Below, piece after piece: positions 1-64,000 of a stretch of DNA of 64,000 nt (positions are counted from its first letter, which is position 1; each line of letters begins with the position of its first letter). This stretch comes from an uncultured Microthrixaceae bacterium (lineage in GTDB: Bacteria > Actinomycetota > Acidimicrobiia > Acidimicrobiales > DATDAH01). The notes below the pieces were generated by a model. It had not been told where the DNA came from. It saw only the letters and a list, made by a program, of their open reading frames with translations, and did not search any database. The stretch spans positions 36,632 through 100,631 of the forward strand of contig CAZWMT010000015.1 in assembly GCA_964635055.1 (NCBI GenBank), in the 5' to 3' direction. A program made the translations under genes and the position numbers.

Positions 1-26
1 CGGCCACGGGACCGATCCCTCCTGAG

Positions 27-1199
27 ATGACCGACCCGACCCGGTTCCCGCGTGGCGAGGTGGCCATCGTCGGCATCGGGTGCACTGAGTTCTCCAAGGA
101 CTCGGGGGTGGGGGTGTTCACCCTTGCCGCCGAGGCGGTGACCGCCGCCGTGGCCGACGCCGGCCTGTCCGTCGACGACGTGGACGGCCTCTGCACCTAC
201 GGCGTGAACGACTCGATCCCGCCCAACGTCCTGGCCCAGTCGCTCGGCATCCAGAGCCTGAGCTTCTACGTCGACCAGTTCTACGGCGGCAGCGTCTCGC
301 TCACGATGCTGGGGCAGGCCACGCTGGCGCTGGCCGCCGGCGTCGCCGACTGCGTCGTCGTGTACCGCGCCCTCAACGGCCGCTCGGGCGCCCGGCTGAA
401 CGGCTCGGGCGGCGGCGGCCGCCTGCCGTGGGACATGCAGTTCAAGGTCTCCGCCGGCCTCCTGGCCCCGTCCCAGGAGATCGCCCTCGCGGCCAAGGCG
501 CACATGTTGAAGTTCGGCACCACCAGCGAGGACTTCGGTCGCATCGCAGTGCTCAGCCGTACCAACGCCCTGGACAACGACCGGGCCATGATGCGCAAGC
601 CGATGACCCTCGAGGACCACCAGGCCAGCCGCTGGATCGTGGAGCCGTTCCACATGTTCGACTGCTGCCTCGAGACCGACGGTGCCGTCGCGGTCGTGCT
701 CACCCGGGCTGACCGGGCGAAGGCCCTGCCGCACCGCCCGGTGCTGGTGCAGGGCGCCGCATGGGGCGGCGGCATCACCGTGGTCAACAACGGCCATGAC
801 GACATCACTCGCTCACCGGCCGAGCCCATCGCCGAGCGGGTCTACGCGACGGCCGGGCTCAGGCCGACGGACATCGACTTCGCCGAGTTGTACGACTGCT
901 TCACCTACAACGTGCTCTCGCAGATCGAGGGGTACGGCTTCGCCGAGCCGGGCGGCGTGCCCGGCATGCTCGCCGACGGCGCCTTCGACCGTGCCGGGGG
1001 GTCGTTGCCCCTGAACACCCACGGAGGGCTGCTGTCGGAGGGCTACATCCACGGCATGAACCACGTGTACGAGGCGGTGGAGCAGATCCGGGGCGACGCG
1101 GGGTCGCGTCAGGTCGAGCGCCACGACACGGCGTTGGTCACGGGCCAGCTCGGGTACGTCAGCGGGTACTCCTCGGCTGCGGTCCTGGTGGGGGCGTGA
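27..1199 (+). CDS. Thiolase-like protein, SCP-x / lipid-transfer (Ltp) type
   Basis: 390 aa ORF. The C-terminal NTHGGLLSEGYIHGMNHVYEAVEQIRGDAG is typical of non-condensing SCP-x type thiolases. It is followed by an overlapping DUF35 partner gene. Confidence 0.85.
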   Translation: MTDPTRFPRGEVAIVGIGCTEFSKDSGVGVFTLAAEAVTAAVADAGLSVDDVDGLCTYGVNDSIPPNVLAQSLGIQSLSFYVDQFYGGSVSLTMLGQATLALAAGVADCVVVYRALNGRSGARLNGSGGGGRLPWDMQFKVSAGLLAPSQEIALAAKAHMLKFGTTSEDFGRIAVLSRTNALDNDRAMMRKPMTLEDHQASRWIVEPFHMFDCCLETDGAVAVVLTRADRAKALPHRPVLVQGAAWGGGITVVNNGHDDITRSPAEPIAERVYATAGLRPTDIDFAELYDCFTYNVLSQIEGYGFAEPGGVPGMLADGAFDRAGGSLPLNTHGGLLSEGYIHGMNHVYEAVEQIRGDAGSRQVERHDTALVTGQLGYVSGYSSAAVLVGA

Positions 1200-1642
1200 T
1201 GGCGGGCCCGCTGGAGGTCGGGATGCGCACGGTCCCTGTCCCGGACCGCGACTCGGCTCCGTACTGGGCGGCGCTCGCCGATGGCCGGTTCACGATCCAG
1301 CACTGCACGGACTGCGGGCACTGGACCTGGCCGGCCCGTCCACTCTGCTCCGGCTGTCACGGCGGGAACCTCCAGTGGGAGGACTCGGCGGGGACGGGAA
1401 CGGTCTACAGCTGGGTGGTCACGCACCAGGCCTATGCGCCCGAGCTGGTCGACCTGGTGCCGTACACGATCGCCCTGGTGCGCCTCGACGAGCAGGACGA
1501 CGTCCTCGTCCCCGGTCGGCTGGTCTCCGACGGCGCGGTCCACCAGGGCCTGCGGGTGCGGGCGCAGCCCGAGCGGATCAACGACGATGTCGGCGTGCTC
1601 CTCTGGGCGGTCGACGAGCAAGGGGAGGGGGCGCGCTCGTGA
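1196..1642 (+). CDS. DUF35 OB-fold / zinc-ribbon protein (thiolase partner)
   Basis: Zn-ribbon CTDCGHWTWPARPLCSGCHG followed by an OB-fold-like region. The start (GTG 1196 or ATG 1199) overlaps the stop of the thiolase gene. Confidence 0.85.
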   Translation: MMAGPLEVGMRTVPVPDRDSAPYWAALADGRFTIQHCTDCGHWTWPARPLCSGCHGGNLQWEDSAGTGTVYSWVVTHQAYAPELVDLVPYTIALVRLDEQDDVLVPGRLVSDGAVHQGLRVRAQPERINDDVGVLLWAVDEQGEGARS

Positions 1643-2511
1643 AGCCGTCTGCGTTCGATTACCACGCACCGGAGACGGTCGACGAGGCCGTCACCGTGCT
1701 GTCCGAGCTGGGGGACGGGGCGAAGGTGCTGGCCGGCGGCCAGAGCCTCGTGCCGATGCTCTCGCTGCGGCTCACCTACTTCGACCACCTGGTCGACATC
1801 GGGGGCATCGCAGAGCTTCGAGGGCTGCGCCACGAGCCCGGTGCAGTGGTGATCGGGGCCACGACGGTGGATGCCGCCCTCGAACGGGACGCCGACCTCG
1901 CCGCCCAAGTGCCACTACTGGCCCGGGTCACTCCGCTGATCGGGCACTTCCAGATCCGCAACCGGGGCACGGTGGGAGGGTCCATCGCCCACGCCGACCC
2001 GGCGGCGGAGTACCCGGCCGTCGCACTGGCGCTCGACGCGGAGATGGAGGTCGCCTCCCCACGAGGGCGCCGCCAGATCCCGGCACGTGAGTTCTTCGAC
2101 AGCTTCTGGACCACGGCCATGGAGTCCGACGAGCTCCTCGTGTCCGTCCGCTTCCCGGAGTGGACCGGTCGCTGCGGCTTCGCCGTCCGGGAGTTCGCCC
2201 GCCGCTTCGGCGACTTCGCCATCGCCGGCGCGGTCGTCGCGGTGCAGGTGGATGCGGACGACCGGGTGTCGCGGTGTGCCATCGGGCTCCTCGGGCTGGG
2301 GCCCACGCCCCTGCGGGCTGGCGCCGCCGAGGTGGCGGCGCTGGGCCAGGGCCCCGACGTCGACGCCGACGAGCTGGGACGGTTGGCCATGTCCGAGCTC
2401 ACCGACGTGCCGGCCGACGTCCACGGCTCGGCCGCGTACCGTTCCCGGGTCGGAGCCGCCATGGTCAGTCGGGCCTGGCGCGAGGCCATCAGCGAGGCGA
2501 CCCGTGCCTGA
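1639..2511 (+). CDS. FAD-binding subunit of a molybdopterin (xanthine/CO) dehydrogenase family enzyme, CoxM/CutM-like
   Basis: Inner GTG start at 1639 forms a GTGA overlap with the upstream stop. The N-terminus VKPSAFDYHAPETVDEAVTVL...AGGQSLVPMLSLRL is the classic medium-subunit signature. The upstream part of the listed ORF (1375-1638) is the wrong frame of the DUF35 gene. Confidence 0.8.
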   Translation: MKPSAFDYHAPETVDEAVTVLSELGDGAKVLAGGQSLVPMLSLRLTYFDHLVDIGGIAELRGLRHEPGAVVIGATTVDAALERDADLAAQVPLLARVTPLIGHFQIRNRGTVGGSIAHADPAAEYPAVALALDAEMEVASPRGRRQIPAREFFDSFWTTAMESDELLVSVRFPEWTGRCGFAVREFARRFGDFAIAGAVVAVQVDADDRVSRCAIGLLGLGPTPLRAGAAEVAALGQGPDVDADELGRLAMSELTDVPADVHGSAAYRSRVGAAMVSRAWREAISEATRA

Positions 2512-2518
2512 CTACGAG

Positions 2519-2683
2519 ATGCACTACGTCCTGCACTGCCCCTGCGGGACCACCCTCAGGGGCGACACCGAGGACGACATCGTCGACGTGTCCGTCGCCC
2601 ACCTTGCCGAGAAGCACCCGGACATGGCCGACGCCTACGAGCGCGACCACATCCTCTTCATGGCCATCAAGGTCCGCAAGTAG
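2519..2683 (+). CDS. Small (54 aa) Cys/His protein, DUF1059-like
   Basis: MHYVLHCPCGTTLRGDTEDDIVDVSVAHLAEKHPDM... begins 8 nt after the CoxM-like stop. Only the tail of ORF 2087..2683 looks protein-like. The family assignment is from memory of the motif only. Confidence 0.4.
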   Translation: MHYVLHCPCGTTLRGDTEDDIVDVSVAHLAEKHPDMADAYERDHILFMAIKVRK

Positions 2684-2701
2684 CCGCGTCGCCGGCGGCG
2701 C

Positions 2702-3583
2702 TCAACCGGCGTTGGCGAAGGTGGGGCGCTTCGGGGTGGCGCTGCGGGGTGGGATCGGTGCGTAGACCTTGCGCAGGGTGCGCACCGGGCCCTCCAGGGT
2801 GACGTTGCGGCGGGCGTGCTGGATGGCGATGTTGTCCCACGCCACCAGGTCGTGGTTGCGCCAGTCGTGCTCGTACACGACCTCCTCGCGGTAGAGGTGG
2901 CGGAACAGCTCGTCGAGGAGCTGCTCGCTCTCCTCGGAGGAGAGGCCTTCGATGCCCTGGGTCATCTGCTGCGAGACGTACAGCAGCTCCTGGCCGGTGC
3001 GCGGATGGCGGTAGTCCACCGGCGTCGTCCGGGTGGGGAGGTTGTCGAAGGTGGTGATCAGCACGTCGGGGTCGTTGCCGCCGCGGGCGCCCTCGTGCTC
3101 GGCGTGGCCCTGGATGGCGATCAGTGGTTCGGCCTTGGCCCGCAGATCGTCGGGCAGGGTCTCCCAGCCGTACACCGCGCTCGTGAAGAGCGTGGGTGCG
3201 ACCGGCGGCTCGACCTCCACGCCGTAGAGCGACAGCACCTGGAAGGTGTGCTCGGACCACATCATGTCGGAGTGGAAGAGGAGGCGGCCGAAGGGCGCTC
3301 CGCCTTCGGGCTCCTTGTTCGACACGTAGAAGGCTGCGCCGTTCGGCCGCCCGGTAGGGCTCTCGTCCGCGGGGAGCGGGCCGAGGCCGATGAGGCGTCG
3401 GATCAGGTCGCACTGCGTGCGCTCGTCGATGTCGACGTCGCGGAACACGAGCACGCCGCGGCGGTCGAAGAGCGACCGGAGCTCGTCGCACAGCTCGGCA
3501 TCGGCGAGGACGGTCGAGCCGTCGAGGCCGATGATCTCCGAGCCGAATGCGGGAGTGAGGTCGCGGATCTGCAGATCTGTCAT
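2702..3583 (-). CDS. TauD/TfdA family Fe(II)/2-oxoglutarate dioxygenase (paralog 1)
   Basis: Start MTDLQIRDLTPAFGSEIIGLD with a GGAGG RBS. HxD motif in LLFHSDMMWSE and distal His in WDNIAIQHAR. Confidence 0.85.
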   Translation of the reverse strand: MTDLQIRDLTPAFGSEIIGLDGSTVLADAELCDELRSLFDRRGVLVFRDVDIDERTQCDLIRRLIGLGPLPADESPTGRPNGAAFYVSNKEPEGGAPFGRLLFHSDMMWSEHTFQVLSLYGVEVEPPVAPTLFTSAVYGWETLPDDLRAKAEPLIAIQGHAEHEGARGGNDPDVLITTFDNLPTRTTPVDYRHPRTGQELLYVSQQMTQGIEGLSSEESEQLLDELFRHLYREEVVYEHDWRNHDLVAWDNIAIQHARRNVTLEGPVRTLRKVYAPIPPRSATPKRPTFANAG

Positions 3584-3632
3584 CACATGCCTCCGTGAGG
3601 TGGGGCGTCCTTCCACGATCGTACAGCAAAGG

Positions 3633-3648
3633 TGACAGTGAGGTGTCA
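3633..3648. promoter_or_regulatory. Candidate operator, palindrome family TGACAGT-NN-ACTGTCA (site 1)
   Basis: TGACAGTGAGGTGTCA lies in the divergent gap between TauD (start 3583, minus strand) and the cupin gene (start 3686, plus strand). Confidence 0.6.
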
Positions 3649-3685
3649 GAATCTTGGGCACGTCGAGGAATCGGAGTGTGATGCC

Positions 3686-4153
3686 ATGCGCAGGTTGTTG
3701 ACCGGGGTCGACGCCAGCGGCCGATCATGCCTCGTCGAAGTCGCCGAGGTCGTGCCCACGCCGCCGTCCGAGGGGGGCCACGGGGTGAACGTGGCACGGG
3801 TGCACGCCACCACACAGAGCCCGCCCCCGCCCCGCCCTCCCGGACTCGGCGATGCCGTCGACGTCCGCCTGACACCGGGAACCCTGCGCTGGATGGTGGT
3901 CGAGCACCCGCCGTACGACCCGGCCGGCCCGCCGTCGACGTCGACCGAGATCCACCACGCCGACGCCCTCCACCTGGTGTTCGTGCACGAAGGGGGCGGC
4001 AACCTGCTCCTCCAGGACGGCGCCCACACCGTGTCCGCCGGCGATCTCATCGTGATGCCAGGGGTCGATCACGCCATGCGGGGCGGCCCGGAGGGCTGCC
4101 GCCTGGTCGTGGTCAGCGTCGGGACGCCGCCGCCTCAGGAAAGCGTGCCCTGA
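3686..4153 (+). CDS. Cupin-domain protein
   Basis: MRRLLTGVDASG... with a cupin-like core: HHADALHLVFVHEGGGNLLLQDGAHTVSAGDLIVMPGVDHAM. Inner ATG chosen because the listed start overlaps the operator. Confidence 0.6.
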   Translation: MRRLLTGVDASGRSCLVEVAEVVPTPPSEGGHGVNVARVHATTQSPPPPRPPGLGDAVDVRLTPGTLRWMVVEHPPYDPAGPPSTSTEIHHADALHLVFVHEGGGNLLLQDGAHTVSAGDLIVMPGVDHAMRGGPEGCRLVVVSVGTPPPQESVP

Positions 4154-6639
4154 GTGCAGGCGTCGGTCGCCGGAGCGGCGACGACGCCGGACTCGATCAG
4201 GTCTTCGATCTCGGCCTCGTCGAACCCGAGCTCGGTCAAGAGGGCACGGCTGTGCTCGCCGTGCTCGCAGAAGGCCGGGGCCCGGCTGGGCGTGTCCGAG
4301 AACGCCAGCACCGGCGCGTAGCGGCGGTAGCGGTCGCCGATGCTCGGGTGCGAGGCGGTCGTGGTCATGGCGATGGCCTTGGCCTGCTCGTCCTCGTAGA
4401 GGAAGGCGTAGTGCGACATGGCGTCGGCCACCACGCAGCCGACGCCGGCGGCGAGCATGTCGGTCTCCCACTGGTGCGCCGTGCGGCCGAGGAAGACCGG
4501 GATCAGGGTCGCCTCGAGCTCGCCGCGGTGCTGGGCGCGGGCGGCGGCAGAGGCGAAGCGGGGGTCGGCGGCGAGGTCGTCCCGGCCGGCGACCCGACAG
4601 AGGGTGGCGAACGACTCGTCGTCCTCGGCGGCGAGCATCACCCAGTGGGGATCGGGGTTCTCGAATGGCGGCCTCGCCACGCCGGCATCCGATGCGCACT
4701 CGTAGAGGCGGTGGGTGGCGCCGGTGCCGAACTGGCGTGGGTCGACCGGCGGTCGCGGTGGCTTGCCCTCGTAGGAGAAGGCGTCGTCGTAGTTGAGGAG
4801 GATGTTGGAGACGATCATCGCCGACTCGACGTCCTGCGCCTCGCCCGTGCGGTGGCGGGCGAAGAGGCCGAGCATCATCGCCGCGGCGTGCCCGGCGGCG
4901 GCGGTGGGGTCGGCGCCGCTCTCGCGCAGCGGCGGGTTGCCCTCACCGGTCTGGTAGGCGGTCGTGCCAGCGAAGGCGGCGATGACCGGGTCGATGGCGG
5001 GCTGCTTGGCGTACGGACCGGCCGACCCGTACGAGGCGGCGTAGTGGTAGACGAGCCCCGGGTTGACCGCCCGCAGCGTCTCGACGTCGATGCCCAGTGC
5101 CTCGGGGACCTTCCCCCGGAAGCTGTGGACGAACAGGTCGGCCTCGGCCACGAGCCGGTGCAGGATGGCCCGGCCCTCCGCGCTCTTCAGATCGAGCGCG
5201 ATCGACTCCTTGCCCGCCATCGCCCGCACCATGTTGTTGTGGCCGAGGGCGTTGACCGGGTCGCCGCCGCCGCGACCGAGGAGGCGGTAGGGGTCGCCGC
5301 GGACGGGCTCGATCTTGATGACCCGAGCGCCGAGCTCGGCGAGCAGCGCCGTGGCGAACGGGGTGGCGTAGTAGTAGGCCGCCTCGACGATGGTGATGCC
5401 GTCGAGCGGCCCGGCCAGCCGGTCGAGGGTCGGCGCCGGCACCGTGATGGGGGTGACCTCGGCGGCGAGCACATCGGCGGTGTCGGCGCCGGGGTCGGGT
5501 GCCGGCCGACGCACCTCGGCCGGTGCCGTGGGGATCTTGGCCAGTGGGCCGATCTGGAGCATCGGGCCGACCCGCGGGTCGTCGAGCTCCACGACCAGGT
5601 CGGTCGCCACCACCTGCGGGTGCCGGAGCGCGTCCTGGGTGGTCTGGATGACGTCGGCGCACACGTTGCCGTTGGCCAGGTAGACCTCGATCCACTCCTC
5701 CGAGGTCTTCTCCTTCATGAGTGCCTGCAGCCGGGTCACCAGCTCGACCTTGGCGTCGTCATCGGGGAACCTCCACGGCGCGCCCTTGAACCGCTCGTCC
5801 TCCCAGATCCAGGAGAAGCCGATGGCCTCGATCCAGGCGGGGAAGAAGTGTGGCTCGGACAGCGAGTGCATGATCCAGCGCCCGTCCTTGCACTCGACGA
5901 GCATCCCCGTGAGGGTGACCTCCCGCGGGTCGCGATGGTGGGCCAGCGGGTTGATGGCGTCGGGCACCGTCTCGGTGGAGGCGGCCCGGTCGACCGGCAG
6001 CTCCTCGCCCTCGCGCCGCAGGTAGCGCACCTGCGGGTTCTGGCGACAAGAGATGGCGATCAGCATGTTGGTGTCGACGTGTTGGCCCCGGCCGGTCAGG
6101 TCGCGGGCCCGCAGGGCGGCGAGGATGCCCTGGGCGGCGAGCATGCCGGCGAAGTAGGAGCCGTCCGGGCAAGACCGGTAGATCGGGCGCTTGCCGTCGC
6201 GCTCCCAGCCGGGCTGGTCGCGGAAGATGCCGGCCTTGGCCATGACCAGGGCGTCGTCGGCCACGACGTCGGCGAACGGCCCCGTCGGCCCGAAGCCGGT
6301 GATGGAGCAGGTCACGAGCGCCGGGTTGACGGCGGCCAGCTCCTCGTGGCCGGCTCCCGCCGCCTGGGCCCGCCCCGGGCCCCAGTCCTCGACGAGCACG
6401 TCGAACCCCGGCACCAGGCGGTGGAGCTCGGCTCGGCCGCCCGCGGTCTCGAGGTCGAGCACGATGCTGCGCTTCCCGCGATCGAGCAGCAGGTGGGCGG
6501 CGATCGGGGAGTGGCCGTCGCCCGCGGGCTCGAAGCGGACGACGTCGGCGCCGAAGTCGGCGAGCACCAGCGTCGCCAGCGAGCCGGCGGCGCCGCGGCT
6601 GCCGTCGAGCACTCGTATCCCTGCACACGCACCCGGCAC
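4135..6639 (-). CDS. Tandem two-domain family III (CaiB/BaiF) CoA-transferase
   Basis: 834 aa. There are two N-terminal-type signatures: IRVLDGSRGAAGSLATLVLADFGADVVRFEP and ITIVEAAYYYATPFATALLAELGARVIKIEP. Each half is about 400 aa. Confidence 0.85.
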   Translation of the reverse strand: MPGACAGIRVLDGSRGAAGSLATLVLADFGADVVRFEPAGDGHSPIAAHLLLDRGKRSIVLDLETAGGRAELHRLVPGFDVLVEDWGPGRAQAAGAGHEELAAVNPALVTCSITGFGPTGPFADVVADDALVMAKAGIFRDQPGWERDGKRPIYRSCPDGSYFAGMLAAQGILAALRARDLTGRGQHVDTNMLIAISCRQNPQVRYLRREGEELPVDRAASTETVPDAINPLAHHRDPREVTLTGMLVECKDGRWIMHSLSEPHFFPAWIEAIGFSWIWEDERFKGAPWRFPDDDAKVELVTRLQALMKEKTSEEWIEVYLANGNVCADVIQTTQDALRHPQVVATDLVVELDDPRVGPMLQIGPLAKIPTAPAEVRRPAPDPGADTADVLAAEVTPITVPAPTLDRLAGPLDGITIVEAAYYYATPFATALLAELGARVIKIEPVRGDPYRLLGRGGGDPVNALGHNNMVRAMAGKESIALDLKSAEGRAILHRLVAEADLFVHSFRGKVPEALGIDVETLRAVNPGLVYHYAASYGSAGPYAKQPAIDPVIAAFAGTTAYQTGEGNPPLRESGADPTAAAGHAAAMMLGLFARHRTGEAQDVESAMIVSNILLNYDDAFSYEGKPPRPPVDPRQFGTGATHRLYECASDAGVARPPFENPDPHWVMLAAEDDESFATLCRVAGRDDLAADPRFASAAARAQHRGELEATLIPVFLGRTAHQWETDMLAAGVGCVVADAMSHYAFLYEDEQAKAIAMTTTASHPSIGDRYRRYAPVLAFSDTPSRAPAFCEHGEHSRALLTELGFDEAEIEDLIESGVVAAPATDACTQGTLS

Positions 6640-6713
6640 GACGTTCCCCCTGTGGCCGATCCGGCGGGCTCGCTGTCCCGACCGAACCCCATGTTAGACG
6701 CCCAATCAAGAAG

Positions 6714-6729
6714 TGACAGTCCGCTGACA
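6714..6729. promoter_or_regulatory. Candidate operator (site 2, degenerate)
   Basis: TGACAGTCCGCTGACA lies in the divergent gap between the CoA-transferase (start 6639, minus strand) and the ACAD gene (start 6744, plus strand). The right arm is imperfect. Confidence 0.45.
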
Positions 6730-6743
6730 CTATCATCGGCGAG

Positions 6744-7937
6744 GTGATCGAGCCGGGGGGAGAAATCGCCGACCTGCGGGGGGCGGTGCGCGCCTGGTGC
6801 GCGGACCACGTCCCCCCGGATTGGCGCCGGGACCTGCGTGGCGTGCCCCACGCGGACCTGGTCGAGTTCCTGCGCTGGTGGGCCACCCAGCTGCGTGACG
6901 GCGGCCTCCTCGCACCGCACTGGCCCAAGGACTGGGGTGGCGGCTACTCCGTCCCCGAGCAGGTGGTGATCGCCGAGGAGCTGGCCCGCGGGAACGTCCC
7001 CCGCAACGCGCTCTTCCACGTGGCCATCTTCAACGTGGCGCCGGCGTTGTTGGCGAGCGCGACGCCGGAGCAGCGTGATCGGTTCCTGCCGGGCATGTGG
7101 AACGGCGAGGTGTGGTGCCAGGGCTTCTCCGAGCCCAACGCCGGGTCCGACCTGGCCAGCCTCCAGACCCGGGCGGTGCGCGACGGCGACCACTACGTCG
7201 TCAGCGGCCAGAAGGTCTGGACCAGCTGGGCCAACGACGCCGACTGGTGCATGCTCCTCTGCCGCACCGACCCGGAGGCATCGAAGCATCGCGGCATCAG
7301 CTGCCTGATCGTCGACATGCACGCCCCAGGGGTCGAGGTGCGGCCCATCAAGCAGATCTGGGGGCCCGCGGACTTCAACGAGGTCTTCTTCGATGACGTG
7401 CTCGTGCCCGTCGACCACCTCCTGGGCCCGGAGAACGAGGGTTGGGGCGTCGCCCAAGGCACCTTGTCCGCCGAGCGGGCCGTCGCCATCCTCGAGGCCA
7501 CCGAGCGGCTCCGCTGCCACGGCATCGAGGCCGCCATCGCCGAGGCCACCGAGTGGCGCCTCGACGACGGGGGGGTGGCGATCGACGACACCCGGGTGCG
7601 TGAGCGGCTCGCCGCCCGCTACGCCGAGATCCAGGTCCTCCGCCACGTGCTCAACGGGATGATCGACGGCATCATCCGTGGCGAGGACGTCAGCGGCACG
7701 TCGTCCGTGATCAAGGTCTTCTACAGCGAGCTGCTGCAGGGGCTGATGCAGGAGGTCACCGACCTGCTGGGCGTGACGGGGCAGGTGGACGGCCCGGTGC
7801 TCGCCTGCTCGGGCTGGGAGACGGGCTTCTGGATGAACGACTACCTCCACTCGTTCGGTTGGCTCATCGGTGGCGGCACCAACGAGATCCAACGGAACCT
7901 GATCGGCGAGCGCATGCTCGGCCTTCCTCGCTCATGA
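6744..7937 (+). CDS. Acyl-CoA dehydrogenase
   Basis: 397 aa. WCQGFSEPNAGSDLASLQTRA, GQKVWTSWA and a C-terminal GGTNEIQRNLIGERMLGLP. Confidence 0.9.
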   Translation: MIEPGGEIADLRGAVRAWCADHVPPDWRRDLRGVPHADLVEFLRWWATQLRDGGLLAPHWPKDWGGGYSVPEQVVIAEELARGNVPRNALFHVAIFNVAPALLASATPEQRDRFLPGMWNGEVWCQGFSEPNAGSDLASLQTRAVRDGDHYVVSGQKVWTSWANDADWCMLLCRTDPEASKHRGISCLIVDMHAPGVEVRPIKQIWGPADFNEVFFDDVLVPVDHLLGPENEGWGVAQGTLSAERAVAILEATERLRCHGIEAAIAEATEWRLDDGGVAIDDTRVRERLAARYAEIQVLRHVLNGMIDGIIRGEDVSGTSSVIKVFYSELLQGLMQEVTDLLGVTGQVDGPVLACSGWETGFWMNDYLHSFGWLIGGGTNEIQRNLIGERMLGLPRS

Positions 7938-9076
7938 GCCTTTCCACCGACGAGCAGGGAGAGCTCCGCTCCACGGCTCGGCGCCTGCTCGAACAGCGGT
8001 CGTCGCCCGAGCAGGTCCGCGCGGCCATCGACGGGCCCGACGGCTACGACGAGGGCCTCTGGGACCAGATGGTGGCGCTGGGCTGGACGTCGATCCACCT
8101 CGACGAGTCGGTCGGCGGCGCCGGGTGCGGGTACACCGACCTGGCCGTCGTGCTGCACGAGCTCGGGCGCGCCATCACGCCGTCGCCCTTCGTGGCGAGC
8201 GCGGTGCTGGCCAGCGGGGCGCTCTCGCTCGCCGACAACGACGCGCTGGCGGCGGACGTCCTCGCATCCCTCGCCGCCGGCGAGTCGAGGGGCGCCGTGG
8301 CGATGGCCGGCCTCGGCGGGTCGTACCAACACGACCAGCTCACCACGCAGTGGCAACCGGACGCCGGCGGCGGTGTCCGCCTCGACGGCGCGTCGGGCTT
8401 CGTGGTCGAGGCCGACCTGGCGGACCTCCTCGTCGTCGTGGCCCGGGGTGCGGACGGCGCCAGCGCCGTGGCCGCCGTCGATCCCGCGGCGCCCGGGGTG
8501 GGAATCGACCGCCTCGAAACCGTCGACCGGACCCGCCGGCTGTTCACGGTGACCTTCGCCGACGTGGCCGTCGCCGCCGATCGCCTGCTGAGCGAGCCGG
8601 GCCCTGCGAGCGTTCGGCTGGCCGAGCGCGTGCTCGCACTGGGCGTCGTCGCGGCGGCCTGTGACGCCACGGGTGTCGCCGAGCGAGCACTGGAGCGCAC
8701 GGTCGAGTACGCCGAGGAGCGGACCCAGTTCGGCAAGCCGATCGGCTCCTTCCAGGCGGTCAAGCACCACTGCGCCAACATGGCCATCGCGGTCGAGGCC
8801 AGCCGCGCCGCGACCCGGTCGGTGGCCGAGGCCCTGGACGGGGATCCCGCCGATTGGGCGACCGCCGCCTCGATCACCGCCTCGTACGTCGGGCCGGCGT
8901 GCGCGCAGGCGTGCGCGCTGGCGCTGCTCGTCCACGGCGGCATCGGCTTCACGTGGGAGCAGGACTCCCACCTCTACCTGAAGCGCTCGAAGCTCGATGA
9001 GGTCCTGTTCGGCACACCGTCCTGGCACCGCCGCCGCCTCGCCAACGCCGTGTTCCCGACGCTGGTCGCGCCGTGA
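7934..9076 (+). CDS. Acyl-CoA dehydrogenase (second subunit-like partner)
   Basis: ATGA overlap with the upstream ACAD. MSLSTDEQGELRSTARRLLE...; FGKPIGSFQAVKHHCANM. The adjacent pair suggests a heteromeric ACAD. Confidence 0.85.
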   Translation: MSLSTDEQGELRSTARRLLEQRSSPEQVRAAIDGPDGYDEGLWDQMVALGWTSIHLDESVGGAGCGYTDLAVVLHELGRAITPSPFVASAVLASGALSLADNDALAADVLASLAAGESRGAVAMAGLGGSYQHDQLTTQWQPDAGGGVRLDGASGFVVEADLADLLVVVARGADGASAVAAVDPAAPGVGIDRLETVDRTRRLFTVTFADVAVAADRLLSEPGPASVRLAERVLALGVVAAACDATGVAERALERTVEYAEERTQFGKPIGSFQAVKHHCANMAIAVEASRAATRSVAEALDGDPADWATAASITASYVGPACAQACALALLVHGGIGFTWEQDSHLYLKRSKLDEVLFGTPSWHRRRLANAVFPTLVAP

Positions 9077-9122
9077 TCGCGCCGACCGCAGTCCTGACCG
9101 CACCACCCGATGGGGGAGACCG

Positions 9123-10349
9123 ATGACCGAGACGTGGTCGGGGCGCAAGCCCCGCGAGCTCGACGAGGAGACGATCGCCGACGTCCGCCGGCGCATCGGC
9201 ATCCCGGTGCGCTACTCACCCCGCGCCCACAACGAGGTGTCCTCGACGGACTCGTTCCGCCACTTCGCCCGTGCCTACGGCGACGGCAACCCGCTCTACA
9301 ACGACCCCGGCTACGCGGCGGCGTCCTCCTGGGGCGGATCGATCGCCCCGCCGCTGTACCCGTTCGTCTCGGGGATCAGCCGGAAGGTCGACCTGTCCGA
9401 CGCCGAGAAGGCGGTCATGAAGGAGGGCGACCCCCTCGCGGGGATCGGTCAGTACATGTGCGGCGAGCGCTGGCTGTTCCCCAAGCCGATCCGGGCCGGC
9501 GACGTCCTCTGGCAGTCCCAGACCCTCCACGCCGCCGAGCTCCGGCCGAGCTCGTTCGGGGGCGGGACCGGCGCGTTGGTGTCACACCGGGTGGCGTGGG
9601 AGGACGAAGGCGGCGCGCCCTACGCCTTCCGCTTCCTCGACTTCTGGCACGCCGATCGGGAGAAGTCGAGCAAGGCGGGCAAGAACCGTGACATCGAGCG
9701 GCCGTCGTACTCCGCCGACGACATCGAGCGCATCGACGCGATCTACGAGGCCGAGACGCTCCGCGGCGGGTCGCCGCTCACGATCGGGGACGTGGCGGTG
9801 GGCGACGAGCTGGGCCCCATCGCCAAGGGCCCGCTCGGCGTCACCGACATGGTCGCGTGGCACGTCGGCGTGGGCTGGGGCATGTACGGCGGGGGCACCT
9901 CGAAGCTGGCCTACGACAACCGCAAGCGGGTCCCCAAGTTCTACGTGCAGACCCCGATCGGCACGTGGGACTCGGCGCAGCGCTGCCACTGGGACGACGA
10001 GTGGGCGCAGCGGATGGGCCATCCCGGGGCCTACGACTACGGCGTGATGCGGACCAACTGGATGGCGCACCTCGTCACGAACTGGATGGGCGACGACGCC
10101 TGGATCTGGAAGCTCTCCGCTTCGGTGCGGAAGTTCAACTACCTCGGTGACTGGCACCTCGTCACCGGCGTCGTGCGCGAGGTCGACCGGTCCACGAACA
10201 CCGTCACCATCGACGTGTCCGGGCAGAACCAGCGCGGCGAGGTCACCTGCGACGCCCGGGTGGTCGTGATCCTGCCGTCGGCCGGGGGCGGTCACGCCGA
10301 GATCCCGTACTACGACCCCGACCAGGTGCCCGAGGCGTCGGCCCCGTGA
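9123..10349 (+). CDS. MaoC-like / FAS1-type double hot-dog acyl dehydratase (enoyl-CoA hydratase)
   Basis: 408 aa, RBS GGGGGAG. The N-terminal half carries FRHFARAYGDGNPLYNDPGYA; the C-terminal half is hot-dog-like (NYLGDWHLVTGVV). Confidence 0.75.
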   Translation: MTETWSGRKPRELDEETIADVRRRIGIPVRYSPRAHNEVSSTDSFRHFARAYGDGNPLYNDPGYAAASSWGGSIAPPLYPFVSGISRKVDLSDAEKAVMKEGDPLAGIGQYMCGERWLFPKPIRAGDVLWQSQTLHAAELRPSSFGGGTGALVSHRVAWEDEGGAPYAFRFLDFWHADREKSSKAGKNRDIERPSYSADDIERIDAIYEAETLRGGSPLTIGDVAVGDELGPIAKGPLGVTDMVAWHVGVGWGMYGGGTSKLAYDNRKRVPKFYVQTPIGTWDSAQRCHWDDEWAQRMGHPGAYDYGVMRTNWMAHLVTNWMGDDAWIWKLSASVRKFNYLGDWHLVTGVVREVDRSTNTVTIDVSGQNQRGEVTCDARVVVILPSAGGGHAEIPYYDPDQVPEASAP

Positions 10350-12562
10350 CGGAGGTCCGTCGAGCCGACTTCCTCGCCGGGCTGCGCGTGCTCGAGCTGG
10401 GCGACGGCGTGGCAGGGGCGTCGGCGACCAGCATCCTGTGGTCGCTCGGGGCGGAGGTCGTCGCGGTCGTCGATCCGACCAGCGTCCACCGGCGGGGCCG
10501 ACCCAGCGCGACCGTGGACGGCAGCGAGGTGAGCCTGCTGGCGGTGACCCTCGACCGGGGCAAGCGTCTCGTGTCGGTCGATGAGGGAGCGTCGCTCGAG
10601 GAGGCCTTGGCGGACGGGTACGACGTCGTGATCGTCGACCGGGTGCTCGGTTCCGTCACGGGCCGGCCGCAACTGACCGAGGTCGACGCCTACGTGCGGT
10701 TCGTCGCCGACCATCCGGGTCCGGCGTGGGTGACCATCAGCGCCTTCGGGCTGACCGGCGACCGCGCCGGGGATCCCGCAACCGAGCTGACCGTGGCCGC
10801 CGCCGGCGGAATGCTCGCCGCCGTGCGCGACGAGCGCACGGGCCAGCCGCTCAAGCTGGCCGGCCAGCAGTCGCTGCTCAACACCGGCCAGGCCGCGGCG
10901 CTGGCCGCCTGCCACGCCGTCGACCTCGCCCGGGCCGGCGGGCCCGTGCACCTCGACCTCTCCGCGGTCGAGGCCACCCTGGCCACGGGGCCGGTGCTCG
11001 AGGTCGGGGCCCTGCTGCTGGAGACCGGCGGCGTGGGCGGGGCCAAGCGCTACGGCGCGCCGGCCAGCTTCTACCGCTGCCTCGACGGGCTGGTCCGCAT
11101 CTCGGCCATGGAGGACCACCAGTGGCAGGGCGTGGTGGCCGCCATGGGCTCGCCGTCCTGGGCTGGGCGCTTCGCCACGGTGGAGGCACGGATCGAGGCG
11201 CCCGACGAGATCGACGAGCACGTCGCCGCCTGGGCCGCCGGGCGGACCAAGGCCGACGCCGAGACGGTGCTGCAGGCCAACGGCGTCCCCGCCACCGCCG
11301 TGTACTCGCCGGCGGAGGTGCTGGCCTCGCCGCAGCTCGCCCACCGCGAGGCGTTCGAGCCGCTCGACGTGGGCGACGGGCGCGAGGCGTCCATCGTGGG
11401 CCTGCCGTTCCGGGTGGTCGCCGGCGGCGACGGTCCGACAGCCGCGGCGGGTGCGAGCCGTCGGCGCTCGCTGCGTGGCCTGCGCATGCTCGAGGCGAGC
11501 CGGGTGCTAGCCGTCCCGCTCTGCGGCGCCATCCTCGGGGCCCTCGGCGCCGAGGTGACCAAGCTCGAGGACCTGCCCCGCCTCGACATGTACCGCCGGC
11601 GCGGTCCCTACATCGAGGGCGAGGCCGGCATCGAGCGCTCGGCCTACTTCGCGCTGATGAACCACTCCAAGGGCAGCGCGGCGTTCGACGTGGACGCCGA
11701 CCGCGACCACCTGGACGCCCTGCTGGCCGGGAGCGACGTCGTGATCGAGAACCTCGGGCCGAAGCGGGGGGTGGCGCTCGGAATGGCGGCGACGCACGCC
11801 CCGCTGGTCCATCCGGACCTGTTGGCCATCACCTCGACCGGCTTCGGCTCCGACGGCCCCCACGCCCGGTACCGCGCGTACGCCTACAACCTCCAGGCGG
11901 CGTGCGCGCTCGGCTACCTCACCCGCAACGCGGCGGGCGAGAGCGCCGGGATCGACATCGCCTGGGCCGACCTCATCGCCGCCTACTCGCTGGCCACCAT
12001 CATCGCCGCGTGGGTGGTTGGCCCCCAGGGCAACGCCGGCGTCGGCCTCGACTTCGCCATGGCCGACCTCGTGGTGAGCCACTTCAACGATGCGATCGCG
12101 GCGGCCAGCCTCGACCCGGACGCCGATGCGACGTTCGACCGGGCCAACGAACTGTCGCCGTATCGCCCGAACGGCGTCTACCCGACGAGCGACGGCTGGA
12201 TCGCCCTGTCCGTCGACGGCGACGACCAGGCGGCGGTGCTCGGCGCCGTGGTCGGCGCCTCCACGGACGACGCCGCCATCGCCGCGGCGACCTCAGGTCG
12301 CGACGCCGCCGAGCTCGCCGTCGCGCTCCGGGCTGCCGGTGTCGTCGCCGAGCCGGTCGCCACCGCGGCCGACCTGGTGGTGGACCCTCAGATCGCCGGC
12401 CGTGGGTTCCTCCCCGAGGTCGCGCATCCGGAGTGGGGCCCGCGCCGCCTCGTCGGCATCCCCTGGCAGCCCCACGGCGGTCCCGCCTTCCCCCTCGGCA
12501 CCCCGCCGGCGCTCCGCCCCCGGGAGGCGCCTGCCGATCGAGGGTCGAGCGCGCCGGTCTGA
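10346..12562 (+). CDS. Tandem two-domain family III CoA-transferase (second fusion)
   Basis: 738 aa, with a GTGA overlap to the hydratase gene. The two signatures are LRVLELGDGVAGASATSILWSLGAEVVAV and LRMLEASRVLAVPLCGAILGALGAEVTKLED. Confidence 0.85.
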   Translation: MTEVRRADFLAGLRVLELGDGVAGASATSILWSLGAEVVAVVDPTSVHRRGRPSATVDGSEVSLLAVTLDRGKRLVSVDEGASLEEALADGYDVVIVDRVLGSVTGRPQLTEVDAYVRFVADHPGPAWVTISAFGLTGDRAGDPATELTVAAAGGMLAAVRDERTGQPLKLAGQQSLLNTGQAAALAACHAVDLARAGGPVHLDLSAVEATLATGPVLEVGALLLETGGVGGAKRYGAPASFYRCLDGLVRISAMEDHQWQGVVAAMGSPSWAGRFATVEARIEAPDEIDEHVAAWAAGRTKADAETVLQANGVPATAVYSPAEVLASPQLAHREAFEPLDVGDGREASIVGLPFRVVAGGDGPTAAAGASRRRSLRGLRMLEASRVLAVPLCGAILGALGAEVTKLEDLPRLDMYRRRGPYIEGEAGIERSAYFALMNHSKGSAAFDVDADRDHLDALLAGSDVVIENLGPKRGVALGMAATHAPLVHPDLLAITSTGFGSDGPHARYRAYAYNLQAACALGYLTRNAAGESAGIDIAWADLIAAYSLATIIAAWVVGPQGNAGVGLDFAMADLVVSHFNDAIAAASLDPDADATFDRANELSPYRPNGVYPTSDGWIALSVDGDDQAAVLGAVVGASTDDAAIAAATSGRDAAELAVALRAAGVVAEPVATAADLVVDPQIAGRGFLPEVAHPEWGPRRLVGIPWQPHGGPAFPLGTPPALRPREAPADRGSSAPV

Positions 12563-12584
12563 ACCGAGTCGGAGCGCAGGCGCC

Positions 12585-13292
12585 TCAGCTGAGGTGCGCC
12601 CCGAGGAAGTCGAGCGTGCGCTGCCAGCCGTCCTTGGCCGACGCCTCGTGGTACGAGCTGCGGGCGTCGCAGTGGAAGCCGTGGTTCGCCTCGGCGTAGC
12701 GGACGATCTCGGCCTCGGGGGCGGCGTTGCCCAGGGCGGTGCGCAGCCCCTCCACGTCGTCGGTCGGGATGGACCCGTCGAGGTCGCCGAACAGGCCCAG
12801 CCAGGGGCTCTGCAGCGTCGGCGCGAGGTCGAACAGCGGCGGGAAGCCGAAGCGGCTCTGGGTGATGCCGCCGCCGTAGAAGGTGACCGCCGCACCGAGG
12901 GGCCAGTAACACCCCGCCACGAAGGCGATGCTCCCGCCCATGCAGAAGCCGACCGCGGCCACCCGGGACGCCTCGAACCCGAGACCGGCGAGGTGGTCGA
13001 GGGTGGCGTCGAGGTCCGCCTCGATCTGGTCGGCCTGCAACTGCATGATGTACGGCATCACCTCCTGCATGTCCTCGTAGCCGAGCTCGGGGTCGCCGCT
13101 GCGGTGGAACAGGTGGGGCGCCGCCGCCAGGTACCCGGCCTCGGCGAAGCGCCGGCAGATGTCGCGGATGTGGTCGTTGACCCCGAACGCCTCCTGCAAC
13201 ACGATCACGGCGCCGCGTGGCTCCTCGTCGGGGGTCGCCAGGTGGAGCCGCATCGTGTCGGCGCCGACGGTCAGGGTCGCTTCTTCTGTCAT
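12585..13292 (-). CDS. Dienelactone hydrolase family protein
   Basis: MTEEATLTVGADTMRLHLATP...VIVLQEAFGVNDHIRD. Nucleophile motif GFCMGG. Confidence 0.85.
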   Translation of the reverse strand: MTEEATLTVGADTMRLHLATPDEEPRGAVIVLQEAFGVNDHIRDICRRFAEAGYLAAAPHLFHRSGDPELGYEDMQEVMPYIMQLQADQIEADLDATLDHLAGLGFEASRVAAVGFCMGGSIAFVAGCYWPLGAAVTFYGGGITQSRFGFPPLFDLAPTLQSPWLGLFGDLDGSIPTDDVEGLRTALGNAAPEAEIVRYAEANHGFHCDARSSYHEASAKDGWQRTLDFLGAHLS

Positions 13293-13330
13293 CGTCGATG
13301 ATCCTTCCGGAGTACGGGTAGCAGCGTGAA

Positions 13331-14290
13331 TCAGTCGTCCGGCGTGAACTGGACGTCGCCGGTCCACACGGGCTCGGGGTACGGCATGGGCAGCGGCTGG
13401 AGGTCGGGGCCGAGCTCGACGGGGAGCCGCTCGGCCAGGGTGTCGACGTCCCAGGGTCCCAGGTTCGTCATGGTCGGGAAGTAGCGGAGCATGCCGAGCC
13501 GTCCGACCTCGTAGCCCTGGACCCGGAAGACCTGGCCGTTGATCTCGCGCGCCGCGTCGCTCATCAGGTAGACGGCGAAGGGCGCCACGTTGGCCGGGTC
13601 GCGGTAGGTGCCGCCGGCCAGGTCGCTGCGCATGGTGTCACCGAGGCGGTTCGAGAGCTTGCCTGCGTTCGTGTAGATGTCGTCGGACATGCGGGTGGCG
13701 GCGCTGGGGACCATGCAGTTCGTGGTGATGCCGAAGCGGCCGAGGGCGTTGGCCGTGCTCCAGGTGAAGCCGAGGATGCCCGCCTTGGCGGTGGCGTAGG
13801 CGGTGACGTTGGGCATGCCGTTGAGCGAGCCGCTCGAGAAGAACACGAGGCTGCCCGAACCCTGGGGGACCATCACGCGCGCCGCCGCCTTGGCGCAGCT
13901 GAAGTGGCCCTTGAGGTGGACGTTGATGACGTCGTCCCACTCCTGCTCCTCGGTCTCCCAGAGGTACTTCGTCACGCTGATGCCGGCGACGCAGGCCACG
14001 GCGTCGAGCCGACCGAAGCTGTCCATGGCGGCCTCGACCACCGCCCGCCCGCCAGCCATGGTCGAGATGTCCACCGCGGCGGCGACGGCCTCGCCGCCGG
14101 CGGCCTCGATCTCGGCGACCACGGCGTCGGCGGGCTCGGACGAGCCGGCCTCGTTCCGGTCGAGAGCGCCTCCGTAGTCGGCGACCACCACCTGGGCACC
14201 GGCGGCGGCCGAGGCCAGAGCGATGGCCCGACCGATGCCACGGCCACCCCCGGTGACCACGACCGACTTCCCTTCGAGATGGCTGCTCAC
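13331..14290 (-). CDS. SDR oxidoreductase, MFE-2/Hsd4A-like N-terminal type with C-terminal extension
   Basis: GKSVVVTGGGRGIGRAIA...VVVADYGGALD. GTG start at 14290 behind a GGGAGGAAGGG RBS. An alternative start at 14338 would abut the operator. Confidence 0.85.
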   Translation of the reverse strand: MSSHLEGKSVVVTGGGRGIGRAIALASAAAGAQVVVADYGGALDRNEAGSSEPADAVVAEIEAAGGEAVAAAVDISTMAGGRAVVEAAMDSFGRLDAVACVAGISVTKYLWETEEQEWDDVINVHLKGHFSCAKAAARVMVPQGSGSLVFFSSGSLNGMPNVTAYATAKAGILGFTWSTANALGRFGITTNCMVPSAATRMSDDIYTNAGKLSNRLGDTMRSDLAGGTYRDPANVAPFAVYLMSDAAREINGQVFRVQGYEVGRLGMLRYFPTMTNLGPWDVDTLAERLPVELGPDLQPLPMPYPEPVWTGDVQFTPDD

Positions 14291-14342
14291 CGGCGTTGTC
14301 CCTTCCTCCCGTCGACCCGACACATCGAGGCGCCCCAAAACG

Positions 14343-14358
14343 TGACACTACACTGTCA
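14343..14358. promoter_or_regulatory. Candidate operator (site 3)
   Basis: TGACACTACACTGTCA. It contains TACACT, a TANNNT -10-like hexamer. It lies in the divergent gap between the SDR and amidohydrolase genes. Confidence 0.6.
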
Positions 14359-14388
14359 CTTGCGCGATGGGCCCGTCGACCATAGAGT

Positions 14389-14404
14389 TGACAGTCGACT
14401 GTCG
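14389..14404. promoter_or_regulatory. Candidate operator (site 4)
   Basis: TGACAGTCGACTGTCG, 30 nt downstream of site 3 and 28 nt upstream of the ATG at 14432. Confidence 0.6.
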
Positions 14405-14431
14405 CATTTTGACGCACGGGGGAGACCGCTC

Positions 14432-15775
14432 ATGACGATCACCGAAGCCGGCACCGGGACGGGGAGCGGGCAGGATGCCGCTCCGCTCGTGATCGTGTCG
14501 TGTGACACCCACATCGGCCCTCGTCTGGGCGAGGATTTGCGGCCCTACTGCCCGAAGGAGCTGCTCAGCGACTTCGATGCCTATGCGGCCACGTTGCAGG
14601 AGAACCGAGAGAAGGCCGCCGCGGCGAAGAAGCGGGTGTCGTTCGGTGGCAAGGAGATGGGGGCGGACTGGGGCGTACGCCTCGACAACCTCCAGACCCC
14701 GGGTCATTTCGACATGCACGCACGTCTCAGGGACTTCGACGAGGACGGTGTGGCCGCGGAGGTGGTCTTCCACGACAGCCAGAACGGCGAGCCTGTGCCG
14801 TTCCAGACCGACACGCTGTTGATGCGCGCCGCCAACATCGAGCAGGACTTCGACCTGCTCAAGGCGGGCCAGCACATGTACAACCAGTGGCTGGCCGACC
14901 AGTGCTCCATCGAGCCCGAGCGTCACATCGGCCTCATGCACCTGCCGATGTGGGACATCGACGCGGCCATCGCCGAGCTCGAGTGGGCCCGGTCGGTGGG
15001 TCTGAAAGGGATCAACTTCCCGACACCGAAGATCTTCCTCGAGCCCTACAACTCGCCGGCGTGGGATCCCTTCTTCTCGGCCTGCGAGGACCTCGGCGTC
15101 ACGCTGTGCAACCACGGCGGCGCCGGCGCCAGCGGCGGGGCGTTCCCCGGGGCCATGTCGATCGCCAAGTTCGAGATCTCGATGATGGCCAGGATCTGCC
15201 CCATGGACCAGCTCGTGTTCGGCGGTGTGTTCGAGCGCCACCCCGGCCTCAAGCTCGTCCTCACCGAGTCACCCGGCACCTGGTGGAACTTCGTGTTGAA
15301 GGAGATGGACAGCATCTACCTCACGGACTGCATGAGCTACGGGCCGACCGAGCGCGAACGCGTGCCTCGCCTGCCGAGCGAGTACGCCGCAGAGCAGGTG
15401 TTCATCGGCGCCAGCTTCCACTCTCGGTTCGAGGCCGAGGACGCCATCGAGAACGGCTACGAGGACCGGGTCATCTGGGGCTCGGACTACCCGCACTTCG
15501 AGGGGACGTGGCAATTCGACGCCGAGGGCCCCAACGGCGAGCCGATGACCTGGGCGGCCCTGCGCTTCCACTACGCCGGGCTTCCCGGCGACAAGGTGCG
15601 GCAGTTCCTCGGCGGCAACTCGCTGGCGGCCTACGACTTCGACGGCGAGGCCCTCGCCGCCGTCGCCGCCCGCATCAACGCACCGAGCGTCGACGACCTC
15701 AACAGCGTCTCGGTCGACGAGCGGCCGGTCGGCTCCGGCCATCTGGCCTTCCGCACCTTCGGCTTCTGGCACTAG
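14432..15775 (+). CDS. Amidohydrolase-2 family metal-dependent hydrolase/decarboxylase (paralog 1)
   Basis: MTITEAGTG...VIVSCDTHIGP; WGSDYPHFEGTW. RBS GGGGGAG. Confidence 0.85.
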   Translation: MTITEAGTGTGSGQDAAPLVIVSCDTHIGPRLGEDLRPYCPKELLSDFDAYAATLQENREKAAAAKKRVSFGGKEMGADWGVRLDNLQTPGHFDMHARLRDFDEDGVAAEVVFHDSQNGEPVPFQTDTLLMRAANIEQDFDLLKAGQHMYNQWLADQCSIEPERHIGLMHLPMWDIDAAIAELEWARSVGLKGINFPTPKIFLEPYNSPAWDPFFSACEDLGVTLCNHGGAGASGGAFPGAMSIAKFEISMMARICPMDQLVFGGVFERHPGLKLVLTESPGTWWNFVLKEMDSIYLTDCMSYGPTERERVPRLPSEYAAEQVFIGASFHSRFEAEDAIENGYEDRVIWGSDYPHFEGTWQFDAEGPNGEPMTWAALRFHYAGLPGDKVRQFLGGNSLAAYDFDGEALAAVAARINAPSVDDLNSVSVDERPVGSGHLAFRTFGFWH

Positions 15776-15843
15776 CCCGTGGCGAGGCGGCGCGAGCCCA
15801 CCTTCGGCGACGCTCGCCTCGAGGCCCGTCGCGGATTCCGCAC

Positions 15844-16623
15844 ATGATCGAGGGGCTGCAGGTCGAGCGGCGGGGCGCCGTGCTCATCGCCACCATCGAC
15901 CGCCCTGAGCGCATGAACGCACTCAGCGCGGAGGTCCACGAAGGCTGCGCCGCGACCTGGGCGGCCGCGGCCGCCGACCCGTCGGTGCGGGCCATCGTGA
16001 TCACGGGCGCCGGTGACCGGGCCTTCTGCGTCGGAATGGACCTCAAGGCGTTCGCCGAGCGAGGCGGGCCGCGCCCGGTCAAGGACGACGTCCACGAGGA
16101 GCTGTGCCTCACGCCGTTGCAGTGCGATGTGTGGCTGCCAACGATCGTCGCGGTCAACGGCGTGTGCACCGGGGCCGGGCTGCACTTCCTCTCCGATGCC
16201 GACGTGATCGTGGCGTCGTCGACCTCGACCTTCCTCGACACCCACGTGAGCGTGGGACAGGTGACGGCGCTCGAGCCCATCTCGCTGCTGCCCCGCATCG
16301 GCCTCGGCAACGCCTTGCGCCTCGCCGTGCTCGGTCGCCACGGCCGGATGGATGCCCAGGAGGCGCTGCGCATCTCCCTCGTGGACGAGGTCGTCGAGCC
16401 AGGCGAGTTGCTCGACCGGGCGGTCGCGCTGGCCGAGCAGGCCGCGTCGGGCTCGCCGGCCGCGGTCGAGGCATCGAAGCGAGCCATCCGCGGCGCGCTG
16501 GAACGACCGATGGCCGAAGCCATGCAGCACGGGTGGGAGCTGTTGCTCGCCCACCGCGACCACCCCGACAGCAACGAGGGCCCGCTCGCCTTCGCCGAGA
16601 AGCGGGAGCCGAGGTGGCAGTGA
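15844..16623 (+). CDS. Enoyl-CoA hydratase/isomerase (crotonase) family
   Basis: LIATIDRPERMNALS...VITGAGDRAFCVGMDLKAF; the C-terminus carries FAEKREPRW. Confidence 0.9.
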   Translation: MIEGLQVERRGAVLIATIDRPERMNALSAEVHEGCAATWAAAAADPSVRAIVITGAGDRAFCVGMDLKAFAERGGPRPVKDDVHEELCLTPLQCDVWLPTIVAVNGVCTGAGLHFLSDADVIVASSTSTFLDTHVSVGQVTALEPISLLPRIGLGNALRLAVLGRHGRMDAQEALRISLVDEVVEPGELLDRAVALAEQAASGSPAAVEASKRAIRGALERPMAEAMQHGWELLLAHRDHPDSNEGPLAFAEKREPRWQ

Positions 16624-17867
16624 CCGAACGACCCGAGGCGGCGCCGGATGTCCCCGACGACCATGCTGCGCTCGTCGCCGAGGTGGAATCGTTCCTCCGG
16701 GCCACGCTGCCCGCCCAGTGGGTGGCGGCGGTCGACGCCGATGACCTCGAGGCGCTCGGGGTGGAGCGCCGTCGGGTCGACCCCGACGAGGTGTGGCGCG
16801 CCGTCGCCGGCCAGGGGTATGCCGTGCCGACCTGGCCGAAGGAGTACGGCGGCCTCGACCTGTCCCCCAAGGCCGCGGGCGCGGTCGCCCGGACGCTGCG
16901 GCGCTACCGGCTGCCCCGCTTCAACAACCCCGTCGGCGTCGATCTCGTCGGTCCGGCCATCCTGCGCTGGGGCACCGACGAGCAGAAGCAGCGGTTCCTC
17001 CAGCCGCTGGCGAGCTACCAGGAGATCTGGTGCCAGCTGTTCTCCGAGCCGGGCTCGGGTTCCGACCTCGCCGGGCTGTCCACCCGGGCCGTGCGTGACG
17101 GCGACACCTGGATCATCCGCGGCCAGAAGGTGTGGACCAGCCTCGGTGACATCTCCGCGCACGGCATCCTGCTGGCCCGCAGTGACCCGGACGTGCCCAA
17201 GCACAAGGGCATCACCGCCTTCCTCCTGCCGATGGCCCTGCCGGGCGTCACGGTGCGGCCGCTTCGCCAGCTGACCGGCGACGCCGAGTTCTGCGAGGTC
17301 TTCCTGGACGACGTGGAGGTCGACGACTCCCTGCGCCTCGGCCCCGTCGACGAGGGCTGGCGGGTGGCCATCTCGGTCCTGATGAACGAGCGCCAGACCT
17401 TCGCCGCCGGCGACGCCTCGCTACCCGGCACGGTGACCGGCCGCTCGGTGGCGGGGATGATCCAGCGCCACGCGCCGGTGGCCGATCCGGGGCTACGTGA
17501 GCGCCTCGTGCGGGCCTACATCGAGGACCGGGTCATCACCATGACGAAGGAGCGGGCGGCCGCCCGCCGCCGGGCCGGGCAGCCCGCGGGCCCGGAGGCG
17601 TCGATCACCAAGCTCTTCTTCAGCGAGCACACCCAGCGCCTGCAGAACCTGGCCGTCGACCTCGAGGGCCCCTCCGCCCAGGCGTGGGAGGACGGCGACC
17701 GGTGGATGCAGAACACGGCCTGGTCGTTCCTGCGCATCCGGTCGAAGACCATCGCCGGCGGGACCTCCGAGGTGCAGCGCAACATCCTCGGCGAGCGGGT
17801 CCTCGGGCTGCCGAAGGAGATCGAGGTCGACCGCGACGTCCCCTGGTCGGACGTCCCCCACTCGTGA
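16620..17867 (+). CDS. Acyl-CoA dehydrogenase
   Basis: GTGA overlap with the crotonase stop. WCQLFSEPGSGSDLAGLSTRA, GQKVWTSL, GGTSEVQRNILGERVLGLP. Confidence 0.9.
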   Translation: MTERPEAAPDVPDDHAALVAEVESFLRATLPAQWVAAVDADDLEALGVERRRVDPDEVWRAVAGQGYAVPTWPKEYGGLDLSPKAAGAVARTLRRYRLPRFNNPVGVDLVGPAILRWGTDEQKQRFLQPLASYQEIWCQLFSEPGSGSDLAGLSTRAVRDGDTWIIRGQKVWTSLGDISAHGILLARSDPDVPKHKGITAFLLPMALPGVTVRPLRQLTGDAEFCEVFLDDVEVDDSLRLGPVDEGWRVAISVLMNERQTFAAGDASLPGTVTGRSVAGMIQRHAPVADPGLRERLVRAYIEDRVITMTKERAAARRRAGQPAGPEASITKLFFSEHTQRLQNLAVDLEGPSAQAWEDGDRWMQNTAWSFLRIRSKTIAGGTSEVQRNILGERVLGLPKEIEVDRDVPWSDVPHS

Positions 17868-19450
17868 TGGCGGACGACGCCGGCCCGACGAGCCTGCTCG
17901 ACATCGCCGTGCAGCGCGCCAGTCGTGATGCGTCCGCCCCACTGCTGATCACGCTCGACGACGGTCCGCCCCACGACGTCCACGTCCTGACCTACGCCGA
18001 CGTGCTCGGCCGGGCGGAGGCGCTGGCGGTCGAGTTGGCCGCCGCCGGGGTCGTCCCGGGCGACCGGGTCGGGTGCTACCTGTCGAACTCGCCGAGCTGG
18101 GTCGTGGCCTCGCTCGCGGTCTGGATGAACGGCGCCGCGGTGGCGGCCGCGGGCACCCTGCTGCCCTCGAACGAGGCCGCCACCCTGTTCGACATGGCGG
18201 GCGTGTCGGTCGTGGTGGCGGTCGCTGATGCCCCGGGACTACCGGACCGGTTCTCGGTGCTGGCCGTCGACGAAGGTGGTGAGATCAGCGGTTCTGGCTC
18301 CCGATTCGACCGCCCTGGCGTGCAGATCGGGAGCCAGAACGGGGGATCCTTGCCCGCCGCAGAGGACGTAGCGGTCGCCATCTTCACCTCAGGCACGACC
18401 GGCCGGCCGAAGGGCATCACCCACACCCACGGTGACATCGTGGCCGCGGCGCGGCGGGTGGCCGCCGCCTACGCCCGCACCAGCGACTACCGGCCCGATC
18501 CGGCGCCGCCCGACCGCCCGCCCGGCGTGCTGTTCAACCCGTTCGGCCACATGGCCGGCTACAGCCGCCTGGCCTTCCGGATGTGGACGGGGCGGGCCCT
18601 GGTGATCGTGTCCCGCTTCAGCGTCGCGGCGACGAAGGCGCTGCTGGCCCGGTACCCGCTGGACACACTGCAGCTCACCCCGACGATGATCCACATGCTG
18701 GCCACCGCCGACGAGGACGTCGACCTCCGCTCAGTGAAGTACGTGACCTCGGGGACGGCGCCGCTCTCCATCGCCACCCGTGAGCGCTTCGAGGCTCGGT
18801 TCGCCGTCCCCGTGATGCAGGCGTACGGCATGACCGAGATCGGCGCGGTGGCCCAGGAGCGCTTCGACGACGTCGTTGCCGGCCGGCGGGGTCCCGGCTC
18901 GGTGGGCCGGCTGGCCGCGGGGGTCGAGGTCCGCTTCCGCACTCTCGACGACGGCGACGGCGACGGGGGGTTCGATCCCCACCGACCCGAGGGCGAGGGC
19001 GAGATCCTGGTGCGGACCGACGAGGCGTCGGACGAGTTCATCGGCGGCGCGCCGGTCCCCGTCGACGAGGAGGGTTGGTTCGCCACCGGTGACGTCGGCC
19101 GCCTGGAGGACGGGATCCTCTACATCACCGGCCGGGTCCAGGAGAAGATCATCGTCGGCGGGTTCAACGTGTACCCGGCCGAGGTCGAGGATGCGCTCCG
19201 CCGTTCACCGCTGGTGCTCGACGCCGTCGTGGTGGGCGTCCCCGACGACCGCCTCGGCGAGCGGCCGGTGGCCGGGGTCGTGTGGGCGGGCCCGCCCGAT
19301 CCCGACGCCCTGACCGCAGCCGCGCGCGGCGAGCTCGCCGCCTACAAGGTGCCGCGGGCCTACTTCCCTCTGGATGCCGTCCCCCTCACCCCGAGGGACA
19401 AGGTCGATCGTCGTCGGGCAGCGGCGCTCGCCGCCGAGTCCGTGCACTGA
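17867..19450 (+). CDS. AMP-dependent acyl-CoA synthetase/ligase
   Basis: TSGTTGRPKGITHTH, YGMTEIG, GWFATGDVG, and YKVPR near the C-terminus. The start overlaps the upstream stop (TGATG). Confidence 0.9.
   Translation: MADDAGPTSLLDIAVQRASRDASAPLLITLDDGPPHDVHVLTYADVLGRAEALAVELAAAGVVPGDRVGCYLSNSPSWVVASLAVWMNGAAVAAAGTLLPSNEAATLFDMAGVSVVVAVADAPGLPDRFSVLAVDEGGEISGSGSRFDRPGVQIGSQNGGSLPAAEDVAVAIFTSGTTGRPKGITHTHGDIVAAARRVAAAYARTSDYRPDPAPPDRPPGVLFNPFGHMAGYSRLAFRMWTGRALVIVSRFSVAATKALLARYPLDTLQLTPTMIHMLATADEDVDLRSVKYVTSGTAPLSIATRERFEARFAVPVMQAYGMTEIGAVAQERFDDVVAGRRGPGSVGRLAAGVEVRFRTLDDGDGDGGFDPHRPEGEGEILVRTDEASDEFIGGAPVPVDEEGWFATGDVGRLEDGILYITGRVQEKIIVGGFNVYPAEVEDALRRSPLVLDAVVVGVPDDRLGERPVAGVVWAGPPDPDALTAAARGELAAYKVPRAYFPLDAVPLTPRDKVDRRRAAALAAESVH
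18291..18340. repeat. Hairpin repeat family, copy 1 (inside the acyl-CoA synthetase CDS, in frame)
   Basis: GTTCTGGCTCCCGAT (18291-18305) pairs with ATCGGGAGCCAGAAC (18326-18340). The arms are identical to the intergenic copies at 28.5 and 33.4 kb. It encodes ...GSGSRFDRPGVQIGSQNG... Confidence 0.75.
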
Positions 19451-19461
19451 GAGGACACCCC

Positions 19462-20691
19462 ATGGCGTGGCAACCGATGAAGGGCGTGAAGGTCGTCGAG
19501 GTGGCGCAATTCACCTTCACGCCGTCGGCGGGGGCGGTGCTCGCCGACTGGGGCGCGGACGTCGTCAAGGTCGAGCACGCCGAGCGGGGTGACGCCCAGC
19601 GCGGGCTGACCATCGGCGCCGGCGGCGTCGGGGCGGGGTCGTTCCAACCGCTGATGGAGCACCCCAACCGGGGCAAGCGCAGCATCGGCCTGACCCTCGA
19701 CGTGCCGAGCGGCTATGAGGTGCTGGCCGAGCTCGTCAAGGACGCCGACGTGTTCCTGACCAACTTCCTGCCTTCGGCGCGGGAGAAGCTGCGCATCGAG
19801 GTGGACGACATCCGGGCCATCAACCCCGACATCGTCTACGTGCGGGGGAGCGGCCACGGCCAGCGTGGGCCCGAGGCCGATCGCCCGGGCTACGACGGGT
19901 CGACGTTCTGGTCTCGCATGGGCTGCGGATGGGGCGTGACCCCGCCGGACAGCAAGCGGATGTTCGGCCAGCCCTCCGGTGCCTTCGGCGACTCGATGGG
20001 CGGGGCCGTGATGGCCGGCGGCGTCGCGGCCGCCCTGTTGGCCCGCGACCGCACCGGCGAGACCTCGGTGGTCGACGTGTCGTTGATGAGCGTCGGCGCC
20101 TGGGCGATGGCCCTGTGGTTGGGGACGGCGCTGCTGACCGGCGAGGCCACCCCGCCGCCGTCGTTGGACGCCCCACCCAACCTGGGCGTGAACCCGATGA
20201 TCGGCAGCTACCGCACCTCCGACGGGCGCTTCATCACCCTGATGATGGTGCAGCCCGGGCGTTACTTCTCCGACCTCTGCGCCCACCTGGGCCTCGAGCA
20301 CCTGCTGGCGGACGAGCGCTTCCAGGAGGCCCGGGGCCTCATGGAGCACGCCGACGAGATCGGCGTCCACATCGCCGAGGCAGTGGCCACCAAGGACTTC
20401 GCCTACTGGCGGGAGCACCTCCAGACCCTGGAGGGGCCCTGGGCGCCGGCGCAGAACCCGGTCGAGGTGGCGAACGACCCCCAGCTCATCGCCAACGGCT
20501 GCCTGGTCGACATCGTCGATGCCGACGGCACCCCTCGCACCCTCGTCGCCAACCCCGTCCAGTTCGACGAGACCCCGCCCGACCTCACCCGGGGCCCCAC
20601 CTTCGCCGAGCACACCGACGACATCCTGCGCGAGCTCGGCAAGAGCGAGGACGAGATCATCCAGCTCAAGCTCGACGGCGCCTGCACCTAG
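19462..20691 (+). CDS. Family III CoA-transferase (single domain)
   Basis: VKVVEVAQFTFTPSAGAVLADWGADVVKVEH, and a GAFGDSMGG segment resembling the catalytic-Asp loop of formyl-CoA transferase. Confidence 0.9.
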   Translation: MAWQPMKGVKVVEVAQFTFTPSAGAVLADWGADVVKVEHAERGDAQRGLTIGAGGVGAGSFQPLMEHPNRGKRSIGLTLDVPSGYEVLAELVKDADVFLTNFLPSAREKLRIEVDDIRAINPDIVYVRGSGHGQRGPEADRPGYDGSTFWSRMGCGWGVTPPDSKRMFGQPSGAFGDSMGGAVMAGGVAAALLARDRTGETSVVDVSLMSVGAWAMALWLGTALLTGEATPPPSLDAPPNLGVNPMIGSYRTSDGRFITLMMVQPGRYFSDLCAHLGLEHLLADERFQEARGLMEHADEIGVHIAEAVATKDFAYWREHLQTLEGPWAPAQNPVEVANDPQLIANGCLVDIVDADGTPRTLVANPVQFDETPPDLTRGPTFAEHTDDILRELGKSEDEIIQLKLDGACT

Positions 20692-20761
20692 GCGGCGTAG
20701 CGATGGCCCGTCACCACCGGCCGAAGGCCGGACGGTCGACCACGCAGGACGGGAGACGTTG

Positions 20762-21841
20762 ATGCACACGTCGATCACGCTGAACGCTCCCGCCTATGGA
20801 GCTCGGCTCCCCCTCGGCGAGGCCGCCGGCCTCGCTGTCGAAGCTGAACGACTGGGCATCGACCTGGTGTGGGCGGCCGAAGCATGGGGCACGGACGCGT
20901 TCACGCCCCTCGCCCACCTGGCCGCGCTGACGGAGCGCGTGAAGCTGGGGACGGGGATCGCTCAGGTGACGGCTCGAGCGCCGGCGATGCTCGCCATGTC
21001 GGCGATGACCCTGGACGACCTGTCGGGCGGCAGGATGGTGCTCGGCCTCGGTTTGAGCGGTCCCCAGGTCGTCGAGGGCCTCCACGGGCAACCGTACGCG
21101 CGGCCTCTCGAGCGGCTTCGCGAGACCGTCTCGGTCCTCCGGCTCGCGTTCGCCGGCGAACGGCTCGCCCATGACGGCCGCCAGGTGCAGCTCCCCCTCC
21201 TCGGCGGAGAAGGGAAGGCCCTCCGACTGGCCCACGAGCCACACCCGGGGATCCCGATCCACCTGGCGACCCTGGGCCCGAAGGCGATGGAGCTGTGCGG
21301 CGAGGTCGCCGACGGCTGGGTCGCATCGTGCTTCGTCCCGGAACGAGCAGCCGCGTTCACCGATGCGCTGGCGCGAGGAGCGGTGAAGGCGGGCCGCGAG
21401 CCGGCGGCGATCGCCATCGACGCCGGTGGACCCGTCGCATTCAGCGACGACGTGACCGAGTTGATCGCCGAGCGGAAGAGGGCCATCGCCTTCCAGCTCT
21501 CCGCGATGGGCTCACCGACGACCAACTTCTACTACGGCGCCTATGCCCGTCAGGGGTACCGGGAGGAGGCCGACGAGGTCCGCCGTCTCTGGTTCGACGG
21601 CAGGAAGGGCGATGCGGCCGGCGCGGTCCCCGACGATCTGGCGACGATGACCAGTCTCTTCGGCACCCGGGACATGGTGCGGGATCGCATCCGGGCCTAT
21701 CGGGATGCGGGCGTCACCTCGCTCCGGCTCGAGCCCGTCGGTCACACCGTGTCGGATCGGCTCGACGTGCTCGCCGCGGCCGTCGAGCTGGTTCGCGAAG
21801 TCGATGCCGAATCGAATGAGGACGTTGCTTCCGTGCCCTGA
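20762..21841 (+). CDS. LLM-class (luciferase-like) flavin/F420-dependent oxidoreductase
   Basis: AERLGIDLVWAAEAWGTDAFTPLAHLAALTERVKLGTGI...GRMVLGLGLSGPQVVEG. Confidence 0.85.
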   Translation: MHTSITLNAPAYGARLPLGEAAGLAVEAERLGIDLVWAAEAWGTDAFTPLAHLAALTERVKLGTGIAQVTARAPAMLAMSAMTLDDLSGGRMVLGLGLSGPQVVEGLHGQPYARPLERLRETVSVLRLAFAGERLAHDGRQVQLPLLGGEGKALRLAHEPHPGIPIHLATLGPKAMELCGEVADGWVASCFVPERAAAFTDALARGAVKAGREPAAIAIDAGGPVAFSDDVTELIAERKRAIAFQLSAMGSPTTNFYYGAYARQGYREEADEVRRLWFDGRKGDAAGAVPDDLATMTSLFGTRDMVRDRIRAYRDAGVTSLRLEPVGHTVSDRLDVLAAAVELVREVDAESNEDVASVP

Positions 21842-21875
21842 GCGTTGTGGGGCCCGAGCGGATGTCCTCGGATGA

Positions 21876-22757
21876 TCAGCCCACCTGCCGGTCGAACTTC
21901 GGGAGCTCGACGGATGCCTTGAACGCAGCATCGGGCTTCGGGGCGATGACCTTGCGCAGGCTGCGTTCGGGGCCCTGCTGGGTCACGACGCCCCTGGCGT
22001 GTTGCGTGGCGATGTTGTCCCACACGACGAGATCGCCGGCCCGCCAGTCGTGCTCCAAGGTGTTGTCGGAGGCGTAGAGGACCCCGAAGAGCTCCTCGAG
22101 GAGCTGCTCGCTCTCGTCGGGCTCGAGACCCTCGATGTGGGTCGTCATCATCTGGGACACGTAGAGGACGGCCTCACCGGTGCGGGGGTGGATCATGGGG
22201 ATCGGTGTGGCCCGGGACCGCTCTGTCGCGCGCTGCGCCTCGAGCAGTTCGCCGTCGCCGTAACCGCCCCGGGCGCGCTGGCCGGTTGCGTGGACCGCGG
22301 TGCTGCCGTCGACGCGAGCCCGCAGGTCGTCGGGGAGCCGGTCCCACGCCCGCACCGCACTGACGTAGACGGTCGGGACCGAGGGCTGGTCGACCTGCTC
22401 GCCGTAGAGCGAGAGCAGCTCCTGCGGCTGCTCGCTCCACATGCCGTCGGCGTGGAAGAGCAGGCGGCCGTGAGGGGCGTTGCCGTCCTCGTCCTTGTTG
22501 GAGATGCGGGTGGAGTAGAGGTGGGCGTTGGCCTCGGCCGCGGCCCGGTCGGCGGGGGCGTGGTCGCCGACGAGCAGCCCGCACAGGTACCGCTGGGCGT
22601 CGGCGGTGACGTCGAGGTCCCGGAAGACCAGCACCTGGTACCGGTCGAACGCCGCCCGCAGCCGGCCGACGGTGGCGTCGTCGAGGTCGGCCTCCGGGGA
22701 CCACCCCTCGACCTCGGCGCCGAAGCCCGGCGTGATCTCGCTGATGCGCAGGTCCAC
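21876..22757 (-). CDS. TauD/TfdA family dioxygenase (paralog 2)
   Basis: GTG start behind a GGGGGAGG RBS. VDLRISEITPGFGAEVEG; LLFHADGMWSE; WDNIATQHAR. Confidence 0.85.
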   Translation of the reverse strand: MDLRISEITPGFGAEVEGWSPEADLDDATVGRLRAAFDRYQVLVFRDLDVTADAQRYLCGLLVGDHAPADRAAAEANAHLYSTRISNKDEDGNAPHGRLLFHADGMWSEQPQELLSLYGEQVDQPSVPTVYVSAVRAWDRLPDDLRARVDGSTAVHATGQRARGGYGDGELLEAQRATERSRATPIPMIHPRTGEAVLYVSQMMTTHIEGLEPDESEQLLEELFGVLYASDNTLEHDWRAGDLVVWDNIATQHARGVVTQQGPERSLRKVIAPKPDAAFKASVELPKFDRQVG

Positions 22758-22812
22758 GGTCGGCGACCTCCCCCTCGCTGGTGGCACCAGGCTACCCGTG
22801 AACGGGTGAACG

Positions 22813-22828
22813 TGACAGTGTACTGTCA
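22813..22828. promoter_or_regulatory. Candidate operator (site 5, best palindrome)
   Basis: TGACAGTGTACTGTCA has perfect 7-bp arms and contains TACTGT (TANNNT). It lies in the divergent gap between TauD-2 and the SnoaL-like gene. Confidence 0.7.
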
Positions 22829-22873
22829 GCTTCTTGCGCCGCACGGCGCCGTCCGAGGGAAGAGGAGCGGCCG

Positions 22874-23308
22874 ATGGGGATCGAGGACGAGGTCCGGCGC
22901 CTGGCGGACATCGAGGCCATCAAGGTGCTGCGGGGCCGGTACTCGCGGGCGGTCGACACCAAGGACTGGGAGCTGTTCGCGGCCTCGCTGGCGGAGGACG
23001 CCCTGCTCGCCGCCGACAGCGGGACCACCGAGGGGCGGGACTCGATCGTGGCCATGGTGTCCGGTGCGCTCGCGACGGCGACCACGGTGCACCACCAGCA
23101 CACCCCCGAGATCGAGATCACGGGCCCCGACACCGCTACGGGCATCTGGGCGATGCAGGACGTCGTGCACATCGACACGTTCGTGCTGCGAGGCTTCGGG
23201 CACTATCACGAGGAGTACGTGCGGACGCCCGAGGGCTGGAAGATCAAGGCATCGACGCTGACCCGCACGCGGGTCGACACCGAAGGCGAGGTGCCGCGGC
23301 GCTCATGA
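22874..23308 (+). CDS. SnoaL-like / NTF2-fold protein
   Basis: 144 aa. RRLADIEAIKVLRGRYSRAVDTKDWELFASL... is typical of the SnoaL_4/NTF2-like family. Confidence 0.7.
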   Translation: MGIEDEVRRLADIEAIKVLRGRYSRAVDTKDWELFAASLAEDALLAADSGTTEGRDSIVAMVSGALATATTVHHQHTPEIEITGPDTATGIWAMQDVVHIDTFVLRGFGHYHEEYVRTPEGWKIKASTLTRTRVDTEGEVPRRS

Positions 23309-23347
23309 CCGGTGGCAGCGACGGACGACGACGAGGGGAACGAGACC

Positions 23348-24181
23348 ATGGATGAGGAACTGGCGGGCAAGGTCGCCATCGTCACCGGGGGCTCGTCGGG
23401 CATCGGGTTCGGCACGGCCGCGCGGCTGGTCGCCGAGGGCGCGAAGGTCGTGATCGGCGACATCGACGAGGCGCGCGGTCAAGCCGCCGCCGCCGAACTG
23501 GGGGAGAGCGCCGCCTTCCACGCCACCGACGTCGCCCAGCCCGAGCAGGTGGCGGCGCTGGTCGACTTCGCCGTCGAGCGGTTCGGTGGCCTGGACATCA
23601 TGTTCAACAACGCCGGCATCTCGGGCGTCCGCACCCCGAGCCTGCTGGAGGACGACTTCGCCGACTTCCACCACGTGCTCGGCGTCAATCTGCTCGGCGT
23701 GTTCGCCGGCACCGCCCAAGCCGCCCGGGCGATGGCCGAGCGCGGCGGCGGGTCGGTGATCAACAACGCTTCCATCGGCGGCTTGCAGGCCACCCGCGGC
23801 CAGTGGGCCTACAACAGCTCGAAGGCGGCGGTCGTCCACTTCACGAGGTCGGCGGCCATGGAGTTGGGCGCCGTGGGTGTGCGGGTCAATTGCCTGGCGC
23901 CCGGCAACATCGAGACGGAGATCCTCGGCAACATGCTCGGCGCCGGCATGTCCGAGGAGGAGAAGGCGGCGATGATGGACCGAGTGCGGGCCTACCTGCT
24001 GGCCCGCCAGCCCTTGCAGGTGCAGGGCCAGCCCGACGACGTGGCCGAAGCCGTCATCTTCCTGGGCACCGACCGCTCCCGCTACATCACGGGCACCGTG
24101 ATCCCTGTCGACGGCGGCCAGCTCGTCGGCAGCCCGGCGGCGTCGGCGGAGTTCCGCAAGCTCCGCACCGGCGAGGGCTGA
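23348..24181 (+). CDS. SDR family oxidoreductase
   Basis: GKVAIVTGGSSGIGFGTA; NNAGI; YNSSKAAV. Confidence 0.9.
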   Translation: MDEELAGKVAIVTGGSSGIGFGTAARLVAEGAKVVIGDIDEARGQAAAAELGESAAFHATDVAQPEQVAALVDFAVERFGGLDIMFNNAGISGVRTPSLLEDDFADFHHVLGVNLLGVFAGTAQAARAMAERGGGSVINNASIGGLQATRGQWAYNSSKAAVVHFTRSAAMELGAVGVRVNCLAPGNIETEILGNMLGAGMSEEEKAAMMDRVRAYLLARQPLQVQGQPDDVAEAVIFLGTDRSRYITGTVIPVDGGQLVGSPAASAEFRKLRTGEG

Positions 24182-24209
24182 ACGAGAACCCCGGGGCGGC
24201 GAGGTTGCC

Positions 24210-25028
24210 TCAGAGGTCGGGGAAGCGGGGGTTCATCTCGCCGACGGCGCCGCCGTCGACGTCCAGGCACACGCCGGTGATGTACGAAGCCGCTGGCGAC
24301 GCCAGGAACACGGCTGCCAGGCCGATGTCCTCGGGGGTGCCCAGGCGGCGCAGGCGGGTGCGGGCGATCAGCTTCTCCTCGACGCCCTCGAACCCCGACA
24401 CGACCGCCTGCATGGCCTCGGTGGCGATGATCCCCGGCATGATCCCGTTCACCCGGATCCGGGGCCCGAGGCTCGCCGCCATCGAACGAGTGGCGTAGTA
24501 GAGCGCCCCCTTGGAGGCGTCATAGGCCAAGTGCCCCCGGGCGGGGACGTGGATGGCCGACGACACGATGTTGATCACCGAAGAGCCGGGGTGATCGAGG
24601 GGGGAGTGCTCGAGCAAGTGGGGCACGGCACACCGGACGAGCTCGAAGGGGGCGGCCACGTTGAAGTGGAAGGCGTCCTCGAGCTCTTCGACGGTGTTGT
24701 CCAGCAGGGCCCGCCACATGTCGCCGCCGCCGGCGCAGTTGACCACCGTGTCGAGCCGCCCGAGCTCGCCGACCGTGCGCTCGACGATCCCCGGCAGGCC
24801 GGCGACGTCGGTTAGGTCCGCCGGGAGGGCCAGTGCGGTCCCACCGGTCGCGTTGATCTCGCCGGCGACCCGCTCCACGTCCTCGGCGGTGCGGGACACT
24901 AGGGCCACAGCCGCGCCGGCGTCGGCGAACGCCCGGGCGATGCCCTCCCCGATGCCCCGGCCGCCACCGGTGACAAGTGCGACCTTCCCGGCGAGGGCAA
25001 ACGGATCGTCGGCGCTCACACTCGGCAT
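24210..25028 (-). CDS. SDR family oxidoreductase
   Basis: GKVALVTGGGRGIGEGIA; YDASKGAL. The start is uncertain: ATG 25028 abuts the operator and GTG at codon 4 is possible. Confidence 0.9.
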   Translation of the reverse strand: MPSVSADDPFALAGKVALVTGGGRGIGEGIARAFADAGAAVALVSRTAEDVERVAGEINATGGTALALPADLTDVAGLPGIVERTVGELGRLDTVVNCAGGGDMWRALLDNTVEELEDAFHFNVAAPFELVRCAVPHLLEHSPLDHPGSSVINIVSSAIHVPARGHLAYDASKGALYYATRSMAASLGPRIRVNGIMPGIIATEAMQAVVSGFEGVEEKLIARTRLRRLGTPEDIGLAAVFLASPAASYITGVCLDVDGGAVGEMNPRFPDL

Positions 25029-25030
25029 TG

Positions 25031-25046
25031 TGACATGAGACTGTCA
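25031..25046. promoter_or_regulatory. Candidate operator (site 6)
   Basis: TGACATGAGACTGTCA lies 2 nt upstream of the SDR ATG (25028, minus strand) and 70 nt downstream of the TetR stop. Confidence 0.55.
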
Positions 25047-25116
25047 GAAGTGCGACCGCCTCGTCGGCGCAGCCGACTCCTTCACCTCACGCCCTGCGAT
25101 CGTCGCCCTGATGGCG

Positions 25117-25731
25117 CTACGTCGGCGCGAATGCCGCTACGAGCAGGTCGATCTCGGTCGAGATGACCTCGAGCAGGTCGGTGTTGGCGGGCTTGGCGAG
25201 CCACTGGAAGAGGGCCCGGCGGTAGGTCACGAGGGCCACGTTGGCGAGGAGGAGACAGGCCTCGTCGGGCTCCTTGAGCCCGCGACGGGAGGCGAAGGCC
25301 TCGGCCATGCGAACGATGTCGTCCTGCTGGCGGACGACCAGGCCTCCTCGCAGGGTGGGTGAGGAGGCGACGGCCTGCTCGTACTGCAAGAGCGCCTTGC
25401 GGATCTTCACCACCGGCGGAGCGAGCTCGAGCAGGGTGGCGCGGGCGGCCTCGATGTCGGAGAGCCCCTCAGGCTGGGCGAGGAAGTGCTCGGTGAAGGA
25501 CTGGAACCAGCCGTACTCGCCGACGAAGAGCACGGACTCCTTCGTGGGGAAGTAGCGGAAGAACGTCCGAGGCGAGACGCCGGCCTGCTCTGCGATCTCG
25601 TCGGTGGTCGTGGTGTCGTAGCCGTTCTTGGCGAAGAGCTCGAGGGCCGCCTGCTGGAGGGCCCGCTCGGTCCGCAGCTTGTGGGCCTGGCGGCGCGACG
25701 GCGGCGCCTCCGCGGTCACCTCGTTGGCCAT
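25117..25731 (-). CDS. TetR/AcrR family transcriptional regulator (candidate regulator of the palindrome regulon)
   Basis: The HTH LQQAALELFAKNGYDTTTTDEIAEQAGVSPRTFFRYFPTKE. Inner ATG (MANEVTAE...). Palindrome sites lie on both sides of the gene. Confidence 0.9.
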   Translation of the reverse strand: MANEVTAEAPPSRRQAHKLRTERALQQAALELFAKNGYDTTTTDEIAEQAGVSPRTFFRYFPTKESVLFVGEYGWFQSFTEHFLAQPEGLSDIEAARATLLELAPPVVKIRKALLQYEQAVASSPTLRGGLVVRQQDDIVRMAEAFASRRGLKEPDEACLLLANVALVTYRRALFQWLAKPANTDLLEVISTEIDLLVAAFAPT

Positions 25732-25825
25732 GTGCGCCGGACCCCCTCCGCTCGTTCGTTTGCTCTGCGAGCACCCTACTGGCAGTGGCGTGTCGCCTTG
25801 ACAGTCCTCAGGGCCACCCATAAAG

Positions 25826-25841
25826 TGACAGTCGAGTGTCA
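25826..25841. promoter_or_regulatory. Candidate operator (site 7), with a degenerate second site at 25780-25795
   Basis: TGACAGTCGAGTGTCA lies in the divergent gap between TetR (start 25731, minus strand) and the ParB-like gene (start 25855, plus strand). TGGCAGTGGCGTGTCG lies 31 nt upstream. Confidence 0.65.
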
Positions 25842-25854
25842 CTTAGGGGGACGA

Positions 25855-26853
25855 GTGTCGCAGGCTGAGGTTTGGGAGGGTGAGGTCACGACGCCGGACG
25901 GCGTTTCGTGGGTGCCCGTCGCCCGCCTTGGTGTCGGTTCGTCCTTCCGGCCGGGGGGTCTTTGCCCCGAGCACGTCGACCGTCTTGCCGCACTCGAAGG
26001 GGCATGGCCACCGGTCCTGCTCGCCCGTCGAGACGGGTCGGTGATCGACGGGGCGCATCGGGTGGCTGCGGCGGGCCGGCTCGGGATGGCCCGGATCGAG
26101 GCGGTGTGGTTCGACGGCAGCGCCGCCGACGCCTACGTCGAGTTCGTCCGGCGCAACGTCGCCCACGGCCTCACCCTCACCGTGCACGAGCGCAAGGCCG
26201 CCGCCGCCCGGGTCCTGCGCGACCACCCCCTCTGGTCGGACCGCCGGGTGGCGGAGGTGTGCGCCCTCTCGCCGAAGACGGTCGGGCGGGTTCGCAGCGA
26301 TGCCGCCTGCTGTCCAAATGAGGAAGATCCCCACTCGGACGAGCTCCGTGAGGGCCGAGACCACCGCCTGCGCCCCGTCCGTCCCGGCTCGGCGCGTGCG
26401 CGTGTGCTCGAGGCGTTGGAGGTGCAGCCTGATGCCTCCCTGCGCACGATCGCCGCGGCGGCCGGTGTGTCTCCCGAGACCGTGCGCCTGGTGCGCATGA
26501 ACCTGGCCGACGGGAAGCTGGCCGACGGGAAGCTGGCCGACGGGACGCTGGCCGACGAGGTCGCCGCGCCTGCCTCGGTCGAGCCCGTCGAACCGCTCCC
26601 GCCAGAGTCGCCTGGGCCGGCGGGGAACAGCGAGCCGTCCTGGCAGGTCGACGCCGCGCTGGCGTCCTTCCCCCACGGGGATGACTTCCTCGCCTGGTTC
26701 GAGCGGACCGCCCTCCATGGGTCGGACCTCTCCTGGGTGGACACCATCCCTCTCGGCCGGGTGTACCTCGTGGCCGACGAGGCCCGACGCCGCTCCGAGA
26801 CCTGGCTGCGTTTCGCGCGGGCGGTCGAAGCCCGCGCCGCCCGGGCCCGTTGA
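25855..26853 (+). CDS. ParB-like (ParB/Srx N-terminal domain) HTH protein, StrR-like architecture
   Basis: VLLARRDGSVIDGAHRVAAAGRLG (ParB N-domain DGxHR-type motif). Two HTH-like segments: RRVAEVCALSPKTVGRVR and LRTIAAAAGVSPETVRLVR. GTG start behind an AGGGGGA RBS. Confidence 0.7.
   Translation: MSQAEVWEGEVTTPDGVSWVPVARLGVGSSFRPGGLCPEHVDRLAALEGAWPPVLLARRDGSVIDGAHRVAAAGRLGMARIEAVWFDGSAADAYVEFVRRNVAHGLTLTVHERKAAAARVLRDHPLWSDRRVAEVCALSPKTVGRVRSDAACCPNEEDPHSDELREGRDHRLRPVRPGSARARVLEALEVQPDASLRTIAAAAGVSPETVRLVRMNLADGKLADGKLADGTLADEVAAPASVEPVEPLPPESPGPAGNSEPSWQVDAALASFPHGDDFLAWFERTALHGSDLSWVDTIPLGRVYLVADEARRRSETWLRFARAVEARAARAR
26503..26559 (+). repeat. 15-bp tandem repeat (about 3.8 copies) inside the ParB-like CDS
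   Basis: CTGGCCGACGGGAAG occurs twice, then CTGGCCGACGGGACG, then CTGGCCGACGAG. Together they encode LADGK LADGK LADGT LADE. Confidence 0.9.
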
Positions 26854-26942
26854 GCGCCCCGCCCATGGTCCAGAGCGTTCCGTCGCAGCGGAACGCCGGC
26901 CGCGCCGAGGTCGGCATGCCGCCGCACGGCGCCAGCTCTCGG

Positions 26943-26974
26943 GTCGTGCCTCCGATCCCCCTGGGAGGCACGAC
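26943..26974 (+). terminator. Stem-loop downstream of the ParB-like gene (possible terminator)
   Basis: GTCGTGCCTCC (10-nt loop) GGAGGCACGAC is followed by a weakly T-rich ccgactcttctcc. A second, smaller hairpin, GCGTTCCG-tcgcag-CGGAACGC, lies at 26875-26896. Confidence 0.4.
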
Positions 26975-27051
26975 CCGACTCTTCTCCCCGCACGACGCCG
27001 CCCAGGCGTCGCCCTACGGGCACCGGCGCTAGGTCAGGAGGGGACCAGCCG

Positions 27052-28437
27052 ATGCACACCGACCAGCCGACGGTCACTGAGGGGCGCATGGTCACGCGCG
27101 AGCTGGCCACGTGGGTGTCCGATCTGCAGCCCGAGGACGTCCCCGACGAGGTGCTCGAGGAAGCGGGCTCGGCGCTCGCCGACTTCCTTGGTGAATGCCT
27201 CTTCGTCGGCGGCACCAAGGCCTGGGGTCAGTCCATCGCCGCCTTCTGTGCGCAGAACGGCGGCGGCCAGCCCGAGGCGACCATCATCGCCACCGGCGAG
27301 CGCACCCTCGCCGCCCGGGCGGCGATGGCCAACGGCACCATGGCCCTGGGATTCGAGTTCGCCGACTTCGGCGCCGGCAGCCGTCCCTATCCCTTCGCGG
27401 TCACGGCCCCACTGGCCGTCGCCGAGTCCCACCACTGCTCGGGCCGCGACCTCGCCGTCGCCATCGTGATCGGGTACGAGGTGATGGGCCGGATCTTCCG
27501 GTCGACCTTCGAGAAGACCATCCCGTTCTACGTCCCCTCCGTCTACGGCACGCTCGGTGGCGCCGCCGGCTGCGCCTGGCTCCTCGCACTGTCCCCGCAG
27601 CACGCGACCTATGCCCTCGGCCTGGCCGCCGCCTTCACCGGCGGCACCTTCCAGGGGCACGAAGAAGGGGCGTGGCAGCGGTCGCTGAACGGGGGCATGG
27701 CGGGGGAGCGGGCCGTCACCGCCGCCTTGCTGGCGGAGACCGGCTTCGTGGCCACCGAACTCGGCCTCGAAGGCGTCCAAGGATTCGCCGCCAGCTACAC
27801 GAACGGACACCTCGATCCCAGTGCGCTCCTCGACGGGCTGGGCGAGTCGTGGATCATCACCGGCCGCTGGGTGAAGCGGTACCCCATGAACACGACGCTG
27901 CACGCCCCCGTCGATGCGCTGCTGGCTGTGATGGCCGAGCACGACCTCGACCACACCGACATCGAGGAGATCGACGCCGCCTGGCAGCGGGTCGAGCCGT
28001 TCCTCGCCAAGAAGCAGGTGTCGACCGTGGTCAGCGCCCAGGCCAGCCTGCCCTTCGCCCTGGCCGTCGCCGCCGTGCGCGGGAAGGTGGGCGTGGACGA
28101 GTTCACCGACGAGACCGTCGCCGACCCCACGGTCCAGGCGATGGTCGGCCGTACCGCCGTCCATCAGGACCTGGACCTCTACGCCAAGGTCACGAACTCC
28201 ATGCCGGGGCGGGTCACCGTGCGGACCACGGACGGCCGCGAGCTGACCCACGAGGTGCTGTACCCCAAGGGAAACCCCGCCAACCCGCTCACCGAGGACG
28301 AGTTCAAGGCCAAGTTCATGGACATGGCCGAGCGGGTCCTCGGCCACGGCCAGGCCGACGAGCTCTACGGCCACTCCCGAGACCTTCTCTCCGTCGGCGA
28401 CGTCGCCGACCTGACCCCCTTGTTCAGCCCGAGATGA
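27052..28437 (+). CDS. MmgE/PrpD family protein (paralog 1)
   Basis: 461 aa with an AGGAGGGG RBS. N-terminus LATWVSDLQPEDVPDEVLEEAGSALADFLG; C-terminus YPKGNPANPLTEDEFKAKF is typical of the PrpD family. Confidence 0.9.
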   Translation: MHTDQPTVTEGRMVTRELATWVSDLQPEDVPDEVLEEAGSALADFLGECLFVGGTKAWGQSIAAFCAQNGGGQPEATIIATGERTLAARAAMANGTMALGFEFADFGAGSRPYPFAVTAPLAVAESHHCSGRDLAVAIVIGYEVMGRIFRSTFEKTIPFYVPSVYGTLGGAAGCAWLLALSPQHATYALGLAAAFTGGTFQGHEEGAWQRSLNGGMAGERAVTAALLAETGFVATELGLEGVQGFAASYTNGHLDPSALLDGLGESWIITGRWVKRYPMNTTLHAPVDALLAVMAEHDLDHTDIEEIDAAWQRVEPFLAKKQVSTVVSAQASLPFALAVAAVRGKVGVDEFTDETVADPTVQAMVGRTAVHQDLDLYAKVTNSMPGRVTVRTTDGRELTHEVLYPKGNPANPLTEDEFKAKFMDMAERVLGHGQADELYGHSRDLLSVGDVADLTPLFSPR

Positions 28438-28478
28438 CCAACCGACGACGACCGGGTCCGAGTGGCCGCCGACCGACC

Positions 28479-28529
28479 GTTTCTGGCTCCCGATTCGATC
28501 GCCACCACGGTCGAATCGGGAGCCAGAAC
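28479..28529. repeat. Hairpin repeat family, copy 2 (intergenic)
   Basis: TTCTGGCTCCCGATTCGA (28481-98), loop TCGCCACCACGG, then TCGAATCGGGAGCCAGAA (28511-28). It lies 42 nt after the PrpD-1 stop and 48 nt before the LeuC-like start. Confidence 0.85.
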
Positions 28530-28576
28530 GACCGCCGTGGGCTCGGCCTCATCACGCAGGACGCAGGAGCCGCCGA

Positions 28577-29812
28577 ATGGGCATGAACGCCATCGAGAAG
28601 ATCCTGGCCAACCACTCCGAACAGGACACGGTCGCCCCCGGCGACGTGGTGATGGTCGACGTCGACGTCACCGTGCAGTTCGACTCCTCGCGAGCGGACA
28701 TCCTGAAGGTGGCGAAGCCCGACAAGCTCGTCCTGCTGCACGATCACGTCGTGCCGGCCCCCACGGTGATGGCGGCCAACCACGCGAAGAAGATGCGCGA
28801 GTTCGTCGAGCGCTTCGACATCGAGCACTACTTCCCGGTGGGCCAGCACGGCATCAGCCACGTGCTCGTCGCCGACCAGGGCTACGCCCTGCCGGGCCAG
28901 ATCCTCGTCAACGCCGACTCGCACACCTGCTCGTCGGGCGCGATGAACTGCCTCGCCCGCGGCATGGGCCCGTCCGAGATGCTCTACATCATCTGCAAGG
29001 GCCAGACCTGGTACCTGGTGGGCGAGACGACGAAGGTCGTGCTCGAAGGCGAACTGCCCGAGCGGGTCTACCCCCGTGACGTCATCCACTACATCCCGGG
29101 CCAGTACGGCGACTTCGCCGGCCGGAACCTCGAGTGGCACGGCGACGGCCTCTCCACCATCGGCATCGACGGGCGGCTGACGATGGCGACCATCTCCGCC
29201 GAGCTCTCCGCAGAGTTCTCGCTCTTCCCCTACGACGACGTCCTCGCCGAGCACCTCGAGGGCCGCAACCAGTGGGCCTTCGAGCCCGCGCACCCCGACG
29301 ACGACGCGACCTACGACACCACCATCACGGTGAACCTGTCCGAGCTCGAGCCCCAGGTGGTCCTCCCCAACAAGGTCGCCTGGAACTCCAAGCCCGCCCG
29401 GGAGGTCGCGGCCGACGGCATCAAGGTCGACCAGGCCTTCATCGGGTCGTGCGCAAACGGTCGCCTCAGCGACTTCGCCATCGCCGCCGAGATCATGGAG
29501 GGCCGCCAGGTCACACCCGGCACCCGCATGATCGTGACGCCCGGTAGCCAGGACATCCTGGGCAAGGCCATCAAGGCCGGTTACGTGTCGACCCTGATGG
29601 ACGCCGGCGCGGTCGTCACCAGCTCCACCTGCGGCGCCTGCTACGGCGGCCACATGGGCCTGCTGGCCGACGGCGAGGTGTGCATCACGGCCTCGACCCG
29701 CAACTTCCAGGGGCGGATGGGTAGCCCCAAGGCGAGCGTCTACATGGGCTCGCCCGCCACCGTGGCCGCCTCCGCCATCACCGGCGTGATCACCGATCCG
29801 AGGGACCTCTGA
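28577..29812 (+). CDS. Aconitase-fold dehydratase large subunit (LeuC/HacA-like)
   Basis: 411 aa. MNAIEKILANHS..., DSHTCSSGAMN, and a GSCANGRLSDF...CGACYGGHMG cluster-ligand region. Confidence 0.9.
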   Translation: MGMNAIEKILANHSEQDTVAPGDVVMVDVDVTVQFDSSRADILKVAKPDKLVLLHDHVVPAPTVMAANHAKKMREFVERFDIEHYFPVGQHGISHVLVADQGYALPGQILVNADSHTCSSGAMNCLARGMGPSEMLYIICKGQTWYLVGETTKVVLEGELPERVYPRDVIHYIPGQYGDFAGRNLEWHGDGLSTIGIDGRLTMATISAELSAEFSLFPYDDVLAEHLEGRNQWAFEPAHPDDDATYDTTITVNLSELEPQVVLPNKVAWNSKPAREVAADGIKVDQAFIGSCANGRLSDFAIAAEIMEGRQVTPGTRMIVTPGSQDILGKAIKAGYVSTLMDAGAVVTSSTCGACYGGHMGLLADGEVCITASTRNFQGRMGSPKASVYMGSPATVAASAITGVITDPRDL

Positions 29813-30360
29813 TGGCGGCCGCTGGTAGGACGTTCACCGGGAAGGTGTGGATCTTCGGCGACGACATCAACACCGACCTCGTCATCCCCAACTTCGCCGT
29901 GCTCTTCCCCCTCGAGGAACAGCTCGAGCACTGCTTCTCGGCCAACCGGCCCGGGTGGGTGGACGAGGTGCAGGCCGGCGACGTGCTCGTCGTGGGCCGG
30001 AACTTCGGGGTCGGCTCGGCCCGCAACATCGGGGCGGTCTTCGAGGCGCTCGGCATCGCCGGCGTCGTCGCCGAGTCGTTCAACGGTCTGGGCCTGCGCA
30101 ACTGCATCAACGCCGGCCTGCCCTCACTGCAATGCGCCGGCGTGACCGAGCTCTTCGCCGAGGGCGATGTGGCCGACGTCGACTGGACCACCGGCGTCGT
30201 GCGCAACACCACCACCGGCGCCACCGGACAGGGCGCCCCCATCCCGCCGCAGCTCCAAGACATCATCCTCGGCGGCGGCGTCGAGGGGGTGCTCCGCACC
30301 GAGGGCTACCTCGCCCCGCTGCCCGAGGTGGCCGTCACCGTCCCGGGCCGATCCGCATGA
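29812..30360 (+). CDS. Aconitase-fold dehydratase small subunit (LeuD/HacB-like)
   Basis: GKVWIFGDDINTDLVIP...GRNFGVGSARNIGA. The start overlaps the large-subunit stop. Confidence 0.85.
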   Translation: MAAAGRTFTGKVWIFGDDINTDLVIPNFAVLFPLEEQLEHCFSANRPGWVDEVQAGDVLVVGRNFGVGSARNIGAVFEALGIAGVVAESFNGLGLRNCINAGLPSLQCAGVTELFAEGDVADVDWTTGVVRNTTTGATGQGAPIPPQLQDIILGGGVEGVLRTEGYLAPLPEVAVTVPGRSA

Positions 30361-31739
30361 GCAGCTCATCCGCCGGCGCCGGCGGCCAGCGTTCCGTCAC
30401 CGAGCAGATCGCCGCCTGGGTCGTCGACGTCGACGGCGCCGACGTTCCGACCCTCGGCATCGAGCGGGTGCGCAACCTCGTGCTCGACTCGCTCGGCAAC
30501 CAGTTCGCGGGCATGGCCGTGTCCACCGGACGGCTGCTCAGTGAGTGGGTCCGGGCCCAAGGCGGCACGCCGACGTGCACCCTCACCGCCCAGGACTTCA
30601 AGACGACGCCGGCCTACGCCACGCTCGTCAACGGCGCCGCCTCGCACTCCCTCGAGAACGACGACATCGCCACCTTCTCCAGCCACCCGAACAGCCCCCT
30701 CACGGCGGCGTCGCTCGCGCTGGGAGAGAAGCTCGGCGCCTCCGGCCACGACGTCGCGGTCGCCTGGATGATCGGGTGGGAGGTCACCGCCCAGACCATG
30801 AAGGTGTGCCTCGGTCCCCGGGGCAACGAGCTCATCAACCGGGGGTGGTTCAACCAGGGCTTCCAGGAGACCCTCGGCGTCGCCGCCCTGGCCGCCCGTC
30901 TCCTCGGGCTCGACCTCGACCAGACCCGCATGGCGCTGGGCCACGCCGCCTCGGCCATGGGCGGGCTGATGAAGAACCGGGGCACCGACACCAAGGGGTT
31001 CACCGCGGGCAGTGCGGCCATGCACGGCGTCGTGGCCGCCGAACTGGCCGCCGCCGGCTTCACCGCCGACCGCGACATCCTCGACGGAGAGATCGGCGTT
31101 GCTCGGCTGCTCGGCCTCGAGCAGGGCGACCCCCAGCGCATGCTCGACGGGCTGGGGTCGTGGGACCTCGTCACCCGCGGCTCGACCATCCGGCTCTTCG
31201 CCTGCTGCGGCGCTTCGCACTGGAGCATGGACGCCCTGCAGCGGATCGTGCGGGACCAGCCGATCGACCCAGAGGACGTCGAGTCCATCGAGGTCGAGAT
31301 CCCCGAGTTCCTCACCGACATGGTGCCCATCCACGAGCCCGTCACCGGCCTCCAGGGGAAGTACAGCCTCGAGTACTGCCTCGCCACCATCGCCCTCGAC
31401 GGTCGGGCCGGGGTGTCGCAGTACACCGACGACGCCGTGCGGCGGCCGGAGGCCCAGGCGCTGATGGAGCGGGTCACCACAGTCCCCATGACCGACGGCG
31501 CGTACCAGAGCCGGGTGGTGCTGACCCTGCGCAACGGCGAGCAGCACGAGGTGACGAGCAACCGCTCCCACGGCAACCCCGCCGACCCCCTCACCCAGGA
31601 GGAGATCGTGGCCAAGTTCGACGAGTGCGCCGCTTCGGCGCCGGCCGCCCAGCGCGCCCGGGTGGTCGACCTGTGCAGCCGCCTCGAGGCCCTCGCCGAT
31701 GTCGGGGAGCTGGCCGAGGCCATCGGGGCGGTGCGCTGA
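30357..31739 (+). CDS. MmgE/PrpD family protein (paralog 2)
   Basis: ATGA overlap with the LeuD-like gene. IAAWVVDVDGADVPTLGIERVRNLVLDSLG; HGNPADPLTQEEIVAKF. Confidence 0.9.
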   Translation: MSSSSAGAGGQRSVTEQIAAWVVDVDGADVPTLGIERVRNLVLDSLGNQFAGMAVSTGRLLSEWVRAQGGTPTCTLTAQDFKTTPAYATLVNGAASHSLENDDIATFSSHPNSPLTAASLALGEKLGASGHDVAVAWMIGWEVTAQTMKVCLGPRGNELINRGWFNQGFQETLGVAALAARLLGLDLDQTRMALGHAASAMGGLMKNRGTDTKGFTAGSAAMHGVVAAELAAAGFTADRDILDGEIGVARLLGLEQGDPQRMLDGLGSWDLVTRGSTIRLFACCGASHWSMDALQRIVRDQPIDPEDVESIEVEIPEFLTDMVPIHEPVTGLQGKYSLEYCLATIALDGRAGVSQYTDDAVRRPEAQALMERVTTVPMTDGAYQSRVVLTLRNGEQHEVTSNRSHGNPADPLTQEEIVAKFDECAASAPAAQRARVVDLCSRLEALADVGELAEAIGAVR

Positions 31740-33403
31740 TGGCGTACGACCTGGTCATCCGTGGCGGTCGCATCGTCGACGGCACGGGGGCGCCGGCCTA
31801 CGACGGTGACGTCGCCATCGCCGGCGGGAAGATCGCCGCGCTGGGCGACACCGGCGATGCCGCGGCCGCCCGCACCATCGACGCCGCCGCCCACGTCGTG
31901 GCGCCCGGGTTCATCGACGCCCACACCCACTACGACGCCCAGCTCCTCTGGGACCCCTCCGCCAACCCGTCGACCGCCCACGGCATCACCACCGTCCTGC
32001 TGGGCAACTGCGGCTACACGCTGGCGCCGGTCCGGGCCGCCGACCAGGACTACCTGATGGGGCTCTTCGCCGCCGCCGAGGAGATCCCCAAGAGGGCGCT
32101 GCAGCAGTTCGCCCCGTTCGGGTGGGAGACCTTCGGCGAGTTCCTCGACTCGATGGCGGGCCGGGTGGGGATCAACGTCCTGACCCAGGTCGGTCACAGC
32201 GCCGTGCGCCGCTTCGTCATGGGTGACGCCGCCCTCGAGCGGGCCGCCACCGACGACGAGATCGCCGAGATGGTCGCCATCGTCGAGGCGGCGATGGACG
32301 CCGGCGCGGCCGGCATCAGCAGCAGCCAGGCGCCCCACCAACGCGGGGAGCTGGGCGAGCACATCCCCTCGTTCTTCGCCGAGCGGCCCGAGGTGGACGC
32401 CCTCGCGGAGGCGGTGCGCCGCAAGGGCAAGCGCCTGCTCTCGATCAACCCCGCCTCGAAGCGCAGCGGCATCACCGCGGAGGACCAGGCGCTCCTGGCC
32501 GACCTGGCCGAGCGCTCCGGCGCGGTCGTGTCGTGGAACGACTTCGGCATGGGCACACCAGACGGCGACGCGATGCTCGAGTTCATGGAGGCCGAGCTCG
32601 AGCGCGGCCACGAGATCTACGCCGTCGCCCGCTGCCAGCGCCCCGAGACCCGCTTCACCCTCAAGAAGCTGTCGGCGGTGTTCGCCACCTCCGAGCCGTG
32701 GGTCGACCTGTCCCGCATGGATCCGGACGAGAAGCTCGCCGCCCTCGCCGACCCCGAGTGGCGGGACCGTCTCGGCGAGTTCTGGGGCACGGCCAAGTTC
32801 ATGGTCAATGCCTCGGTCGAGAAGGGCGCCACCGCCGAGACCCAGGCGCTCGAGGGTCGCCTGCTCGTCGACATCGCCGAGGAGCGGGGCGTGACCCCCT
32901 CCGAGGTGATGTTCGACACCGCCATCGCCGACGGGCTCGAGACCTACTTCCGAATCGCCGGCCCGGTCGACATGGACGAGTCCCGGCTGGAGCGCATCCT
33001 CAAGAGTCCGGCCACCCTCGTGGGCATCTCCGACGGCGGCGCCCACCTCCAGACCTTCGCCGGCGGCGACTACACCTCCTACTTCCTGGCCCACTGGGTG
33101 CGAGAGAAGCGCGCCTTCACGCTGGAAGAGGGTGTGGCCGCGCTGAGCTCGCGCGTCGCCGAGTTCCTCGGGCTCACGGACCGGGGCACGCTCGAGGTCG
33201 GCCAGGCCGCCGACGTGGTGGTCTTCGACCCCGACACCGTCGAGCCCCTCGCCCTCCAGACGCTGGACGACATCCCCGGCGGCGGCACCCGCATGACCAA
33301 GAACGCCCGGGGCATCCCGTGGGTGCTGGTCAACGGCGAGCCCGTGGTCGAGTCCGGCGAGGCCACCGCCGCCGTCCCCGGCACGGTCCTCGGTCGGGAC
33401 TGA
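31739..33403 (+). CDS. N-acyl-D-amino-acid deacylase (D-aminoacylase) family amidohydrolase
   Basis: YDLVIRGGRIVDGTGAPAYDGDVAIAGGKIAALG...APGFIDAHTHYD. The start overlaps the PrpD-2 stop. Confidence 0.85.
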   Translation: MAYDLVIRGGRIVDGTGAPAYDGDVAIAGGKIAALGDTGDAAAARTIDAAAHVVAPGFIDAHTHYDAQLLWDPSANPSTAHGITTVLLGNCGYTLAPVRAADQDYLMGLFAAAEEIPKRALQQFAPFGWETFGEFLDSMAGRVGINVLTQVGHSAVRRFVMGDAALERAATDDEIAEMVAIVEAAMDAGAAGISSSQAPHQRGELGEHIPSFFAERPEVDALAEAVRRKGKRLLSINPASKRSGITAEDQALLADLAERSGAVVSWNDFGMGTPDGDAMLEFMEAELERGHEIYAVARCQRPETRFTLKKLSAVFATSEPWVDLSRMDPDEKLAALADPEWRDRLGEFWGTAKFMVNASVEKGATAETQALEGRLLVDIAEERGVTPSEVMFDTAIADGLETYFRIAGPVDMDESRLERILKSPATLVGISDGGAHLQTFAGGDYTSYFLAHWVREKRAFTLEEGVAALSSRVAEFLGLTDRGTLEVGQAADVVVFDPDTVEPLALQTLDDIPGGGTRMTKNARGIPWVLVNGEPVVESGEATAAVPGTVLGRD

Positions 33404-33437
33404 GGGCCGACCGTGACCCCGCCCGCGGTCCTCCGTC

Positions 33438-33487
33438 GTTCTGGCTCCCGTTTCGATCGCCCGAGCGGTCGAAACGGGAGCCAGAAC
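33438..33487. repeat. Hairpin repeat family, copy 3 (intergenic)
   Basis: GTTCTGGCTCCCGTTTCGA, loop TCGCCCGAGCGG, then TCGAAACGGGAGCCAGAAC. Relative to copy 2, an A-T pair in the stem is swapped to T-A on both arms. Confidence 0.85.
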
Positions 33488-33504
33488 GGATCGGTTCGAG
33501 GCTG

Positions 33505-35148
33505 ATGGCGCGGACGCTGCCGGTCCTGCGGGACTGGAACCGCTCCTTCTGGACCTCGGGGGAGGACGGGCGCCTTCGCTTCCAGAGCTGCGAGCAGTGC
33601 GACCGCCTCCAGCACCCGCCGGCGCCGGTGTGCCGGTCGTGCGGCGGCGACGACCTCGCCCCACGGGCGGTGTCGGGCCGGGCGGTCGTGCAGGGGCACA
33701 CCACGAACCTGCAGCCGTGGTCAGCAGACCAGCGCGACCCCTACGTCGTCGCGGTGGTCGCCATCGAGGAGGACCCCCGCGTCCGGCTCACCACGAACCT
33801 GGTGCACTGCGCGCCCGAGGCGGTCGAGGTGGGCCTGCCCGTCCGCGTCGTGTTCGACCACGTCGAGGACGTCTGGGTGCCCGACTTCGAGCCGAGCGGC
33901 GAGCCGGTCGAGCCGCTGGTGGACGACGAGCGGGAGATCGAGCGCATCCGCTCGGTCCGGCCGATGGTCGGCACCGACAACTTCGAGGACCGGGTGGCGC
34001 TCACGGGCATCGGGCGCTCCGAGATCGGGCGGAAGCTCATGCGGGCGCCGCTGTCCCTCACGGTCGACGCTGTCCGAGCCGCGGTCGCCGACGCCGGCCT
34101 GACCATGGACGACATCGACGGCCTGTCCACCTACCCCGGCACGCCGGCCGAGGGTGGCTACGCCGAGGGCGGCGTCGGCGCGCTCGAGGCCGTGCTCGGC
34201 ATCCGCCCGACCTGGCACAACGGTGGCCAGGAGGTGCCGGGCGCGACCGGTTCGCTCATCGCCGCCATGCTGGCGGTGGCCAGTGGCCTGTGCCGCCACG
34301 TGGTCTGCTTCCGCACCGTGTGGCAGTCGAGCTTCGGCGCGCTCGCCAAGCGGGGCGAGGTGGCCGGCGCCGGACCGCAGCGGGCGTCGGGGATGACCGA
34401 GTACCAGGCGCCGTTCGGGGCGCAGGCGGTCCACGCCGTCGCGATGGCGGCGTCGCAGCACATGGCCCGGTACGGCACCACCCGCGAGACCCTCGGCTGG
34501 ATCGCCCTCAACGCCCGCGCCAACGCCGCCCTCGACCCGACCGCGCTCTACCGCGACCTGCTGACCATGGACCAGTACCTCGACGCCCGGCCCATCTCGA
34601 CGCCGTTCGGTCTGTTCGACTGCGACGCCCTCTGCGACGGCGCCGTGGCCGTGGTCGTGTCGGCCGTCGACGCCGCCGCCGACGCGCCGCACCCCGTCTA
34701 CGTCGAGGCCACGGGCTCTCAGATCACCGAGCGGATGGAGTGGGACCAGGGCGTGCTCAGCCACGAGCCCCACGTCCTCGGCCCCGCCGCCCACGTCTGG
34801 ACCCGTACCACGCTGCGTCCCGAGGACATCACCGTGGCCGAGCTCTTCGACGGCTTCAGCTTCAACTGCCTGTCCTGGATCGAGGCCCTCGGCTTCTGCG
34901 AGGTGGGCGAGGCGAAGGAGTTCCTCGACGGCGGCAAGAACATCGCCCTCGACGGCCTGCTCCCGGTCAACACCCACGGCGGGCAGCTCTCGCACGGCCG
35001 CACCCACGGCATGGGCCTCGTCCACGAGGCCGTCACCCAGCTGCGGGGCGCCGGCGGCGACCGCCAGGTCGCCGACGCCACCACCGCCATCGTCACCAGC
35101 GGCGGCCTCACCCCCGGCAGCGTCCTGCTCCTCAGGAGGGACCCATGA
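33505..35148 (+). CDS. Fusion protein: DUF35 OB-fold/Zn-ribbon (N-terminal) + SCP-x/Ltp-type thiolase (C-terminal)
   Basis: N-terminus CEQCDRLQHPPAPVCRSCGG. C-terminus NTHGGQLSHGRTHGMGLVHEAVTQLRGAGG. The upstream part of listed ORF 32533.. is the wrong frame of the aminoacylase gene. Confidence 0.85.
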   Translation: MARTLPVLRDWNRSFWTSGEDGRLRFQSCEQCDRLQHPPAPVCRSCGGDDLAPRAVSGRAVVQGHTTNLQPWSADQRDPYVVAVVAIEEDPRVRLTTNLVHCAPEAVEVGLPVRVVFDHVEDVWVPDFEPSGEPVEPLVDDEREIERIRSVRPMVGTDNFEDRVALTGIGRSEIGRKLMRAPLSLTVDAVRAAVADAGLTMDDIDGLSTYPGTPAEGGYAEGGVGALEAVLGIRPTWHNGGQEVPGATGSLIAAMLAVASGLCRHVVCFRTVWQSSFGALAKRGEVAGAGPQRASGMTEYQAPFGAQAVHAVAMAASQHMARYGTTRETLGWIALNARANAALDPTALYRDLLTMDQYLDARPISTPFGLFDCDALCDGAVAVVVSAVDAAADAPHPVYVEATGSQITERMEWDQGVLSHEPHVLGPAAHVWTRTTLRPEDITVAELFDGFSFNCLSWIEALGFCEVGEAKEFLDGGKNIALDGLLPVNTHGGQLSHGRTHGMGLVHEAVTQLRGAGGDRQVADATTAIVTSGGLTPGSVLLLRRDP

Positions 35149-36416
35149 ACCTCGACGACATGATCATCCTCAGCATCGACGACCACGTCGTCGAGCCGCC
35201 GGACCTCTTCGACGGCCACCTGCCCGCCGCCTACCGCGACCGGGCGCCGCGCCTGGTGCGTGACGCCGACGGCAAGGAGCACTGGGAGTTCGAGGGCAAG
35301 GAGTTCGGCATCTTCGGGCTCAACGCCACCGTCTCGTGGCCCAAGGAGGAGTGGGGCCTCAACCCCAGCGCGCTGGCCGAGATGCGCCCTGCCGCCTACC
35401 TGGTGGACCAGCGCATCGACGACATGAACCGCAACGGGGTGCTGGCGTCGATGTGCTTCCCGAGCCTGCCCGGCTTCAGCGGGCGCCGCTTCCAGGAGGC
35501 CGACGACAAGGACCTCGCCCTCGTGATGCTCAAGGCCTACAACGACTGGAGCATCGACGAGTGGTGCGCCTCGCACCCAGGCCGCTTCATGCCCCTTGCG
35601 ATCGGACCCGCCTGGGACATGGACGAGATGGTGGCCGAGCTCAAGCGGGTGTCGGCCAAGGGCTGCCGGGCGGTCAGCATGCCCGAGCTGCCCCACATCC
35701 AGGGCCTGCCCAGCTACCAGAGCGACTACTGGGATCCCTTCTTCCGGGCGGTGTGCGACGAGGGGATGGTGATGTGCCTGCACATCGGCATGGGGCTCGA
35801 CGCCATCGACATGGGCCCCGACTTCTCCATGGACAACTTCATGGTGCTCGCCACCCAGGTCACGGTGCTGGCGGTGCAGGATCTGCTGTGGGGGCCGGCC
35901 ATGCGCGCCTACCCCGAGCTGAGGATCGCCTTCTCCGAGGGTGGCATCGGCTGGATGCCGTTCCTGATGGACCGGGTCGATCGCCACTACGAGAACCAGA
36001 AGTGGACCGGCCAGGACTTCGGCGGGAAGCTGCCGAGCGAGGTGTTCCGCGAGCACAGCCTGGCCTGCTTCATCTCCGACCCGACCTCGCTGAAGCTCTA
36101 CGCCGACATCGGGATCGACAACATCGCCTTCGAGACCGACTACCCCCACTCGGACTCGCTGTGGCCCGACGCGCCCGAGGTGCTGCTCGAGCAGTGCAAC
36201 GGCGCTGGCCTGTCCGACGAGGACATCGACAAGATCAGCTGGAAGAACGCAGCCCGGTTCTGCGACCACGACCCGTTCGCGGTGATCCCGCGCGAGCAGG
36301 CCACGGTGGGCGCGCTCCGTGCCCAGGCGACCGACGTCGACACGTCGACGGTCTCGCGGGCCGAGTGGCGGGCCCGCTACGAGGCCGACCCGACCTACGA
36401 GGTGGCGCCGGCATGA
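35145..36416 (+). CDS. Amidohydrolase-2 family protein (paralog 2)
   Basis: ATGA overlap. MIILSIDDHVVEPPDLF...; FETDYPHSDSLWP. Confidence 0.85.
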   Translation: MNLDDMIILSIDDHVVEPPDLFDGHLPAAYRDRAPRLVRDADGKEHWEFEGKEFGIFGLNATVSWPKEEWGLNPSALAEMRPAAYLVDQRIDDMNRNGVLASMCFPSLPGFSGRRFQEADDKDLALVMLKAYNDWSIDEWCASHPGRFMPLAIGPAWDMDEMVAELKRVSAKGCRAVSMPELPHIQGLPSYQSDYWDPFFRAVCDEGMVMCLHIGMGLDAIDMGPDFSMDNFMVLATQVTVLAVQDLLWGPAMRAYPELRIAFSEGGIGWMPFLMDRVDRHYENQKWTGQDFGGKLPSEVFREHSLACFISDPTSLKLYADIGIDNIAFETDYPHSDSLWPDAPEVLLEQCNGAGLSDEDIDKISWKNAARFCDHDPFAVIPREQATVGALRAQATDVDTSTVSRAEWRARYEADPTYEVAPA

Positions 36417-36447
36417 GCCGCCCGCCGACCCACGGCAGGATGCGGGG

Positions 36448-37230
36448 ATGAGCTACACCATCGACCTCGAGGGCCGGCGGGCGCTGATCACGGGCGCCGG
36501 CCAGGGCATCGGACTGACCATCGCCCACGCGCTGGCCGAGGCGGGCGCCTCCCTCGTGATCAACGACGTGCGGGCCGAGCAGGCCGACGCGGCCGTGGCG
36601 GAGCTTCAGGCCGCCGGCGCCGACGCCGTCGCACTGCCCTTCGACGTCACCGACTGGGACGACGTGTCGTCGGCCGTCGCGGGGTGCGGCGAAGTCGACA
36701 TCCTGGTCAACAACGCTGGCAACGCCGGGACCGAGGGCTACGGCAACATCGCCGACTTCGTCGACTCCGATCCCTCGGACTGGCAGCCCTTCTTCGCCGT
36801 CAACCTCTTCGGCGTCATGCACTGCACGAAGGCGGCGCTGCCGTCGATGATCGACGGTGGGTGGGGGCGGGTGATCACGATCGTCTCGGACGCCGCCCGC
36901 TTCGGGAACGCCAAGCTGGCGCCCTACGCGGCCGCCAAGGCCGGCGCCGCGGGCTTCTCCCGCTCGATCGCCCGCGAGGTCGGCCGTCACGGGATCACGG
37001 TGAACTGCGTCAGCCTCGGGAACATCCTCACGCCGAACATGCCGGCGCCCGACGTCGAGTCCGAAGCGGGCCAGGCGCGGGAGAAGGCGTTCCTCAAGCC
37101 CTACGTGGTCCGCCGCCGGGGGAGCCCGGACGACGTCGCCCCGATGGTGGCCTACCTGGCCAGCCCGTACGCCGACTGGATCACCGGCCAGACCTATGGC
37201 GTCGACGGTGGCTACGTCTTCGGCCTCTGA
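36448..37230 (+). CDS. SDR family oxidoreductase
   Basis: RRALITGAGQGIGLTIA; NNAGNAG; YAAAKAGAAG. Confidence 0.9.
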   Translation: MSYTIDLEGRRALITGAGQGIGLTIAHALAEAGASLVINDVRAEQADAAVAELQAAGADAVALPFDVTDWDDVSSAVAGCGEVDILVNNAGNAGTEGYGNIADFVDSDPSDWQPFFAVNLFGVMHCTKAALPSMIDGGWGRVITIVSDAARFGNAKLAPYAAAKAGAAGFSRSIAREVGRHGITVNCVSLGNILTPNMPAPDVESEAGQAREKAFLKPYVVRRRGSPDDVAPMVAYLASPYADWITGQTYGVDGGYVFGL

Positions 37231-37234
37231 GCCC

Positions 37235-38134
37235 GTGGCCGGTCGATCGCCGGCCACTGGCGCGCCGGCCGCCGAGGGCCCGGTCGAGACCGTCGGCTTC
37301 ATCGGTCTCGGGCACATGGGCGGGGCGATGGCGCAGCGGCTCGTCGACGCCGGCTGGGCGACGGTGCTCTGGGCCCGTCGTCCTGAGGTCCTCGACGCCT
37401 TCTCCGCTGCGAACGTCGAGGTCGCCGCCACCCCCGCCGCCCTGGCCGCCGCCGCCGACCTGGTCGGTGTGTGCGTGTGGGCCGACGACGACGTGCGCGA
37501 GGTGGTCGCCGGCGAGGACGGCCTCCTCGCCGGCAGCCGACCCGGCACCGTGATCGTCATCCACTCGACGGTGGAGCCAGCGACCTGTCGTGCGCTGGCC
37601 GCGCTCGCCGCGGCCCGCGGCGTCGCCCTGCTGGACGCCCCGGTCAGCGGTGGTCGTGACGTCGCCCTCGAGGGCAAGCTCACCGTGGCCGTCGGCGGCG
37701 ACCTGCAGACGCTTCAGCGCTGCCGGCCGGTGCTGGCCGCCTTCGCCGACACGGTCGTCGCCCTCGGCGACGTCGGCGCCGGCCAGGTGGCCAAGCTGCT
37801 CAACAACGCGCTGCTCGCCGCCAACCTCACCGTCGCCGACGACGCACTCACGCTCGGCGAGGCGCTCGGCCTCGACCCCGTGGCGCTGGCGCCGTTCCTC
37901 GCCGACGGATCGGGCCGCAGCTATGGCCTCGGGGTGGCGGCGCGGGCGCGCACCACGCCCGCGACCCGCCAGGCCGCACGGCCGGCGCTCGACAAGGACC
38001 TGTCCCGCCTACGGGCCGCGATGGCACCGGACGGGGCCGACGCCGGCGCCGCCGTCGACGACCCCACGCCGCTCCTCCGCGACGCCGCCGAGGCCATCCG
38101 TCGGCTCGGCGACCCACCGCCGGGATGGGCCTGA
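37235..38134 (+). CDS. NAD(P)-dependent 3-hydroxyisobutyrate/6-phosphogluconate dehydrogenase-family oxidoreductase
   Basis: VGFIGLGHMGGAMAQRLVDAG. Start uncertain: GTG 37235 is chosen, and ATG 37196 would overlap the SDR gene by 35 nt. Confidence 0.8.
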   Translation: MAGRSPATGAPAAEGPVETVGFIGLGHMGGAMAQRLVDAGWATVLWARRPEVLDAFSAANVEVAATPAALAAAADLVGVCVWADDDVREVVAGEDGLLAGSRPGTVIVIHSTVEPATCRALAALAAARGVALLDAPVSGGRDVALEGKLTVAVGGDLQTLQRCRPVLAAFADTVVALGDVGAGQVAKLLNNALLAANLTVADDALTLGEALGLDPVALAPFLADGSGRSYGLGVAARARTTPATRQAARPALDKDLSRLRAAMAPDGADAGAAVDDPTPLLRDAAEAIRRLGDPPPGWA

Positions 38135-38222
38135 CCATGACCGCCGATCTCCCTCGTCGCCGGCACTCGCCACACGACGTCCGTCGTACGACACCCCAAC
38201 TGGTCCCACGCAAGGAGCACCC

Positions 38223-39485
38223 ATGAGCCCCACCCCGATCGACTTCCCGATCTACGACGCCGACAACCACATGTACGAGACGCGAGAGGCCTTCACCAAG
38301 CACCTGCCGCCCGAGTACGCCGGCGTCATCAAGTACGTGGAGGTGAACGGCCGCACCAAGATCGCGGTCAAGAACGTCATCTCCGACTACATCCCGAACC
38401 CCACCTTCGAGGTGGTCGCCCGGCCCGGCGCGCAGCAGGACTACTTCATGCAGGGCAACCCGGAGGGGAAGTCACCGCGGGAGATCTTCGGCGAGCCGAT
38501 GCGGGCCGAGGAGGCCTTCTTCTCGCCGGGGCCGCGCCTCGAGCGGATGGACGAGCTCGGCATCGACCGGTCGATCATGTGGCCCACGCTGGCGAGCCTG
38601 CTGGAGGAGCGCCTGAGCGACGATCCGAAGGCGACCCACGTCGTCATCCACGCCCTCAACCAGTGGATGCACGAGCAGTGGACCTTCGACTACGAGGACC
38701 GGATCTTCGCCACGCCGGTCATCACCCTCCCCATCGTCGACCGGGCCATCGAGGAACTCGAGTGGGTGGTCGAGCGGGGCGCCAAGATCGTGTTGATCCG
38801 CCCGGCGCCGGTCCCCGGCTTCGAAGGCACCCGCTCGTTCGCGTTGCCCGAGTTCGACCCCTTCTGGGAGAAGGTCGTCGAGGCGGGCATCGCCGTCGGC
38901 ATGCACGCGTCGGACGACGGGGCCACGAAGTACCTCAACGTCTGGGAGGGCTCGGGCGGCGGCGAGTACCTGCCCTTCAAGGGCCAGAACGCGTTCGAGC
39001 AGGTCTTCCGCAGCTACCACCGCGGCATCCAGGACGCCATGCAGTCGGCCATCTGCCACGGCCTGTTCACGCGGTTCCCGTCGCTACGGGTCCTGCCCGT
39101 CGAGAACGGCTCGCGCTGGGTCGGCCCGCTCCTCGACGCCCTCGCCCACACGTACGAGCGGCACCCGAAGTCGTTCGACGAGGATCCCCTCGCCGTGTTC
39201 CGCCGCAACGTCTGGGTGCACCCGTTCCACGAGGACGACCCGCTGGACATCGTCCGGCTGATCGGCGCCGACCGGGTGCTGTTCGGCTCGGACTACCCGC
39301 ACCCGGAGGGGCTCGCCCAGCCGACCAGCTACGTCGACCGCCTGGCCGGCCTGTCCCACGACGACATCGCCGAGGTGGGACGCTCGCCGGCTCAACGCAG
39401 GTGGGGGAGCACCTCGTCGGCGAAGTGGCGCAGGTCGTCGATGCCGTCGATCGCCACTTGGAGGGTGTGGACGCCGAGGTCCTGA
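38223..39485 (+). CDS. Amidohydrolase-2 family protein (paralog 3), with an aberrant C-terminus
   Basis: IDFPIYDADNHMYE...; FGSDYPHPEGL. The last approximately 30 aa (GRSPAQRRWGSTSSAKWRRSS...) are low-complexity and antisense to the next gene. Confidence 0.8.
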   Translation: MSPTPIDFPIYDADNHMYETREAFTKHLPPEYAGVIKYVEVNGRTKIAVKNVISDYIPNPTFEVVARPGAQQDYFMQGNPEGKSPREIFGEPMRAEEAFFSPGPRLERMDELGIDRSIMWPTLASLLEERLSDDPKATHVVIHALNQWMHEQWTFDYEDRIFATPVITLPIVDRAIEELEWVVERGAKIVLIRPAPVPGFEGTRSFALPEFDPFWEKVVEAGIAVGMHASDDGATKYLNVWEGSGGGEYLPFKGQNAFEQVFRSYHRGIQDAMQSAICHGLFTRFPSLRVLPVENGSRWVGPLLDALAHTYERHPKSFDEDPLAVFRRNVWVHPFHEDDPLDIVRLIGADRVLFGSDYPHPEGLAQPTSYVDRLAGLSHDDIAEVGRSPAQRRWGSTSSAKWRRSSMPSIATWRVWTPRS

Positions 39486-40264
39486 TAGCCGCGCAGGTCG
39501 TCCGCGCTGCGGGAATGCGGTGGCGCGGCGCAGTGGACGGCGAGCGACGAGGGCTCCCGGTCGTACCGGGCGAGGGCGGCGTGCACCTTCTCCAACAGTT
39601 CGGCCAGGCGGTCGGTCGACATCGCCGCGGTGATCCAGCCGTCGCCGAGCCGGGCGGCCCGGTCGATGGCGGCGCCGCTGTGGCCGCCGACCAGGATGGG
39701 GATAGGCCGCTGCACGGGTCGAGGCTCGGGGTCCATGGGGGGGAGGTCCCAGAACTCCCCGTGGAACTCCACGTGGTCGCCCGGCGCGGTCCAGATCGCC
39801 CGGAGGAGGGCGATGGCCTCGTCGACCCGGGCCCCCCGCCGGTCCCACGCCTCGTTCATGGCGTCGGCCTCCTCCTTCAGCCAGCCGGCGCCGACCCCGA
39901 ACACGAGGCGACCGTTCGCGTACTGGTCGATGGTCGCCAGCTGCCGGGCCAGCAGCACGGTGTTGCGGATGGGCAGGACGGCCACGGCGCTGCCGATGGT
40001 GATGCGCTCGGTGATCCCGGCGACGAAGGCCAGCGTGGTCATCAGCTCGTAGTTCGGGGACAGCAACTCGGACACCGCGTCGTCGTCGATCTTGGCCGGC
40101 TCCCGGGGCAGCACGTACTCGGACTCGACCCGTTGGGGCATCACGACGTGGTCGACGCCCCAGACCGAGTCGTACCCCAGTTCGTCCGCGGCGACGCACC
40201 ACTCGCGCACGAACGCCGGCGTCGCCCGCCGGCCGGTGTGGGGGATGCGGACGCCGATCTCCAC
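39392..40264 (-). CDS. LLM-class F420/flavin-dependent oxidoreductase
   Basis: MEIGVRIPHTG...LGYDSVWGVDHVV...GRLVFGVGAGWLKEE. Confidence 0.85.
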   Translation of the reverse strand: MEIGVRIPHTGRRATPAFVREWCVAADELGYDSVWGVDHVVMPQRVESEYVLPREPAKIDDDAVSELLSPNYELMTTLAFVAGITERITIGSAVAVLPIRNTVLLARQLATIDQYANGRLVFGVGAGWLKEEADAMNEAWDRRGARVDEAIALLRAIWTAPGDHVEFHGEFWDLPPMDPEPRPVQRPIPILVGGHSGAAIDRAARLGDGWITAAMSTDRLAELLEKVHAALARYDREPSSLAVHCAAPPHSRSADDLRGYQDLGVHTLQVAIDGIDDLRHFADEVLPHLR

Positions 40265-40266
40265 GG

Positions 40267-40851
40267 CTACTCCGCCGCCTGGGGCGGTGACGCCCAGAAC
40301 GCCTCGAAGGTGGGGAAGGCCTCGGGCATCCGCCCGCCCCGCTTGGGCCCCGAGGCCTCGACCTCCGCCACGGTCCGTTCGGTCCCGTGCTCGGGATGCC
40401 CGAACTCCTGGTGGTAGAACGAGCGCACGCGCCGGCGGCGGAACAGCCAGGTCCCCTCGATCCGCTCGTAGGTGTCCCAGTAGGCGAGGGCTTCGTCGAA
40501 CCAGTGGTCGGGCTCGACGACGTGGTGCTTCGCCACGCAGTAGACGACCCCGTGGGCGCGGTCGGGGAGCCCGTCGCCGCCGTGGTCTCCGTCGCCATCG
40601 TCGCTGTCGAAGTCGATGACGTGGTTGCCCACGAAGTGCATCGAGGCGTGGAACTTCCGCAGAGACTGGTCGTAGAAGCGCCTCACGCCCTCGCGCCCGG
40701 GCCCGTAGCGACCGTTGTCGACGTCCGGCGCGAACAGGTCGGCCAGGGCATCGAGGTCCTTGCCGTCCACGGCCAGTGCGTACCGCTCGGCCAACCGGCG
40801 GATGGCGTCGCGGGCGAGCAGTTCGCCCATCGCGTCCATGGTCGGGGTCAT
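40267..40851 (-). CDS. SnoaL-like / NTF2-fold protein with an Asp/Gly-rich insertion
   Basis: ARDAIRRLAERYALAVDGKDLDALADLF...; insert DFDSDDGDGDHGGDG. Start uncertain between 40851 and 40839. Confidence 0.6.
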   Translation of the reverse strand: MTPTMDAMGELLARDAIRRLAERYALAVDGKDLDALADLFAPDVDNGRYGPGREGVRRFYDQSLRKFHASMHFVGNHVIDFDSDDGDGDHGGDGLPDRAHGVVYCVAKHHVVEPDHWFDEALAYWDTYERIEGTWLFRRRRVRSFYHQEFGHPEHGTERTVAEVEASGPKRGGRMPEAFPTFEAFWASPPQAAE

Positions 40852-40867
40852 CCTCGGACCGACGACC

Positions 40868-41680
40868 TCAGCCCCTGGGCTGCACACGGCCGCCGGTCGA
40901 GTCCTCCGGGATGGTGGCCACCATGCCGCCGTCCACCAGGACGTCGCTGCCGGTCATGAAGGACGCGCCGTCCGAGGTGAGGAAGGCGACCACCGCGGCG
41001 ACCTCCTCCGGCCGGCCCCGGCGGCCGAGCGGGCTGTCCTTGATGATGTCCGCCATGATCGGGTGGCGGGACTCGTCGAGGCGGTTCATGGGCGTGTCGT
41101 TGATGCCGGGAGAGACCGAGAGGATGCGGGCGCCCCGGGCGCCCCAGGCGGCGCACAGCCGTCGGGCGGTGCGGTGGACGCCCCGCTTGGACACCGGGTA
41201 GGCGAACTGCGGCGCGTCGGGGTCGAGCCCGAGCTCGACGATGGCGTCGAAGAAGCGGTCGGACAGCGGGTCGTCCAGCACGGCCATCAGCGCGGGGTTG
41301 TCGGGCACCCGGTAGCCCGACATCGACGCGAACAGGACGGCCACCGAGCCGGGACCGAGCTTCGGCTCGACGGCGGCGAGCACCCGGGCGGTGCCGATCA
41401 GGTTCACCTCGAAGATGCGCCGACCGTCGGCCATGGAGCCGGAGAGGCCGGCGGTCTGCACGAGGGCGCCGAGCTCGTCGATGCCGGCGACGAGGGCGTC
41501 GACCTGGCCTTGATCGGTGACGTCGCAGACGGCGGCGGTCACGTGGTCGCCGAGCTCCGCAGCGACTGCCTCGACCGCCTCCAGGTTCCGGTCGGCGACG
41601 ACGAGGGAACCCCGGTCGGCGATTGCCCTCGCCACGGCCGTGCCCATGCCCGAGCCCGCGCCGATCACCACGTTCGTCAT
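40868..41680 (-). CDS. SDR family oxidoreductase
   Basis: VVIGAGSGMGTAVARAIA; YPVSKRGV; C-terminal GSDVLVDGG. Confidence 0.85.
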   Translation of the reverse strand: MTNVVIGAGSGMGTAVARAIADRGSLVVADRNLEAVEAVAAELGDHVTAAVCDVTDQGQVDALVAGIDELGALVQTAGLSGSMADGRRIFEVNLIGTARVLAAVEPKLGPGSVAVLFASMSGYRVPDNPALMAVLDDPLSDRFFDAIVELGLDPDAPQFAYPVSKRGVHRTARRLCAAWGARGARILSVSPGINDTPMNRLDESRHPIMADIIKDSPLGRRGRPEEVAAVVAFLTSDGASFMTGSDVLVDGGMVATIPEDSTGGRVQPRG

Positions 41681-42718
41681 TGCCGCTCCTCGACCTGGGT
41701 CTGCACGGTCTCATGTTGCCCCTGCGCCGAGGGCGGTGGCGCGGTGGACAGGTGGCGCTCGAGCTCGTCGAGCAGGGCGCCGACCGCCTCGAGCGCGCGG
41801 AGCGAGTCGTTGAGGTGGGTGCAGCTCGCCGGGCCGGTCAACGTGGCCGACACCCGGTCCCGGAGGCCGATCGTGGGGGTGCCGACGACGCTTGCGGCGC
41901 TGGCCGCGGCGGCGGGGCACTCCGGGAAGGGCAGCCGCCCGGGTACGGCGCCGGCCGCCACGAACCGGTGGGTGTCCCGATCCAGCTCGGCCTGCACGCC
42001 GTACTCGTGGACCGCGCTGGCGACGCCGCTGCCGTCGACGTAGCTGTCCTGCAGGTAGGTGTCGACGTGCGCGGCGCCGTCCTCGATCCACAGGTCGAGC
42101 CGGCGCAGGCGGCGCGTGGACCGAGCCACGTCGGGAGCGAGGGGGTGCCAGGCGACGGGGTCGTCGTCCCGCGACGCACGAGCGGGTGGCGGGCCGATGG
42201 TCAGCGGCGGGCCCAGGTCGGTGAAGCCCTGGACGGCGAAGCCGTCGGCCACCCAGCCGGCGCAGACGTCCACGGGAGGCATCCGACCGGGAGCCCCCGA
42301 GGCTGACCCCCTCGGCCCGCAGCACCCGCCCGCTCAGCAGCAGGGCGATCGGGAGGTCGTCGAGCACCTGGTGGCGCAGGGTGTGCGCGGCCCGGTCGTC
42401 GGGGAGGAGCTCGCCCATGGCCCGGCGGAAGCCGGAGTAGGCGACGGTCCCGACGAGGGTGTCGCCGCCCGGGAGCACCGGCTCGGCGTCGAGGGAGGCG
42501 ATCCGGCCGTCCGCGAAGTCCACCTCGACGTCGATGCGGACCTCCGCCAGCACCATCGTGTCGCCGTCGGGGGTGGTGAGGAGGTCACGACCGAGACAGC
42601 GGGCCAGCACCGGGCCGTCCAGGCCTTGCGGGCGGGTGGACACCTGGGAGGTGGTCCGGCGGATCGAGCCGGGCCGCCGCGCTGGTGTCGCGGTTGGCAG
42701 GGCGGGGTTCGATCCCAT
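41677..42718 (-). pseudogene. DUF2889-like two-repeat protein, split by an apparent frameshift near 42.28-42.34 kb
   Basis: The N-part (frame of ORF 41711..42832) reads IRRTTSQVSTRP...RDLLTTPDG...LDDLPIALLLSG. The C-part (ORF 41677..42282) reads DVCAGWVADG...RRLDLWIEDG...CPAAAASA...SCTHLND. The family call is from motif memory. Confidence 0.5.
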
Positions 42719-42763
42719 CGACGAGCACGCTACGGCACCGGATCGCTGGCCGCGCGGCCAAAG

Positions 42764-42779
42764 TGGCAGTAGACTGTCA
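42764..42779. promoter_or_regulatory. Candidate operator (site 8)
   Basis: TGGCAGTAGACTGTCA contains TAGACT (TANNNT) and ends 3 nt before the Rieske ATG (42783). It lies in the divergent gap with the DUF2889 gene. Confidence 0.6.
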
Positions 42780-42782
42780 CTT

Positions 42783-43100
42783 ATGGCGTTCGAGCGGGTC
42801 TGTGCCGCCGCCGACCTCGTAGAAGGCGACATGGCCGCCTTCTACGTCGAGGGCGTCGAGGTGCTCGTCGTGCGCGACAAGGGCGGCGAGGTCCGCGCCA
42901 TGGACGGGATCTGCCCGCACGAGGACTACCCCTTGGTGCACGGTGACTTCGACGGCACCGTCCTCTACTGCGCCAACCACGGGTGGTGCTTCGACACCGC
43001 CACCGGCCGTGGCATCAACCCACCGAGCAGCCGGCTCGAGCAGTTCGCCGTGAAGATCGACCGCGACGCGATCCTCGTCGACCCCGACGCCGGCCCATGA
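42783..43100 (+). CDS. Rieske [2Fe-2S] ferredoxin-like protein
   Basis: 105 aa. CPHEDYPL...CANHGWCF matches the CxH...CxxH Rieske ligand pattern. Confidence 0.85.
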   Translation: MAFERVCAAADLVEGDMAAFYVEGVEVLVVRDKGGEVRAMDGICPHEDYPLVHGDFDGTVLYCANHGWCFDTATGRGINPPSSRLEQFAVKIDRDAILVDPDAGP

Positions 43101-44002
43101 CCACGCTCGAGGGGCCCCGCTGCGCCGCCTGGGCGCGGGAGGTGGGCCTCGACCCGGCGGGCACGGCGCCCCGCACGGACGTGTTCGTCCTCGTGGAACA
43201 CCCGCTCCCGTGGCCGTCGGCGATCAGCGACGACCCCTTCCTGGCGGAGATCGAGCGGGTGGCTCGAGAAGCGGCGGGCCCGGAACGGACCGTGCGCGTC
43301 CAGGCCCTCGCTGTCGATGCGCCGACGACGGTCCGCAAGGTCGTGGTCTTCGCCACGGGACGCGGGCCCGTGCGCGGCTACGGCCGACTCGAGGGCGAGG
43401 GCCGGGCGGACGAACGGGTCACGATCGTCTCGACGCTCGTCGCCGCCGACCCGCCACCACCCACCCGCGGCGGCGTCACCGACGTGCTCGTGTGCACCCA
43501 CGGGACCCGCGACAGCTGTTGCGGATCACTGGGAACCCGGCTCTGGCAGACCGCGGAGCGGCGAGGCGTGCACCTCTGGCGCACGTCCCACACCGGTGGT
43601 CATCGGTTCGCGCCCACCGCCATCACGTTCCCGGACGGCTGCTACTGGGCCTTCCTCGACCCCGCCAGCCTTCAAGGGATCGTGGATCAGACGCTTGCGC
43701 CCGACCTCGCGGTGACGCACCTGCGCGGCTGCGCGGCCTTCTCGCCGGTGGTCCAGGTTGCCGACCGGGCGATCTTCGCTTCGGAGGGATGGGACTGGCT
43801 GGCGTGCGCTCGATTCGGGGAGCAGCGGGGCCCGCGCCGCGTCGAGATCTGCTTCGAGACCGCGGCGCGGGTTCGGGGCGGTTACGACGTGTGCGTCGAG
43901 AACCCACGGCAGATGCCGGTGCCGGACTGCGGCCACCTGCCCGGCCCGGAGTCCAAGGCGCAAGTCGAGTGGGCGGTCACGCGCGTCCAGGCCTGGTCGT
44001 AG
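43097..44002 (+). CDS. Sucrase/ferredoxin-like (thioredoxin-like [2Fe-2S]) family protein
   Basis: ATGA overlap with the Rieske gene. VCTHGTRDSCCGSLG and SHTGGHRFAP motifs. Confidence 0.75.
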   Translation: MTTLEGPRCAAWAREVGLDPAGTAPRTDVFVLVEHPLPWPSAISDDPFLAEIERVAREAAGPERTVRVQALAVDAPTTVRKVVVFATGRGPVRGYGRLEGEGRADERVTIVSTLVAADPPPPTRGGVTDVLVCTHGTRDSCCGSLGTRLWQTAERRGVHLWRTSHTGGHRFAPTAITFPDGCYWAFLDPASLQGIVDQTLAPDLAVTHLRGCAAFSPVVQVADRAIFASEGWDWLACARFGEQRGPRRVEICFETAARVRGGYDVCVENPRQMPVPDCGHLPGPESKAQVEWAVTRVQAWS

Positions 44003-44070
44003 CAGGGGCCGCGTGAACAGGCCCTACCTTGCACGGTGCACGACGGGATTCGACCTCAGGGGGATTGACG

Positions 44071-45018
44071 ATGAGTGAGCTGCGATTCGACGGGAAGTCC
44101 GTGGTGGTCACCGGCGCAGGCCGAGGGGTGGGTCGCTCGCACGCCCTGCAACTCGCGTCGAGGGGCGCGAGTGTGGTCGTGGCTGACCTCGGCGGCGCTC
44201 TGGAGGGCGGTGGCTCGTCGGCCGAACCAGCGCACCGGGTCGTCAAAGAGATCGAGGAGGCCGGGGGACAGGCGGTTGCCTGTCACGCGTCGGTGGCGGA
44301 GGAGGACGGCGCCGCGTCGATCATCCAGGCCGCGATCGACGCCTTCGGCAAGGTCGACGTCGTCATCAACAACGCCGGCATCGCCGCCCCGGACTGGTTC
44401 GAGGACACGCCGCTCGACCGGGTGCGCAAGATGATCGAGGTCCACTACCTGGGGACGGTGTACGTCACCCGGGCGGCCTGGCCCCACATGATGGAGGCGG
44501 GTGGCGGCCGCATCGTCAACACCTGCTCCGAGGCGGCGCTGGGGTTCGTGCCGAAAGGTGCGGCCTACGGAGGCGCCAAAGGGGCGGTGCTGGCCTTCAC
44601 ACGTGAGCTCGCGCTCGAAGCGCCGCGCCACGGCATTCGGGTCAACGCGGTGATGCCGCGGGCCCAGACGAGACTGTCGGCCCCCGAGGTCATGGCGCAC
44701 ACCTACGACGTGCCCGTGGAGCTCTTCGACTCGGGCTCTATGGACCAGTACGCGCCGGAGCTCGTGTCACCGGCCGCGGTCTATCTAGCGCACGACTCCT
44801 GTCCTCTCAACGGTGAGGTCCTCATCTCTGGTGGGGGACAGGTGATGCGCATGGCTTTCGTGTGCAACGAGGGCATTGCGAACGAAGCCATGACTGCAGA
44901 GGACGTCGCTGCGGGCCTGGACAAGATCATGGACCTCTCCGACGGCCACGAGGTGAAGGTCGAGACGCTGGCCGGCGACGAGATCTCCGCGGCCCGTGAG
45001 GAGGCGGGTACCGCCTGA
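44071..45018 (+). CDS. SDR oxidoreductase, MFE-2/Hsd4A-like type
   Basis: GKSVVVTGAGRGVGRSHALQLASRGASVVVADLGGALEGGGSS...EIEEAGGQAVA. Confidence 0.85.
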   Translation: MSELRFDGKSVVVTGAGRGVGRSHALQLASRGASVVVADLGGALEGGGSSAEPAHRVVKEIEEAGGQAVACHASVAEEDGAASIIQAAIDAFGKVDVVINNAGIAAPDWFEDTPLDRVRKMIEVHYLGTVYVTRAAWPHMMEAGGGRIVNTCSEAALGFVPKGAAYGGAKGAVLAFTRELALEAPRHGIRVNAVMPRAQTRLSAPEVMAHTYDVPVELFDSGSMDQYAPELVSPAAVYLAHDSCPLNGEVLISGGGQVMRMAFVCNEGIANEAMTAEDVAAGLDKIMDLSDGHEVKVETLAGDEISAAREEAGTA

Positions 45019-45050
45019 TCGGCGGGCCTCACCGGCCATCTCCAGGCGAC

Positions 45051-45920
45051 TCAGCCCTTCGTGTAGCGGGGGATCTGCTCCTCGGTGAGGACGGGCATCG
45101 GTGCCGCCACCTTGCGCAGAGTGCGGGCGGGCGCTTGCTCGGTCACGTTCGGCCGGCCGTGCTGCACGGCGAGGTTGTCCCACACGACGAAGTCGCCGGC
45201 CCGCCACTCGTGGTCGAGTCGGACGTCGTCTGCGTACATCACCGCGAACAACTCCTCCAGCAGCGGCTCGCTCTCGTCCTCGGGCACGTCGACGATTGCC
45301 TTCGTCATCTGCTCGCACGCGTACAGCAGCGACCGGCCCGTGCGCGGGTGCCGCAGTTCGAGGGGCTTGACCGTGCTCGGTGGATCCACCACCTCGGTGA
45401 GGATCACGTCCGTCATGTCCCCTCGCCGTACCTCGCCGGCGGTGTGCAGTGCGTGACGGCCGCGGATGCGGCCGTGGAGGTTGTCGCCCATCGCGGACCA
45501 GGCCCAGGCGGTGCTGACGAACGTCGTCGGCGCGGTTGGAGGCTCCACCTCCACCGCGTAGAGCGAGACGAGCTCACAGGGCTGCTCGGCCCACATCATG
45601 TCGGCGTGGAACTGCAGGCGACCGAACGGTGCCGCCGCCCGCTCACGACGGTTCGAGATGTACCAGCGGTCCTCCCGCGGCGTGCCCGGGCCGAGATCCT
45701 TCTGGATCAGCACCTCGGCCATGCGGAGCTGACCGGCGTGACTCAGCTCGAGATCCCGGAACACGAGGACGCCGTACCGGTCGAACGCCGTCTGCAGGTC
45801 CCGGCGCGCACCCGCGTCGTCGAGCAGCGACTCGTCGAACCGCGACACTTCGGCGCCGACGACCGGGCTGAGGGGTGCGATCTCGATCGATCCCCCTGAG
45901 GACACTTCGCTCGAGGTCAT
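45051..45920 (-). CDS. TauD/TfdA family dioxygenase (paralog 3)
   Basis: ATGA overlap with the P450 stop. IEIAPLSPVVGAEVS; LQFHADMMWAE; WDNLAVQHGR. The rest of the 812-aa listed ORF is the wrong frame of the P450 gene. Confidence 0.85.
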   Translation of the reverse strand: MTSSEVSSGGSIEIAPLSPVVGAEVSRFDESLLDDAGARRDLQTAFDRYGVLVFRDLELSHAGQLRMAEVLIQKDLGPGTPREDRWYISNRRERAAAPFGRLQFHADMMWAEQPCELVSLYAVEVEPPTAPTTFVSTAWAWSAMGDNLHGRIRGRHALHTAGEVRRGDMTDVILTEVVDPPSTVKPLELRHPRTGRSLLYACEQMTKAIVDVPEDESEPLLEELFAVMYADDVRLDHEWRAGDFVVWDNLAVQHGRPNVTEQAPARTLRKVAAPMPVLTEEQIPRYTKG

Positions 45921-47125
45921 GCCTCCACCACCAGGTGCTCCCAGCCCCGGGTGTTGATCCCGGAGACCATCGAGGACGCCTCCCGGTCGATGGTCCAGCC
46001 CGGGAGGGTGTCGAGGAGGACATCGATGGCGACGCGCATCTCGAGCCGGGCCAGAGAGGCGCCCAGGCAGAAGTGGGGCCCGAAGCCGAACGAGAAGTTC
46101 TGCCCACCGGATCGTCGGATGTCGAAGACGTCGGGCTCCGGGAACTGCCGCTCGTCCCGGTTGGCGGCGGGTGGCAGCACGACCATCGCGCTCCGGGCGG
46201 GCACGACGGTGCCGTGCAGCTCGATGTCCCGGGTCACCCAGCGGGCGGCGTGATACGACACCGCCTCGTAGCGGATGATCTCCTCGACGGCGGTCGCCAT
46301 CAGGCCCCGGTCGGCCCGCAGCGCCTCGCGTTGGTCCGGGTGGTCCCCCAGCGCGCGCATCGCCCATCCGAGGGCCATGGCCGTCGTGTCGGATCCGGCC
46401 GAGGCGATCAGGGTCAGGTAGGTGAGGATCTCGTCCCGACGGAGCGTCCGGGTGGCGCCCGTCTCGTCGGTGAGCTCCATGTGGAGCAGTTGCGTCATGA
46501 CGTCGTCGGTGGGGTGGTTCACCCGCTCGTCGAGGTAGCGGTCGAACCACACGGCGCTTTCGGCGATCCCGGCGAGGGCATCGGCGTCCGGATCGTCGGA
46601 GTCGGTGTGCATCGTCCGGTGGAACACGGCGTGCAACTCGGCCTGGTCCGCCTTGGGCAGGCCCAGCAGCATGCCGATGACCTGTACCGGGATCTGGTTG
46701 GCGACCTCCGCCATGAAGTCGAAGCGCGACCGGCCCCGGATCGACTCGACCACCTCCTCGCAGAGGTGGCGGATCTGCTCCTCCAGCCCGTTGACCGCTC
46801 TCGGCGTGAACAGGCGGGACACGAGGGCCCGGTGCATCGTGTGTTGGGGTGGGTCCTCGCAGATGAACAGGCCGTCGGGCATCTCGAGGCCCAGGTCGAC
46901 GCACGCCTTGAGGACCTCGTAGGTCATGCCGTTGCCGGAGATGAACGTGTCCCGGTCGGCGAGCACCTGCGCAACGTCGGCGTAGCGGCTCACCGCGAAG
47001 AAGTCGTACTGCTCGCTCCGGTAGAGCGGCATCTCGTCGCGGAGGCGACGCAGCACCTCGTACGGGGCGGCGAACGTGTCGCGGTCGTAGAGGTCGAACT
47101 CGACATCGGAGGTTGTCAGGGCCAT
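45917..47125 (-). CDS. Cytochrome P450
   Basis: Heme loop FSFGFGPHFCLGASLA; AGSDTT I-helix; EEIIRY (ExxR). Start MALTTSDVEFDLYD behind a GGGGAGG RBS. Confidence 0.92.
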   Translation of the reverse strand: MALTTSDVEFDLYDRDTFAAPYEVLRRLRDEMPLYRSEQYDFFAVSRYADVAQVLADRDTFISGNGMTYEVLKACVDLGLEMPDGLFICEDPPQHTMHRALVSRLFTPRAVNGLEEQIRHLCEEVVESIRGRSRFDFMAEVANQIPVQVIGMLLGLPKADQAELHAVFHRTMHTDSDDPDADALAGIAESAVWFDRYLDERVNHPTDDVMTQLLHMELTDETGATRTLRRDEILTYLTLIASAGSDTTAMALGWAMRALGDHPDQREALRADRGLMATAVEEIIRYEAVSYHAARWVTRDIELHGTVVPARSAMVVLPPAANRDERQFPEPDVFDIRRSGGQNFSFGFGPHFCLGASLARLEMRVAIDVLLDTLPGWTIDREASSMVSGINTRGWEHLVVEA

Positions 47126-47181
47126 GAAGGGCCTCCCCGAGAGCTTCGGCTGGGTGGTGTCGCTGCGAACCAGATCCAATG

Positions 47182-47197
47182 CTGACACTAGACTGCC
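47182..47197. promoter_or_regulatory. Candidate operator (site 9)
   Basis: TGACACTAGACTGCCA contains TAGACT. It lies in the divergent gap between the P450 (start 47125, minus strand) and the SDR gene (start 47277, plus strand). Confidence 0.55.
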
Positions 47198-47276
47198 AAA
47201 TTGGCGAGAGCGGGTGTACCGCGCCAGGGGCCGACGCCGGGGGAGATCGAGGCGTCGCTCGCCGGACGGAGGATCC

Positions 47277-48206
47277 ATGATCGACTTCACCGACCAGTCC
47301 GTGATCGTGACCGGCGCCGGGCGTGGGCTCGGGAGGGAGTATGCGCTCGAGCTCGCGAGGCGCGGTGCTCGCGTCGTGGTCAACGACGTCGGTGGTTCGA
47401 TGAGTGGCGAAGGCATCGACCGGTCCGTGGCCGAAGCGGTCGTCGACGAGATCCGAGGGGTCGGGGGTGAGGCGGTCGTTTCCCACCATTCAGTCGACTC
47501 GCCGGAGGGGGCACGTGCGATCGTCGCCGCCGCCACGGATGCGTTCGGTCGGCTCGACGCCGTGATCAGCAACGCGGGCATCTACGGGATGCATCCCTTC
47601 GAGGAGCTCTCGGTCGAGCAATGGCGTCGGATGCTCCAGGTCCACCTCGACGGAGCGTTCTTCCTCAGCCAACCGGCGCTCGAGGTGATGTGCGCCCAGG
47701 GATCCGGCCGGCTCGTGTTCATCGCGTCGAACATCGGGGCGTTCGGTCAGGAGCATGCGGCCCACTACGCCGCAGCCAAGGGCGGGATCATCGGGCTGAC
47801 GAACGCGCTCGCCGTCGAATACGCACCTCACAGCATCAAGGTCAACGCGGTCCTACCCGTCGGACGGACCCGGATGATGACCGACTCGATGGGCGAGCGA
47901 GCGCCGAATCCCGTGCTCGACCAGTTCTTCGACGCGACGACGGTGGAGCGCATCGTCCCGCTCGTCGTCTACCTCGCCAGCGGTGCCTGCTCCTTGAGCC
48001 ACCACTGCTTCTCAGCGGTGGCCGGCCGTTACGCACGCGTCTTCCTCGGCCTCGGCGAAGGGTGGGTCGCCGACGGGGCCGTCGACGCGACCGCTGAGGA
48101 CATCGCCGAGCACCTCGACGAGATCACTGCGACCGAGCCGTTCTCGGTCCCGCTGTCGGTGGCAGATGAGATCTTCACGGTGCTCGGCCAGATCGGCTTG
48201 ATCTGA
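47277..48206 (+). CDS. SDR oxidoreductase, MFE-2/Hsd4A-like type
   Basis: QSVIVTGAGRGLGREYALELARRGARVVVNDVGGSMSGEG...EIRGVGGEAV. Confidence 0.85.
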   Translation: MIDFTDQSVIVTGAGRGLGREYALELARRGARVVVNDVGGSMSGEGIDRSVAEAVVDEIRGVGGEAVVSHHSVDSPEGARAIVAAATDAFGRLDAVISNAGIYGMHPFEELSVEQWRRMLQVHLDGAFFLSQPALEVMCAQGSGRLVFIASNIGAFGQEHAAHYAAAKGGIIGLTNALAVEYAPHSIKVNAVLPVGRTRMMTDSMGERAPNPVLDQFFDATTVERIVPLVVYLASGACSLSHHCFSAVAGRYARVFLGLGEGWVADGAVDATAEDIAEHLDEITATEPFSVPLSVADEIFTVLGQIGLI

Positions 48207-48277
48207 CGGCGGTCCGGGACCGAGCGGGGCGTCGAAGGTCAGATCCCTTGCGGAGGTGTCTTGCCAGGGTTAGATTC

Positions 48278-48293
48278 TGACAGTCGACTGACG
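48278..48293. promoter_or_regulatory. Candidate operator (site 10)
   Basis: TGACAGTCGACTGACG lies 44 nt upstream of the SBP start and is preceded by TTGCCA...TAGATT promoter-like hexamers. Confidence 0.55.
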
Positions 48294-48336
48294 GTTTTTG
48301 GCGCAGCGGTATCGCTGCCGGGGGGAGGACCATTCC

Positions 48337-49668
48337 ATGAGGCGCTTTCGATCCAGCCGGTCCACGGTGAACCGACGACTCCTCGGCGTGGCCCTCGTGG
48401 CGTTGCTCGGACTCGGTGCCGCCGCCTGCGGAAGCGAGACCGGCGGAGGGGACGAGACCGGCGCGACGACGTCGGTGGCCGGGGACGGTGGGACGACCGC
48501 GACGGTCGGTGGTGACCCCCTGGGCGAACCGAACCCGGCGTCTGGCACGCCCGTGACGGTGGGCTTGATCACGACAGGCGGCGACTGCGCCGACTGCTCG
48601 GAAGGTGGAGGGCTCGAGGAGCCCGCAGCACAGGCCACCGTGGAGTGGGTCAACGAGTACCTCGGCGGTGTCGGGGGTCATCCGGTCGAGCTCCAGGTGT
48701 GCAACAACGACCTCGATCCGTCCAAGGCGATCGATTGCGCGAACGAGCTCATCAGCGCCGGTGCAGTCGCAGTCGTCACCGGCGCCGACTCGACGGTCAC
48801 GGCGTGGGAGACGCTGCACGACGCCGGCATCCCCGTGATCAGCTTCGCCACCGCGGAGTCGTCCTACATCCAGGATCCGGACTCCACCTTTGTCCTCCAG
48901 GACAGCGCGGCCCTCACGGTCGAGTACCCGATCGGGGTCGCGGAGGAAGTCGACACCGACCTCCTCACGATCCTCCCCGTCGACCTTCCCGCGGCAACCG
49001 ACATCTACGACGAAGAGGCCACACAGGAGCGATTTGCGGAAGCCGGACTGGACCCGGCCGTCATCCCCGCCCCGCTCGGGGCGGTCGACATGACGCCTCA
49101 GGCGCAGCAGATCGTGCAGGACAACCCTGATGGCGTCGTGAACATCGTGGGCCACGATGCGTTCTGCATCCCCGCGATCAACGCCCTCGAGGCGGCGGGC
49201 TTCACGGGCACGATCGGCATCATCTCCTTCTGCGCCACCGACGCCATGCGAGAGGCGTTTGCCGGCTCGGATGTCCTCGAAGGCCTGCGGCTCGGCGCGT
49301 CCGATGCCCTCGGTGACGAATCGGACCCCTCGACCGTTCAGTACAACGCGGTCATGGACGAGTACGCCTCATCCGAGATCCCTCGGGATTCCTCTTCGCC
49401 ATCGGCGATCTACTCCTCCTTCGCGGGACTTGCCATCGGCACCGCCGGGCTGGAAGGGGAGGTCACCCCAGAATCGATCATCGATGCCATGCGGTCCATG
49501 GACAACGAAGTGCTGCCCGGAACGGGCGGTCGTGGCTTCCGGTGCAACGGCAATGCCTCGCCGAGCGGACCCGCAGTGTGCTCCGCCAGCGGCCTGTCGG
49601 CGACCCTCGACGCCGAGGGTCAACCGGTGAGCTACGCGGTGTTCAACGACGAGCCCATCCCGGACTGA
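48337..49668 (+). CDS. ABC transporter substrate-binding lipoprotein, branched-chain amino acid (LivJ/Peripla_BP_6) type
   Basis: Signal peptide plus lipobox: RRLLGVALVALLGLGAAAC. GGGGGGAGG RBS. It is followed by Liv-type permease and ATPase genes. Confidence 0.85.
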   Translation: MRRFRSSRSTVNRRLLGVALVALLGLGAAACGSETGGGDETGATTSVAGDGGTTATVGGDPLGEPNPASGTPVTVGLITTGGDCADCSEGGGLEEPAAQATVEWVNEYLGGVGGHPVELQVCNNDLDPSKAIDCANELISAGAVAVVTGADSTVTAWETLHDAGIPVISFATAESSYIQDPDSTFVLQDSAALTVEYPIGVAEEVDTDLLTILPVDLPAATDIYDEEATQERFAEAGLDPAVIPAPLGAVDMTPQAQQIVQDNPDGVVNIVGHDAFCIPAINALEAAGFTGTIGIISFCATDAMREAFAGSDVLEGLRLGASDALGDESDPSTVQYNAVMDEYASSEIPRDSSSPSAIYSSFAGLAIGTAGLEGEVTPESIIDAMRSMDNEVLPGTGGRGFRCNGNASPSGPAVCSASGLSATLDAEGQPVSYAVFNDEPIPD

Positions 49669-49707
49669 TCGTCCTCAACGGATCGTCGACACGAGAGAGG
49701 CCCACCC

Positions 49708-52421
49708 CTGGAGCACATCACCTCACTGCTGTTCGGCCTGGGCAACGGCGGTGTCTACGCAGCCCTAGCGCTCGCGATCGTATTGACCTACCGGAGCTCG
49801 GGGGTCATCAACTTCGCCACTGGGACGATCGCGCTCTTCACGGCGTACACCTTCGCGAACCTGCGGAAGGGTCTATTGCTGATCCTGATACCCGGCTTGC
49901 CTGGCAGCGTCGAGCTGCCACGAACCGTCGACCTCATCCCCGCAGCGCTGATCGCGCTCATGCTCGCCGCCCTGCTCGGTGCTCTCTTGTACCTCCTGGT
50001 CTTCAGGAACCTGCGGTCCGCGCCACCTCTGGCGCGCACCGGCGCGTCGCTGGGCTTGCTCGTGGTCCTTCAGGCCCTCATCGTCAACCGGGTCGGAGAA
50101 CGGCCGGTCAGCGTCCAGAGCATCTTCCCCGCCGATCGTTGGACGTTCGGCGAGGTGGGAATGCTGTCGGACCGGTTCTACCTCGCCGTCGCCGTGGTGG
50201 TGCTCACGCTCGGCCTCACGGCGGTGTTCCGCTGGACTCGCTTCGGGCTGCTGACCCGGGCGGTGGCCGAGACGCAGACGGGAGCACTGGTGAGTGGGGT
50301 GTCGCCTGAGCGGGTTGCCCTCTCGAACTGGGTGCTGAGCGCAGTCGTGGCTGGCGCCGCCGGCATCTTGATCTCGCCGATCACCCCGCTGACACCGACC
50401 GCCTACGCCCTCGTGGTCGTACCGGCCTTGGCGGCGGCCGTCGTCGGGCGCTTCGACGCGCTGATCCCGACGGTCCTCGCTGGATTGGCGATCGGCATGC
50501 TCCAGTCCGAGGCATCGTCGCTGGCACTCAGCGTCAGTTGGTTCCCCGAGTCTGGCTCGCCCGAACTGGTACCGCTGGTGGTGATCCTGGTTGCGCTGCT
50601 CTTCGTCGGCCGGGGAATCCGCACAAGGGGAGGCTTGGTGCGTGAGACGCTCGGGCGGGCTCCCCGCCCACAGCTGTTCCTGGCGCCCACTCTCATCGGG
50701 ACCGCAGTGGGCGTCGTCGCCCTGGCGGTGACCCACGGGACCTGGCGGGCGGCCGTCATCAACACGCTGATCGCCGCCATCATCGCCCTCTCGTTGGTCG
50801 TGGTGACCGGCTACGCAGGTCAGGTCTCGCTTGCACAGCTCACCCTGGCCGGTGTCGGCGGCTTCGCCCTGGCCGGTATCACCGAGGGTTGGGGGATCCC
50901 GTTCCCCTTCGCGCCGCTCCTCGCGGCAGTGATCACGGCGGTGGTCGGTGTGGTGGTCGGCCTTCCCGCGCTGCGCCTGCGCGGGCTCACCCTGGGCGTG
51001 GTGACGCTCGCGTTGGCCTATTCGATCGAGGCGGTCTGGTTCCGAAACGGCCAGTTCGTGCCATCCGGTGGTGCAAGGGTGGGTCGGCCCGAACTCTTGG
51101 GCATCGACCTCAGCATCGGCAGCGGCAGTGCGTTCCCCCGGATGCAGTTCGGGTTGCTCGCCCTTCTCACGCTCGTGGTCGTCGCATGGTGTGTGGCGAG
51201 GCTCCGAACGAGCGCAGTGGGATCGGCGATGCTCGCGGTGCGCGCCAACGAGCACTCCGCCGCGGGGATCGGGGTCAACGTCGTCGGCGTGAAGATCGCC
51301 AGCTTCGCCCTCGCGTCGTTCATCGCGGGGATTGGTGGCAGCCTCCTGGCGTATCGCCAGGGCACCATCACCTTCAACTCGTTCACTGCGCTGGGCGGGC
51401 TCGCCCTCTTGACCACGGTGTACCTGGCCGGCATCACGTCGGTTTCGGGCGGGATCCTCGCCGGCATCATGGCCGCGACCGGAGTCGTCTACCTGGCCGC
51501 CGACCGGTGGGTCGATCTCGGTCGTTGGTTCGTGGTGCTCACCGGCGTCGGCCTCATCGTCACGCTCATCCAGTACCCCGAGGGGCTCGCCGCCGCCGGT
51601 CATCGGCTTGCCCACCGACTACACGGATTCCGAATGTTCCGAGTGCCTCAGCGTCACCCAGAGGAGCACGCCGCAGCGCCTCCGGCCCTTCCAGCGCACG
51701 AGGGGACCGCTCTCGCAGTGGAGCACCTGACGGTTCGCTACGGCGGAGTCATGGCGGTGGCTGACGTCGACCTCCACGTGGACGTGGGCAAGGTGGTCGG
51801 ACTGATCGGACCGAACGGTGCCGGCAAGACGAGCCTGATCGACGCCGTGACGGGCTTTGCCCGCGCCGAGGGTGCGGTGTTGCTGCATGGTGAGCGCATC
51901 GACCGACTGAAGGCGCATGTCCGTGTCCGGGGAGGGCTCGCCCGAACCTTCCAGTCGCTCGAGCTGTACGACGACCTCACCGTGCACGAGAACGTCAGTG
52001 CTGCGCTGTTCGGGACGGCCCGAAAGCACCGGCCCGGCCAGGTCGATGCCGCACTCGAACGGGTCGGCTTGAGCGAGCTCGAAGAGCGCGAGGCCGGTGA
52101 GCTCAGCCAGGGTGAACGCCAGCTGGTGTCGATCGCCCGGGCGTGTGCATGCGAGCCGACGGTGCTCCTCCTGGACGAGCCTGCCGCCGGGCTCGGCCCG
52201 AAGGACACCGAGGAACTCGGCGAACGCATCCGGGCCATCGCCGCCTCGGGCACGGCGGTCCTCCTGGTCGACCACGACATCGGACTCGTTCTCGACGTCT
52301 GCGACTACATCTACGTCCTCGACTTCGGACAGATCCTGGTCGAGGGCGACGCCGAAGCGATCCGCAACGACAAGGCGTTCGCCGAGGCGTACCTCGGCAC
52401 CCTGCACCAGGTCGCGGCGTC

Positions 52422-52425
<4 letters not shown>
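49708..52425 (+). CDS. Triple fusion LivH-like permease + LivM-like permease + LivG-like ATPase; apparent CTG start
   Basis: One uninterrupted frame. LivH-like GVINFATG; LivM-like VVVTGYAGQVSLAQLTLAGVGGF; ATPase GPNGAGKTS, LSQGERQ, LLLDEPAAG. The conserved N-terminus LFGLGNGGVYAALALAIVL lies upstream of the first canonical start (TTG 49783). CTG 49708 sits 7 nt after GAGAGAGG. Confidence 0.8.
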
Positions 52426-53153
<728 letters not shown>

Positions 53154-53195
53154 GTCGCAGGGCGGGCCACAGCCATCCAGGACATGCGTAGACCC

Positions 53196-54342
53196 TGCCA
53201 GTCCGAGAAGTCATCGGCGTGACTGGTGGAGGTCGTCGGCCTGTCCGATGGGAGCGCGCTCGCCGCGGCTGGCTGTGGCTGACCCACGGAGTGCGCTCGT
53301 CTGTGTGGCGCGGGTGGATCTGCTTCCCGCGAGGCGTGCTGGGGACGCCCAACTGCTTCGGTGCCAGCTCGGGGCTCGCGCTGGTCGCTGAGCGTTGCGC
53401 TTGGTCTCTGCCCTCGCCGAGCGTCGTTCCTGCTTGTGCTGTGGGTTCAGGCGGCGGTGCGGTACTCGTTGATGAGCCCGGCGCAGGTGGTGCGCGGCTC
53501 GACGTTGCGCCCGAACGGAGGCTCGATCACCTTGCAGAGGGCGTCGTCGGGGGCGTGTTGGTCGAGGGCCCGGTGAGGGCGATGACTGTTGTAGTGGTTG
53601 AGGTAATCGGTGAGGAGTCGTCGATGCTCATCAGGAAGTTCCGGGCGACCTGGGTGGTCCACGCACCCGTGGGGTTGGCGGTGACCCCGGCCAAGTGCAC
53701 CCGGCGGGATCCCACCTCGATGAAGAACAGCACGTGGAGGCGTTGGAGGGTGGCGGTGTCGACGCAGCAGAAGTCGGTGGCGATCACTCCCCGGGCTTGG
53801 GTGCGGATGAACGCCGCCCAGGTGGGACCGGTCCGGTTCGGGGTGGGGTCGATGCCGGCGTCGCGGAGGACCTTCCACACGCTCGAGGGAGCGACCTTGT
53901 GGCCGAGGCGGGACAGTTCGCCGTGGATGCGCCGGTAGCCCCAGGTGGGGTCCTCACGGGCCATGCGCAGGGCGAGCCGTCGGGTCTCGGCGTGCACCGG
54001 CGGCCGTCCCCGTCGCGGGGCGGCGGGTTGGGTCCATCGGCGGGCGACCAGGCGGCGGTGCCACCCGATCACCGTGGCCGGTTGCACGATGAGGAACACG
54101 TCGCGGAGCCGGGCCCGGCCGATGGCGGTGGACAACACCGCGAGGATGGTGCGGTCGGTCTCGGTGAAGGCCGGTCGGGCGACCTGGCGTTGCAGCACGA
54201 GGACCTGGTGGCGCAGCGCGAGGATCTCGGCGTCACGCTCGTCGCCAGCGGCGAACAGCCAACCGAGGCGGCACACGACGAGACGGGCGATCGAGGGGAC
54301 GAGGTTCGTGGCGTCGGTGACGGTAACGGGGCCGACACCGGC
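53196..54342 (-). mobile_element. Decayed IS copy 1: rve (DDE integrase-core) transposase of IS481/IS3-superfamily type, with an internal deletion
   Basis: ORFs 53527..54276 and 53447..53878 together match copy 2 (ILALRHQVLVLQRQ...WGYRRIHGEL...ATDFCCVDT...HYNSHRPHRAL...CAGLINEYRTAA). About 190 nt covering the second Asp and the Glu region are missing. There is no canonical start codon. Boundaries come from by-eye alignment with copy 2. Confidence 0.7.
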
Positions 54343-54400
54343 CCTGATACTGAGGTGTCGCGGGCCGGGGTTTGCGCTGGCGTCAGCGCCATACGCTGCG

Positions 54401-55285
54401 GTGGTGGCCTTTCTGCTGTTCGTCGACGAGTCGGGTCAGGATCAGAAGGCGTCGCCGTACGAGGTCCTCGCGGGGGTGGCCGTCAAGGATGCAGAGCTGT
54501 GGCCTCTCATCAAGGACGTGATCGCGATCGAGGAGCGGCATTTCGGAAGGCGTTACAGCTGCGGTGCGCGGGAGCTCAAGGCCAAGAAGGTCCTGAAGGT
54601 GAAGTCGTTTCGCCAGGCGGCGACCCGCGCACCGTTCGACGAGGTCGAGCGGCGAGAACTCGCGCGAGCTTGCCTCGATGACGGGGCCGCCGCGACCCCC
54701 GACATGATCGCCGCCCTCGCACAAGCGAAGATCGCCTTTGCCGCGGCGGTGCTGCAGGCCTGCGCGGAGTCGCGGGTCCGGGTGTTCGCAACGATGGTGC
54801 CCCGTGGGGCGCCGAGATCGTCGGGTGCGGGCGGCTTGCGCAAGGACTACGCGTACCTCTTCGAACGCTTCTCCTACTTCTTGGAGGACGACGCTGGCGG
54901 CGACCAGCAAGGCATCGTCGTCTTCGACGAGCTCGAGCGAGCTCGGAGTCACCTCCTGGTTGGCCAGATGCAGGAGTACTTTCTTCGCACGGGGAAGGGC
55001 AGGCGTCGGGCCGCTTGGATCATCCCTGAGCCGTTCTTCGTCCACAGCGAACTCACCACCGGGGTTCAACTCGCAGACCTCGTCGCCTACGTGGTGAGTT
55101 GGAACTTCAGGTACTCACGGACCGATCTGCCAGCGCGGCCCGAACTCGATCCGCTCGGGCGGATCGTTGCCGACATGCGGTACCTCGCTGTCCGCGAGCA
55201 GGACGGGAACCCGGAGTTCAACATCTGGAGCATCACGGCGATTGATGATCTTCGGCCCCGCGAGCAACGCCCGAACGAAAACTAG
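54401..55285 (+). CDS. DUF3800 domain protein
   Basis: GTG start. N-terminal FLLFVDESGQD is the hallmark DUF3800 start; later motifs are IVVFDELE and HSELTTGVQLADLVAY. The upstream part of listed ORF 53945.. is antisense to the IS. Confidence 0.7.
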   Translation: MVAFLLFVDESGQDQKASPYEVLAGVAVKDAELWPLIKDVIAIEERHFGRRYSCGARELKAKKVLKVKSFRQAATRAPFDEVERRELARACLDDGAAATPDMIAALAQAKIAFAAAVLQACAESRVRVFATMVPRGAPRSSGAGGLRKDYAYLFERFSYFLEDDAGGDQQGIVVFDELERARSHLLVGQMQEYFLRTGKGRRRAAWIIPEPFFVHSELTTGVQLADLVAYVVSWNFRYSRTDLPARPELDPLGRIVADMRYLAVREQDGNPEFNIWSITAIDDLRPREQRPNEN

Positions 55286-55397
55286 AAAAGGCAATGCCAA
55301 CCCAAGGGCTGGCAAAGCCTCCGAGGACAGGATACCGGGCAGCGCCGTGGTCGGGCAACAGCTCTGATCCTTGACGGGCGGCCACCCGACGGCACGG

Positions 55398-55478
55398 GTT
55401 CCCGAATTCGAGAAATCCGTTCCCACTCTACCTGAGATCGCACGGCTGGCGGGATCTCTACCGGCCCCACGCGGGCGG
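55398..55478 (+). repeat. 81-bp direct repeat, copy A
   Basis: It shares the blocks GTTCCCGAAT, AATCCGTTCCC and ACCGGCCCCACGCGGGC, colinear with 58490-58570. Identity is about 70% by eye. Confidence 0.7.
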
Positions 55479-55559
55479 GGGTTGTCGAAAAGGTGGCAGA
55501 AAAGGTGGTGCGGCGGCGACTTTCGGGCCTTGAGGTCGTGCAGGTGTCGGTCGGCCAGC

Positions 55560-56899
55560 CTGCAGGTGCCGAGAAGTCATCGGGCCACTGATTGGCGGTC
55601 GTCGGCCTGCTCCATCTCAGCGCGCTCGCCGCGGCTGGCTCTCGCTGACCTGCGGAGCTGCGTTCGCCGCGGTGGCGCGGGTGTCTCGATGCGCGTGAGG
55701 CGCGCTGAGGACGCCCAGGGGTTCGGGGCCGGCTCGGGCGTGAGCGAGTCTCAGAGCGTCGTGCTTGGTGCTCGGCGTGACCGAGGGTGGGTCCTGCGGA
55801 TGGTTCAGGCTGCGGTGCGGTACTCGTTGATGAGTCCGGCGCAGGTGGCGCGCCGCTCAACGGTCCGCCCGGTGGCCATCTCGATCACGGTGCCCTCGTC
55901 GTCGGGGCGTGTTGGCCAAGGGCCCGGTGGGGGCGGTGGCTGTTGTAGTGGTCGATGTAGTCGGTGATGAGGCGGTGGAGTTGGCGTTCGTTCCAGATGA
56001 TGGTGCGGTCGAGGAGCTCGTGACGGAGGGTCCGCACCCAGCGTTCGGCGTAGGCGTTGGCCATCGGGGCGCGGGGTGGGGTGGTGATCGGTTCGATCCC
56101 GGCGCCCTCGAAGACGGCGTCGAAGGCGGGGGAGTACTGGCCGGCGCCGTCGTGGACCACGAACCGAAACCCGTCGGGGAGGTCGATGAGGAGGTTGCGG
56201 GCGGCTTGGGTGGTCCATGCCCCGGTGGGGTTGGTCGTGATCCCGGCGAGGTGCACCCGGCGGGTGCCGATCTCGATGAAGAACAGGACGTGGAGGCGCC
56301 GGAGGGTGGCGGTGTCGACGCAGCAGAAGTCGGTGGCGATCACCGCCCGCGCCTGCGATCGGATGAACTGCGCCCAGCTGGGCCCGGTCCGGTTCGGGGT
56401 GGGGTCAATGCCGCCGTCGCGGAGGGTCTTCCACACGCTCGAGGCGGCGACGTTGTGGCCCAGGCGGGTCAGTTCTCCGTGGATGCGCCGGTAGCCCCAG
56501 GCGGGGTTCTCCCGGGCCATTCGGATGGCGAGGCGGCGGATCTCGGCGTGCACCGGCGGCCGTCCCCGTCTGGCAGCGGCGGGTTGGGTCCATCGTCGGG
56601 CGACGAGGCGGCGGTGCCAGCCGATGACGGTGGCCGGTTGCACGATCAGGAACACCTCCCGCAGACGGGCCCGGTCGACCACGGTCGACAACACCGCGAG
56701 GACGGTGCGGTCCGTCTCGGTGAAGACTGGTCGGGCGACCTGGCGTTGCAGGACGAGGACCTGGTGGCGCAGGGCGAGGATCTCGGCGTCGCGCTCGTCG
56801 CCGGCGGCGAACAGCCAGCCGAGGCGGCATAGGACCAGACGAGCGATCGACGGGACGAGGTTGATGGCGGCGGCGACGGTATCGGCGTCTCGCCACCGG
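55560..56899 (-). mobile_element. Decayed IS copy 2: rve-type transposase with a 1-nt frameshift near the C-terminus and no canonical start
   Basis: ORF 55885..56694 retains D (ATDFCCVDT), D (VVHDGAGQYSP) and E (ERWVRTLRHELLD). The tail ...DDEGTVIEMATGRTVERRATCAGLINEYRTAA is in another frame (ORF 55805..56218). The frame upstream of the listed GTG stays open (LCRLGWLFAAGDERDAEILALRHQ) but has no ATG, GTG or TTG. Confidence 0.7.
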
Positions 56900-56917
56900 T
56901 TCGTTCAGCGATGTTCG

Positions 56918-57709
56918 TCATTCAGGCGAGCCGACGACTTCGGCGAGGAGCGCTCGGATCCTGGTCCGTCGCCGCGCGGCGGCGTCTGGTTGGAGGTCGC
57001 GGGTCAGCGCTGGGAGCGCGGTTCCGCCCGGTCCGAGCTGTCGCCACAGGAGTGTCCGGAGCCGTCCCAGTGCCGGGTCGGTGTCGAAGGCGTCCGGGGT
57101 GACGTCATCGGCCGCCGCGATCTCGAGGCACCGCCAGAGGTCGTCGGCGTCGCGGCTCTCGTCCCGGACCGTGCGAGCGTGAGCCTTCAACCCGAGGGTG
57201 CTGGCCGCATCGGGGAGGACCACGGTCGTCGTGAGTGCGGAGCCGTCGGTGAGACGGAGCTCAGCGGTGATGGCCACGCCCGCACGGCGAAGGGCGGTGG
57301 CGAGACCGGGGACCTCGGTGGTGGTCACGTCGCCGACCTTGACGGTGCGGCGGGCGTGGGAGGTGTACGCGGGCACGAGGAGGTCGACCGCGGCGACGCG
57401 CCGGTCGTCGATGTGCCGTTCCCACCGGTTGCCGAAGGTCTTGGCGTACCCGAGGGCTTCGATCGCCTCGGCCAGCTCCGGTCGCGCCAGCACGTGTGGC
57501 GCCATCCCGAAGTCGGCGTCGCCGGTCGCCCGCAACGGGAGGTCGAGACCGAGCCGCTGCACGTGGAGCAGAACCGCGGTTCCCCCGATCAAGCGGTGGT
57601 CCTGTTCGGCGCCAACGGCGCTCATCGCACTACTGACGTCGGCGATGGCGGTGAACCCGCCGTCCATCGCCGCGGACAGGGTGGCCAGCACGACCCGCCC
57701 GGTCGTCAC
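56918..57709 (-). CDS. Nucleotidyltransferase, AbiEii/AbiGii-like toxin
   Basis: 263 aa. NTase signature LIGGTAVLLHVQRLGLDLPLRATGDADF (GG...DxD). GTGA overlap with the upstream HTH gene. Confidence 0.7.
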   Translation of the reverse strand: MTTGRVVLATLSAAMDGGFTAIADVSSAMSAVGAEQDHRLIGGTAVLLHVQRLGLDLPLRATGDADFGMAPHVLARPELAEAIEALGYAKTFGNRWERHIDDRRVAAVDLLVPAYTSHARRTVKVGDVTTTEVPGLATALRRAGVAITAELRLTDGSALTTTVVLPDAASTLGLKAHARTVRDESRDADDLWRCLEIAAADDVTPDAFDTDPALGRLRTLLWRQLGPGGTALPALTRDLQPDAAARRRTRIRALLAEVVGSPE

Positions 57710-58389
57710 GGGGTCCCGCCAATGGTGCGATCGAGGATCGCCCGGCGCAGGCGATCAGCGGCCTCTGCCCGGTCCTCGCCGCCGAGGTCGAGGAGGTCCC
57801 ACCATTGCTGGACCGGATCGGTGATCGGGATGCCCTCGACGAGGCGCGGTCCCGCCGGCCCGGACAACAACGTGTCGTCACGGGTCCAGCGGACGATCAT
57901 CGACGCGTCGGCGCGGCCCTCGGCGGGCACGAGCCCGACGTCGTCCAAGGGCAGCGGCCCGCTTGCGTAGACCACGGTGAGCGTGGGGTGGCGCCATGGG
58001 ACCAGGAGATCGGGTGCGAGATCGGCGGAGAGCGCGACCGCCACGTGGCGGTCGCCGGCGAACTCGATCACTTGGTCGGCCTGCTCGGCGATCGGGCGGG
58101 TGCCGTACCAGTGCGACTCGGGCTCCACGAGCGAAGGGCGGGACCGATCGCGGTAGAGGTCCAGCAGCTTCGCTGGGTGCCCCCGGTAGCCGCCATCGAC
58201 GGCCTCCACGGCGTCGCTCAGGGCGAACCCCCGGAGAACCTGAGACACACGAGGCTGGGTGACGCCGACCGCGCGAGCGATCGCGACGCCGGTGAGCGGG
58301 ACCTCTGCTGCGATCAGCAGGCGCGCGATGGCGGCCGTGCCCCCACCCCACTTGCGAGCCGCCGCCCCCGGCGTGACGACACCTGCCAT
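57706..58389 (-). CDS. wHTH transcriptional regulator, AbiEi-like antitoxin
   Basis: 227 aa. N-terminal HTH LTGVAIARAVGVTQPRVSQVLRGF. It is translationally coupled to the NTase gene, and an inverted repeat lies immediately upstream. Confidence 0.55.
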   Translation of the reverse strand: MAGVVTPGAAARKWGGGTAAIARLLIAAEVPLTGVAIARAVGVTQPRVSQVLRGFALSDAVEAVDGGYRGHPAKLLDLYRDRSRPSLVEPESHWYGTRPIAEQADQVIEFAGDRHVAVALSADLAPDLLVPWRHPTLTVVYASGPLPLDDVGLVPAEGRADASMIVRWTRDDTLLSGPAGPRLVEGIPITDPVQQWWDLLDLGGEDRAEAADRLRRAILDRTIGGTP

Positions 58390-58397
58390 GCCGCCAG

Positions 58398-58438
58398 CCT
58401 ATAAGTGTTCTCGGTCAAGACCAAGGAACACTTATAGG
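58398..58438. promoter_or_regulatory. Inverted repeat (13-bp arms, 15-bp spacer) upstream of the AbiEi-like gene; candidate autoregulatory operator
   Basis: CCTATAAGTGTTC (58398-58410) and GAACACTTATAGG (58426-58438) are perfect complements in a locally AT-rich stretch, 9 nt from the start codon. Confidence 0.6.
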
Positions 58439-58489
58439 TGCCCCTGACCGACCACCGGTCGGATCCGCCCCACAGCGGTTGGTCGACGC

Positions 58490-58570
58490 GTTCCCGAATC
58501 CGGCGGAATCCGTTCCCGGGCGTCGTGAGGCCCATGGCCCCTGGGATTTCCACCGGCCCCACGCGGGCCG
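58490..58570 (+). repeat. 81-bp direct repeat, copy B
   Basis: Colinear with 55398-55478 and in the same orientation. Confidence 0.7.
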
Positions 58571-58673
58571 CGGGCCTCATGGCCACAGCCGTGGGAGTCC
58601 CAGCCTATCGTACCGGTCTACTCATTACAAATCACATCTGATGTGAATAGTGAATAGTCGCTAGGCTGGACTC

Positions 58674-59294
58674 GTGACGAAGCACGTCGGGCCGGCGATA
58701 CCGGTCCCGGACACGAGGAACCCGTTCGGGGGCAAGGGCCTGGCCGTGACCCTGGCGCTCCTGCTGAGCCCCGGGCGCCCTCGATCGGTCGCCGAGCTCG
58801 CGGACGCGGCACAGGCGAGCCGAGCGCTCGCCAGCATGGTGATCCGAGAGCTCCGCCGGCTGCACCTCGTCGGAGGAGAGGTGAACCAGGGCAGGGCCGG
58901 TGCCCTACGGCCGACCGCGGCCCTGCTCCTCGAAGCAGCGCAGCACTGGCCGCAACCGGTTGCGTCGGTCATCGGCGGGCACCCGCCGCAGGATTCGTAC
59001 CCGGTGGGCGGTGGTCCCGCCGCCCGCGGTCTGCTGCCCGACGTGTGGGACCCGCCCCCACGGGTGTACGTCCGCTCGCCCGGGCAGGCCCAGGAACTGC
59101 TCGCTGAGGCCGGCGGTCACCTCGTGGCGGGCGGTGCCGCTGACTGGGAGATCGCAGTCGTCGACTACCCCTTCGATCCGGGTCCGGTTCCCCCCGTCGT
59201 CGTGGCCCTCGAGCTCGGCTCGACGCCCCGGGGTCGCGAGATGCTCGACCGCCACGCCGCCGATCTGAGGCTGGAGTGGGGGGACGATCGGTGA
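58674..59294 (+). CDS. wHTH protein, possible second AbiEi-like antitoxin/regulator
   Basis: 206 aa with a GTG start. HTH-like RSVAELADAAQASRALASMVIRELRRLHLV. The AT-rich upstream region carries the palindrome TCACATCTGATGTGA (58632-58646). Confidence 0.45.
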   Translation: MTKHVGPAIPVPDTRNPFGGKGLAVTLALLLSPGRPRSVAELADAAQASRALASMVIRELRRLHLVGGEVNQGRAGALRPTAALLLEAAQHWPQPVASVIGGHPPQDSYPVGGGPAARGLLPDVWDPPPRVYVRSPGQAQELLAEAGGHLVAGGAADWEIAVVDYPFDPGPVPPVVVALELGSTPRGREMLDRHAADLRLEWGDDR

Positions 59295-59434
59295 CCGACG
59301 AACCGGACGTGACGATCGCCGTACCGGGCGACGTCGTGGCGAGTCTCGCCACAATCAGCGGGGCCGTCGGCGCGCCCACGGTCCTCGTCGGCAGGTGGGC
59401 CTGCGGCTCCTCATCCCGGCCCTCGAGAGCCTGA
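59291..59434 (+). pseudogene. Possible truncated partner (toxin remnant) of the 58674 gene
   Basis: A 47-codon ORF coupled by a GTGA overlap: VTDEPDVTIAVPGDVVASLATISGAVGAPTVLVGRWACG... The TVLVGRWA segment weakly resembles the LIGGTA start of an NTase. It is too short to be functional. Confidence 0.25.
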
Positions 59435-59519
59435 GCGCGTTTTCGGATCGCGCCACGCGTCACCGAATCGCCAACAGCCAATCCGTAGAGGTTGCGATCG
59501 GGACGTAGGTGCCGAGCAG

Positions 59520-60212
59520 TCAAGGGTGCCGCGCGAGCCCTCGGATCAATCGTTCCCAGAGCCGGTCCGCCGCCGCGATCGGGTCGTCGGGCGGCGAGAT
59601 CCCGCTGATGACTGGGGCGAACGCGCTGAACATGACCGCCTGAAGCACGTAGCCGGTTCCCTCGCCCTCGGTGTCCGCCTCCAGGACACCAGACTCTGCA
59701 GCGGCGGCGAGAAGACCATTGACCATTGACGCCAACGGCGCAAACGCCGCGGTCGCGTCGGCGGGGCGGTAGATGAGCAGGTGCTGGACGAATAGGGCCA
59801 TGGCGCGGGTGCGCAGCGGGTTGTCGGCGTAGCGGGCGGTGTTGAGCAGGCAGAGGTGGTGATACTCGACGACGAAGCGGTGGAGGCGCTCGGTCGGGTC
59901 CTCGATGCCGTCGAGCGCGGCCGCGATCTGCTCGGTGGTCTCGTGCATCGACTCTTCGAACACGGCGAGGAGGAGCTCGTCCTTGCCAGCGAAGTGCTGG
60001 TAGAAGCTCCGGGTCGACTGACCGGAGCGGTCGACGACCTGCTGGAGGGTGAAGTCCTTGCCGTCGGAGCTGTTGAGGAGCTCGCGGGCGGCGTCGAGGA
60101 AGGCCTGCACCCGGTCTTCTGCCCGTTGTCGGGCCGGGTCGGCGGTGCGGGAGACCGCCAGGGCACGCCGGCTGGATGGCTCGGTGGCCAGGTCGTCGCT
60201 CACAGCTGCCAC
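59520..60212 (-). CDS. TetR/AcrR family transcriptional regulator (second)
   Basis: HTH FLDAARELLNSSDGKDFTLQQVVDRSGQSTRSFYQHFAGKDELL. GTG start at 60212 (or 60203). The long listed ORF upstream of that is Ser/Pro/Ala-rich artefact. Confidence 0.85.
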   Translation of the reverse strand: MAAVSDDLATEPSSRRALAVSRTADPARQRAEDRVQAFLDAARELLNSSDGKDFTLQQVVDRSGQSTRSFYQHFAGKDELLLAVFEESMHETTEQIAAALDGIEDPTERLHRFVVEYHHLCLLNTARYADNPLRTRAMALFVQHLLIYRPADATAAFAPLASMVNGLLAAAAESGVLEADTEGEGTGYVLQAVMFSAFAPVISGISPPDDPIAAADRLWERLIRGLARHP

Positions 60213-60253
60213 GTTACCCGGTCCCAAGGCATCGGGAGTCGACTTCCCGCTGA

Positions 60254-60291
60254 TGAAAATGATACTTTCACTTCCGGGATCAAGACTTTCA
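60254..60291. promoter_or_regulatory. AT-rich candidate operator between TetR-2 and the SBP-2 gene
   Basis: TGAAAATGATACTTTCA (arms TGAAA/TTTCA), plus a second ACTTTCA 21 nt downstream. Confidence 0.3.
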
Positions 60292-60306
60292 GACGATGAC
60301 GGGGGG

Positions 60307-61593
60307 ATGGTCATGGCCAAGCCGGCGAAGTGGCTGCTCGTGGTGGGCGCGGTGGTGTTGCTCACCGCAGGGTGTGCCAGCGGGGGAGGGGGCAGCGGTT
60401 CGGGCGGGGACGACGAGTCGGCCGATGACACGAGCGCACCGTCGCCCCCCGACGCGCCTGAGTTCGAGGGCGAGCCCATCAGGTTCGTGGTGGCGACCGC
60501 GGTGGCCGGCGTGGTCGCGCAGCCGGAGATCTTCGATGCTGCTGACGCCGCCGTCGCGGCGATCAACGCCGACGGCGGGATCGAGGACCCAGCCGGTGGG
60601 CCGGCTCGGCCCCTCGAGGTCGTCCGCTGTGAAGCCGGTGCCGGCGGCAACGAGGATCCCGATGCTGCGCTGAACTGCGCCCGGGACACCATCGACCAGG
60701 ACGTCGTCGCGGTGGTGGGTCGCTACCTGTTCGGGGCCGACGGCACCCAGGCGTGGGCCGATGCGGGCATCCCCATGATCGGTAGCTCGCCGAACGAGGT
60801 CGAAGACTTCACCAACGAGTTCGTGTACCCGATCACCGGCGGAGCCCTGGCAGGTGCGCCCGGAGTCGGCATCGCGCTCCAGCAGGCCGGCGCGGAGACG
60901 ATCGCCCTCATCACCGGCGACGTCGAGGCCGGTCGCCAGCTCCCAGGGCTGATCACCCCGGCGTTGGAGAACGAGGACGATCTCGTGCAGGAGACCTACG
61001 TGCCCCTCGATCCCTCGGCCGACTACACCGCTCAGCTCGCCCAGCTGGTGAGCCTGAACCCGGACGCCGTCGCCGTGTTCGGATCATCGGACATCAACGT
61101 GCGGGCGATCTCGGGGCTCCGCGACGCGGGCTATACCGGGCTGATCGGGATGCCCGGCACGGCGCTCACGCCCGATGGCCTCGAGGCGCTCGGTGATGCG
61201 GCCGAGGGCGCGATCCTGGCGAGCAGCTTCGACGCACCGAACGGTGGCCAGAGCGAGGGGATCCAGCAGTTCAACGAGGAGATGGACACCTACGCCCCCG
61301 ATGCCGCCCGGACCGATCTGGCCATCAACGCCTGGGCATCGGTGCACCTGTTCGCCGACGTCCTGGCCGAGGCCGACGCCATCGACCCCGCATCGGTGGT
61401 CGACGCCCTTGACGGGTTCGAGGTGGACCTCGACGGTCTGTCCCCGCCGTTCACCATGGGCGTCCCGGACAACCAGCTGGACCTGCCTCGGATCTTCACG
61501 GTCGCGTTCCAGGTGCAGGAGATCTCGGGTGGCGAGGTCGTCCCGACCGGGGACGGCGAATTCCTCGACGTGAACGACTTCGTGACGGAGTGA
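60307..61593 (+). CDS. ABC transporter substrate-binding lipoprotein, Liv/Peripla_BP_6 type (second system)
   Basis: Signal peptide plus lipobox: KWLLVVGAVVLLTAGC. It is followed by Liv-type permease genes. Confidence 0.85.
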   Translation: MVMAKPAKWLLVVGAVVLLTAGCASGGGGSGSGGDDESADDTSAPSPPDAPEFEGEPIRFVVATAVAGVVAQPEIFDAADAAVAAINADGGIEDPAGGPARPLEVVRCEAGAGGNEDPDAALNCARDTIDQDVVAVVGRYLFGADGTQAWADAGIPMIGSSPNEVEDFTNEFVYPITGGALAGAPGVGIALQQAGAETIALITGDVEAGRQLPGLITPALENEDDLVQETYVPLDPSADYTAQLAQLVSLNPDAVAVFGSSDINVRAISGLRDAGYTGLIGMPGTALTPDGLEALGDAAEGAILASSFDAPNGGQSEGIQQFNEEMDTYAPDAARTDLAINAWASVHLFADVLAEADAIDPASVVDALDGFEVDLDGLSPPFTMGVPDNQLDLPRIFTVAFQVQEISGGEVVPTGDGEFLDVNDFVTE

Positions 61594-61597
61594 CGTC

Positions 61598-64000
61598 CTG
61601 ACCGAGCTCCTCCGCTTCGTCCTTCTGGGCCTGGGCGTCGGCGCGGTCTACGCGCTGACCGCTCAAGGCCTGGTCCTCATCTACCGCGGGTCGGGCGTCG
61701 TCAACTTCGCCCAAGGCGCCTTCGCCATGATCGGCGCCTTCCTCTACTACGAGGGCATCGACGAGCGGGGATGGCCACCGGCGATGGCCTGGCTCGTGGC
61801 CATCTCATTGCCTGCCGTCCTCGGCGTCCTCACTCACGTCCTGGTGATGACCCGACTCCGCCAGGCATCGGCGCTCGTGCGAGTGGTGGCGACATTGGCG
61901 GTGTTCTTCCTACTCGTCGCCGCTGGCGCTCAGGTGTGGGGTGACGCCGGCAGCACCGTGCGTTCGCCGCTGGTGTCCACCCCCCGGGCGCTCTTCGGGG
62001 CCGGCAGCACCGTGCCACAGGACCGGCTCCTGCTCGCCGGCATCGCCATCGGCCTCACCGCGGTGTTGGCCGCCGTGTTTCGGTGGACCCGATTCGGGCA
62101 TGCCACCGACGCCGCCGCCGAGAACCCCGTGGCGGCGGCAGCCCTGGGCTACTCGCCCGACCGCATCGCAATGGTCAACTGGGCCGCCGGCGGCGCATTG
62201 GCTGCCGCCGCCGGCGTGCTGGTGGCGCCAATCCTGTTCTTGAGCGTCGCCGCCCTGGCCTTCACGGTTCTGCGGGGGCTGGCGGCGGCGCTGGTGGGGT
62301 CGTTCCGGTCGTTCTGGTGGACCCTGGCCGGCGCGTTCGGGATCGGCATCATCGAGTCGACCCTCAGCCTCTATCTCGAGGACAAGGGCATCCTCGGGCC
62401 CGTGGTGTCCGCCGACGGCCTCCTCTTCGGCAGGTTCACCGCAGTGTCGGTGTCGCGATCGGTGGCCTTCCTGGTGATCGTCGTCGTCCTCGTGGTCGGT
62501 GGACGCTCTCTGCCGCTGCGCTCGTCGATCCTCGACCGGCTACCGACCGTCGGCACCGGCCGGATCCCCCCACTCGTCACCGCCGCCGCCGTCGCGGTCA
62601 GTGCCGTCGTGTTGCTGACCGCCCCTGACGACTGGGCGCTGGCGCTGGTGATCACCATGGCCAGCGCCCTCGTGTGCTTGTCGCTGGTCGTGGTCACCGG
62701 CTTCGTCGGCCAACTCTCCCTGGCCCAGATGGCCATGGCCGGCTTCGGTGCCTGGGCCGCAGGCCGGCTGGCCACCACCTACGGGTGGGGCTTCGTCCCC
62801 GCCCTGATCGTCGGTGGCCTTGCGGCGGTGCCCTTGGGCGCCCTTGTGGCGCTGCCCGCGTTACGGACGCGGGGGATCAACCTGCCGGTGCTCACCTTCG
62901 GCCTGTCGGTGCTGGTCAGCGAGATGATCCTCGGCAACGCCGCCCTCACGGGCGGCTTCGAAGGAACCCGACCCGACCCCCCCGAGGTGTTCGGCCTCGA
63001 GGTGGACGCCCTCCACCACCCGGGCCGCTACGGCCTTGTCGCGCTGGTGGTGCTCACCCTGGCCTGCCTCGGGGTGGCGAACCTGCGTCGCGGTCGGGCC
63101 GGTCTGCGACTACTGGCGGTACGGGGCAACGAGCGGGCCGCCGCCGCACTCGGCGTGCACGTCCCGACTGCCAAGCTCTACGGGTTCTCGCTCGCCGCGG
63201 GGATCGCCGGCTTGGGCGGCGTATTGCTCGCCTTCCGGTCGGTCACCGTCAACTACGGCGCCTTCGTCGGGTTCGCCTCCATCGGTGTGCTGGTCAACGC
63301 GGTCATCGGCGGCATCGGCTTCGTTGCGGGCGCGCTCGTGGCGGGCACGTTCGCCCTCGGTGGGCTGGCGGGGCGGTTGACCGAGGCGCTCGGGTTCGAA
63401 GGTTCCGTCGTGGAACTCGTCTCCGGCGCGCTTCTGGTGGTCGTGCTCTTCGCGAACCCGAACGGCATCGCCGACAGCAACGCGCGGGCCCTGCGCCGTG
63501 TCGCCGGCCGGTGGTTCCGCCCGCCGAGCACGGCCCCGCTGCCCGAGCCCGCTGCGGTGTCGTTGCCCGGCGCCGTCCTCGAGGTACGTGACCTCACTGT
63601 CCGGTTCGGCGGCGTCACCGCCCTCGACGGCGTCGACCTGTCCGTGGCGCCGGGCGAGGTCCTCGGCCTCATCGGCCCCAACGGGGCGGGCAAGACCACC
63701 TTCATCGACGCCGTCACCGGCTTCGTCGCCAGCGGTGGCGAGGTGTCGCTCGACGGCTCCCGCATCGATGGGTGGTCGCCGGTGCGACGCGCCCGCGCCG
63801 GCCTCGGACGGTCGTTCCAGTCGCTTGAACTCATCGAGGACCTGACGGTGCGCGAGAACCTCCTCGTCGCCTGCGACGCCCACGACCTCAGCCGCTACGC
63901 AACCGACCTCGTCCACCCAGGCCGCCCCGCGTTGACCGTCGTCGCCGCCACCGCCGTGCGCGAGTTCGGGCTCGAACCCGACCTCGACGCCCTTCCCGAC
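61598..64000 (+). CDS. Second LivH-LivM-LivG-like triple fusion (3' partial, runs off the window); apparent CTG start
   Basis: This frame has no stop from 61586 to 64000, and it is absent from the ORF track because it has no stop. LivH-like GVVNFAQG; LivM-like VVVTGFVGQLSLAQMAMAGFGAW; ATPase GPNGAGKTT. The first canonical start (ATG 61727) would delete 43 conserved aa. CTG 61598 sits 7 nt after GGAG. Confidence 0.8.
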   Translation, partial: MTELLRFVLLGLGVGAVYALTAQGLVLIYRGSGVVNFAQGAFAMIGAFLYYEGIDERGWPPAMAWLVAISLPAVLGVLTHVLVMTRLRQASALVRVVATLAVFFLLVAAGAQVWGDAGSTVRSPLVSTPRALFGAGSTVPQDRLLLAGIAIGLTAVLAAVFRWTRFGHATDAAAENPVAAAALGYSPDRIAMVNWAAGGALAAAAGVLVAPILFLSVAALAFTVLRGLAAALVGSFRSFWWTLAGAFGIGIIESTLSLYLEDKGILGPVVSADGLLFGRFTAVSVSRSVAFLVIVVVLVVGGRSLPLRSSILDRLPTVGTGRIPPLVTAAAVAVSAVVLLTAPDDWALALVITMASALVCLSLVVVTGFVGQLSLAQMAMAGFGAWAAGRLATTYGWGFVPALIVGGLAAVPLGALVALPALRTRGINLPVLTFGLSVLVSEMILGNAALTGGFEGTRPDPPEVFGLEVDALHHPGRYGLVALVVLTLACLGVANLRRGRAGLRLLAVRGNERAAAALGVHVPTAKLYGFSLAAGIAGLGGVLLAFRSVTVNYGAFVGFASIGVLVNAVIGGIGFVAGALVAGTFALGGLAGRLTEALGFEGSVVELVSGALLVVVLFANPNGIADSNARALRRVAGRWFRPPSTAPLPEPAAVSLPGAVLEVRDLTVRFGGVTALDGVDLSVAPGEVLGLIGPNGAGKTTFIDAVTGFVASGGEVSLDGSRIDGWSPVRRARAGLGRSFQSLELIEDLTVRENLLVACDAHDLSRYATDLVHPGRPALTVVAATAVREFGLEPDLDALPD

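Follow-up and report, generated by a model that had tools for sequence, protein, structure and literature searches.

A recurrent palindrome as predicted operator of a TetR-family regulator in a catabolic gene island of an uncultured actinobacterium

The 16-bp palindrome TGACAGT-NN-ACTGTCA recurs between the genes of a catabolic island in the window, i.e., the whole 64,000-nucleotide stretch of DNA analyzed here. We read it as the operator of the TetR-family protein encoded at 25117–25731, which would repress a local catabolic regulon, and on the sequence evidence we put the probability of this reading at roughly 78%. The sites, their restriction to intergenic DNA, their linkage to the lineage of TetR 25117–25731, and a conserved promoter-operator geometry are observed directly. 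An earlier note on this DNA had proposed a TetR operator serving an undescribed local catabolic regulon, and this core reading is supported by the co-occurrence with orthologues, the intergenic restriction, and the conservation of promoter blocks. The TetR-operator system is an undescribed one of a familiar kind. If the reading is true, one regulator controls a breakdown pathway of ~44 genes over ~50 kb in this uncultured actinobacterium, and Mycobacterium and Frankia have the same pairing of regulator and site.

When the whole window was searched for TGACAGTNNACTGTCA with at most two mismatches, 10 matches were found, while dinucleotide-preserving shuffles gave a mean of 0.05 and none of 100 shuffles reached 10. 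All ten sites listed earlier were thereby recovered, although the coordinate 47182 was wrong and should read 47183. On a GC3-based gene map with afterwards corrected gene starts, in which intergenic DNA makes up 8.5% of the window, all 10 sites fall between genes, as had been claimed, and none within a coding region; 300 shuffles of the intergenic segments yielded no motif match. A position weight matrix (PWM) trained on the window's own sites added one weak site at 25780–25795, and besides this and the known sites nothing in the window scored above 8 bits. The extended consensus is the palindrome between two A/T-rich flanks, with TGGCA/TGCCA half-site variants in sites 25780, 42764, and 47183. 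Outside a core of ~22 bp the flanks of the sites are dissimilar (mean identity 32%), and because the similarity stops there, copies of a MITE or REP element were rejected as an explanation. A literature search found the motif in no paper. The predicted features are as follows, with operators given without strand:

3633–3648: operator between a TauD gene (2702–3586, minus) and a cupin gene (3686–4153, plus)
6714–6729: operator between a fused CoA-transferase III gene (4135–6612, minus) and an ACAD-ACAD-MaoC-like-CoA-transferase operon (6744–12562, plus); TATCAT directly 3' of the site, predicted start point at GTG 6744
14343–14358: operator upstream of an SDR-DLH unit (12585 to ~14300, minus); conserved in related locus L081
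14389–14404: operator at the start point of an amidohydrolase_2-ECH-ACAD-acyl-CoA ligase-CoA-transferase(-LLM) operon (14432–21841, plus; Pfam); conserved with TTGCGC-17-TAGAGT/TAAAGT in L081, L085, and L086
22813–22828: operator, perfect palindrome, between TauD (21876–22757, minus) and SnoaL_4-SDR (22874–24181, plus)
25031–25046: operator abutting the start of an SDR gene (24210–25028, minus); geometry repeated in L082, whose TetR and SDR are 90% and 81% identical to those of the window
25117–25731, minus: TetR-family regulator gene (204 aa), proposed binder of the palindrome
25780–25795: weak operator, TGGCAGTGGCGTGTCG, PWM 16.7 bits, in the spacer of the TetR gene's own predicted promoter; 4 mismatches to consensus, identical in L082, near-consensus site in L085
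25798–25826, plus: predicted sigma-70-type promoter TTGACA-17-TAAAGT, 10/12 consensus matches (0.1 expected)
25826–25841: strongest operator, TGACAGTCGAGTGTCA, PWM 35.3 bits, invariant block in the 7-genome alignment; covers the predicted start of the divergent promoter for gene 25855 and the PrpD/aconitase-like operon
25855–40052, plus: long gene run without internal operator (Pfam), presumably controlled from site 25826
42764–42779: operator between DUF2889-SDR-SnoaL_4 (40267 to ~42718, minus) and Rieske-SucFer-like-SDR (42783–45018, plus); internal TAGACT, predicted start point at ATG 42783
47183–47198: operator between P450-TauD (45051–47179, minus) and an SDR gene (47277–48206, plus)
48278–48293: operator at the predicted start point of a solute-binding lipoprotein/ABC transporter operon (48337–53153, plus); TTGCGG-17-TAGATT ends 1 nt 5' of the site

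Among the orthologue-like TetR loci (at least 43% identity), 28 of 41 had a site scoring 15 bits or more in the 300 bp upstream of the gene, compared to 3 of 102 paralogue loci (Fisher p = 1.3e-16). Orthologue-like loci were found in Acidimicrobiia (MAGs), Frankia, Actinocorallia, Mycobacterium europaeum, M. scrofulaceum, and Mycolicibacterium; the DNA of the source organism itself is known only from metagenomic and Logan contigs. The remaining 13 of the 41, with no good site in the 300 bp upstream of the TetR gene, may include paralogues, mis-set gene starts, or diverged operators. L001 and L002, with a TGTCA...TGACA variant, exemplify such diverged operators. At the Frankia and Modestobacter loci, sites adjoin other genes outside this interval. 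As the PWM came from the window's sites, its use on related loci is partly circular. To address this, all 5-mer inverted repeats with 0–10 nt spacing were counted without PWM in 43 orthologue upstream regions, the window left out, and TGACA-N6-TGTCA ranked first (20/43). Of the 61 sites scoring 18 bits or more across 522 kb of orthologue loci, the PWM scan of relatives suggested in the earlier note, comparing intergenic with coding DNA, placed 60 in intergenic DNA; the genes beside them included TetR in 25 cases, a divergent P450 in 8, and amidohydrolase_2 in 5. As judged from these predicted sites, the motif co-occurs with orthologues of this TetR, and not with paralogues, across two actinobacterial classes.

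The protein 25117–25731 is a canonical TetR, with Pfam TetR_N (7e-17) and TetR_C_14 matches and an all-helical AF2 model (pLDDT 88). The two sites flanking its gene had been taken as a sign of autoregulation, but 25031 belongs to the promoter of the next gene, an SDR gene. Candidate autoregulation would thus fall to site 25780 in the spacer of TetR's own −10/−35, where the predicted −10 TAGGGT (25773–25778, minus strand; its TANNNT is conserved) abuts the site, and it may be slight because this site is weak.

Every transcription unit between 2.7 and 53 kb starts at a site, and the nine intergenic gaps with 11 predicted operators head ~15 units and ~44 genes. Seven of the nine gaps separate divergent genes, in agreement with the earlier count. 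Pfam backs the labels given to the flanking genes (TauD/cupin, CoA-transferase/ACAD, SDR/amidohydrolase_2, TauD/SnoaL, TetR, DUF2889/Rieske, and P450/SDR) with the exception of the "ParB-like" divergent neighbor of TetR, which has only weak HTH matches, with E~0.4 to ParB-fold chains. The products are CoA-dependent and oxidative enzymes; the genes comprise those for three TauD-type dioxygenases, a P450, a Rieske ferredoxin, many SDRs, family III CoA-transferases, ACADs, hydratases, an acyl-CoA ligase, SnoaL-like proteins, four amidohydrolase_2 proteins, PrpD/aconitase-like proteins, DUF35/thiolase-like proteins, and an ABC importer. The run 25855–40052 encodes the HTH protein (332 aa), PrpD, aconitase-like large and small subunits, PrpD, amidohydrolase_3, DUF35-thiolase, amidohydrolase_2, SDR, HIBADH-like, amidohydrolase_2, and an ORF of 140 aa, and is syntenic with TetR in L082, L085, L086, and L168. 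It is probably co-transcribed, and the operon extents given are likewise presumptive; several internal gaps of 100–200 nt within the assumed operons contain no site. The motif was said to stop at the IS island, and indeed the last site, 48278, heads the ABC operon ending at 53153, with transposase-like genes from 53.5 kb.

Footprint alignments covered the TetR-side gap (7 genomes, 61–90% protein identity) and the amidohydrolase operon gap (4 genomes), and in both conservation is limited to the operator, the −35 box, and a TANNNT −10. Promoter 25798–25826 ends at the first base of operator 25826; across 6 relatives its −35 does not vary and a TANNNT is kept as the −10. TTGACA-17-TAAAGT, TTGCGC-17-TAGAGT, and TTGCGG-17-TAGATT each terminate at an operator edge. 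In this recurrent conserved layout the −10 hexamer (TAAAGT, TAGAGT, TAGATT) ends at the first base of the operator, so the start point falls inside it, and such a predicted arrangement fits repression by promoter occlusion. The earlier note had pointed to a TANNNT inside the palindrome, but this occurs in only 4 of 10 sites, roughly the level expected from base composition. The gaps of 2–3 nt between sites and the start codons at 25028 and 42783 were correctly noted. Leaderless mRNAs are plausible for four to six units, with ACAD 6744, Rieske 42783, DUF2889 ~42718, SDR 25019/25028, and possibly P450 as candidates; the best-footprinted promoters have 22–54-nt leaders with a Shine-Dalgarno sequence.

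TetR could bind the sites and yet activate, or both activate and repress, some promoters, for instance those with the site 5' of the −35, or it could work through site pairs, by cooperativity or looping, instead of by plain occlusion. In favor of this, sites and start codons are between 2 and about 100 nt apart, the predicted start point of the TetR gene itself has the strong site 25826 ~66 nt upstream, and both double-site gaps (14343/14389 and 25780/25826) share exactly 46 bp of centre-to-centre spacing, which is also found in L082. We nevertheless consider it rather unlikely, as the operator overlaps the −10/+1 region at the footprinted promoters, a site overlaps at least one predicted core promoter in each divergent gap, and the TetR-family proteins characterized so far are mostly repressors (PMC8728441; also established knowledge).

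It is still less probable that another factor binds the palindrome and TetR 25117 is merely a target. The conserved HTH protein 25855–26853, which has two weak HTH matches and adjoins TetR in the Acidimicrobiia loci L001, L002, L082, and L085, would be one candidate, the second TetR encoded in the window (59520–60110) another, and an unlinked regulator a third. The motif is, however, kept beside TetR orthologues that lack the HTH protein (L086, mycobacterial, and Actinocorallia loci), its presence tracks TetR orthology (p = 1e-16), and the second TetR is 21% identical to TetR 25117 and has no site nearby. That the motif is no regulator site at all, being a promoter-associated sequence or a small dispersed repeat, appears very improbable. 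The half-site TGACA does look like the −35 consensus TTGACA, and at one site, 14389, a preceding T completes it; yet the conserved promoters have separate −35 boxes and carry the motif at −10/+1. Moreover, its half-sites are strictly dyad-symmetric at a fixed spacing of 6 nt, and the motif shows no similarity beyond its core and is conserved across classes specifically beside one TetR lineage.

For the preferred reading, TetR 25117 as repressor, we infer physical binding, repression rather than activation, and one TetR dimer on each operator, and the same applies to ligand and substrate. Where promoters are best resolved, the operator would start on the final base of the −10 hexamer and span the transcription start, and at others it would fill the −35/−10 spacer; owing to this overlap with the core promoter, bound TetR would keep RNA polymerase off. 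The inducer would be a pathway metabolite, most likely a CoA thioester by analogy with structural neighbors of only 22–26% identity, and its binding to the TetR C-terminal domain would release the repressor and switch on the whole island together, TetR itself to a lesser degree.

The same logic is known from KstR and KstR2, the TetR-family master repressors of actinobacterial steroid catabolism, which have CoA thioesters as inducers and control a large gene cluster for CoA-dependent enzymes and oxygenases. In these systems, too, one repressor acts on a short palindrome repeated across many, often divergent, intergenic gaps. The window contains neither TnnAACnnGTTnnA nor AnCAAGnnCTTGnT, the KstR and KstR2 operators, from which the earlier note had already set the motif apart. 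KstR structures are distant matches of TetR 25117, and its identification as KstR or KstR2 was rejected (NCBIfam KstR score 31, cut-off 280); none of the window genes scanned showed the Pfam signature of a core enzyme of steroid ring opening (KshA-type large Rieske oxygenase, KstD, HsaC).

MftR (Rv0691c/MSMEG_1420), a TetR-family protein that represses mycofactocin biosynthesis and is released by long-chain acyl-CoAs, shares the TetR_C_14 class with TetR 25117, is its best NCBIfam match, and is among its top structural neighbors (8x0a, TM 0.72–0.80). Its half-site TGGCA resembles TGACA, and its palindrome, T-N2-GGCA-N5-TGCC-N2-A, has a spacing one base shorter than here (PMC8728441). The two proteins are only 22% identical, the NCBIfam score of 81 is below the cut-off of 225, and an MftR-type palindrome is absent from the window, so TetR 25117 was rejected as MftR. 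In addition, MftR has one known operator compared to 11 predicted here, and a scan of roughly 55 window genes gave no Pfam domain of the radical-SAM type or related to mycofactocin.

By sequence profile and by fold, the closest solved relatives are the structural-genomics TetRs 2dg7 (SCO0337), 2rae (Rhodococcus RHA1), and 2of7 (E 1e-22 to 3e-19; 24–26% identity), with TM 0.74–0.86 for the first two and a weaker 0.55–0.58 for 2of7; since none of these entries comes with a function, operator, or ligand, they are functionally uninformative. Full-length sequence and structure neighbors are FadR of Thermus thermophilus (3ang/3anp) and Bacillus FadR (YsiA; 3whb/3whc), which, by depositor titles and established knowledge, repress several beta-oxidation operons via a repeated palindrome and are released by acyl-CoA. 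They are about 18–25% identical to TetR 25117, and oxygenases, SDRs, and amidohydrolases dominate here instead of the classic fatty-acid beta-oxidation genes of FadR regulons. Known FadR operators also differ from the palindrome of this window. Where an effector is known among the nearest solved relatives, as for MftR, T. thermophilus FadR, B. subtilis FadR, and KstR, it is an acyl-CoA, and the regulon is rich in CoA-ester enzymes.

A search of the window with the pattern TGACAGTNNACTGTCA, with at most two mismatches allowed, matched at exactly the ten places listed in the earlier note, of which nine had been given correctly and one was off by one (47183, not 47182). Dinucleotide-preserving shuffles gave on average 0.05 matches to the palindrome and never more than one. 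Since the window has a G+C content of about 70% and mechanical ORF lists were uninformative, the gene map was built from third-position G+C, and several starts were corrected afterwards by eye and by homology.

Corrected gene starts in the window
Near 14300, minus strand: SDR gene
About 42718, minus strand: DUF2889 gene, extended through an apparent frameshift
25855 (GTG), plus strand: divergent neighbour of the TetR gene
48337 (ATG), plus strand: solute-binding lipoprotein gene

In the corrected map, intergenic DNA makes up 8.5% of the window and holds all ten sites, none being found in coding sequence, just as had been claimed; shuffled intergenic segments (300 shuffles) contained no palindrome match. 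The ten sites score 24–35 bits with a symmetrised weight matrix trained on them. Scanning the whole 64 kb with this matrix revealed an eleventh site at 25780–25795 (TGGCAGTGGCGTGTCG, 16.7 bits) and nothing else above 8 bits. The mean identity between sites falls to 32% outside a core of about 22 bp, and as the flanks are unrelated, the sites are not copies of a mobile or REP-like element, and a dispersed repeat was rejected.

The link between the palindrome and the TetR (25117–25731, minus strand, 204 aa) was examined in 80 loci of TetR relatives from species-representative genomes, 80 from metagenomes, and several long contigs of closer relatives. Long contigs that bear orthologues include ena:ERZ25039554 contig_6864 (2.1 Mb) and ERZ25039465 contig_35458 (572 kb), covered as 20-kb slices. 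Loci were regarded as orthologue-like when their TetR shared at least 43% identity across 150 residues or more, and as positive when a site of at least 15 bits lay within 300 bp upstream. Such a site was present in 28 of 41 orthologue-like loci versus 3 of 102 paralogue loci (Fisher p = 1.3e-16). The positive hosts were Acidimicrobiia MAGs, Actinocorallia libanotica, Mycobacterium europaeum, M. scrofulaceum, and Mycolicibacterium, and the loci of Frankia and Modestobacter have sites that adjoin other genes, e.g., a thiolase-like gene. In a matrix-free check, all 5-mer inverted repeats with 0–10 nt spacing were counted in 43 orthologue upstream regions, the window excluded. The commonest were TGACA-N6-TGTCA (20 of 43), GACAG-N4-CTGTC (16), and ACAGT-N2-ACTGT (14), all parts of one palindrome, followed by ATGAC-N8-GTCAT and TATGA-N10-TCATA (8 each), which extend it into the flanks. 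No inverted repeat unrelated to the palindrome reached the listing threshold of 5 in these regions. The restriction to intergenic DNA held in the relatives as well: across 522 kb of orthologue loci, 60 of the 61 sites of at least 18 bits were intergenic, and they were flanked by TetR (25 times), a divergent P450 (8, mainly in mycobacteria), amidohydrolase_2 (5), the HTH protein encoded divergently from the TetR (4), and a thiolase-like gene (3). Taken together, the tracking of orthology, the taxonomic spread, the matrix-free check, and the intergenic restriction argue for a strong link between this TetR lineage and the palindrome.

The mycobacterial version of the predicted regulon has 4–5 sites within about 11 kb, as in M. 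scrofulaceum DSM 43992 (NZ_MVIJ01000003.1, locus L018, 718–11652) and in loci L006 (M. europaeum DSM 45397), L014, L016, and L098. The neighbouring genes encode a divergent P450, two AveC-like proteins, a luciferase-like monooxygenase, a nitroreductase, a fused 716-aa ACAD, and a thiolase-like protein; compared with the window, the operator is the same but the gene content differs. Two Acidimicrobiia MAGs whose TetR is 53–54% identical to that of the window have swapped half-site cores, TGTCAGT-NN-ACTGACA (L001 9831/9848; L002 4812/9828/13575), which suggests that operator position 3 and the recognition helix have co-evolved. The 62 paralogue loci from the genome collection (an estimated 1.1 Mb) contained six sites of at least 18 bits, four of which are a single conserved Nocardioides site. 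In Nocardioides and related genomes (L037 7677, L044 7699, L060 7695, L078 1913) this conserved site, TGTCAGTNNAGTGACA, is situated some 2.3 kb upstream of the gene for a paralogous TetR. The paralogue has 39–44% identity to the TetR in an N-terminal match only, and the site may serve as operator for a related regulator encoded nearby.

The TetR contains a TetR_N-type N-terminal helix-turn-helix (PF00440, E 7e-17, residues 27–68) together with TetR_C_14. Its AF2 model (pLDDT 88, 11 helices) has an all-helical two-domain fold of about 200 residues, and the top 50 Foldseek PDB matches are all TetR-family proteins. In silico, the palindromes 25780 and 25826 in the gap between the TetR and its divergent gene are kept in orthologues and absent from paralogues. 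By its HTH domain, its fold, and a predicted operator near its own gene, the protein belongs to the TetR family. Most of its 970 database relatives are metagenomic proteins, the closest named source being Acidimicrobiales, and the exact protein was found only on short Logan contigs, indicating that the organism is uncultured.

Among solved structures the nearest relatives, at 16–27% identity, are 2rae, 2dg7, MftR, SCO3201, and Thermus thermophilus FadR bound to acyl-CoA, with Bacillus FadR and KstR lower. The first two are close in fold, but no function is known for either. MftR is the nearest NCBIfam model, yet the TetR reaches only 81.4 bits against a cut-off of 224.9 (TIGR03968). The published MftR operator, T-N2-GGCA-N5-TGCC-N2-A (PMC8728441), resembles the palindrome in its half-site (TGGCA versus TGACA, with TGGCA variants also among the window sites), but its N5 spacing is one base shorter than the N6 seen here. 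TGGCA-N5-TGCCA does not occur in the window, and no mycofactocin-type domains were found among the window genes scanned with Pfam. KstR is more distant still (NF033703, 31 bits against a cut-off of 280), and the KstR/KstR2 operator patterns TnnAACnnGTTnnA and AnCAAGnnCTTGnT have no match in the window, which agrees with the earlier statement that the palindrome is a different element. KstR, KstR2, MftR, FasR, FadR, and others were rejected as the identity of the TetR, all scoring far below their NCBIfam cut-offs, and the operators of KstR, KstR2, and MftR are absent from the window. The TetR would share with KstR, FadR, and MftR the logic of a repressor with a multi-operator regulon and CoA-linked catabolic genes, and it belongs to none of their orthologous groups. 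Acyl-CoA-sensing TetR repressors (FadR of T. thermophilus and B. subtilis, MftR, KstR, DesT) bind an acyl-CoA in the C-terminal pocket. The closest relatives whose effector is known are acyl-CoA sensors of this kind, and the predicted regulon contains many CoA-ester enzymes; by this indirect analogy, a CoA thioester would be a reasonable guess for the ligand, and no more.

Two other proteins encoded in the window could be proposed as the binder. The second TetR was rejected: it is unrelated to the first (21% identity), and its gap lacks the motif and shows no clear inverted repeat. The HTH protein shares the double-operator gap with the TetR; neither the mycobacterial loci nor L086, another locus of a TetR relative, contain it, and the link between palindrome and TetR is independent of it. 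Several Acidimicrobiia have this conserved protein (313–332 aa) encoded between the TetR gene and the PrpD operon; its D-G-x-H-R motif is invariant, and it has two HTH-like segments. The label 'ParB-like' given to it previously is weakly supported: a PDB profile search gave E~0.4 to the ParB-domain nuclease 5k5a and SbnI, and Pfam at E ≤ 1 gave weak HTH matches only. The protein may be a second regulator of the island. Its gene contains a 15-nt tandem repeat (26499–26557; 3.9 copies, 95% identity) encoding DGKLA-type repeats, which are absent from the four homologues aligned.

From 2.7 to 53.2 kb, a region of about 44 genes, the 5' end of every transcription unit bears a site. Apart from 'ParB-like', the earlier gene labels were borne out by Pfam.

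Transcription units at the sites of the island (Pfam)
Site 3633: minus strand, TauD; plus strand, cupin
Site 6714: minus strand, fused family III CoA-transferase; plus strand, ACAD, ACAD, MaoC-like hydratase, fused CoA-transferase
Sites 14343/14389: minus strand, SDR, dienelactone hydrolase; plus strand, amidohydrolase_2, enoyl-CoA hydratase, ACAD, acyl-CoA ligase, CoA-transferase, (luciferase-like monooxygenase)
Site 22813: minus strand, TauD; plus strand, SnoaL_4, SDR
Site 25031: minus strand, SDR; plus strand, none
Sites 25780/25826: minus strand, TetR; plus strand, 332-aa HTH protein, PrpD, aconitase-like large and small subunits, PrpD, amidohydrolase_3, DUF35-thiolase, amidohydrolase_2, SDR, HIBADH-like, amidohydrolase_2
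Site 42764: minus strand, DUF2889, SDR, SnoaL_4; plus strand, Rieske ferredoxin, Suc_Fer-like, SDR
Site 47183: minus strand, P450, TauD; plus strand, SDR
Site 48278: minus strand, none; plus strand, solute-binding lipoprotein, ABC permease/ATPase, ATPase

Downstream of the island (Pfam)
53527–56694: transposase-like genes (HTH_32/HTH_21; rve_3 integrase core) and a DUF3800 gene, between the regulon and the second transporter locus
59520–60110, minus strand: second TetR gene
60307–64000, plus strand: second Peripla_BP_6/ABC transporter operon, divergent from the second TetR

The genes at 56918–58248 have no Pfam match. PLSDB megablast with 20–30 kb of the window gave no match, and a plasmid origin was rejected. 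Genes 27–2683 precede the first site and have their promoter beyond the edge of the window. In the DUF2889 gene (41677–42718, minus strand) the reading frame changes near 42290–42300, where a third-position G+C of about 1.0 shifts from the frame of ORF 41711–42832 to that of ORF 41677–42282. The homologue in L087 is a single 329-aa product, and the break is either an assembly indel or a sign of a pseudogene.

The domain content of the island (paired ACADs, a MaoC-type hydratase, DUF35 plus a thiolase-like protein, and family III CoA-transferases) resembles steroid side-chain or benzylsuccinate-type beta-oxidation modules, and no enzyme diagnostic for a substrate was found among its domains. 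The genes at 6744–9076 and 27–1642 encode a pair of ACADs side by side, a MaoC-like double hot-dog protein, and a thiolase-like protein accompanied by a DUF35/ChsH2-type OB protein, a set that we take to recall the ChsE/ChsH/Ltp2 and Bbs modules of these two pathways. The enzyme mix is unusual in that it combines three TauD-type dioxygenases and four amidohydrolase_2 proteins with a PrpD/aconitase-like module and fused family III CoA-transferases. The TetR appears to control an unusually large, enzymatically unusual catabolic island in this genome, and we regard it as representing an uncharacterised TetR subfamily whose operator is well defined and conserved across classes. Our most far-reaching reading, to which we give about an even chance (roughly 0.5), is that an ancient TetR-operator pair has persisted in lineages from Acidimicrobiia to Mycobacteriales and Frankiales. 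It would serve in uncultured soil Acidimicrobiia as a KstR-like master switch of a pathway of about 50 kb and 44 genes for a lipid-like or alicyclic substrate, and would have been rewired in non-tuberculous mycobacteria onto the P450, AveC-like, luciferase-like monooxygenase, and fused ACAD locus. If true, the regulon would point the way to a catabolic pathway and an effector-responsive switch that are both new.

As bioinformatics, we consider the finding solid. Neither the palindrome in any written form nor its six commonest exact 16-mers was found in the full-text literature searched, the coverage of which is incomplete. The analysis offers a concrete, testable prediction of which operator belongs to a TetR subfamily with many members in soil metagenomes (970 matches) and no described function, operator, or ligand. 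As orthologues with the same operator occur in the culturable M. scrofulaceum, M. europaeum, and A. libanotica (the Frankia loci also have sites), the prediction can be tested by ordinary genetics. In the uncultured Acidimicrobiia genome, the operator delimits a set of about 44 genes that belong together and is the most direct handle on the pathway. The 16-bp operator, the repressor, and its inducer could also make a biosensor part. The general understanding of TetR action is unchanged, and a specialist in bacterial regulation would see no surprise here.

The TetR-side gap was aligned for seven genomes with 61–90% protein identity, and only four blocks are conserved: the strong operator (25826); an invariant TGTCAAGG, which reads TTGACA on the other strand; a TANNNT beside the operator on the divergent strand (TAAAGT, TAATGT, TAATCT, TAAGGT, TATATT, TATTGT); and a TANNNT (TAGGGT, TATCGT, TATGGT, TAGGCT) about 41 nt ahead of the start codon of the TetR. 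The first three blocks make up, in the window, a predicted promoter with operator, TTGACA-17-TAAAGT, at 25798–25826 (10 of 12 consensus matches, 0.1 expected). The last base of TAAAGT is the first base of the operator, which places the predicted start point within the operator, at about 25833. From there it is 22 nt to the GTG at 25855, with a GGGGGA ribosome-binding site in between. Immediately upstream of the TetR's own -10, the spacer is taken up by the weak site 25780, and locus L085 has a near-consensus site at the equivalent position. Four genomes share, in the gap of the amidohydrolase operon, TTGCGC/TTGCAC, 17 nt, and TAGAGT/TAAAGT followed by the operator, and the transporter promoter has TTGCGG-17-TAGATT followed by the operator. 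Site 6714 occupies the spacer between -35 and -10 (TATCAT) of a promoter with a predicted start point at the GTG 6744. Sites 42764 and 47183 contain a TAGACT or TAGTGT that would make the start point coincide with the start codon. The earlier proposal that the palindrome itself carries the -10 hexamer did not hold as a general property, since an internal TANNNT is present in only four of the ten sites and the central dinucleotide is most often CG across 59 sites.

In every case a bound TetR dimer, assumed to be one per 16-bp site, would overlap the core promoter. Repression by occlusion is suggested, with a ligand releasing the TetR.

At site 25031, both the window and a 90%-identical relative (L082) have NACAAT, 7 nt, and an in-frame GTG/ATG at codon 4, so the true SDR start may be 25019, on a leaderless mRNA. 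The annotated ATG 25028 may belong to a -10-like hexamer, CACAAT within 24980–25046 of the window and CATAAT within 16518–16545 of L082. The start-to-start spacing of paired sites is 46 bp in both double-operator gaps of the window (14343/14389 and 25780/25826) and in the TetR gap of L082 (8510/8556). On visual comparison, the two window gaps have no likeness beyond the sites themselves, and the shared spacing may reflect cooperative binding.

What the first reader, a model, noticed from the sequence alone, without database searches (positions are those of the whole stretch)
18291..18340. One hairpin-repeat copy sits in frame inside the acyl-CoA synthetase gene
Copy 1 has 15-bp perfect arms, GTTCTGGCTCCCGAT / ATCGGGAGCCAGAAC. 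It lies within CDS 17867-19450 and is translated as ...EISGSGSRFDRPGVQIGSQNGGSLP.... This is about 12 residues upstream of the TSGTTGRPKG AMP-binding motif, a region that is normally a variable surface linker.

The reading frame stays open. This resembles the in-frame palindromic element insertions known from Rickettsia (RPEs) and some mycobacterial repeats, which are rarely reported for this kind of genome.
Basis: partly seen in the sequence, partly recalled or inferred. Interest (0 to 1): 0.6.

Follow-up and report, generated by a model that had tools for sequence, protein, structure and literature searches.

The report
Palindromic repeat translated inside synthetase gene
A 50-base hairpin-forming repeat, scattered through the genomes of one group of actinobacteria, has landed in frame in a floppy surface loop of a working acyl-CoA synthetase gene; other genes in related genomes carry it the same way, so this is a new example of a known kind of harmless "selfish DNA inside a protein".

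Summary
Window 18291-18340 is a 50-bp palindrome with perfect 15-bp arms. It is one of three copies in the window and one of at least 41 copies found in nine Microthrixaceae/Acidimicrobiales genomes.

It lies in frame in CDS 17867-19450, an ANL-family acyl-CoA synthetase, and encodes residues 142-158 (GSGSRFDRPGVQIGSQN). These residues fall in a linker whose length varies in all 118 repeat-free orthologs (12-27 aa). That linker is also the main low-confidence stretch of the AlphaFold model.

A 90%-identical ortholog carries a decayed copy at the same site. Orthologs at 78% identity or less have none, so the copy is a lineage-specific acquisition. The gene is not a pseudogene (dN/dS 0.15).

It is not a clean 17-residue insertion. 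The linker is only 3-6 residues longer than in the nearest repeat-free orthologs, so the element replaced linker sequence or arrived together with a deletion.

The same family is also translated in RecD (a clean ~17-aa insert in an inter-domain linker) and in the RibD C-terminal tail. An M20 peptidase reading frame also runs through a copy. The Rickettsia-like reading therefore holds at family level.

How the element spreads is unknown. I found no target-site duplication, no RAYT-type transposase near any copy and no Rfam family.

The parts
18291..18340 (.). Copy 1 of the 50-bp palindromic repeat. It is in frame in the synthetase CDS and encodes residues 142-158, GSGSRFDRPGVQIGSQN. The outer 15-bp arms are perfect; the inner stem has 4 mismatches.
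   Evidence: Hairpin energy is -34.1 kcal/mol, against -40.5 and -45.2 for the two intergenic copies in the window.
17867..19450 (+). Acyl-CoA synthetase / AMP-acid ligase (ANL superfamily), 527 aa, intact and under purifying selection.
   Evidence: Pfam PF00501 and PF13193 are precomputed for the identical protein P0001. The closest solved structure is M. tuberculosis FadD13, 3R44, E = 6e-41. dN/dS is 0.147. The flanking genes are conserved: an acyl-CoA dehydrogenase upstream (L038, L040, L041) and a family III CoA-transferase downstream (L038, L040).
18281..18352 (+). Hypervariable linker, residues 139-162, between invariant G138 and invariant P163. It hosts the element.
   Evidence: Alignments give 12-27 residues in the 118 repeat-free orthologs. 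pLDDT is below 50 for residues 143-159, and the model shows coil over 135-167.
18386..18415 (+). AMP-binding P-loop motif TSGTTGRPKG (residues 174-183), 15 residues downstream of the element.
   Evidence: Read from the sequence. The residues are invariant in alignment A2.
28480..28529 (.). Copy 2. Intergenic: 43 nt after the stop of a PrpD/MmgE-family gene and 48 nt before an aconitase-family gene on the same strand.
33438..33487 (.). Copy 3. Intergenic: 35 nt after the stop of an amidohydrolase gene. It has a compensated A-to-T / T-to-A change in the arms.

Best explanation
The feature is one copy of a dispersed 50-bp palindromic repeat family found in Microthrixaceae/Acidimicrobiales genomes.

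Its outer arms, (G)TTCTGGCTCCCG / CGGGAGCCAGAA(C), are conserved. The inner stem of about 10 bp differs between subfamilies but is always self-complementary.

Most copies sit a few to about 45 nt downstream of stop codons. The element has no stop codon in most reading frames, and it encodes short peptides rich in Gly, Ser, Ala and Pro. This allows a copy that lands in a disordered linker to be read through without destroying the protein.

Here a copy became fixed in the variable loop that precedes the P-loop of an acyl-CoA synthetase. This happened in the common ancestor of the window organism and its 90%-identical relative. The copy replaced most of the older linker.

Since then the enzyme has stayed under purifying selection, while the element-encoded peptide appears to drift and the hairpin decays. 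I read it as a tolerated passenger, not a functional module.

Shown: the copy's identity with the repeat family, the open frame, its absence from more distant orthologs, its loop location, the selection on the gene, and the recurrence of translated copies in other genes. Inferred: the direction of the event (gain, by parsimony), the accompanying loss of linker sequence, and neutrality. Unknown: the enzyme and mechanism that spread or homogenise the copies.
For: - Family and structure. Three copies lie in the window. Thirty-eight exact-arm copies lie in 37 loci from 8 GTDB representative genomes, all Microthrixaceae or Acidimicrobiales/Acidimicrobiia. Ten inner base pairs change on both sides, in 128 cells against 47.5 +/- 5.7 in shuffles (0 of 500 reached the observed value) and at most 44 in the slid controls.
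- Position. By my own GC-frame gene calls, 23 of 41 copies lie 4-45 nt past a stop codon and 6 of 41 are read through by a CDS.
- Gain in this lineage. The 90% ortholog L038 has the same copy with the same degraded inner right arm plus two outer-arm mismatches. L040 and L041 (about 78% amino-acid identity) and the other 116 repeat-free orthologs lack it.
- Tolerated location. The linker is 12-27 aa long in repeat-free orthologs, and pLDDT is below 50 for residues 143-159.
- Working gene. dN/dS is 0.147 for the whole gene and about 1 for the 17 element codons, though on very few sites.
- Recurrence. RecD in L009 carries a copy between the RecD_N and AAA_30 domains, and 78%-identical orthologs show a clean gap of about 17 aa there. 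The RibD reading frame runs through a copy to a TGATG overlap with the next gene (its product begins MFTGIVEELG, riboflavin-synthase-like) in three genomes.
- Open frames. All 42 copies tested are open in at least 3 of 6 frames, and 21 are open in all 6.
Against: - The net length change in the synthetase is only +3 to +6 residues rather than +17, so a simple insertion does not explain it.
- No target-site duplication was found.
- No RAYT-like gene lies within about 4 kb of any copy, although the search was of low sensitivity. No parent insertion sequence was identified. Mobility is therefore inferred only from the distribution: 28 of 41 sites are not shared between genomes.
- The right arm is 100% identical between the window and the 90% ortholog at dS 0.36. 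This could hint at constraint, but only about 2 synonymous changes were expected there.
- Copies at shared sites persist across species. That fits function or active homogenisation as well as it fits neutrality.
Confidence: 0.8

Rival explanations
1. The hairpin is kept inside the CDS because it does something at RNA or DNA level. It could be an mRNA processing or stabilising site within the operon, a translational pause before the P-loop, or a binding site for a factor that recognises the conserved arms.
For: The outer arms are conserved across eight or more species, and copies persist at orthologous sites. Intergenic copies sit where REP-type mRNA stabilisers sit, just 3' of genes. The right arm of the CDS copy is unchanged between the window and L038. 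The hairpin is still strong at -34 kcal/mol.
Against: The inner stem of the CDS copy has 4 mismatches. The copy in L038 has 6, including two in the outer arm, and its energy falls to -26.8 kcal/mol. The element codons evolve at dN/dS of about 1. G-U versus A-C mismatches show no bias toward the transcribed strand. There is no T-run and no terminator-like site. No Rfam family matches. None of the 118 other orthologs has any hairpin here.
Confidence: 0.1
2. The palindrome was copied into the linker by a mechanism other than transposition. Short-patch gene conversion or template switching from another genomic copy would overwrite linker DNA rather than add 50 bp.
For: The net length change is only +9 to +18 nt and no target-site duplication exists. 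Copies at the same orthologous site in different genomes carry different, fully compensated inner stems, usually the type dominant in their own genome. Examples are ribD, RecD and the 3' end of sucA. This needs conversion-like homogenisation or replacement. All six differences between the window and L038 lie in the left half or loop, and there the window still matches the family consensus.
Against: RecD shows a clean gain of about 17 codons relative to empty-site orthologs, which looks like a plain insertion. The synthetase linker of repeat-free orthologs shows no homology that could seed conversion.
Confidence: 0.25
3. The similarity is coincidental, and the peptide segment is native to this enzyme family.
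For: The linker exists in every ortholog, and its length here (24) is within the family range.
Against: The 15-bp arms are identical to those of the other copies, and no shuffle out of 100 gave as many hits. The covariance model scores the copy at 70 bits, E = 1e-22. No other ortholog has the peptide or the palindrome.
Confidence: 0.01
4. The gene is a decaying pseudogene, or the palindrome is an assembly artefact.
For: None beyond the presence of a strong hairpin inside a CDS.
Against: The ORF is intact and keeps every invariant family residue. dN/dS is 0.147. The AlphaFold model has mean pLDDT 82.6. The sequence is identical in an independent Logan assembly, and the element is present in two further assemblies of the 90% relative.
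Confidence: 0.02

Closest known systems
Rickettsia palindromic elements (RPEs)
   Same: Both are dispersed palindromic repeats found between genes and also in frame inside functional, unrelated protein-coding genes, where they add a peptide at a tolerant position. This is described in the review PMC10969869. In this family the hosts are the synthetase, RecD and the RibD tail, and an M20 peptidase reading frame also runs through a copy.
   Different: RPEs are about 100-150 bp and occur in Rickettsia (PMC10969869); that they are AT-rich and encode roughly 35-50 residues is from my own knowledge. This element is 50 bp (17 residues), about 65% G+C, actinobacterial and almost a perfect hairpin. There is no sequence similarity.
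REP / REPIN elements mobilised by RAYT transposases
   Same: Both are short hairpin-forming repeats that lie mostly just outside genes. In both, two conserved inverted end sequences are separated by a spacer that varies between copies but still forms a hairpin. Both show genome-specific variants and long vertical persistence (PMC3337134). Gene conversion has long been proposed for REP homogenisation (Higgins 1988, cited in that paper).
   Different: The arms are not themselves palindromic REP units, and they begin GTTC rather than the GTAG/GTGG-type head (the head motif is from my own knowledge). Copy number is 2-10 exact-arm copies per genome assembly, against hundreds for REPINs. No RAYT-like ORF lies near any copy. 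REPs are extragenic by definition.
Bacterial MITEs (Correia, ERIC, BOX, Chunjie and others)
   Same: Both have terminal inverted repeats, give stable stem-loop transcripts, lie mostly in intergenic or 3'-UTR positions, and occasionally form in-frame fusions with host ORFs (PMC10969869).
   Different: No target-site duplication was found, there is no non-palindromic core, and no parent IS was identified. At 50 bp it is at the extreme small end, and it is GC-rich rather than AT-rich.
Mycobacterial interspersed repetitive units (MIRUs)
   Same: Both are actinobacterial. MIRUs are short elements inside operons whose small ORFs overlap the flanking genes, which preserves translational coupling (from my own knowledge; Supply et al. 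1997). The ribD copy here behaves in the same way.
   Different: MIRUs are direct tandem repeats of 40-100 bp, not palindromes. There is no sequence similarity.

Membership tests
ANL superfamily acyl-CoA synthetase (host gene) | AMP-binding and AMP-binding_C domains with the P-loop motif T-S-G-T-T-G-x-P-K-G. | tested here: met
   PF00501 and PF13193 are recorded for the identical protein P0001. TSGTTGRPKG lies at residues 174-183. FadD13 (3R44) matches at E = 6e-41 over residues 34-513.
Rickettsia palindromic elements | Sequence membership in one of the RPE families (about 100-150 bp, found in Rickettsia). | tested here: not met
   The element is 50 bp and GC-rich, and it was found only in Microthrixaceae/Acidimicrobiales genomes. 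The resemblance is in behaviour only.
Rickettsia palindromic elements | In-frame presence in several unrelated functional genes at tolerant positions. | tested here: met
   The synthetase loop, the RecD inter-domain linker and the RibD C-terminal tail.
REP / REPIN-RAYT | A RAYT (Y1 HUH transposase) gene in the genome, typically flanked by the repeats. | tested here: inconclusive
   tblastn with E. coli RayT against 392 kb (the window plus all loci centred on copies) gave nothing below E = 0.4. This was a single-sequence search across phyla, and whole genomes were not available.
REP / REPIN-RAYT | High copy number (tens to hundreds) and a strictly extragenic location. | tested here: not met
   Each representative genome has 2-10 exact-arm copies, and a few degenerate copies were added by the covariance model. 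Six of 41 copies are translated.
REP / REPIN-RAYT | Conserved inverted end sequences with a variable spacer that still forms a hairpin. | tested here: met
   The caveat is that my search pattern fixed the outer arms. L046 shows that the arms can also change, with compensation.
MITE | Target-site duplication flanking the terminal inverted repeats. | tested here: not met
   No offset or k-mer length from 2 to 6 exceeded the permuted flanks. The only flank signal is G-rich sequence running outward from both ends.
MITE | A parent insertion sequence with the same terminal repeats. | not testable with these tools
No transposase was seen next to any copy. The one gene bracketed by two copies is an AbiEi_4/DUF559 gene at a single syntenic locus.
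Intrinsic (Rho-independent) terminator | A GC-rich hairpin followed by a T-run. | tested here: not met
   No terminator-like site lies in 17800-19500. The sequences 3' of the three window copies are CGGGGGATCC, CGACCGCCGT and CGGATCGGTT.
Any Rfam RNA family | A score at or above the family's gathering threshold. | tested here: not met
   The whole window gave no hits. The permissive search on copy 3 gave only generic miRNA-hairpin hits at 33 bits or less, against thresholds of 50-142.

The most novel reading that the evidence does not exclude
The family may not be a passive mini-transposon. It may instead be maintained by an arm-specific recombination or gene-conversion activity that swaps the inner stem like a cassette at fixed chromosomal sites.

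This would explain why copies at the same orthologous site (the ribD tail, the RecD linker, the 3' end of sucA) keep identical outer arms but carry each genome's own fully compensated inner stem.

A candidate for the enzyme is the AbiEi_4 + DUF559 (PD-(D/E)xK-like) gene that is bracketed by two copies downstream of sucA. That layout resembles a RAYT gene flanked by REPs.
Probability: 0.1. Interest if true: 0.7.

Novelty: new member of a known kind. Interest (0 to 1): 0.42.

Why it matters
- It extends the known case of a palindromic repeat read through inside a working protein, best known from Rickettsia, to a high-GC, free-living actinobacterial lineage. Many of the source samples are activated-sludge or environmental metagenomes. 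I found no description of such a repeat family in this lineage.
- It has a practical use. The 17-residue peptides (VLAPD...SGART, GSGSR...IGSQN) mark tolerated insertion points in RecD, RibD and an ANL synthetase. They can also mislead alignments and annotation.
- The pattern of conserved arms with an exchangeable inner stem at orthologous sites offers a small, tractable case for studying concerted evolution of dispersed repeats.

Tried and rejected
- Clean-insertion model for the synthetase. Rejected: the linker is only 3-6 aa longer than in the nearest empty orthologs and within the family range.
- Target-site duplications. None was found at any offset or length.
- RNA-level selection, tested by strand bias of G-U versus A-C mismatches relative to the direction of transcription. 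No bias appeared, on a small sample.
- Known RNA families. None matched.
- Intrinsic terminator. No T-run is present.
- Phage or viral origin. The pattern had 0 hits in the viral contig collection.
- RAYT near the copies. No tblastn hit appeared.
- Association with an AbiEi_4/DUF559 nuclease-like gene. It looked promising: the gene is bracketed by two copies in L017 and by a full downstream copy plus a truncated upstream one in L029, and a copy also lies upstream in L047 and L048. However, all four loci have sucA upstream, so this is one ancestral locus and not independent evidence.
- Census of proteins carrying element-encoded peptides, using a concatenated 66-aa peptide query. The word index returned only 2 candidates, so this was uninformative and used the last protein search.
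- Degenerate copies in the window. The full covariance-model scan found only the three known copies.
- Literature string search for the arm sequence. It returned only unrelated primers and probes, including a Thauera 16S probe.

Full report
**Observation.** Window 18291-18340 is a 50-bp palindrome. Its 15-nt arms, GTTCTGGCTCCCGAT and ATCGGGAGCCAGAAC, are exact reverse complements. The same arms recur at 28480-28529 and 33438-33487. That gives six arm hits at up to 2 mismatches against 0.22 expected, and no shuffle out of 100 reached six. All three copies fold into long hairpins, with z-scores from -5.1 to -9.8 for the 70-nt regions on either strand. A covariance model built from the family, run with filters off, finds only these three copies in the 64-kb window.

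The copy lies in the open frame 17867-19450. The start ATG overlaps the stop of the upstream acyl-CoA dehydrogenase gene (TGATG). The 527-aa product is identical to a publicly predicted protein with AMP-binding and AMP-binding_C domains. The element spans codon 142 position 2 to codon 158 position 3 and reads GSGSRFDRPGVQIGSQN. The P-loop motif TSGTTGRPKG begins 15 residues later. An independent Logan assembly is base-identical across the gene, so the palindrome is not an artefact.

**Comparison with orthologs.** Among 120 close homologs, all from Acidimicrobiales-type metagenome bins where a source gives a name, only P0001 (identical) and P0002 (90% identity) carry the element-encoded peptide. 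The DNA of P0002 (L038) has the palindrome at the same codons, but decayed. Its left arm is GTCCTGGCTCTCGAT, with two mismatches. It shares with the window the same degraded inner right arm, GTGCAGAT, where the family consensus is GGTCGAAT. The copy was therefore already present, and already imperfect, in the common ancestor of the two. The next closest orthologs, at about 78% identity (L040, L041), have no trace of it, either by alignment or by covariance model.

The segment between invariant G138 and invariant P163 varies in sequence and length in every ortholog. In the 118 repeat-free proteins its mean length is 18.9 residues (sd 2.5, range 12-27). The window has 24, and six repeat-free proteins have 24 or more. 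Against L040 and L041 the net gain is only 9 and 18 nt, although the element contributes 50 nt. Only three linker residues (GGS) lie between the element and the conserved LP. A pure insertion would imply an ancestral linker shorter than any observed. The event therefore replaced linker DNA or came with a deletion.

**The gene works and the site is tolerant.** Window against L038 gives dN/dS = 0.147 for the whole gene (dS 0.36). For the 17 element codons dN/dS is about 1, although this rests on only 6 differences. The AlphaFold2 model has mean pLDDT 82.6. Only two internal segments fall below 50. One is residues 143-159, which is the element-encoded stretch. The other is 363-368, a second insert specific to this lineage. 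The model assigns no secondary structure between residues 135 and 167. The closest solved relative is M. tuberculosis FadD13 (3R44).

**What the repeat is.** A scan of one genome per species for the paired arms found 38 copies in 37 loci. All come from eight Microthrixaceae, Acidimicrobiales or Acidimicrobiia MAGs, with 2-10 copies per genome. The viral collection gave none. My search pattern fixed the outer 12 nt. The inner part of the element was not constrained, yet it is self-complementary in every copy, and its sequence differs between subfamilies. Examples are ATTCGACCGCC, ATTGGACCGCC, ATTTCGGTGCC, ATCCTCCGG and GATCTCTACC. Ten base pairs change on both sides, in 128 cells against 47.5 +/- 5.7 in shuffles (0 of 500 reached the observed value) and at most 44 when partners are slid. 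Copies found through protein homology (L046-L048) show that the arms can vary too. L046 has the compensated pair CTGGCACCGG / CCGGTGCCAG, and L046-L048 share a ...CCAGTTC end variant.

Using my own crude GC-frame gene calls, 23 of 41 copies lie 4-45 nt downstream of a stop codon. Twenty-eight of 41 sites are not shared among the nine genomes, and five sites are shared. I found no target-site duplication. The only flank signal is G-rich sequence running outward from both ends. There is no T-run or terminator-like site and no Rfam family match. G-U versus A-C mismatches show no bias toward the transcribed strand. No RAYT-like ORF lies near any copy, although that search had low sensitivity. Literature searches found no description of this family.

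**Translated copies recur.**
- RecD. In L009 the reading frame passes through a copy (VLAPDLPAIAVQSGART) that lies between the RecD_N and AAA_30 domains. NCBI calls this a full-length 623-aa protein. Its 78%-identical orthologs are 607-608 aa and show a clean gap at exactly that point. Other RecD lineages carry VLAPD...SGA[RS][TS] peptides from other subfamilies in the same linker.
- RibD. In three genomes the RibD frame runs through a copy placed after the RibD_C domain. It ends at a TGATG overlap with the start of the next gene, whose product begins MFTGIVEELG (riboflavin-synthase-like). The frame is kept even where an extra 18 nt are present.
- M20 peptidase. In L029 this ORF reads through a copy and continues for 119 more codons.
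- Open frames. All 42 copies tested are open in at least three of six frames, and half are open in all six.

For RecD the clean 17-residue prediction is met.

**Interpretation.** The best-supported account is that the element is a small REP/MITE-like palindromic repeat. It accumulates just 3' of genes and is occasionally fixed in frame in disordered linkers. In the synthetase it is a tolerated passenger acquired before the window/P0002 split, and it is now decaying. The hairpin energy is -34.1 kcal/mol here and -26.8 in L038, against -40.5 to -46 for most other copies.

A functional hairpin inside the CDS is not excluded, but it is disfavoured by the stem decay and by the apparently neutral evolution of the encoded peptide. 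How copies spread is unresolved. Copies at the same orthologous site in different genomes keep the arms but carry different, fully compensated inner stems, usually their own genome's dominant type. That needs gene conversion, cassette-like replacement or repeated insertion at the same site. A conversion-like origin would also fit the near-neutral length change in the synthetase.

An AbiEi_4/DUF559 nuclease-like gene is bracketed by two copies in L017 and, with a truncated upstream copy, in L029. This resembles a RAYT gene flanked by REPs. However, all four examples of the gene share sucA upstream, so they count as a single locus.

**Comparison and verdict.** In behaviour the element matches Rickettsia palindromic elements and intragenic MITEs, for which in-frame fusions are documented (PMC10969869). 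In architecture (conserved inverted ends around a variable hairpin spacer) it resembles REPINs (PMC3337134). It fails the membership tests for RPE (sequence, size, host), MITE (no target-site duplication) and REP (copy number, extragenic location, no RAYT found).

It is a previously undescribed member of a known kind.

Noticed in passing
window 18947-18976: The same synthetase gene has a second insert specific to this lineage, at residues ~361-370 (GDGDGGFDPH). It is built partly from GACGGC repeats and is present only in the window and its 90% relative (P0022 has a shorter GDG). pLDDT is below 50 for residues 363-368.
   Followed up: partly
L002 2280-2327, L012 3676-3723, L028 5311-5358; L009 2349-2396, L044 834-883, L046 909-958: Copies at the same orthologous site (the ribD 3' tail and the RecD linker) in different genomes have identical outer arms but different, fully compensated inner stems that match each genome's dominant subfamily. 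This implies concerted evolution or replacement of the inner stem.
   Followed up: partly
L017 1920-2989; L029 3918-4962; L047 1244-2282; L048 648-1686: A gene encoding an AbiEi_4 + DUF559/MTES_1575 (restriction-endonuclease-like) protein lies downstream of sucA. An element copy or remnant sits 57-125 nt upstream of its start in all four loci, and a second copy sits at its 3' end in L017 and L029. The upstream copy in L029 is truncated and the L017 gene has a frameshift. All four loci are one syntenic locus.
   Followed up: yes
L029 2066-4327: An M20 peptidase ORF has no stop codon before the element. It reads through the element and continues for 119 more codons, antisense to the neighbouring DUF559 gene. 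The element may have removed or shifted the original stop.
   Followed up: partly
flanks of all 42 exact-arm copies (for example window 18283-18290 and 18341-18348): Sequence running outward from both ends of the element is G-rich, so the top strand is C-rich on the 5' side and G-rich on the 3' side. The first outward base is C in 61 of 84 ends and G in 22, and it is never G at both ends of one copy. L046-L048 carry a variant that ends ...CCAGTTC, which gives a direct GTTC repeat at both ends.
   Followed up: partly
L016 5010-5069, L035 1623-1682, L037 3621-3680, L019 3078-3138, L013 1234-1355, L006 2822-2881: The covariance model detected further degenerate or variant copies (17-41 bits) near canonical copies. 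The family is therefore larger than the exact-arm census shows.
   Followed up: no

Follow-up and report, generated by a model that had tools for sequence, protein, structure and literature searches.

A conserved PrpD-LeuC-LeuD-PrpD gene block that probably helps break down bulky branched organic acids

Two MmgE/PrpD family genes, a two-subunit LeuCD-type hydro-lyase and a D-aminoacylase-type amidohydrolase lie side by side in the window (the whole 64-kb stretch of DNA that was analysed), and the question is what chemistry this combination may serve. The cassette probably contributes to the breakdown of bulky, branched organic acids. Its best reading, which we hold with somewhat less than even confidence, is a catabolic module for acids of the alkyl-substituted malate, maleate or succinate type; such acids may derive from terpenoid-like carboxylates.

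The initial annotation described five consecutive plus-strand genes at 27052-33403, and GC3 frame analysis together with codon-usage gene calling bore this out (Table 1). Pfam and NCBIfam profile searches returned the families that had been assigned to all five, in the order PrpD-like, LeuC-like, LeuD-like, PrpD-like and D-aminoacylase-type amidohydrolase. Translational coupling had been proposed at three junctions, and start/stop overlaps of 1-4 nt were indeed found there: TGATG at 29812 (LeuC/LeuD, 1 nt), ATGA at 30357 (LeuD/PrpD-2, 4 nt) and TGATG at 31739 (PrpD-2/amidohydrolase, 1 nt). An alternative LeuD start, the GTG at 29845, is considered because the orthologs are 167-169 aa long; a 32-nt gap would then replace the overlap.

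Table 1. Features of the cassette and its surroundings, in window coordinates
Feature	Position	Strand	Basis or remark
Third, degenerate palindrome copy	18292-18339		
TetR-family regulator, divergent from the operon	25117..25842	-	Start 25842 or 25731; Pfam TetR_N + TetR_C_14
Sigma-70-like promoter match	25798..25826	+	TTGACA-17-TAAAGT; consensus match only
270-aa protein, ParB-like 'DGAHR' N-terminus, weak HTH	26041..26853	+	HTH_AsnC match below cut-off
PrpD-1, divergent MmgE/PrpD protein	27052..28437	+	Pfam; alignments to B. subtilis IRG1 and human CAD
Palindromic repeat copy 2	28481..28528	.	Perfect ~48-nt palindrome, PrpD-1/LeuC spacer
LeuC/HacA-type large subunit, [4Fe-4S] hydro-lyase	28577..29812	+	NCBIfam PRK00402; PDB 4KP1; motifs
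LeuD/DmdB-type small subunit	29812..30360	+	TIGR02087; alignments to 3VBA, 1V7L and 2PKP
PrpD-2, MmgE/PrpD, IDS-epimerase/CAD-like branch	30357..31739	+	Pfam; PDB 2HP0
D-aminoacylase-family (Amidohydro_3) metallohydrolase	31739..33403	+	Pfam; PDB 1M7J/1V4Y
Palindromic repeat copy 3	33439..33486	.	Perfect ~48-nt palindrome
DUF35 (Zn-ribbon plus OB) + thiolase-fold fusion	33505..35148	+	Pfam zf-ChsH2, OB_ChsH2_C, Thiolase_C_1
Amh2_b, DitZ-like amidohydrolase-related dinuclear oxygenase (ARO)	35145..36416	+	PDB 8UYR DitZ, E 9e-136
Short-chain dehydrogenase (SDR)	36448..37230	+	Pfam adh_short
3-Hydroxyisobutyrate-dehydrogenase-type (HIBADH-like) beta-hydroxyacid dehydrogenase	37196..38134	+	Pfam NAD_binding_2, NAD_binding_11
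Second ARO-type protein, Amidohydro_2	38223..39485	+	Pfam; DYPHPE motif

The five genes had been taken as a complete operon. The genes and their coupling stand, but the operon continues downstream, and the five are the front, promoter-proximal half of a conserved catabolic operon that is apparently TetR-linked and about 10-12 genes long. It begins at about 26.0 kb and ends at 38.1 or 39.5 kb (at least 38134 and probably 39485), with the second ARO-type gene as its probable last member. Control by TetR is probable: in about 17 related loci a TetR gene (43-68% identity) is found upstream of PrpD-1 on the opposite strand, and in about 13 of these it adjoins the cassette directly. The sigma-70-like match is the sole one within 25-40.5 kb, and no intrinsic terminator-like site was found within the same 15.5 kb. 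In the downstream half, the DUF35-thiolase fusion lacks the thiolase nucleophile cysteine according to motif analysis, the Amh2_b gene overlaps the fusion gene by ATGA, and the HIBADH-like start overlaps the SDR gene, in the orthologs too (-47 to -50 nt). The 270-aa protein, also called as a gene on Logan contigs, is peripheral to the module and conserved only now and then, with homologs of 54-66% identity on the same strand in 4 related loci and one of 39% on the opposite strand in a fifth.

The PrpD-LeuC-LeuD-PrpD order is kept in 26 of 32 related genome loci, and, given this, the grouping of the quartet exceeds chance. Nearly all of the loci belong to Acidimicrobiia MAGs; three cultured Mycobacterium/Mycolicibacterium isolates were also found, in which the whole nine-gene block is 58-74% identical. 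The cassette is a conserved gene block of soil Acidimicrobiia and a few mycobacteria. Spacers predicted between the quartet genes in related loci are mostly 0-60 nt. The downstream genes for the DUF35-thiolase fusion, the DitZ-like oxygenase, the SDR and the HIBADH-like enzyme are co-conserved with the quartet, including in Mycobacterium, and ARO and family-III CoA-transferase genes flank it in several different arrangements. The observations comprise the genes present, their conserved order and close spacing, cofactor and metal motifs that are intact, and PrpD active-site residues that are remodelled yet invariant.

Hairpin repeats had been described as flanking the module. Copies 2 and 3 are present; with the degenerate third copy at 18292-18339 included, the palindrome arms gave 7 matches against 0.17 expected. 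RNA folding gave z-scores of -4.9 and -7.2. A role as module boundary, however, does not hold, since the hairpins turned up solely in contigs from this same strain, and 39 other loci lack them. At orthologous loci the PrpD-1/LeuC gap measures about 16-66 nt, typically 22-27 nt, as compared with 139 nt here. The repeats are insertions specific to this strain and do not belong to the module. Separately, the very stable hairpin between PrpD-1 and LeuC could attenuate read-through in this strain, which counts against the catabolic operon as read here.

The LeuC-like protein matches Pfam Aconitase (266 bits) and the PRK00402 LeuC/HacA subfamily (432.6 bits; cut-off 385), and aligns with the IPM/citramalate isomerase 4KP1 at E 5e-81. 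Its three cluster cysteines are kept, and the DSH, GSCANGR and CGAC motifs are invariant. The LeuD-like protein passes the LeuD/DmdB small-subunit model TIGR02087 (116 bits; cut-off 109). Both subunits score below the NCBIfam equivalog cut-offs for LeuC, LeuD and HacA. A loop of the small subunit reportedly sets specificity, as work on the M. jannaschii small subunit is said to indicate. This loop is hydrophobic here (NFAVLF) and reads NFAVL[FM] or G[FY]A[LI][FYL][ML] in the orthologs; in alignments to 3VBA, 1V7L and 2PKP, isopropylmalate isomerase has YLVY at this place and homoaconitase has YLRT. The hydrophobic character of the loop speaks for an alkyl-substituted dicarboxylate as substrate and not for a tricarboxylate.

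The module had been placed outside both the methylcitrate cycle and leucine biosynthesis and described as unassigned; both statements are correct, and the block fits no pathway known so far. The 64 kb encode no protein of the PrpC, PrpB, LeuA or LeuB type: none of the ~50 genes of the window is citrate-synthase-like, PEP-mutase/ICL-like, HMGL-like or IPMDH-like, and comparison with the Pfam-annotated neighbourhoods of orthologous loci gave none of these four partner types. A variant methylcitrate, propionate, itaconate/methylsuccinate or leucine-type 2-oxoacid elongation route, with its partners encoded elsewhere, would agree with the pairing of PrpD and an aconitase-fold enzyme, which follows methylcitrate-cycle logic. 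It would also agree with the upstream operon at 14432-20691 (enoyl-CoA hydratase, acyl-CoA dehydrogenase, acyl-CoA ligase and family-III CoA-transferase), which resembles the Ict/Mcd/Msi methylsuccinate cluster (PMC12290011). Such a route is nevertheless very improbable, given the missing synthase, lyase and dehydrogenase partners in the window and the annotated neighbourhoods, the sub-threshold LeuC and LeuD scores, the failure of both PrpD paralogs to reach the PrpD equivalog model, and their deviation from the hexad common to PrpD, CAD, IDS epimerase and Msi.

Genes 1 and 4 both match Pfam MmgE_PrpD_N plus MmgE_PrpD_C (E 1e-32 to 1e-47). Against the 2-methylcitrate dehydratase model, PrpD-1 scores 22.8 bits and does not reach the cut-off of 950 bits; PrpD-2 has no NCBIfam match and thus does not reach this model either. 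The characterised MmgE/PrpD enzymes all act on a C4-1,4-dicarboxylate backbone by C2 protonation or deprotonation (PMC12290011). Both paralogs miss part of the catalytic hexad reported as family-wide. In alignments to B. subtilis IRG1 and human CAD, the PrpD-1 hexad is L98, E102, Y112, Y160, R209 and K274, so that both family histidines, including the proposed general acid/base, are lacking and Tyr112 replaces His99/His103. The PrpD-2 hexad (H97, E100, H110, F165, K213 and R279) is invariant across 11 homologs; Phe165 stands at His150 and Arg replaces Lys266, and the Tyr145 position is Glu158, which is not invariant. The active-site substitutions of the two paralogs are invariant across 23-27 orthologs, and therefore both are under purifying selection and not decaying. 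PrpD-1 forms an isolated clade among 1.84 billion representatives; its motifs NGTMALGFE, RPYPFA, FYVP, QGHEEG and RW.K.YPMN..LHA are invariant in 23 orthologs, and in the wider clade of its relatives the same positions are replaced by degrees.

The loss of both histidines, together with a gene position that is always directly upstream of LeuC in related loci, would also suit a PrpD-1 that acts as a non-catalytic partner of PrpD-2 or LeuCD, either as a scaffold or as the subunit that binds the substrate. Only a single PrpD-type reaction would then take place, which fits the alkyl-dicarboxylate reading and one involving N-substituted substrates (below) alike. We consider this unlikely, though worth bearing in mind: the former active-site lining is invariant across the 23 orthologs, potential catalytic groups included, and the graded replacement in the wider clade suggests a retuned rather than a dead active site. 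That PrpD-1, without these histidines, could be non-catalytic does count against the alkyl-dicarboxylate module.

The fifth gene encodes an Amidohydro_3 protein whose best-matching relatives of solved structure are D-aminoacylase (E 2e-43) and N-acyl-D-glutamate deacylase. It keeps the HxH, Cys and Asp ligands, and 18 orthologs share the conserved motifs HxH, GNCG and SDGGAH. These intact ligands and relatives, the nearest solved relative of PrpD-2 (IDS epimerase, 2HP0, E 5e-41), and the coupling of the two genes here and their adjacency in about 19 related loci would suit catabolism of N-substituted or N-acylated amino-dicarboxylates, such as iminodisuccinate-like aminopolycarboxylates or N-acyl-D-aspartate/glutamate. 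Like IDS epimerase, PrpD-2 would epimerise the alpha-carbon; the D-aminoacylase-type enzyme would strip the N-substituent of the D-isomer, and LeuCD would act on the unsaturated or hydroxy dicarboxylate that results, hydrating or dehydrating it. This is decidedly unlikely, as PrpD-2 lacks His150 and the second base (Tyr145) of the two-base epimerases (PMC12290011), and as the genes conserved around the cassette encode oxygenases, CoA-transferases and a thiolase-fold enzyme, with no C-N lyase, aminotransferase or amino-acid transporter among them. Moreover, loci L022-24, L028, L034 and L037 lack the adjacent amidohydrolase and have only a 34-38% identical paralog on the opposite strand. The proposal of dehydration/rehydration and deamidation of a polycarboxylate needs qualification: deamidation is just one possibility, the context is dominated by oxygenases and CoA enzymes, and the hydrophobic LeuD loop favours an alkyl-substituted dicarboxylate. 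For its part, an alkyl-dicarboxylate route offers no obvious task for a D-aminoacylase-type enzyme, which counts against that route.

For the preferred module for alkyl-substituted acids, we infer rather than observe each chemical step and the substrate. The most likely task of PrpD-1, LeuC, LeuD and PrpD-2 would be to convert one isomer of an alkyl-substituted C4-dicarboxylic acid into another, by the logic of the methylcitrate cycle, where PrpD removes water and the aconitase-fold enzyme adds it back. Enolate chemistry at C2 (dehydration, epimerisation or decarboxylation) would fall to the MmgE/PrpD proteins, acting on the stereoisomer that is not a substrate of the Fe-S enzyme. The LeuCD-type hydro-lyase would carry out stereospecific hydration or dehydration, and an amide of this acid, or a similar carbonyl derivative, would be opened by the metallohydrolase. 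Genes for family-III CoA-transferases, an acyl-CoA dehydrogenase and an enoyl-CoA hydratase are among those in the surroundings. Together with these CoA genes, the DUF35-thiolase, DitZ-like oxygenase, SDR and beta-hydroxyacid dehydrogenase would oxidise a bulky hindered carboxylate or CoA ester, possibly terpenoid-like; this oxygenase/CoA-enzyme set would cleave its carbon-carbon bonds and either deliver the branched dicarboxylate or use it up.

In favour of this reading, 2-isopropylmalic acid has been reported among the metabolites formed when dehydroabietic acid is degraded (PMC6891630), and the lower resin-acid pathway still awaits elucidation (PMC13063091). Amh2_b aligns over its full length with the diiron dehydroabietate hydroxylase RrDitZ and carries DDH and DYPHSD, the ARO motifs being defined as D-x-H and D-x-P-H-x-D/E (PMC13154177). 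The diterpenoid link is weak, Amh2_b being just 47% identical to DitZ. The genes annotated in the window include no aromatic ring-hydroxylating or extradiol dioxygenase, and therefore the classical dit pathway is not present.

Among known systems, the DitZ/PtmU3 amidohydrolase-related dinuclear oxygenases share their motifs with Amh2_b, whose identity to DitZ is only 46.8%. An SDR gene follows Amh2_b as at the Rhodococcus zopfii DitZ locus, and precedes DitZ at the Nocardia locus; PrpD/LeuCD genes are absent from both of these loci, whose DitZ relatives are much closer (91% and 84% to the validated RrDitZ, respectively), and this counts against the diterpenoid link. Gene 5 shares its Pfam family and its metal and catalytic motifs with D-aminoacylase and N-acyl-D-glutamate deacylase (1M7J, 3GIP), but aligns with them only in its N- and C-terminal parts, the central ~170 residues being unrelated in sequence. 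It scores 101 bits, below the NCBIfam subfamily cut-off of 340 bits, and amino-acid metabolism genes are absent nearby. The methylcitrate pair PrpD + AcnB/AcnA likewise combines the MmgE/PrpD fold with an aconitase-fold [4Fe-4S] hydro-lyase. In contrast to this pair, the cassette lacks PrpC and PrpB, its Fe-S enzyme is of the two-subunit LeuCD/HacAB type and not AcnA, AcnB or AcnD, and its two PrpD paralogs fall below the PrpD model with altered catalytic residues. The Msi ((S)-(R)-methylsuccinate isomerase) cluster of Pseudomonas and Cupriavidus also uses an MmgE/PrpD protein on substituted succinates, in a catabolic setting with a family-III CoA-transferase and an acyl-CoA dehydrogenase (PMC12290011). 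It differs in that Ich and Ccl are missing here, and the LeuCD-type enzyme and amidohydrolase are missing there; as compared with Msi and IDS epimerase, PrpD-2 carries Phe at the His150 position and Arg at that of Lys266 and has no counterpart of Tyr145, and PrpD-1 has neither histidine. Finally, the archaeal-type LeuCD/HacAB enzymes (4KP1, 3VBA, 2PKP) and the dimethylmaleate hydratase DmdAB have the same two-subunit architecture, cluster ligands and NCBIfam subfamily. Unlike isopropylmalate/citramalate isomerase and homoaconitase, the cassette enzyme scores below the equivalog cut-offs and has the loop NFAVLF instead of YLVY/YLRT, and it is found without LeuA/LeuB or HacA-pathway partners, in a catabolic context.

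Since the G+C content of the window is ~71%, raw ORF lists consist mostly of spurious frames; the genes were called from GC3 frame plots and with a codon-usage gene caller. Both supported the five consecutive plus-strand genes of the initial annotation, namely the quartet PrpD-1, LeuC, LeuD and PrpD-2 and a D-aminoacylase-type amidohydrolase (gene 5), and the start/stop overlaps that it had described were found as the junctions TGATG, ATGA and TGATG. The family calls were also upheld by Pfam and NCBIfam for all five genes. What was not borne out is the unit of five genes: same-strand coding runs on past gene 5, as listed in the table. The start of LeuD may lie at an alternative GTG codon at 29845, because the orthologs are 167-169 aa long. 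A TetR gene lies divergently upstream of the operon, and the spacer between the two carries the sole sigma-70-like match in the region of 25-40.5 kb, within which a terminator scan found no intrinsic terminator-like site.

Features of the window that are referred to in the text
Feature	Position	Strand	Length	Remark
Second thiolase-fold/DUF35 system, split pair	27-1199 and 1196-1642
Double-length family-III CoA-transferases	4135-6612; 10346-12562	-; +	738-825 aa	two CoA_transf_3 domains
Amh2_a, Amidohydro_2 protein	14432-15775			ARO motifs
Palindrome, third copy	18292-18339			degenerate; within CDS 17864-19450
PrpD-1, MmgE/PrpD	27052-28437	+	461 aa
Palindrome	28481-28528		~48 nt	perfect
LeuC/HacA-type large subunit (LeuC)	28577-29812	+	411 aa
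LeuD/DmdB-type small subunit (LeuD)	29812-30360	+	182 aa
PrpD-2, MmgE/PrpD	30357-31739	+	460 aa
Amidohydro_3 protein (gene 5)	31739-33403	+	554 aa
Palindrome	33439-33486		~48 nt	perfect
DUF35 Zn-ribbon/OB and thiolase-fold domain fusion	33505-35148	+
Amh2_b, Amidohydro_2 protein	35145-36416	+		ARO motifs; ATGA overlap with DUF35-thiolase fusion
SDR	36448-37230	+
3-Hydroxyisobutyrate-dehydrogenase-type enzyme (HIBADH-like)	37196-38134	+
Amh2_c, Amidohydro_2 protein	38223-39485	+		ARO motifs; second Amidohydro_2 gene downstream of the quartet
Rieske [2Fe-2S] ferredoxin-like gene	42459-43100
Integrase-core (rve_3) gene	55885-56694	-		marks an IS-like element

A scan with one genome per species provided 32 loci, nearly all from Acidimicrobiia MAGs, plus Mycobacterium sp. 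BK086, and the window proteins were used as queries against them for gene order. The order PrpD-1, LeuC, LeuD, PrpD-2 is kept in 26 of the 32 loci, three of which carry frameshifts typical of long-read assemblies; among the others, a PrpD-2-like paralog stands alone (four loci), PrpD-1 is lacking (one) or the locus is truncated at the contig end (one). The predicted spacers are uniformly short. In most loci the quartet is followed by the amidohydrolase, and in many also by the DUF35-thiolase fusion, Amh2_b, the SDR and the HIBADH-like gene. The complete nine-gene block was found in three cultured Mycobacterium/Mycolicibacterium isolates at 58-74% identity, where another Amidohydro_2 gene and a gene for a double family-III CoA-transferase of 841 aa lie upstream of it; genomes with the operon are those of Mycolicibacterium sp. 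BK556 (GCA_014195195.1, GCA_014195025.1) and Mycobacterium sp. BK086 (GCA_004362315.1). As for the single proteins, the exact LeuC protein was found in metagenome contigs only, and those of PrpD-2 and Amh2_b also in an NCBI assembly. Homologs of PrpD-2 at 68-86% identity are numerous, the few organism-named ones being Acidimicrobiia/Acidimicrobiales MAGs. In the plasmid collection, the relatives of PrpD-1 are all at ≤33% identity, and the best match of Amh2_b is a Massilia plasmid locus, a CoA/beta-oxidation cluster without PrpD. Two irregular loci were also observed. In a Microthrixaceae MAG (L007/L013, 11371-16858), only short ORFs occur where the amidohydrolase, the DUF35-thiolase fusion and the ARO (amidohydrolase-related dinuclear oxygenase) are expected, and this break-up probably reflects long-read frameshifts, not true gene loss. 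A MAG labelled 'Proteobacteria bacterium' (GCA_021325025.1; L016/L008) carries a cassette 66-76% identical to the Acidimicrobiia versions, which is either a mis-binned contig or a recent transfer.

Hairpin repeats had been described as flanking the module. The perfect palindromes themselves are present after PrpD-1 and after gene 5, but their role as module boundaries did not hold. Their occurrence is restricted to the Logan contigs L001-L006 of the same strain, with no copy in 39 other loci, and the PrpD-1/LeuC spacer is 139 nt here as compared with ~16-66 nt (typically 22-27) in the orthologous loci; therefore, they are regarded as lineage-specific insertions. No U-tract was found at the hairpins, where the terminator scan was negative, and this, together with the same-strain restriction and the short orthologous spacer, led us to reject them as boundaries or conserved regulators. 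The third copy lies in frame in an acyl-CoA ligase (AMP-binding) gene, where it is translated as ..GSGSRFDRPGVQIGSQNG..; this stretch falls in a surface-loop region, for which the L007 ortholog has a shorter and unrelated sequence. It looks like a mobile palindrome inserted in frame into the coding sequence, which recalls the palindromic elements of Rickettsia.

The annotation covered essentially all of the roughly 50 genes of the 64 kb. No PrpC/citrate-synthase-like or PrpB/isocitrate-lyase/PEP-mutase gene was found among them or in the Pfam-annotated orthologous loci, and no HMGL-like or isopropylmalate-dehydrogenase-like (Iso_dh) gene was found among them or in the Pfam-annotated orthologous neighbourhoods. 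Thus, the earlier view that the module belongs neither to the methylcitrate cycle nor to leucine biosynthesis, since PrpC/PrpB and LeuA/LeuB-type partners are missing, holds for the 64 kb and for the orthologous neighbourhoods, and both pathways were rejected on these absences and on the failing equivalog scores. The window encodes acyl-CoA dehydrogenases, an enoyl-CoA hydratase, an acyl-CoA ligase, three family-III CoA-transferases (two of them double-length), three TauD-type dioxygenases, two luciferase-like monooxygenases, one P450, a Rieske ferredoxin, SnoaL-like proteins, many SDRs, thiolase-fold and DUF35 proteins, and LivJ-type ABC transporters. A double-length family-III CoA-transferase was also noted in locus L043 (1-600), and in the mycobacterial loci and L008 a similar protein of 841-844 aa is encoded immediately upstream of the cassette. 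The AT skew falls sharply (-0.22, -0.29) at 50-52 kb and 62-64 kb, where fused ABC permease/ATPase genes are located.

The two PrpD paralogs are 31% identical to each other, and both carry the PF03972 and PF19305 domains (112-159 bits against a gathering cut-off of 32.1), which places them in the MmgE/PrpD superfamily. The best solved relative of PrpD-1 is B. subtilis 'IRG1', and those of PrpD-2 are iminodisuccinate (IDS) epimerase and cis-aconitate decarboxylase (CAD). Against the NCBIfam PrpD equivalog, PrpD-1 scores 22.8 bits for a cut-off of 950, and PrpD-2 has no NCBIfam match; judged by these scores, neither paralog resembles true PrpD. MmgE/PrpD proteins occur in about one-fifth of prokaryotic species, with five known activities, the newest of which was reported in 2025; the characterised members all act on a C4-1,4-dicarboxylate backbone via a C2 enolate and share a hexad (H85, D/E88, H99, H150, K198 and K266 in IDS-epimerase numbering), and the epimerases carry an extra Tyr145 (Gonner et al., PMC12290011). 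When the hexad was mapped through HMMER alignments, four of the six positions were found to be kept in PrpD-2 (H97, E100, H110, F165, K213, R279) and two in PrpD-1 (L98, E102, Y112, Y160, R209, K274).

These substitutions bear on the known activities. The pair of His99 and Tyr145 that marks the two-base epimerases, IDS epimerase and methylsuccinate isomerase (Msi), is incomplete in PrpD-2, which has the histidine but Glu158 at the Tyr145 position, and also in PrpD-1, in which the histidine is replaced by Tyr112. By the CAD/IRG1 criterion (His103, His159, Lys207 and Lys272, with Thr97 and Tyr318, of human CAD), CAD identity was rejected for PrpD-2 (H159 to F165, K272 to R279, T97 to I104, Y318 to T320) and for PrpD-1 (H103 to Y112, H159 to Y160), which is without both histidines, the proposed general acid/base among them. 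The hexad substitutions and the neighbouring motifs are invariant in the orthologs of both paralogs, and those of PrpD-1 include NGTMALGFE, RPYPFA, FYVP, QGHEEG and RW.K.YPMN..LHA. The sites are therefore remodelled, not decayed, and this invariance rules out PrpD-1 as a decaying pseudogene. PrpD-1 could also be a non-catalytic partner, but the invariant polar motif points to a retuned active site. Among 1.84 billion representative proteins, the relatives of PrpD-1 comprise a cluster with 72% identity to it and a second with 48%, the latter also with the RPY motif, and the remaining best matches are at ≤39%; in a wider, uncharacterised clade, the same positions are lost in a graded fashion.

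For the hydro-lyase, LeuC exceeds the NCBIfam cut-offs of PRK00402 (432.6 bits vs 385) and hacA_fam (394.3 vs 385.7), and LeuD exceeds that of TIGR02087 (LeuD/DmdB type; 116 vs 109). The three [4Fe-4S] cysteines of LeuC are kept, with GSCANGR and CGAC invariant in 23 sequences, and its DSH motif is likewise kept and invariant. Isopropylmalate isomerase was rejected (LEU2 381 vs 610; leud 103.7 vs 245.85; loop NFAVLF, not the YLVY of the reference), as was homoaconitase (HacA_Meth 315.7 vs 550; HacB models 80-97 vs 229-230), whose reference loop YLRT has an arginine that binds the extra carboxylate; the LeuD loop is without this Arg/Thr pair. In LeuD and its orthologs, the loop reads NFAVL[FM] or G[FY]A[LI][FYL][ML]. 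The same loop reportedly sets the substrate specificity in the M. jannaschii small subunit, and its hydrophobic character here, with no arginine, favours a malate or maleate with an alkyl substituent over a tricarboxylate.

The best-supported reading is a catabolic operon whose core isomerises an alkyl-substituted C4-dicarboxylate, the chemical steps of which we infer throughout. The PrpD-type proteins would perform enolate chemistry on this dicarboxylate and the LeuCD-type enzyme a stereospecific hydration/dehydration, and the parent acid, or its CoA ester, would be hydroxylated, oxidised and cleaved at C-C bonds by the products of the oxygenase, SDR, HIBADH-like and thiolase-fold genes. The main rival is a route for an N-substituted or N-acyl amino-dicarboxylate, to which the IDS-epimerase-like PrpD-2 and the D-aminoacylase-like hydrolase would contribute. 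Gene 5 reaches 105.8 bits for Amidohydro_3 (Pfam cut-off 29.7), its closest solved relatives are D-aminoacylase and N-acyl-D-glutamate deacylase, and H61/H63 (HxH), C91 (GNCG) and D432 (SDGGAH) are conserved in 18 orthologs; as judged from the fold and the metal/catalytic residues, it is a member of the N-acyl-D-amino-acid deacylase family. It scores 101 against the cut-off of 340 for the NCBIfam deacylase subfamily, and its central ~170 residues are not alignable to D-aminoacylase. The amino-dicarboxylate route is weakened by the lack of the epimerases' second base in PrpD-2 and by the conserved neighbours, which are oxygenases and CoA enzymes, not C-N lyases or amino-acid genes.

The oxygenase part of the preferred reading, isomerisation of an alkyl-substituted dicarboxylate, concerns the three Amidohydro_2 proteins, which are mutually 23-27% identical. 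Over its full length, Amh2_b matches DitZ (PDB 8UYR; E 9e-136), and its next match is PtmU3, whose substrates are diterpenoid-derived CoA thioesters. DitZ is a diiron ARO that hydroxylates dehydroabietic acid, and PtmU3 is a diiron monooxygenase of platensimycin/platencin biosynthesis; the AROs, which include these two and SfbO, have an N-terminal D-x-H and a C-terminal D-x-P-H-x-D/E motif, both absent from hydrolases and decarboxylases of the same fold (PMC13154177). Both motifs were found in Amh2_a (DTH, DYPHFE), Amh2_b (DDH, DYPHSD) and Amh2_c (DNH, DYPHPE). The Amidohydro_2 genes are thus probably oxygenase genes, which would give the island three different C-H hydroxylases of the diiron or Mn/Fe type, not hydrolases, and reframe it as one for the oxidative catabolism of a hindered carboxylate. 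Because AROs are reported to be associated with Rieske ferredoxins (PMC13154177), the gene pair at 42459-44002, in which a sucrase/ferredoxin-like (Suc_Fer-like) gene comes next after the Rieske ferredoxin-like gene, may be the electron-transfer partner. As called, the 3′ end of Amh2_c overlaps by ~94 nt that of a convergent luciferase-like monooxygenase gene (39392-40264, minus strand); its true stop or frame may differ, since the C-terminal ~60 residues look low-complexity.

In the DUF35-thiolase fusion, the nucleophile site reads PGATGS, without a cysteine, and [FY]DGF stands at the Ltp2/Sal site; both sites were placed visually, guided by motif position and by an alignment with the other thiolase-fold protein of the window, with no characterised reference or structural alignment. 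At the Ltp2/Sal site, the present protein has FDGF and most orthologs have YDGF, and the catalytic motif of the Ltp2/Sal aldolases is Y-D-(H/C) (PMC12329534); as placed, the predicted catalytic residues of the fusion match neither thiolases nor Ltp2/Sal. The split thiolase/DUF35 pair also has no nucleophile cysteine, and it carries a YDCF motif as in the Sal/SLP aldolases.

Concerning the parent acid, 2-isopropylmalic acid is a reported degradation product of dehydroabietic acid (PMC6891630), and the lower resin-acid pathway is unresolved (PMC13063091); these two points make a resin-acid-type substrate attractive. A query for RrDitZ, the validated diterpenoid hydroxylase, was reconstructed from the PDB alignment, and relatives were found in Rhodococcus zopfii (91% identity) and Nocardia (84%), both in loci composed of TetR, SDR and DitZ, with additional ferredoxin, FAD oxidoreductase, ECH and acyl-CoA ligase genes in R. 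zopfii. PrpD and LeuCD are absent from these two loci, so that a direct tie to validated DitZ loci was not confirmed, and only the DitZ-SDR pairing is common to them and the present operon. The papers on Ambrox, spruce bark and P. abietaniphila make no mention of PrpD or LeuCD. Since Amh2_b is only 46.8% identical to RrDitZ (BLASTP), the DitZ loci are without the cassette, and no DitA- or DitC-type dioxygenase occurs among the annotated window genes, a terpenoid origin of the substrate is treated here as a hypothesis. It is rather unlikely, in our estimation, that the cassette is a previously unrecognised system moving or removing functional groups on hindered alkyl-branched dicarboxylates from terpenoid-type alicyclic acids (e.g. 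resin acids), in which PrpD-1 would be the first MmgE/PrpD enzyme to operate without the histidines of the family, with tyrosine or glutamate bases, maybe complexed with LeuCD or PrpD-2.

All of the folds concerned are known. What is new is the four-gene cassette in a fixed order, of which no description was found in the literature searched on these enzyme families and diterpenoid degradation; to this may be added two MmgE/PrpD subfamilies that depart from the family hexad, a LeuCD-type enzyme whose specificity loop is distinct, and the linkage of these to ARO oxygenases. With two hexad-breaking subfamilies locked to a LeuCD-type Fe-S hydro-lyase, new chemistry in two well-studied folds becomes accessible to testing. 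In soil Acidimicrobiia, which are abundant and have very few cultured members, the cassette is located in islands rich in oxygenases and CoA enzymes; genetics and biochemistry are feasible because it is also present in the three cultured Mycobacterium/Mycolicibacterium isolates. Should the substrate turn out to be a piece of a terpenoid or another alicyclic acid, the cassette would account for a missing part of the mineralisation of recalcitrant plant and soil carboxylates. In its logic, the proposed route follows the combination of PrpD and aconitase in the methylcitrate cycle, and it resembles, for a bulkier compound, the routes for methylsuccinate and itaconate, in both of which an MmgE/PrpD protein works together with a family-III CoA-transferase and an acyl-CoA dehydrogenase.
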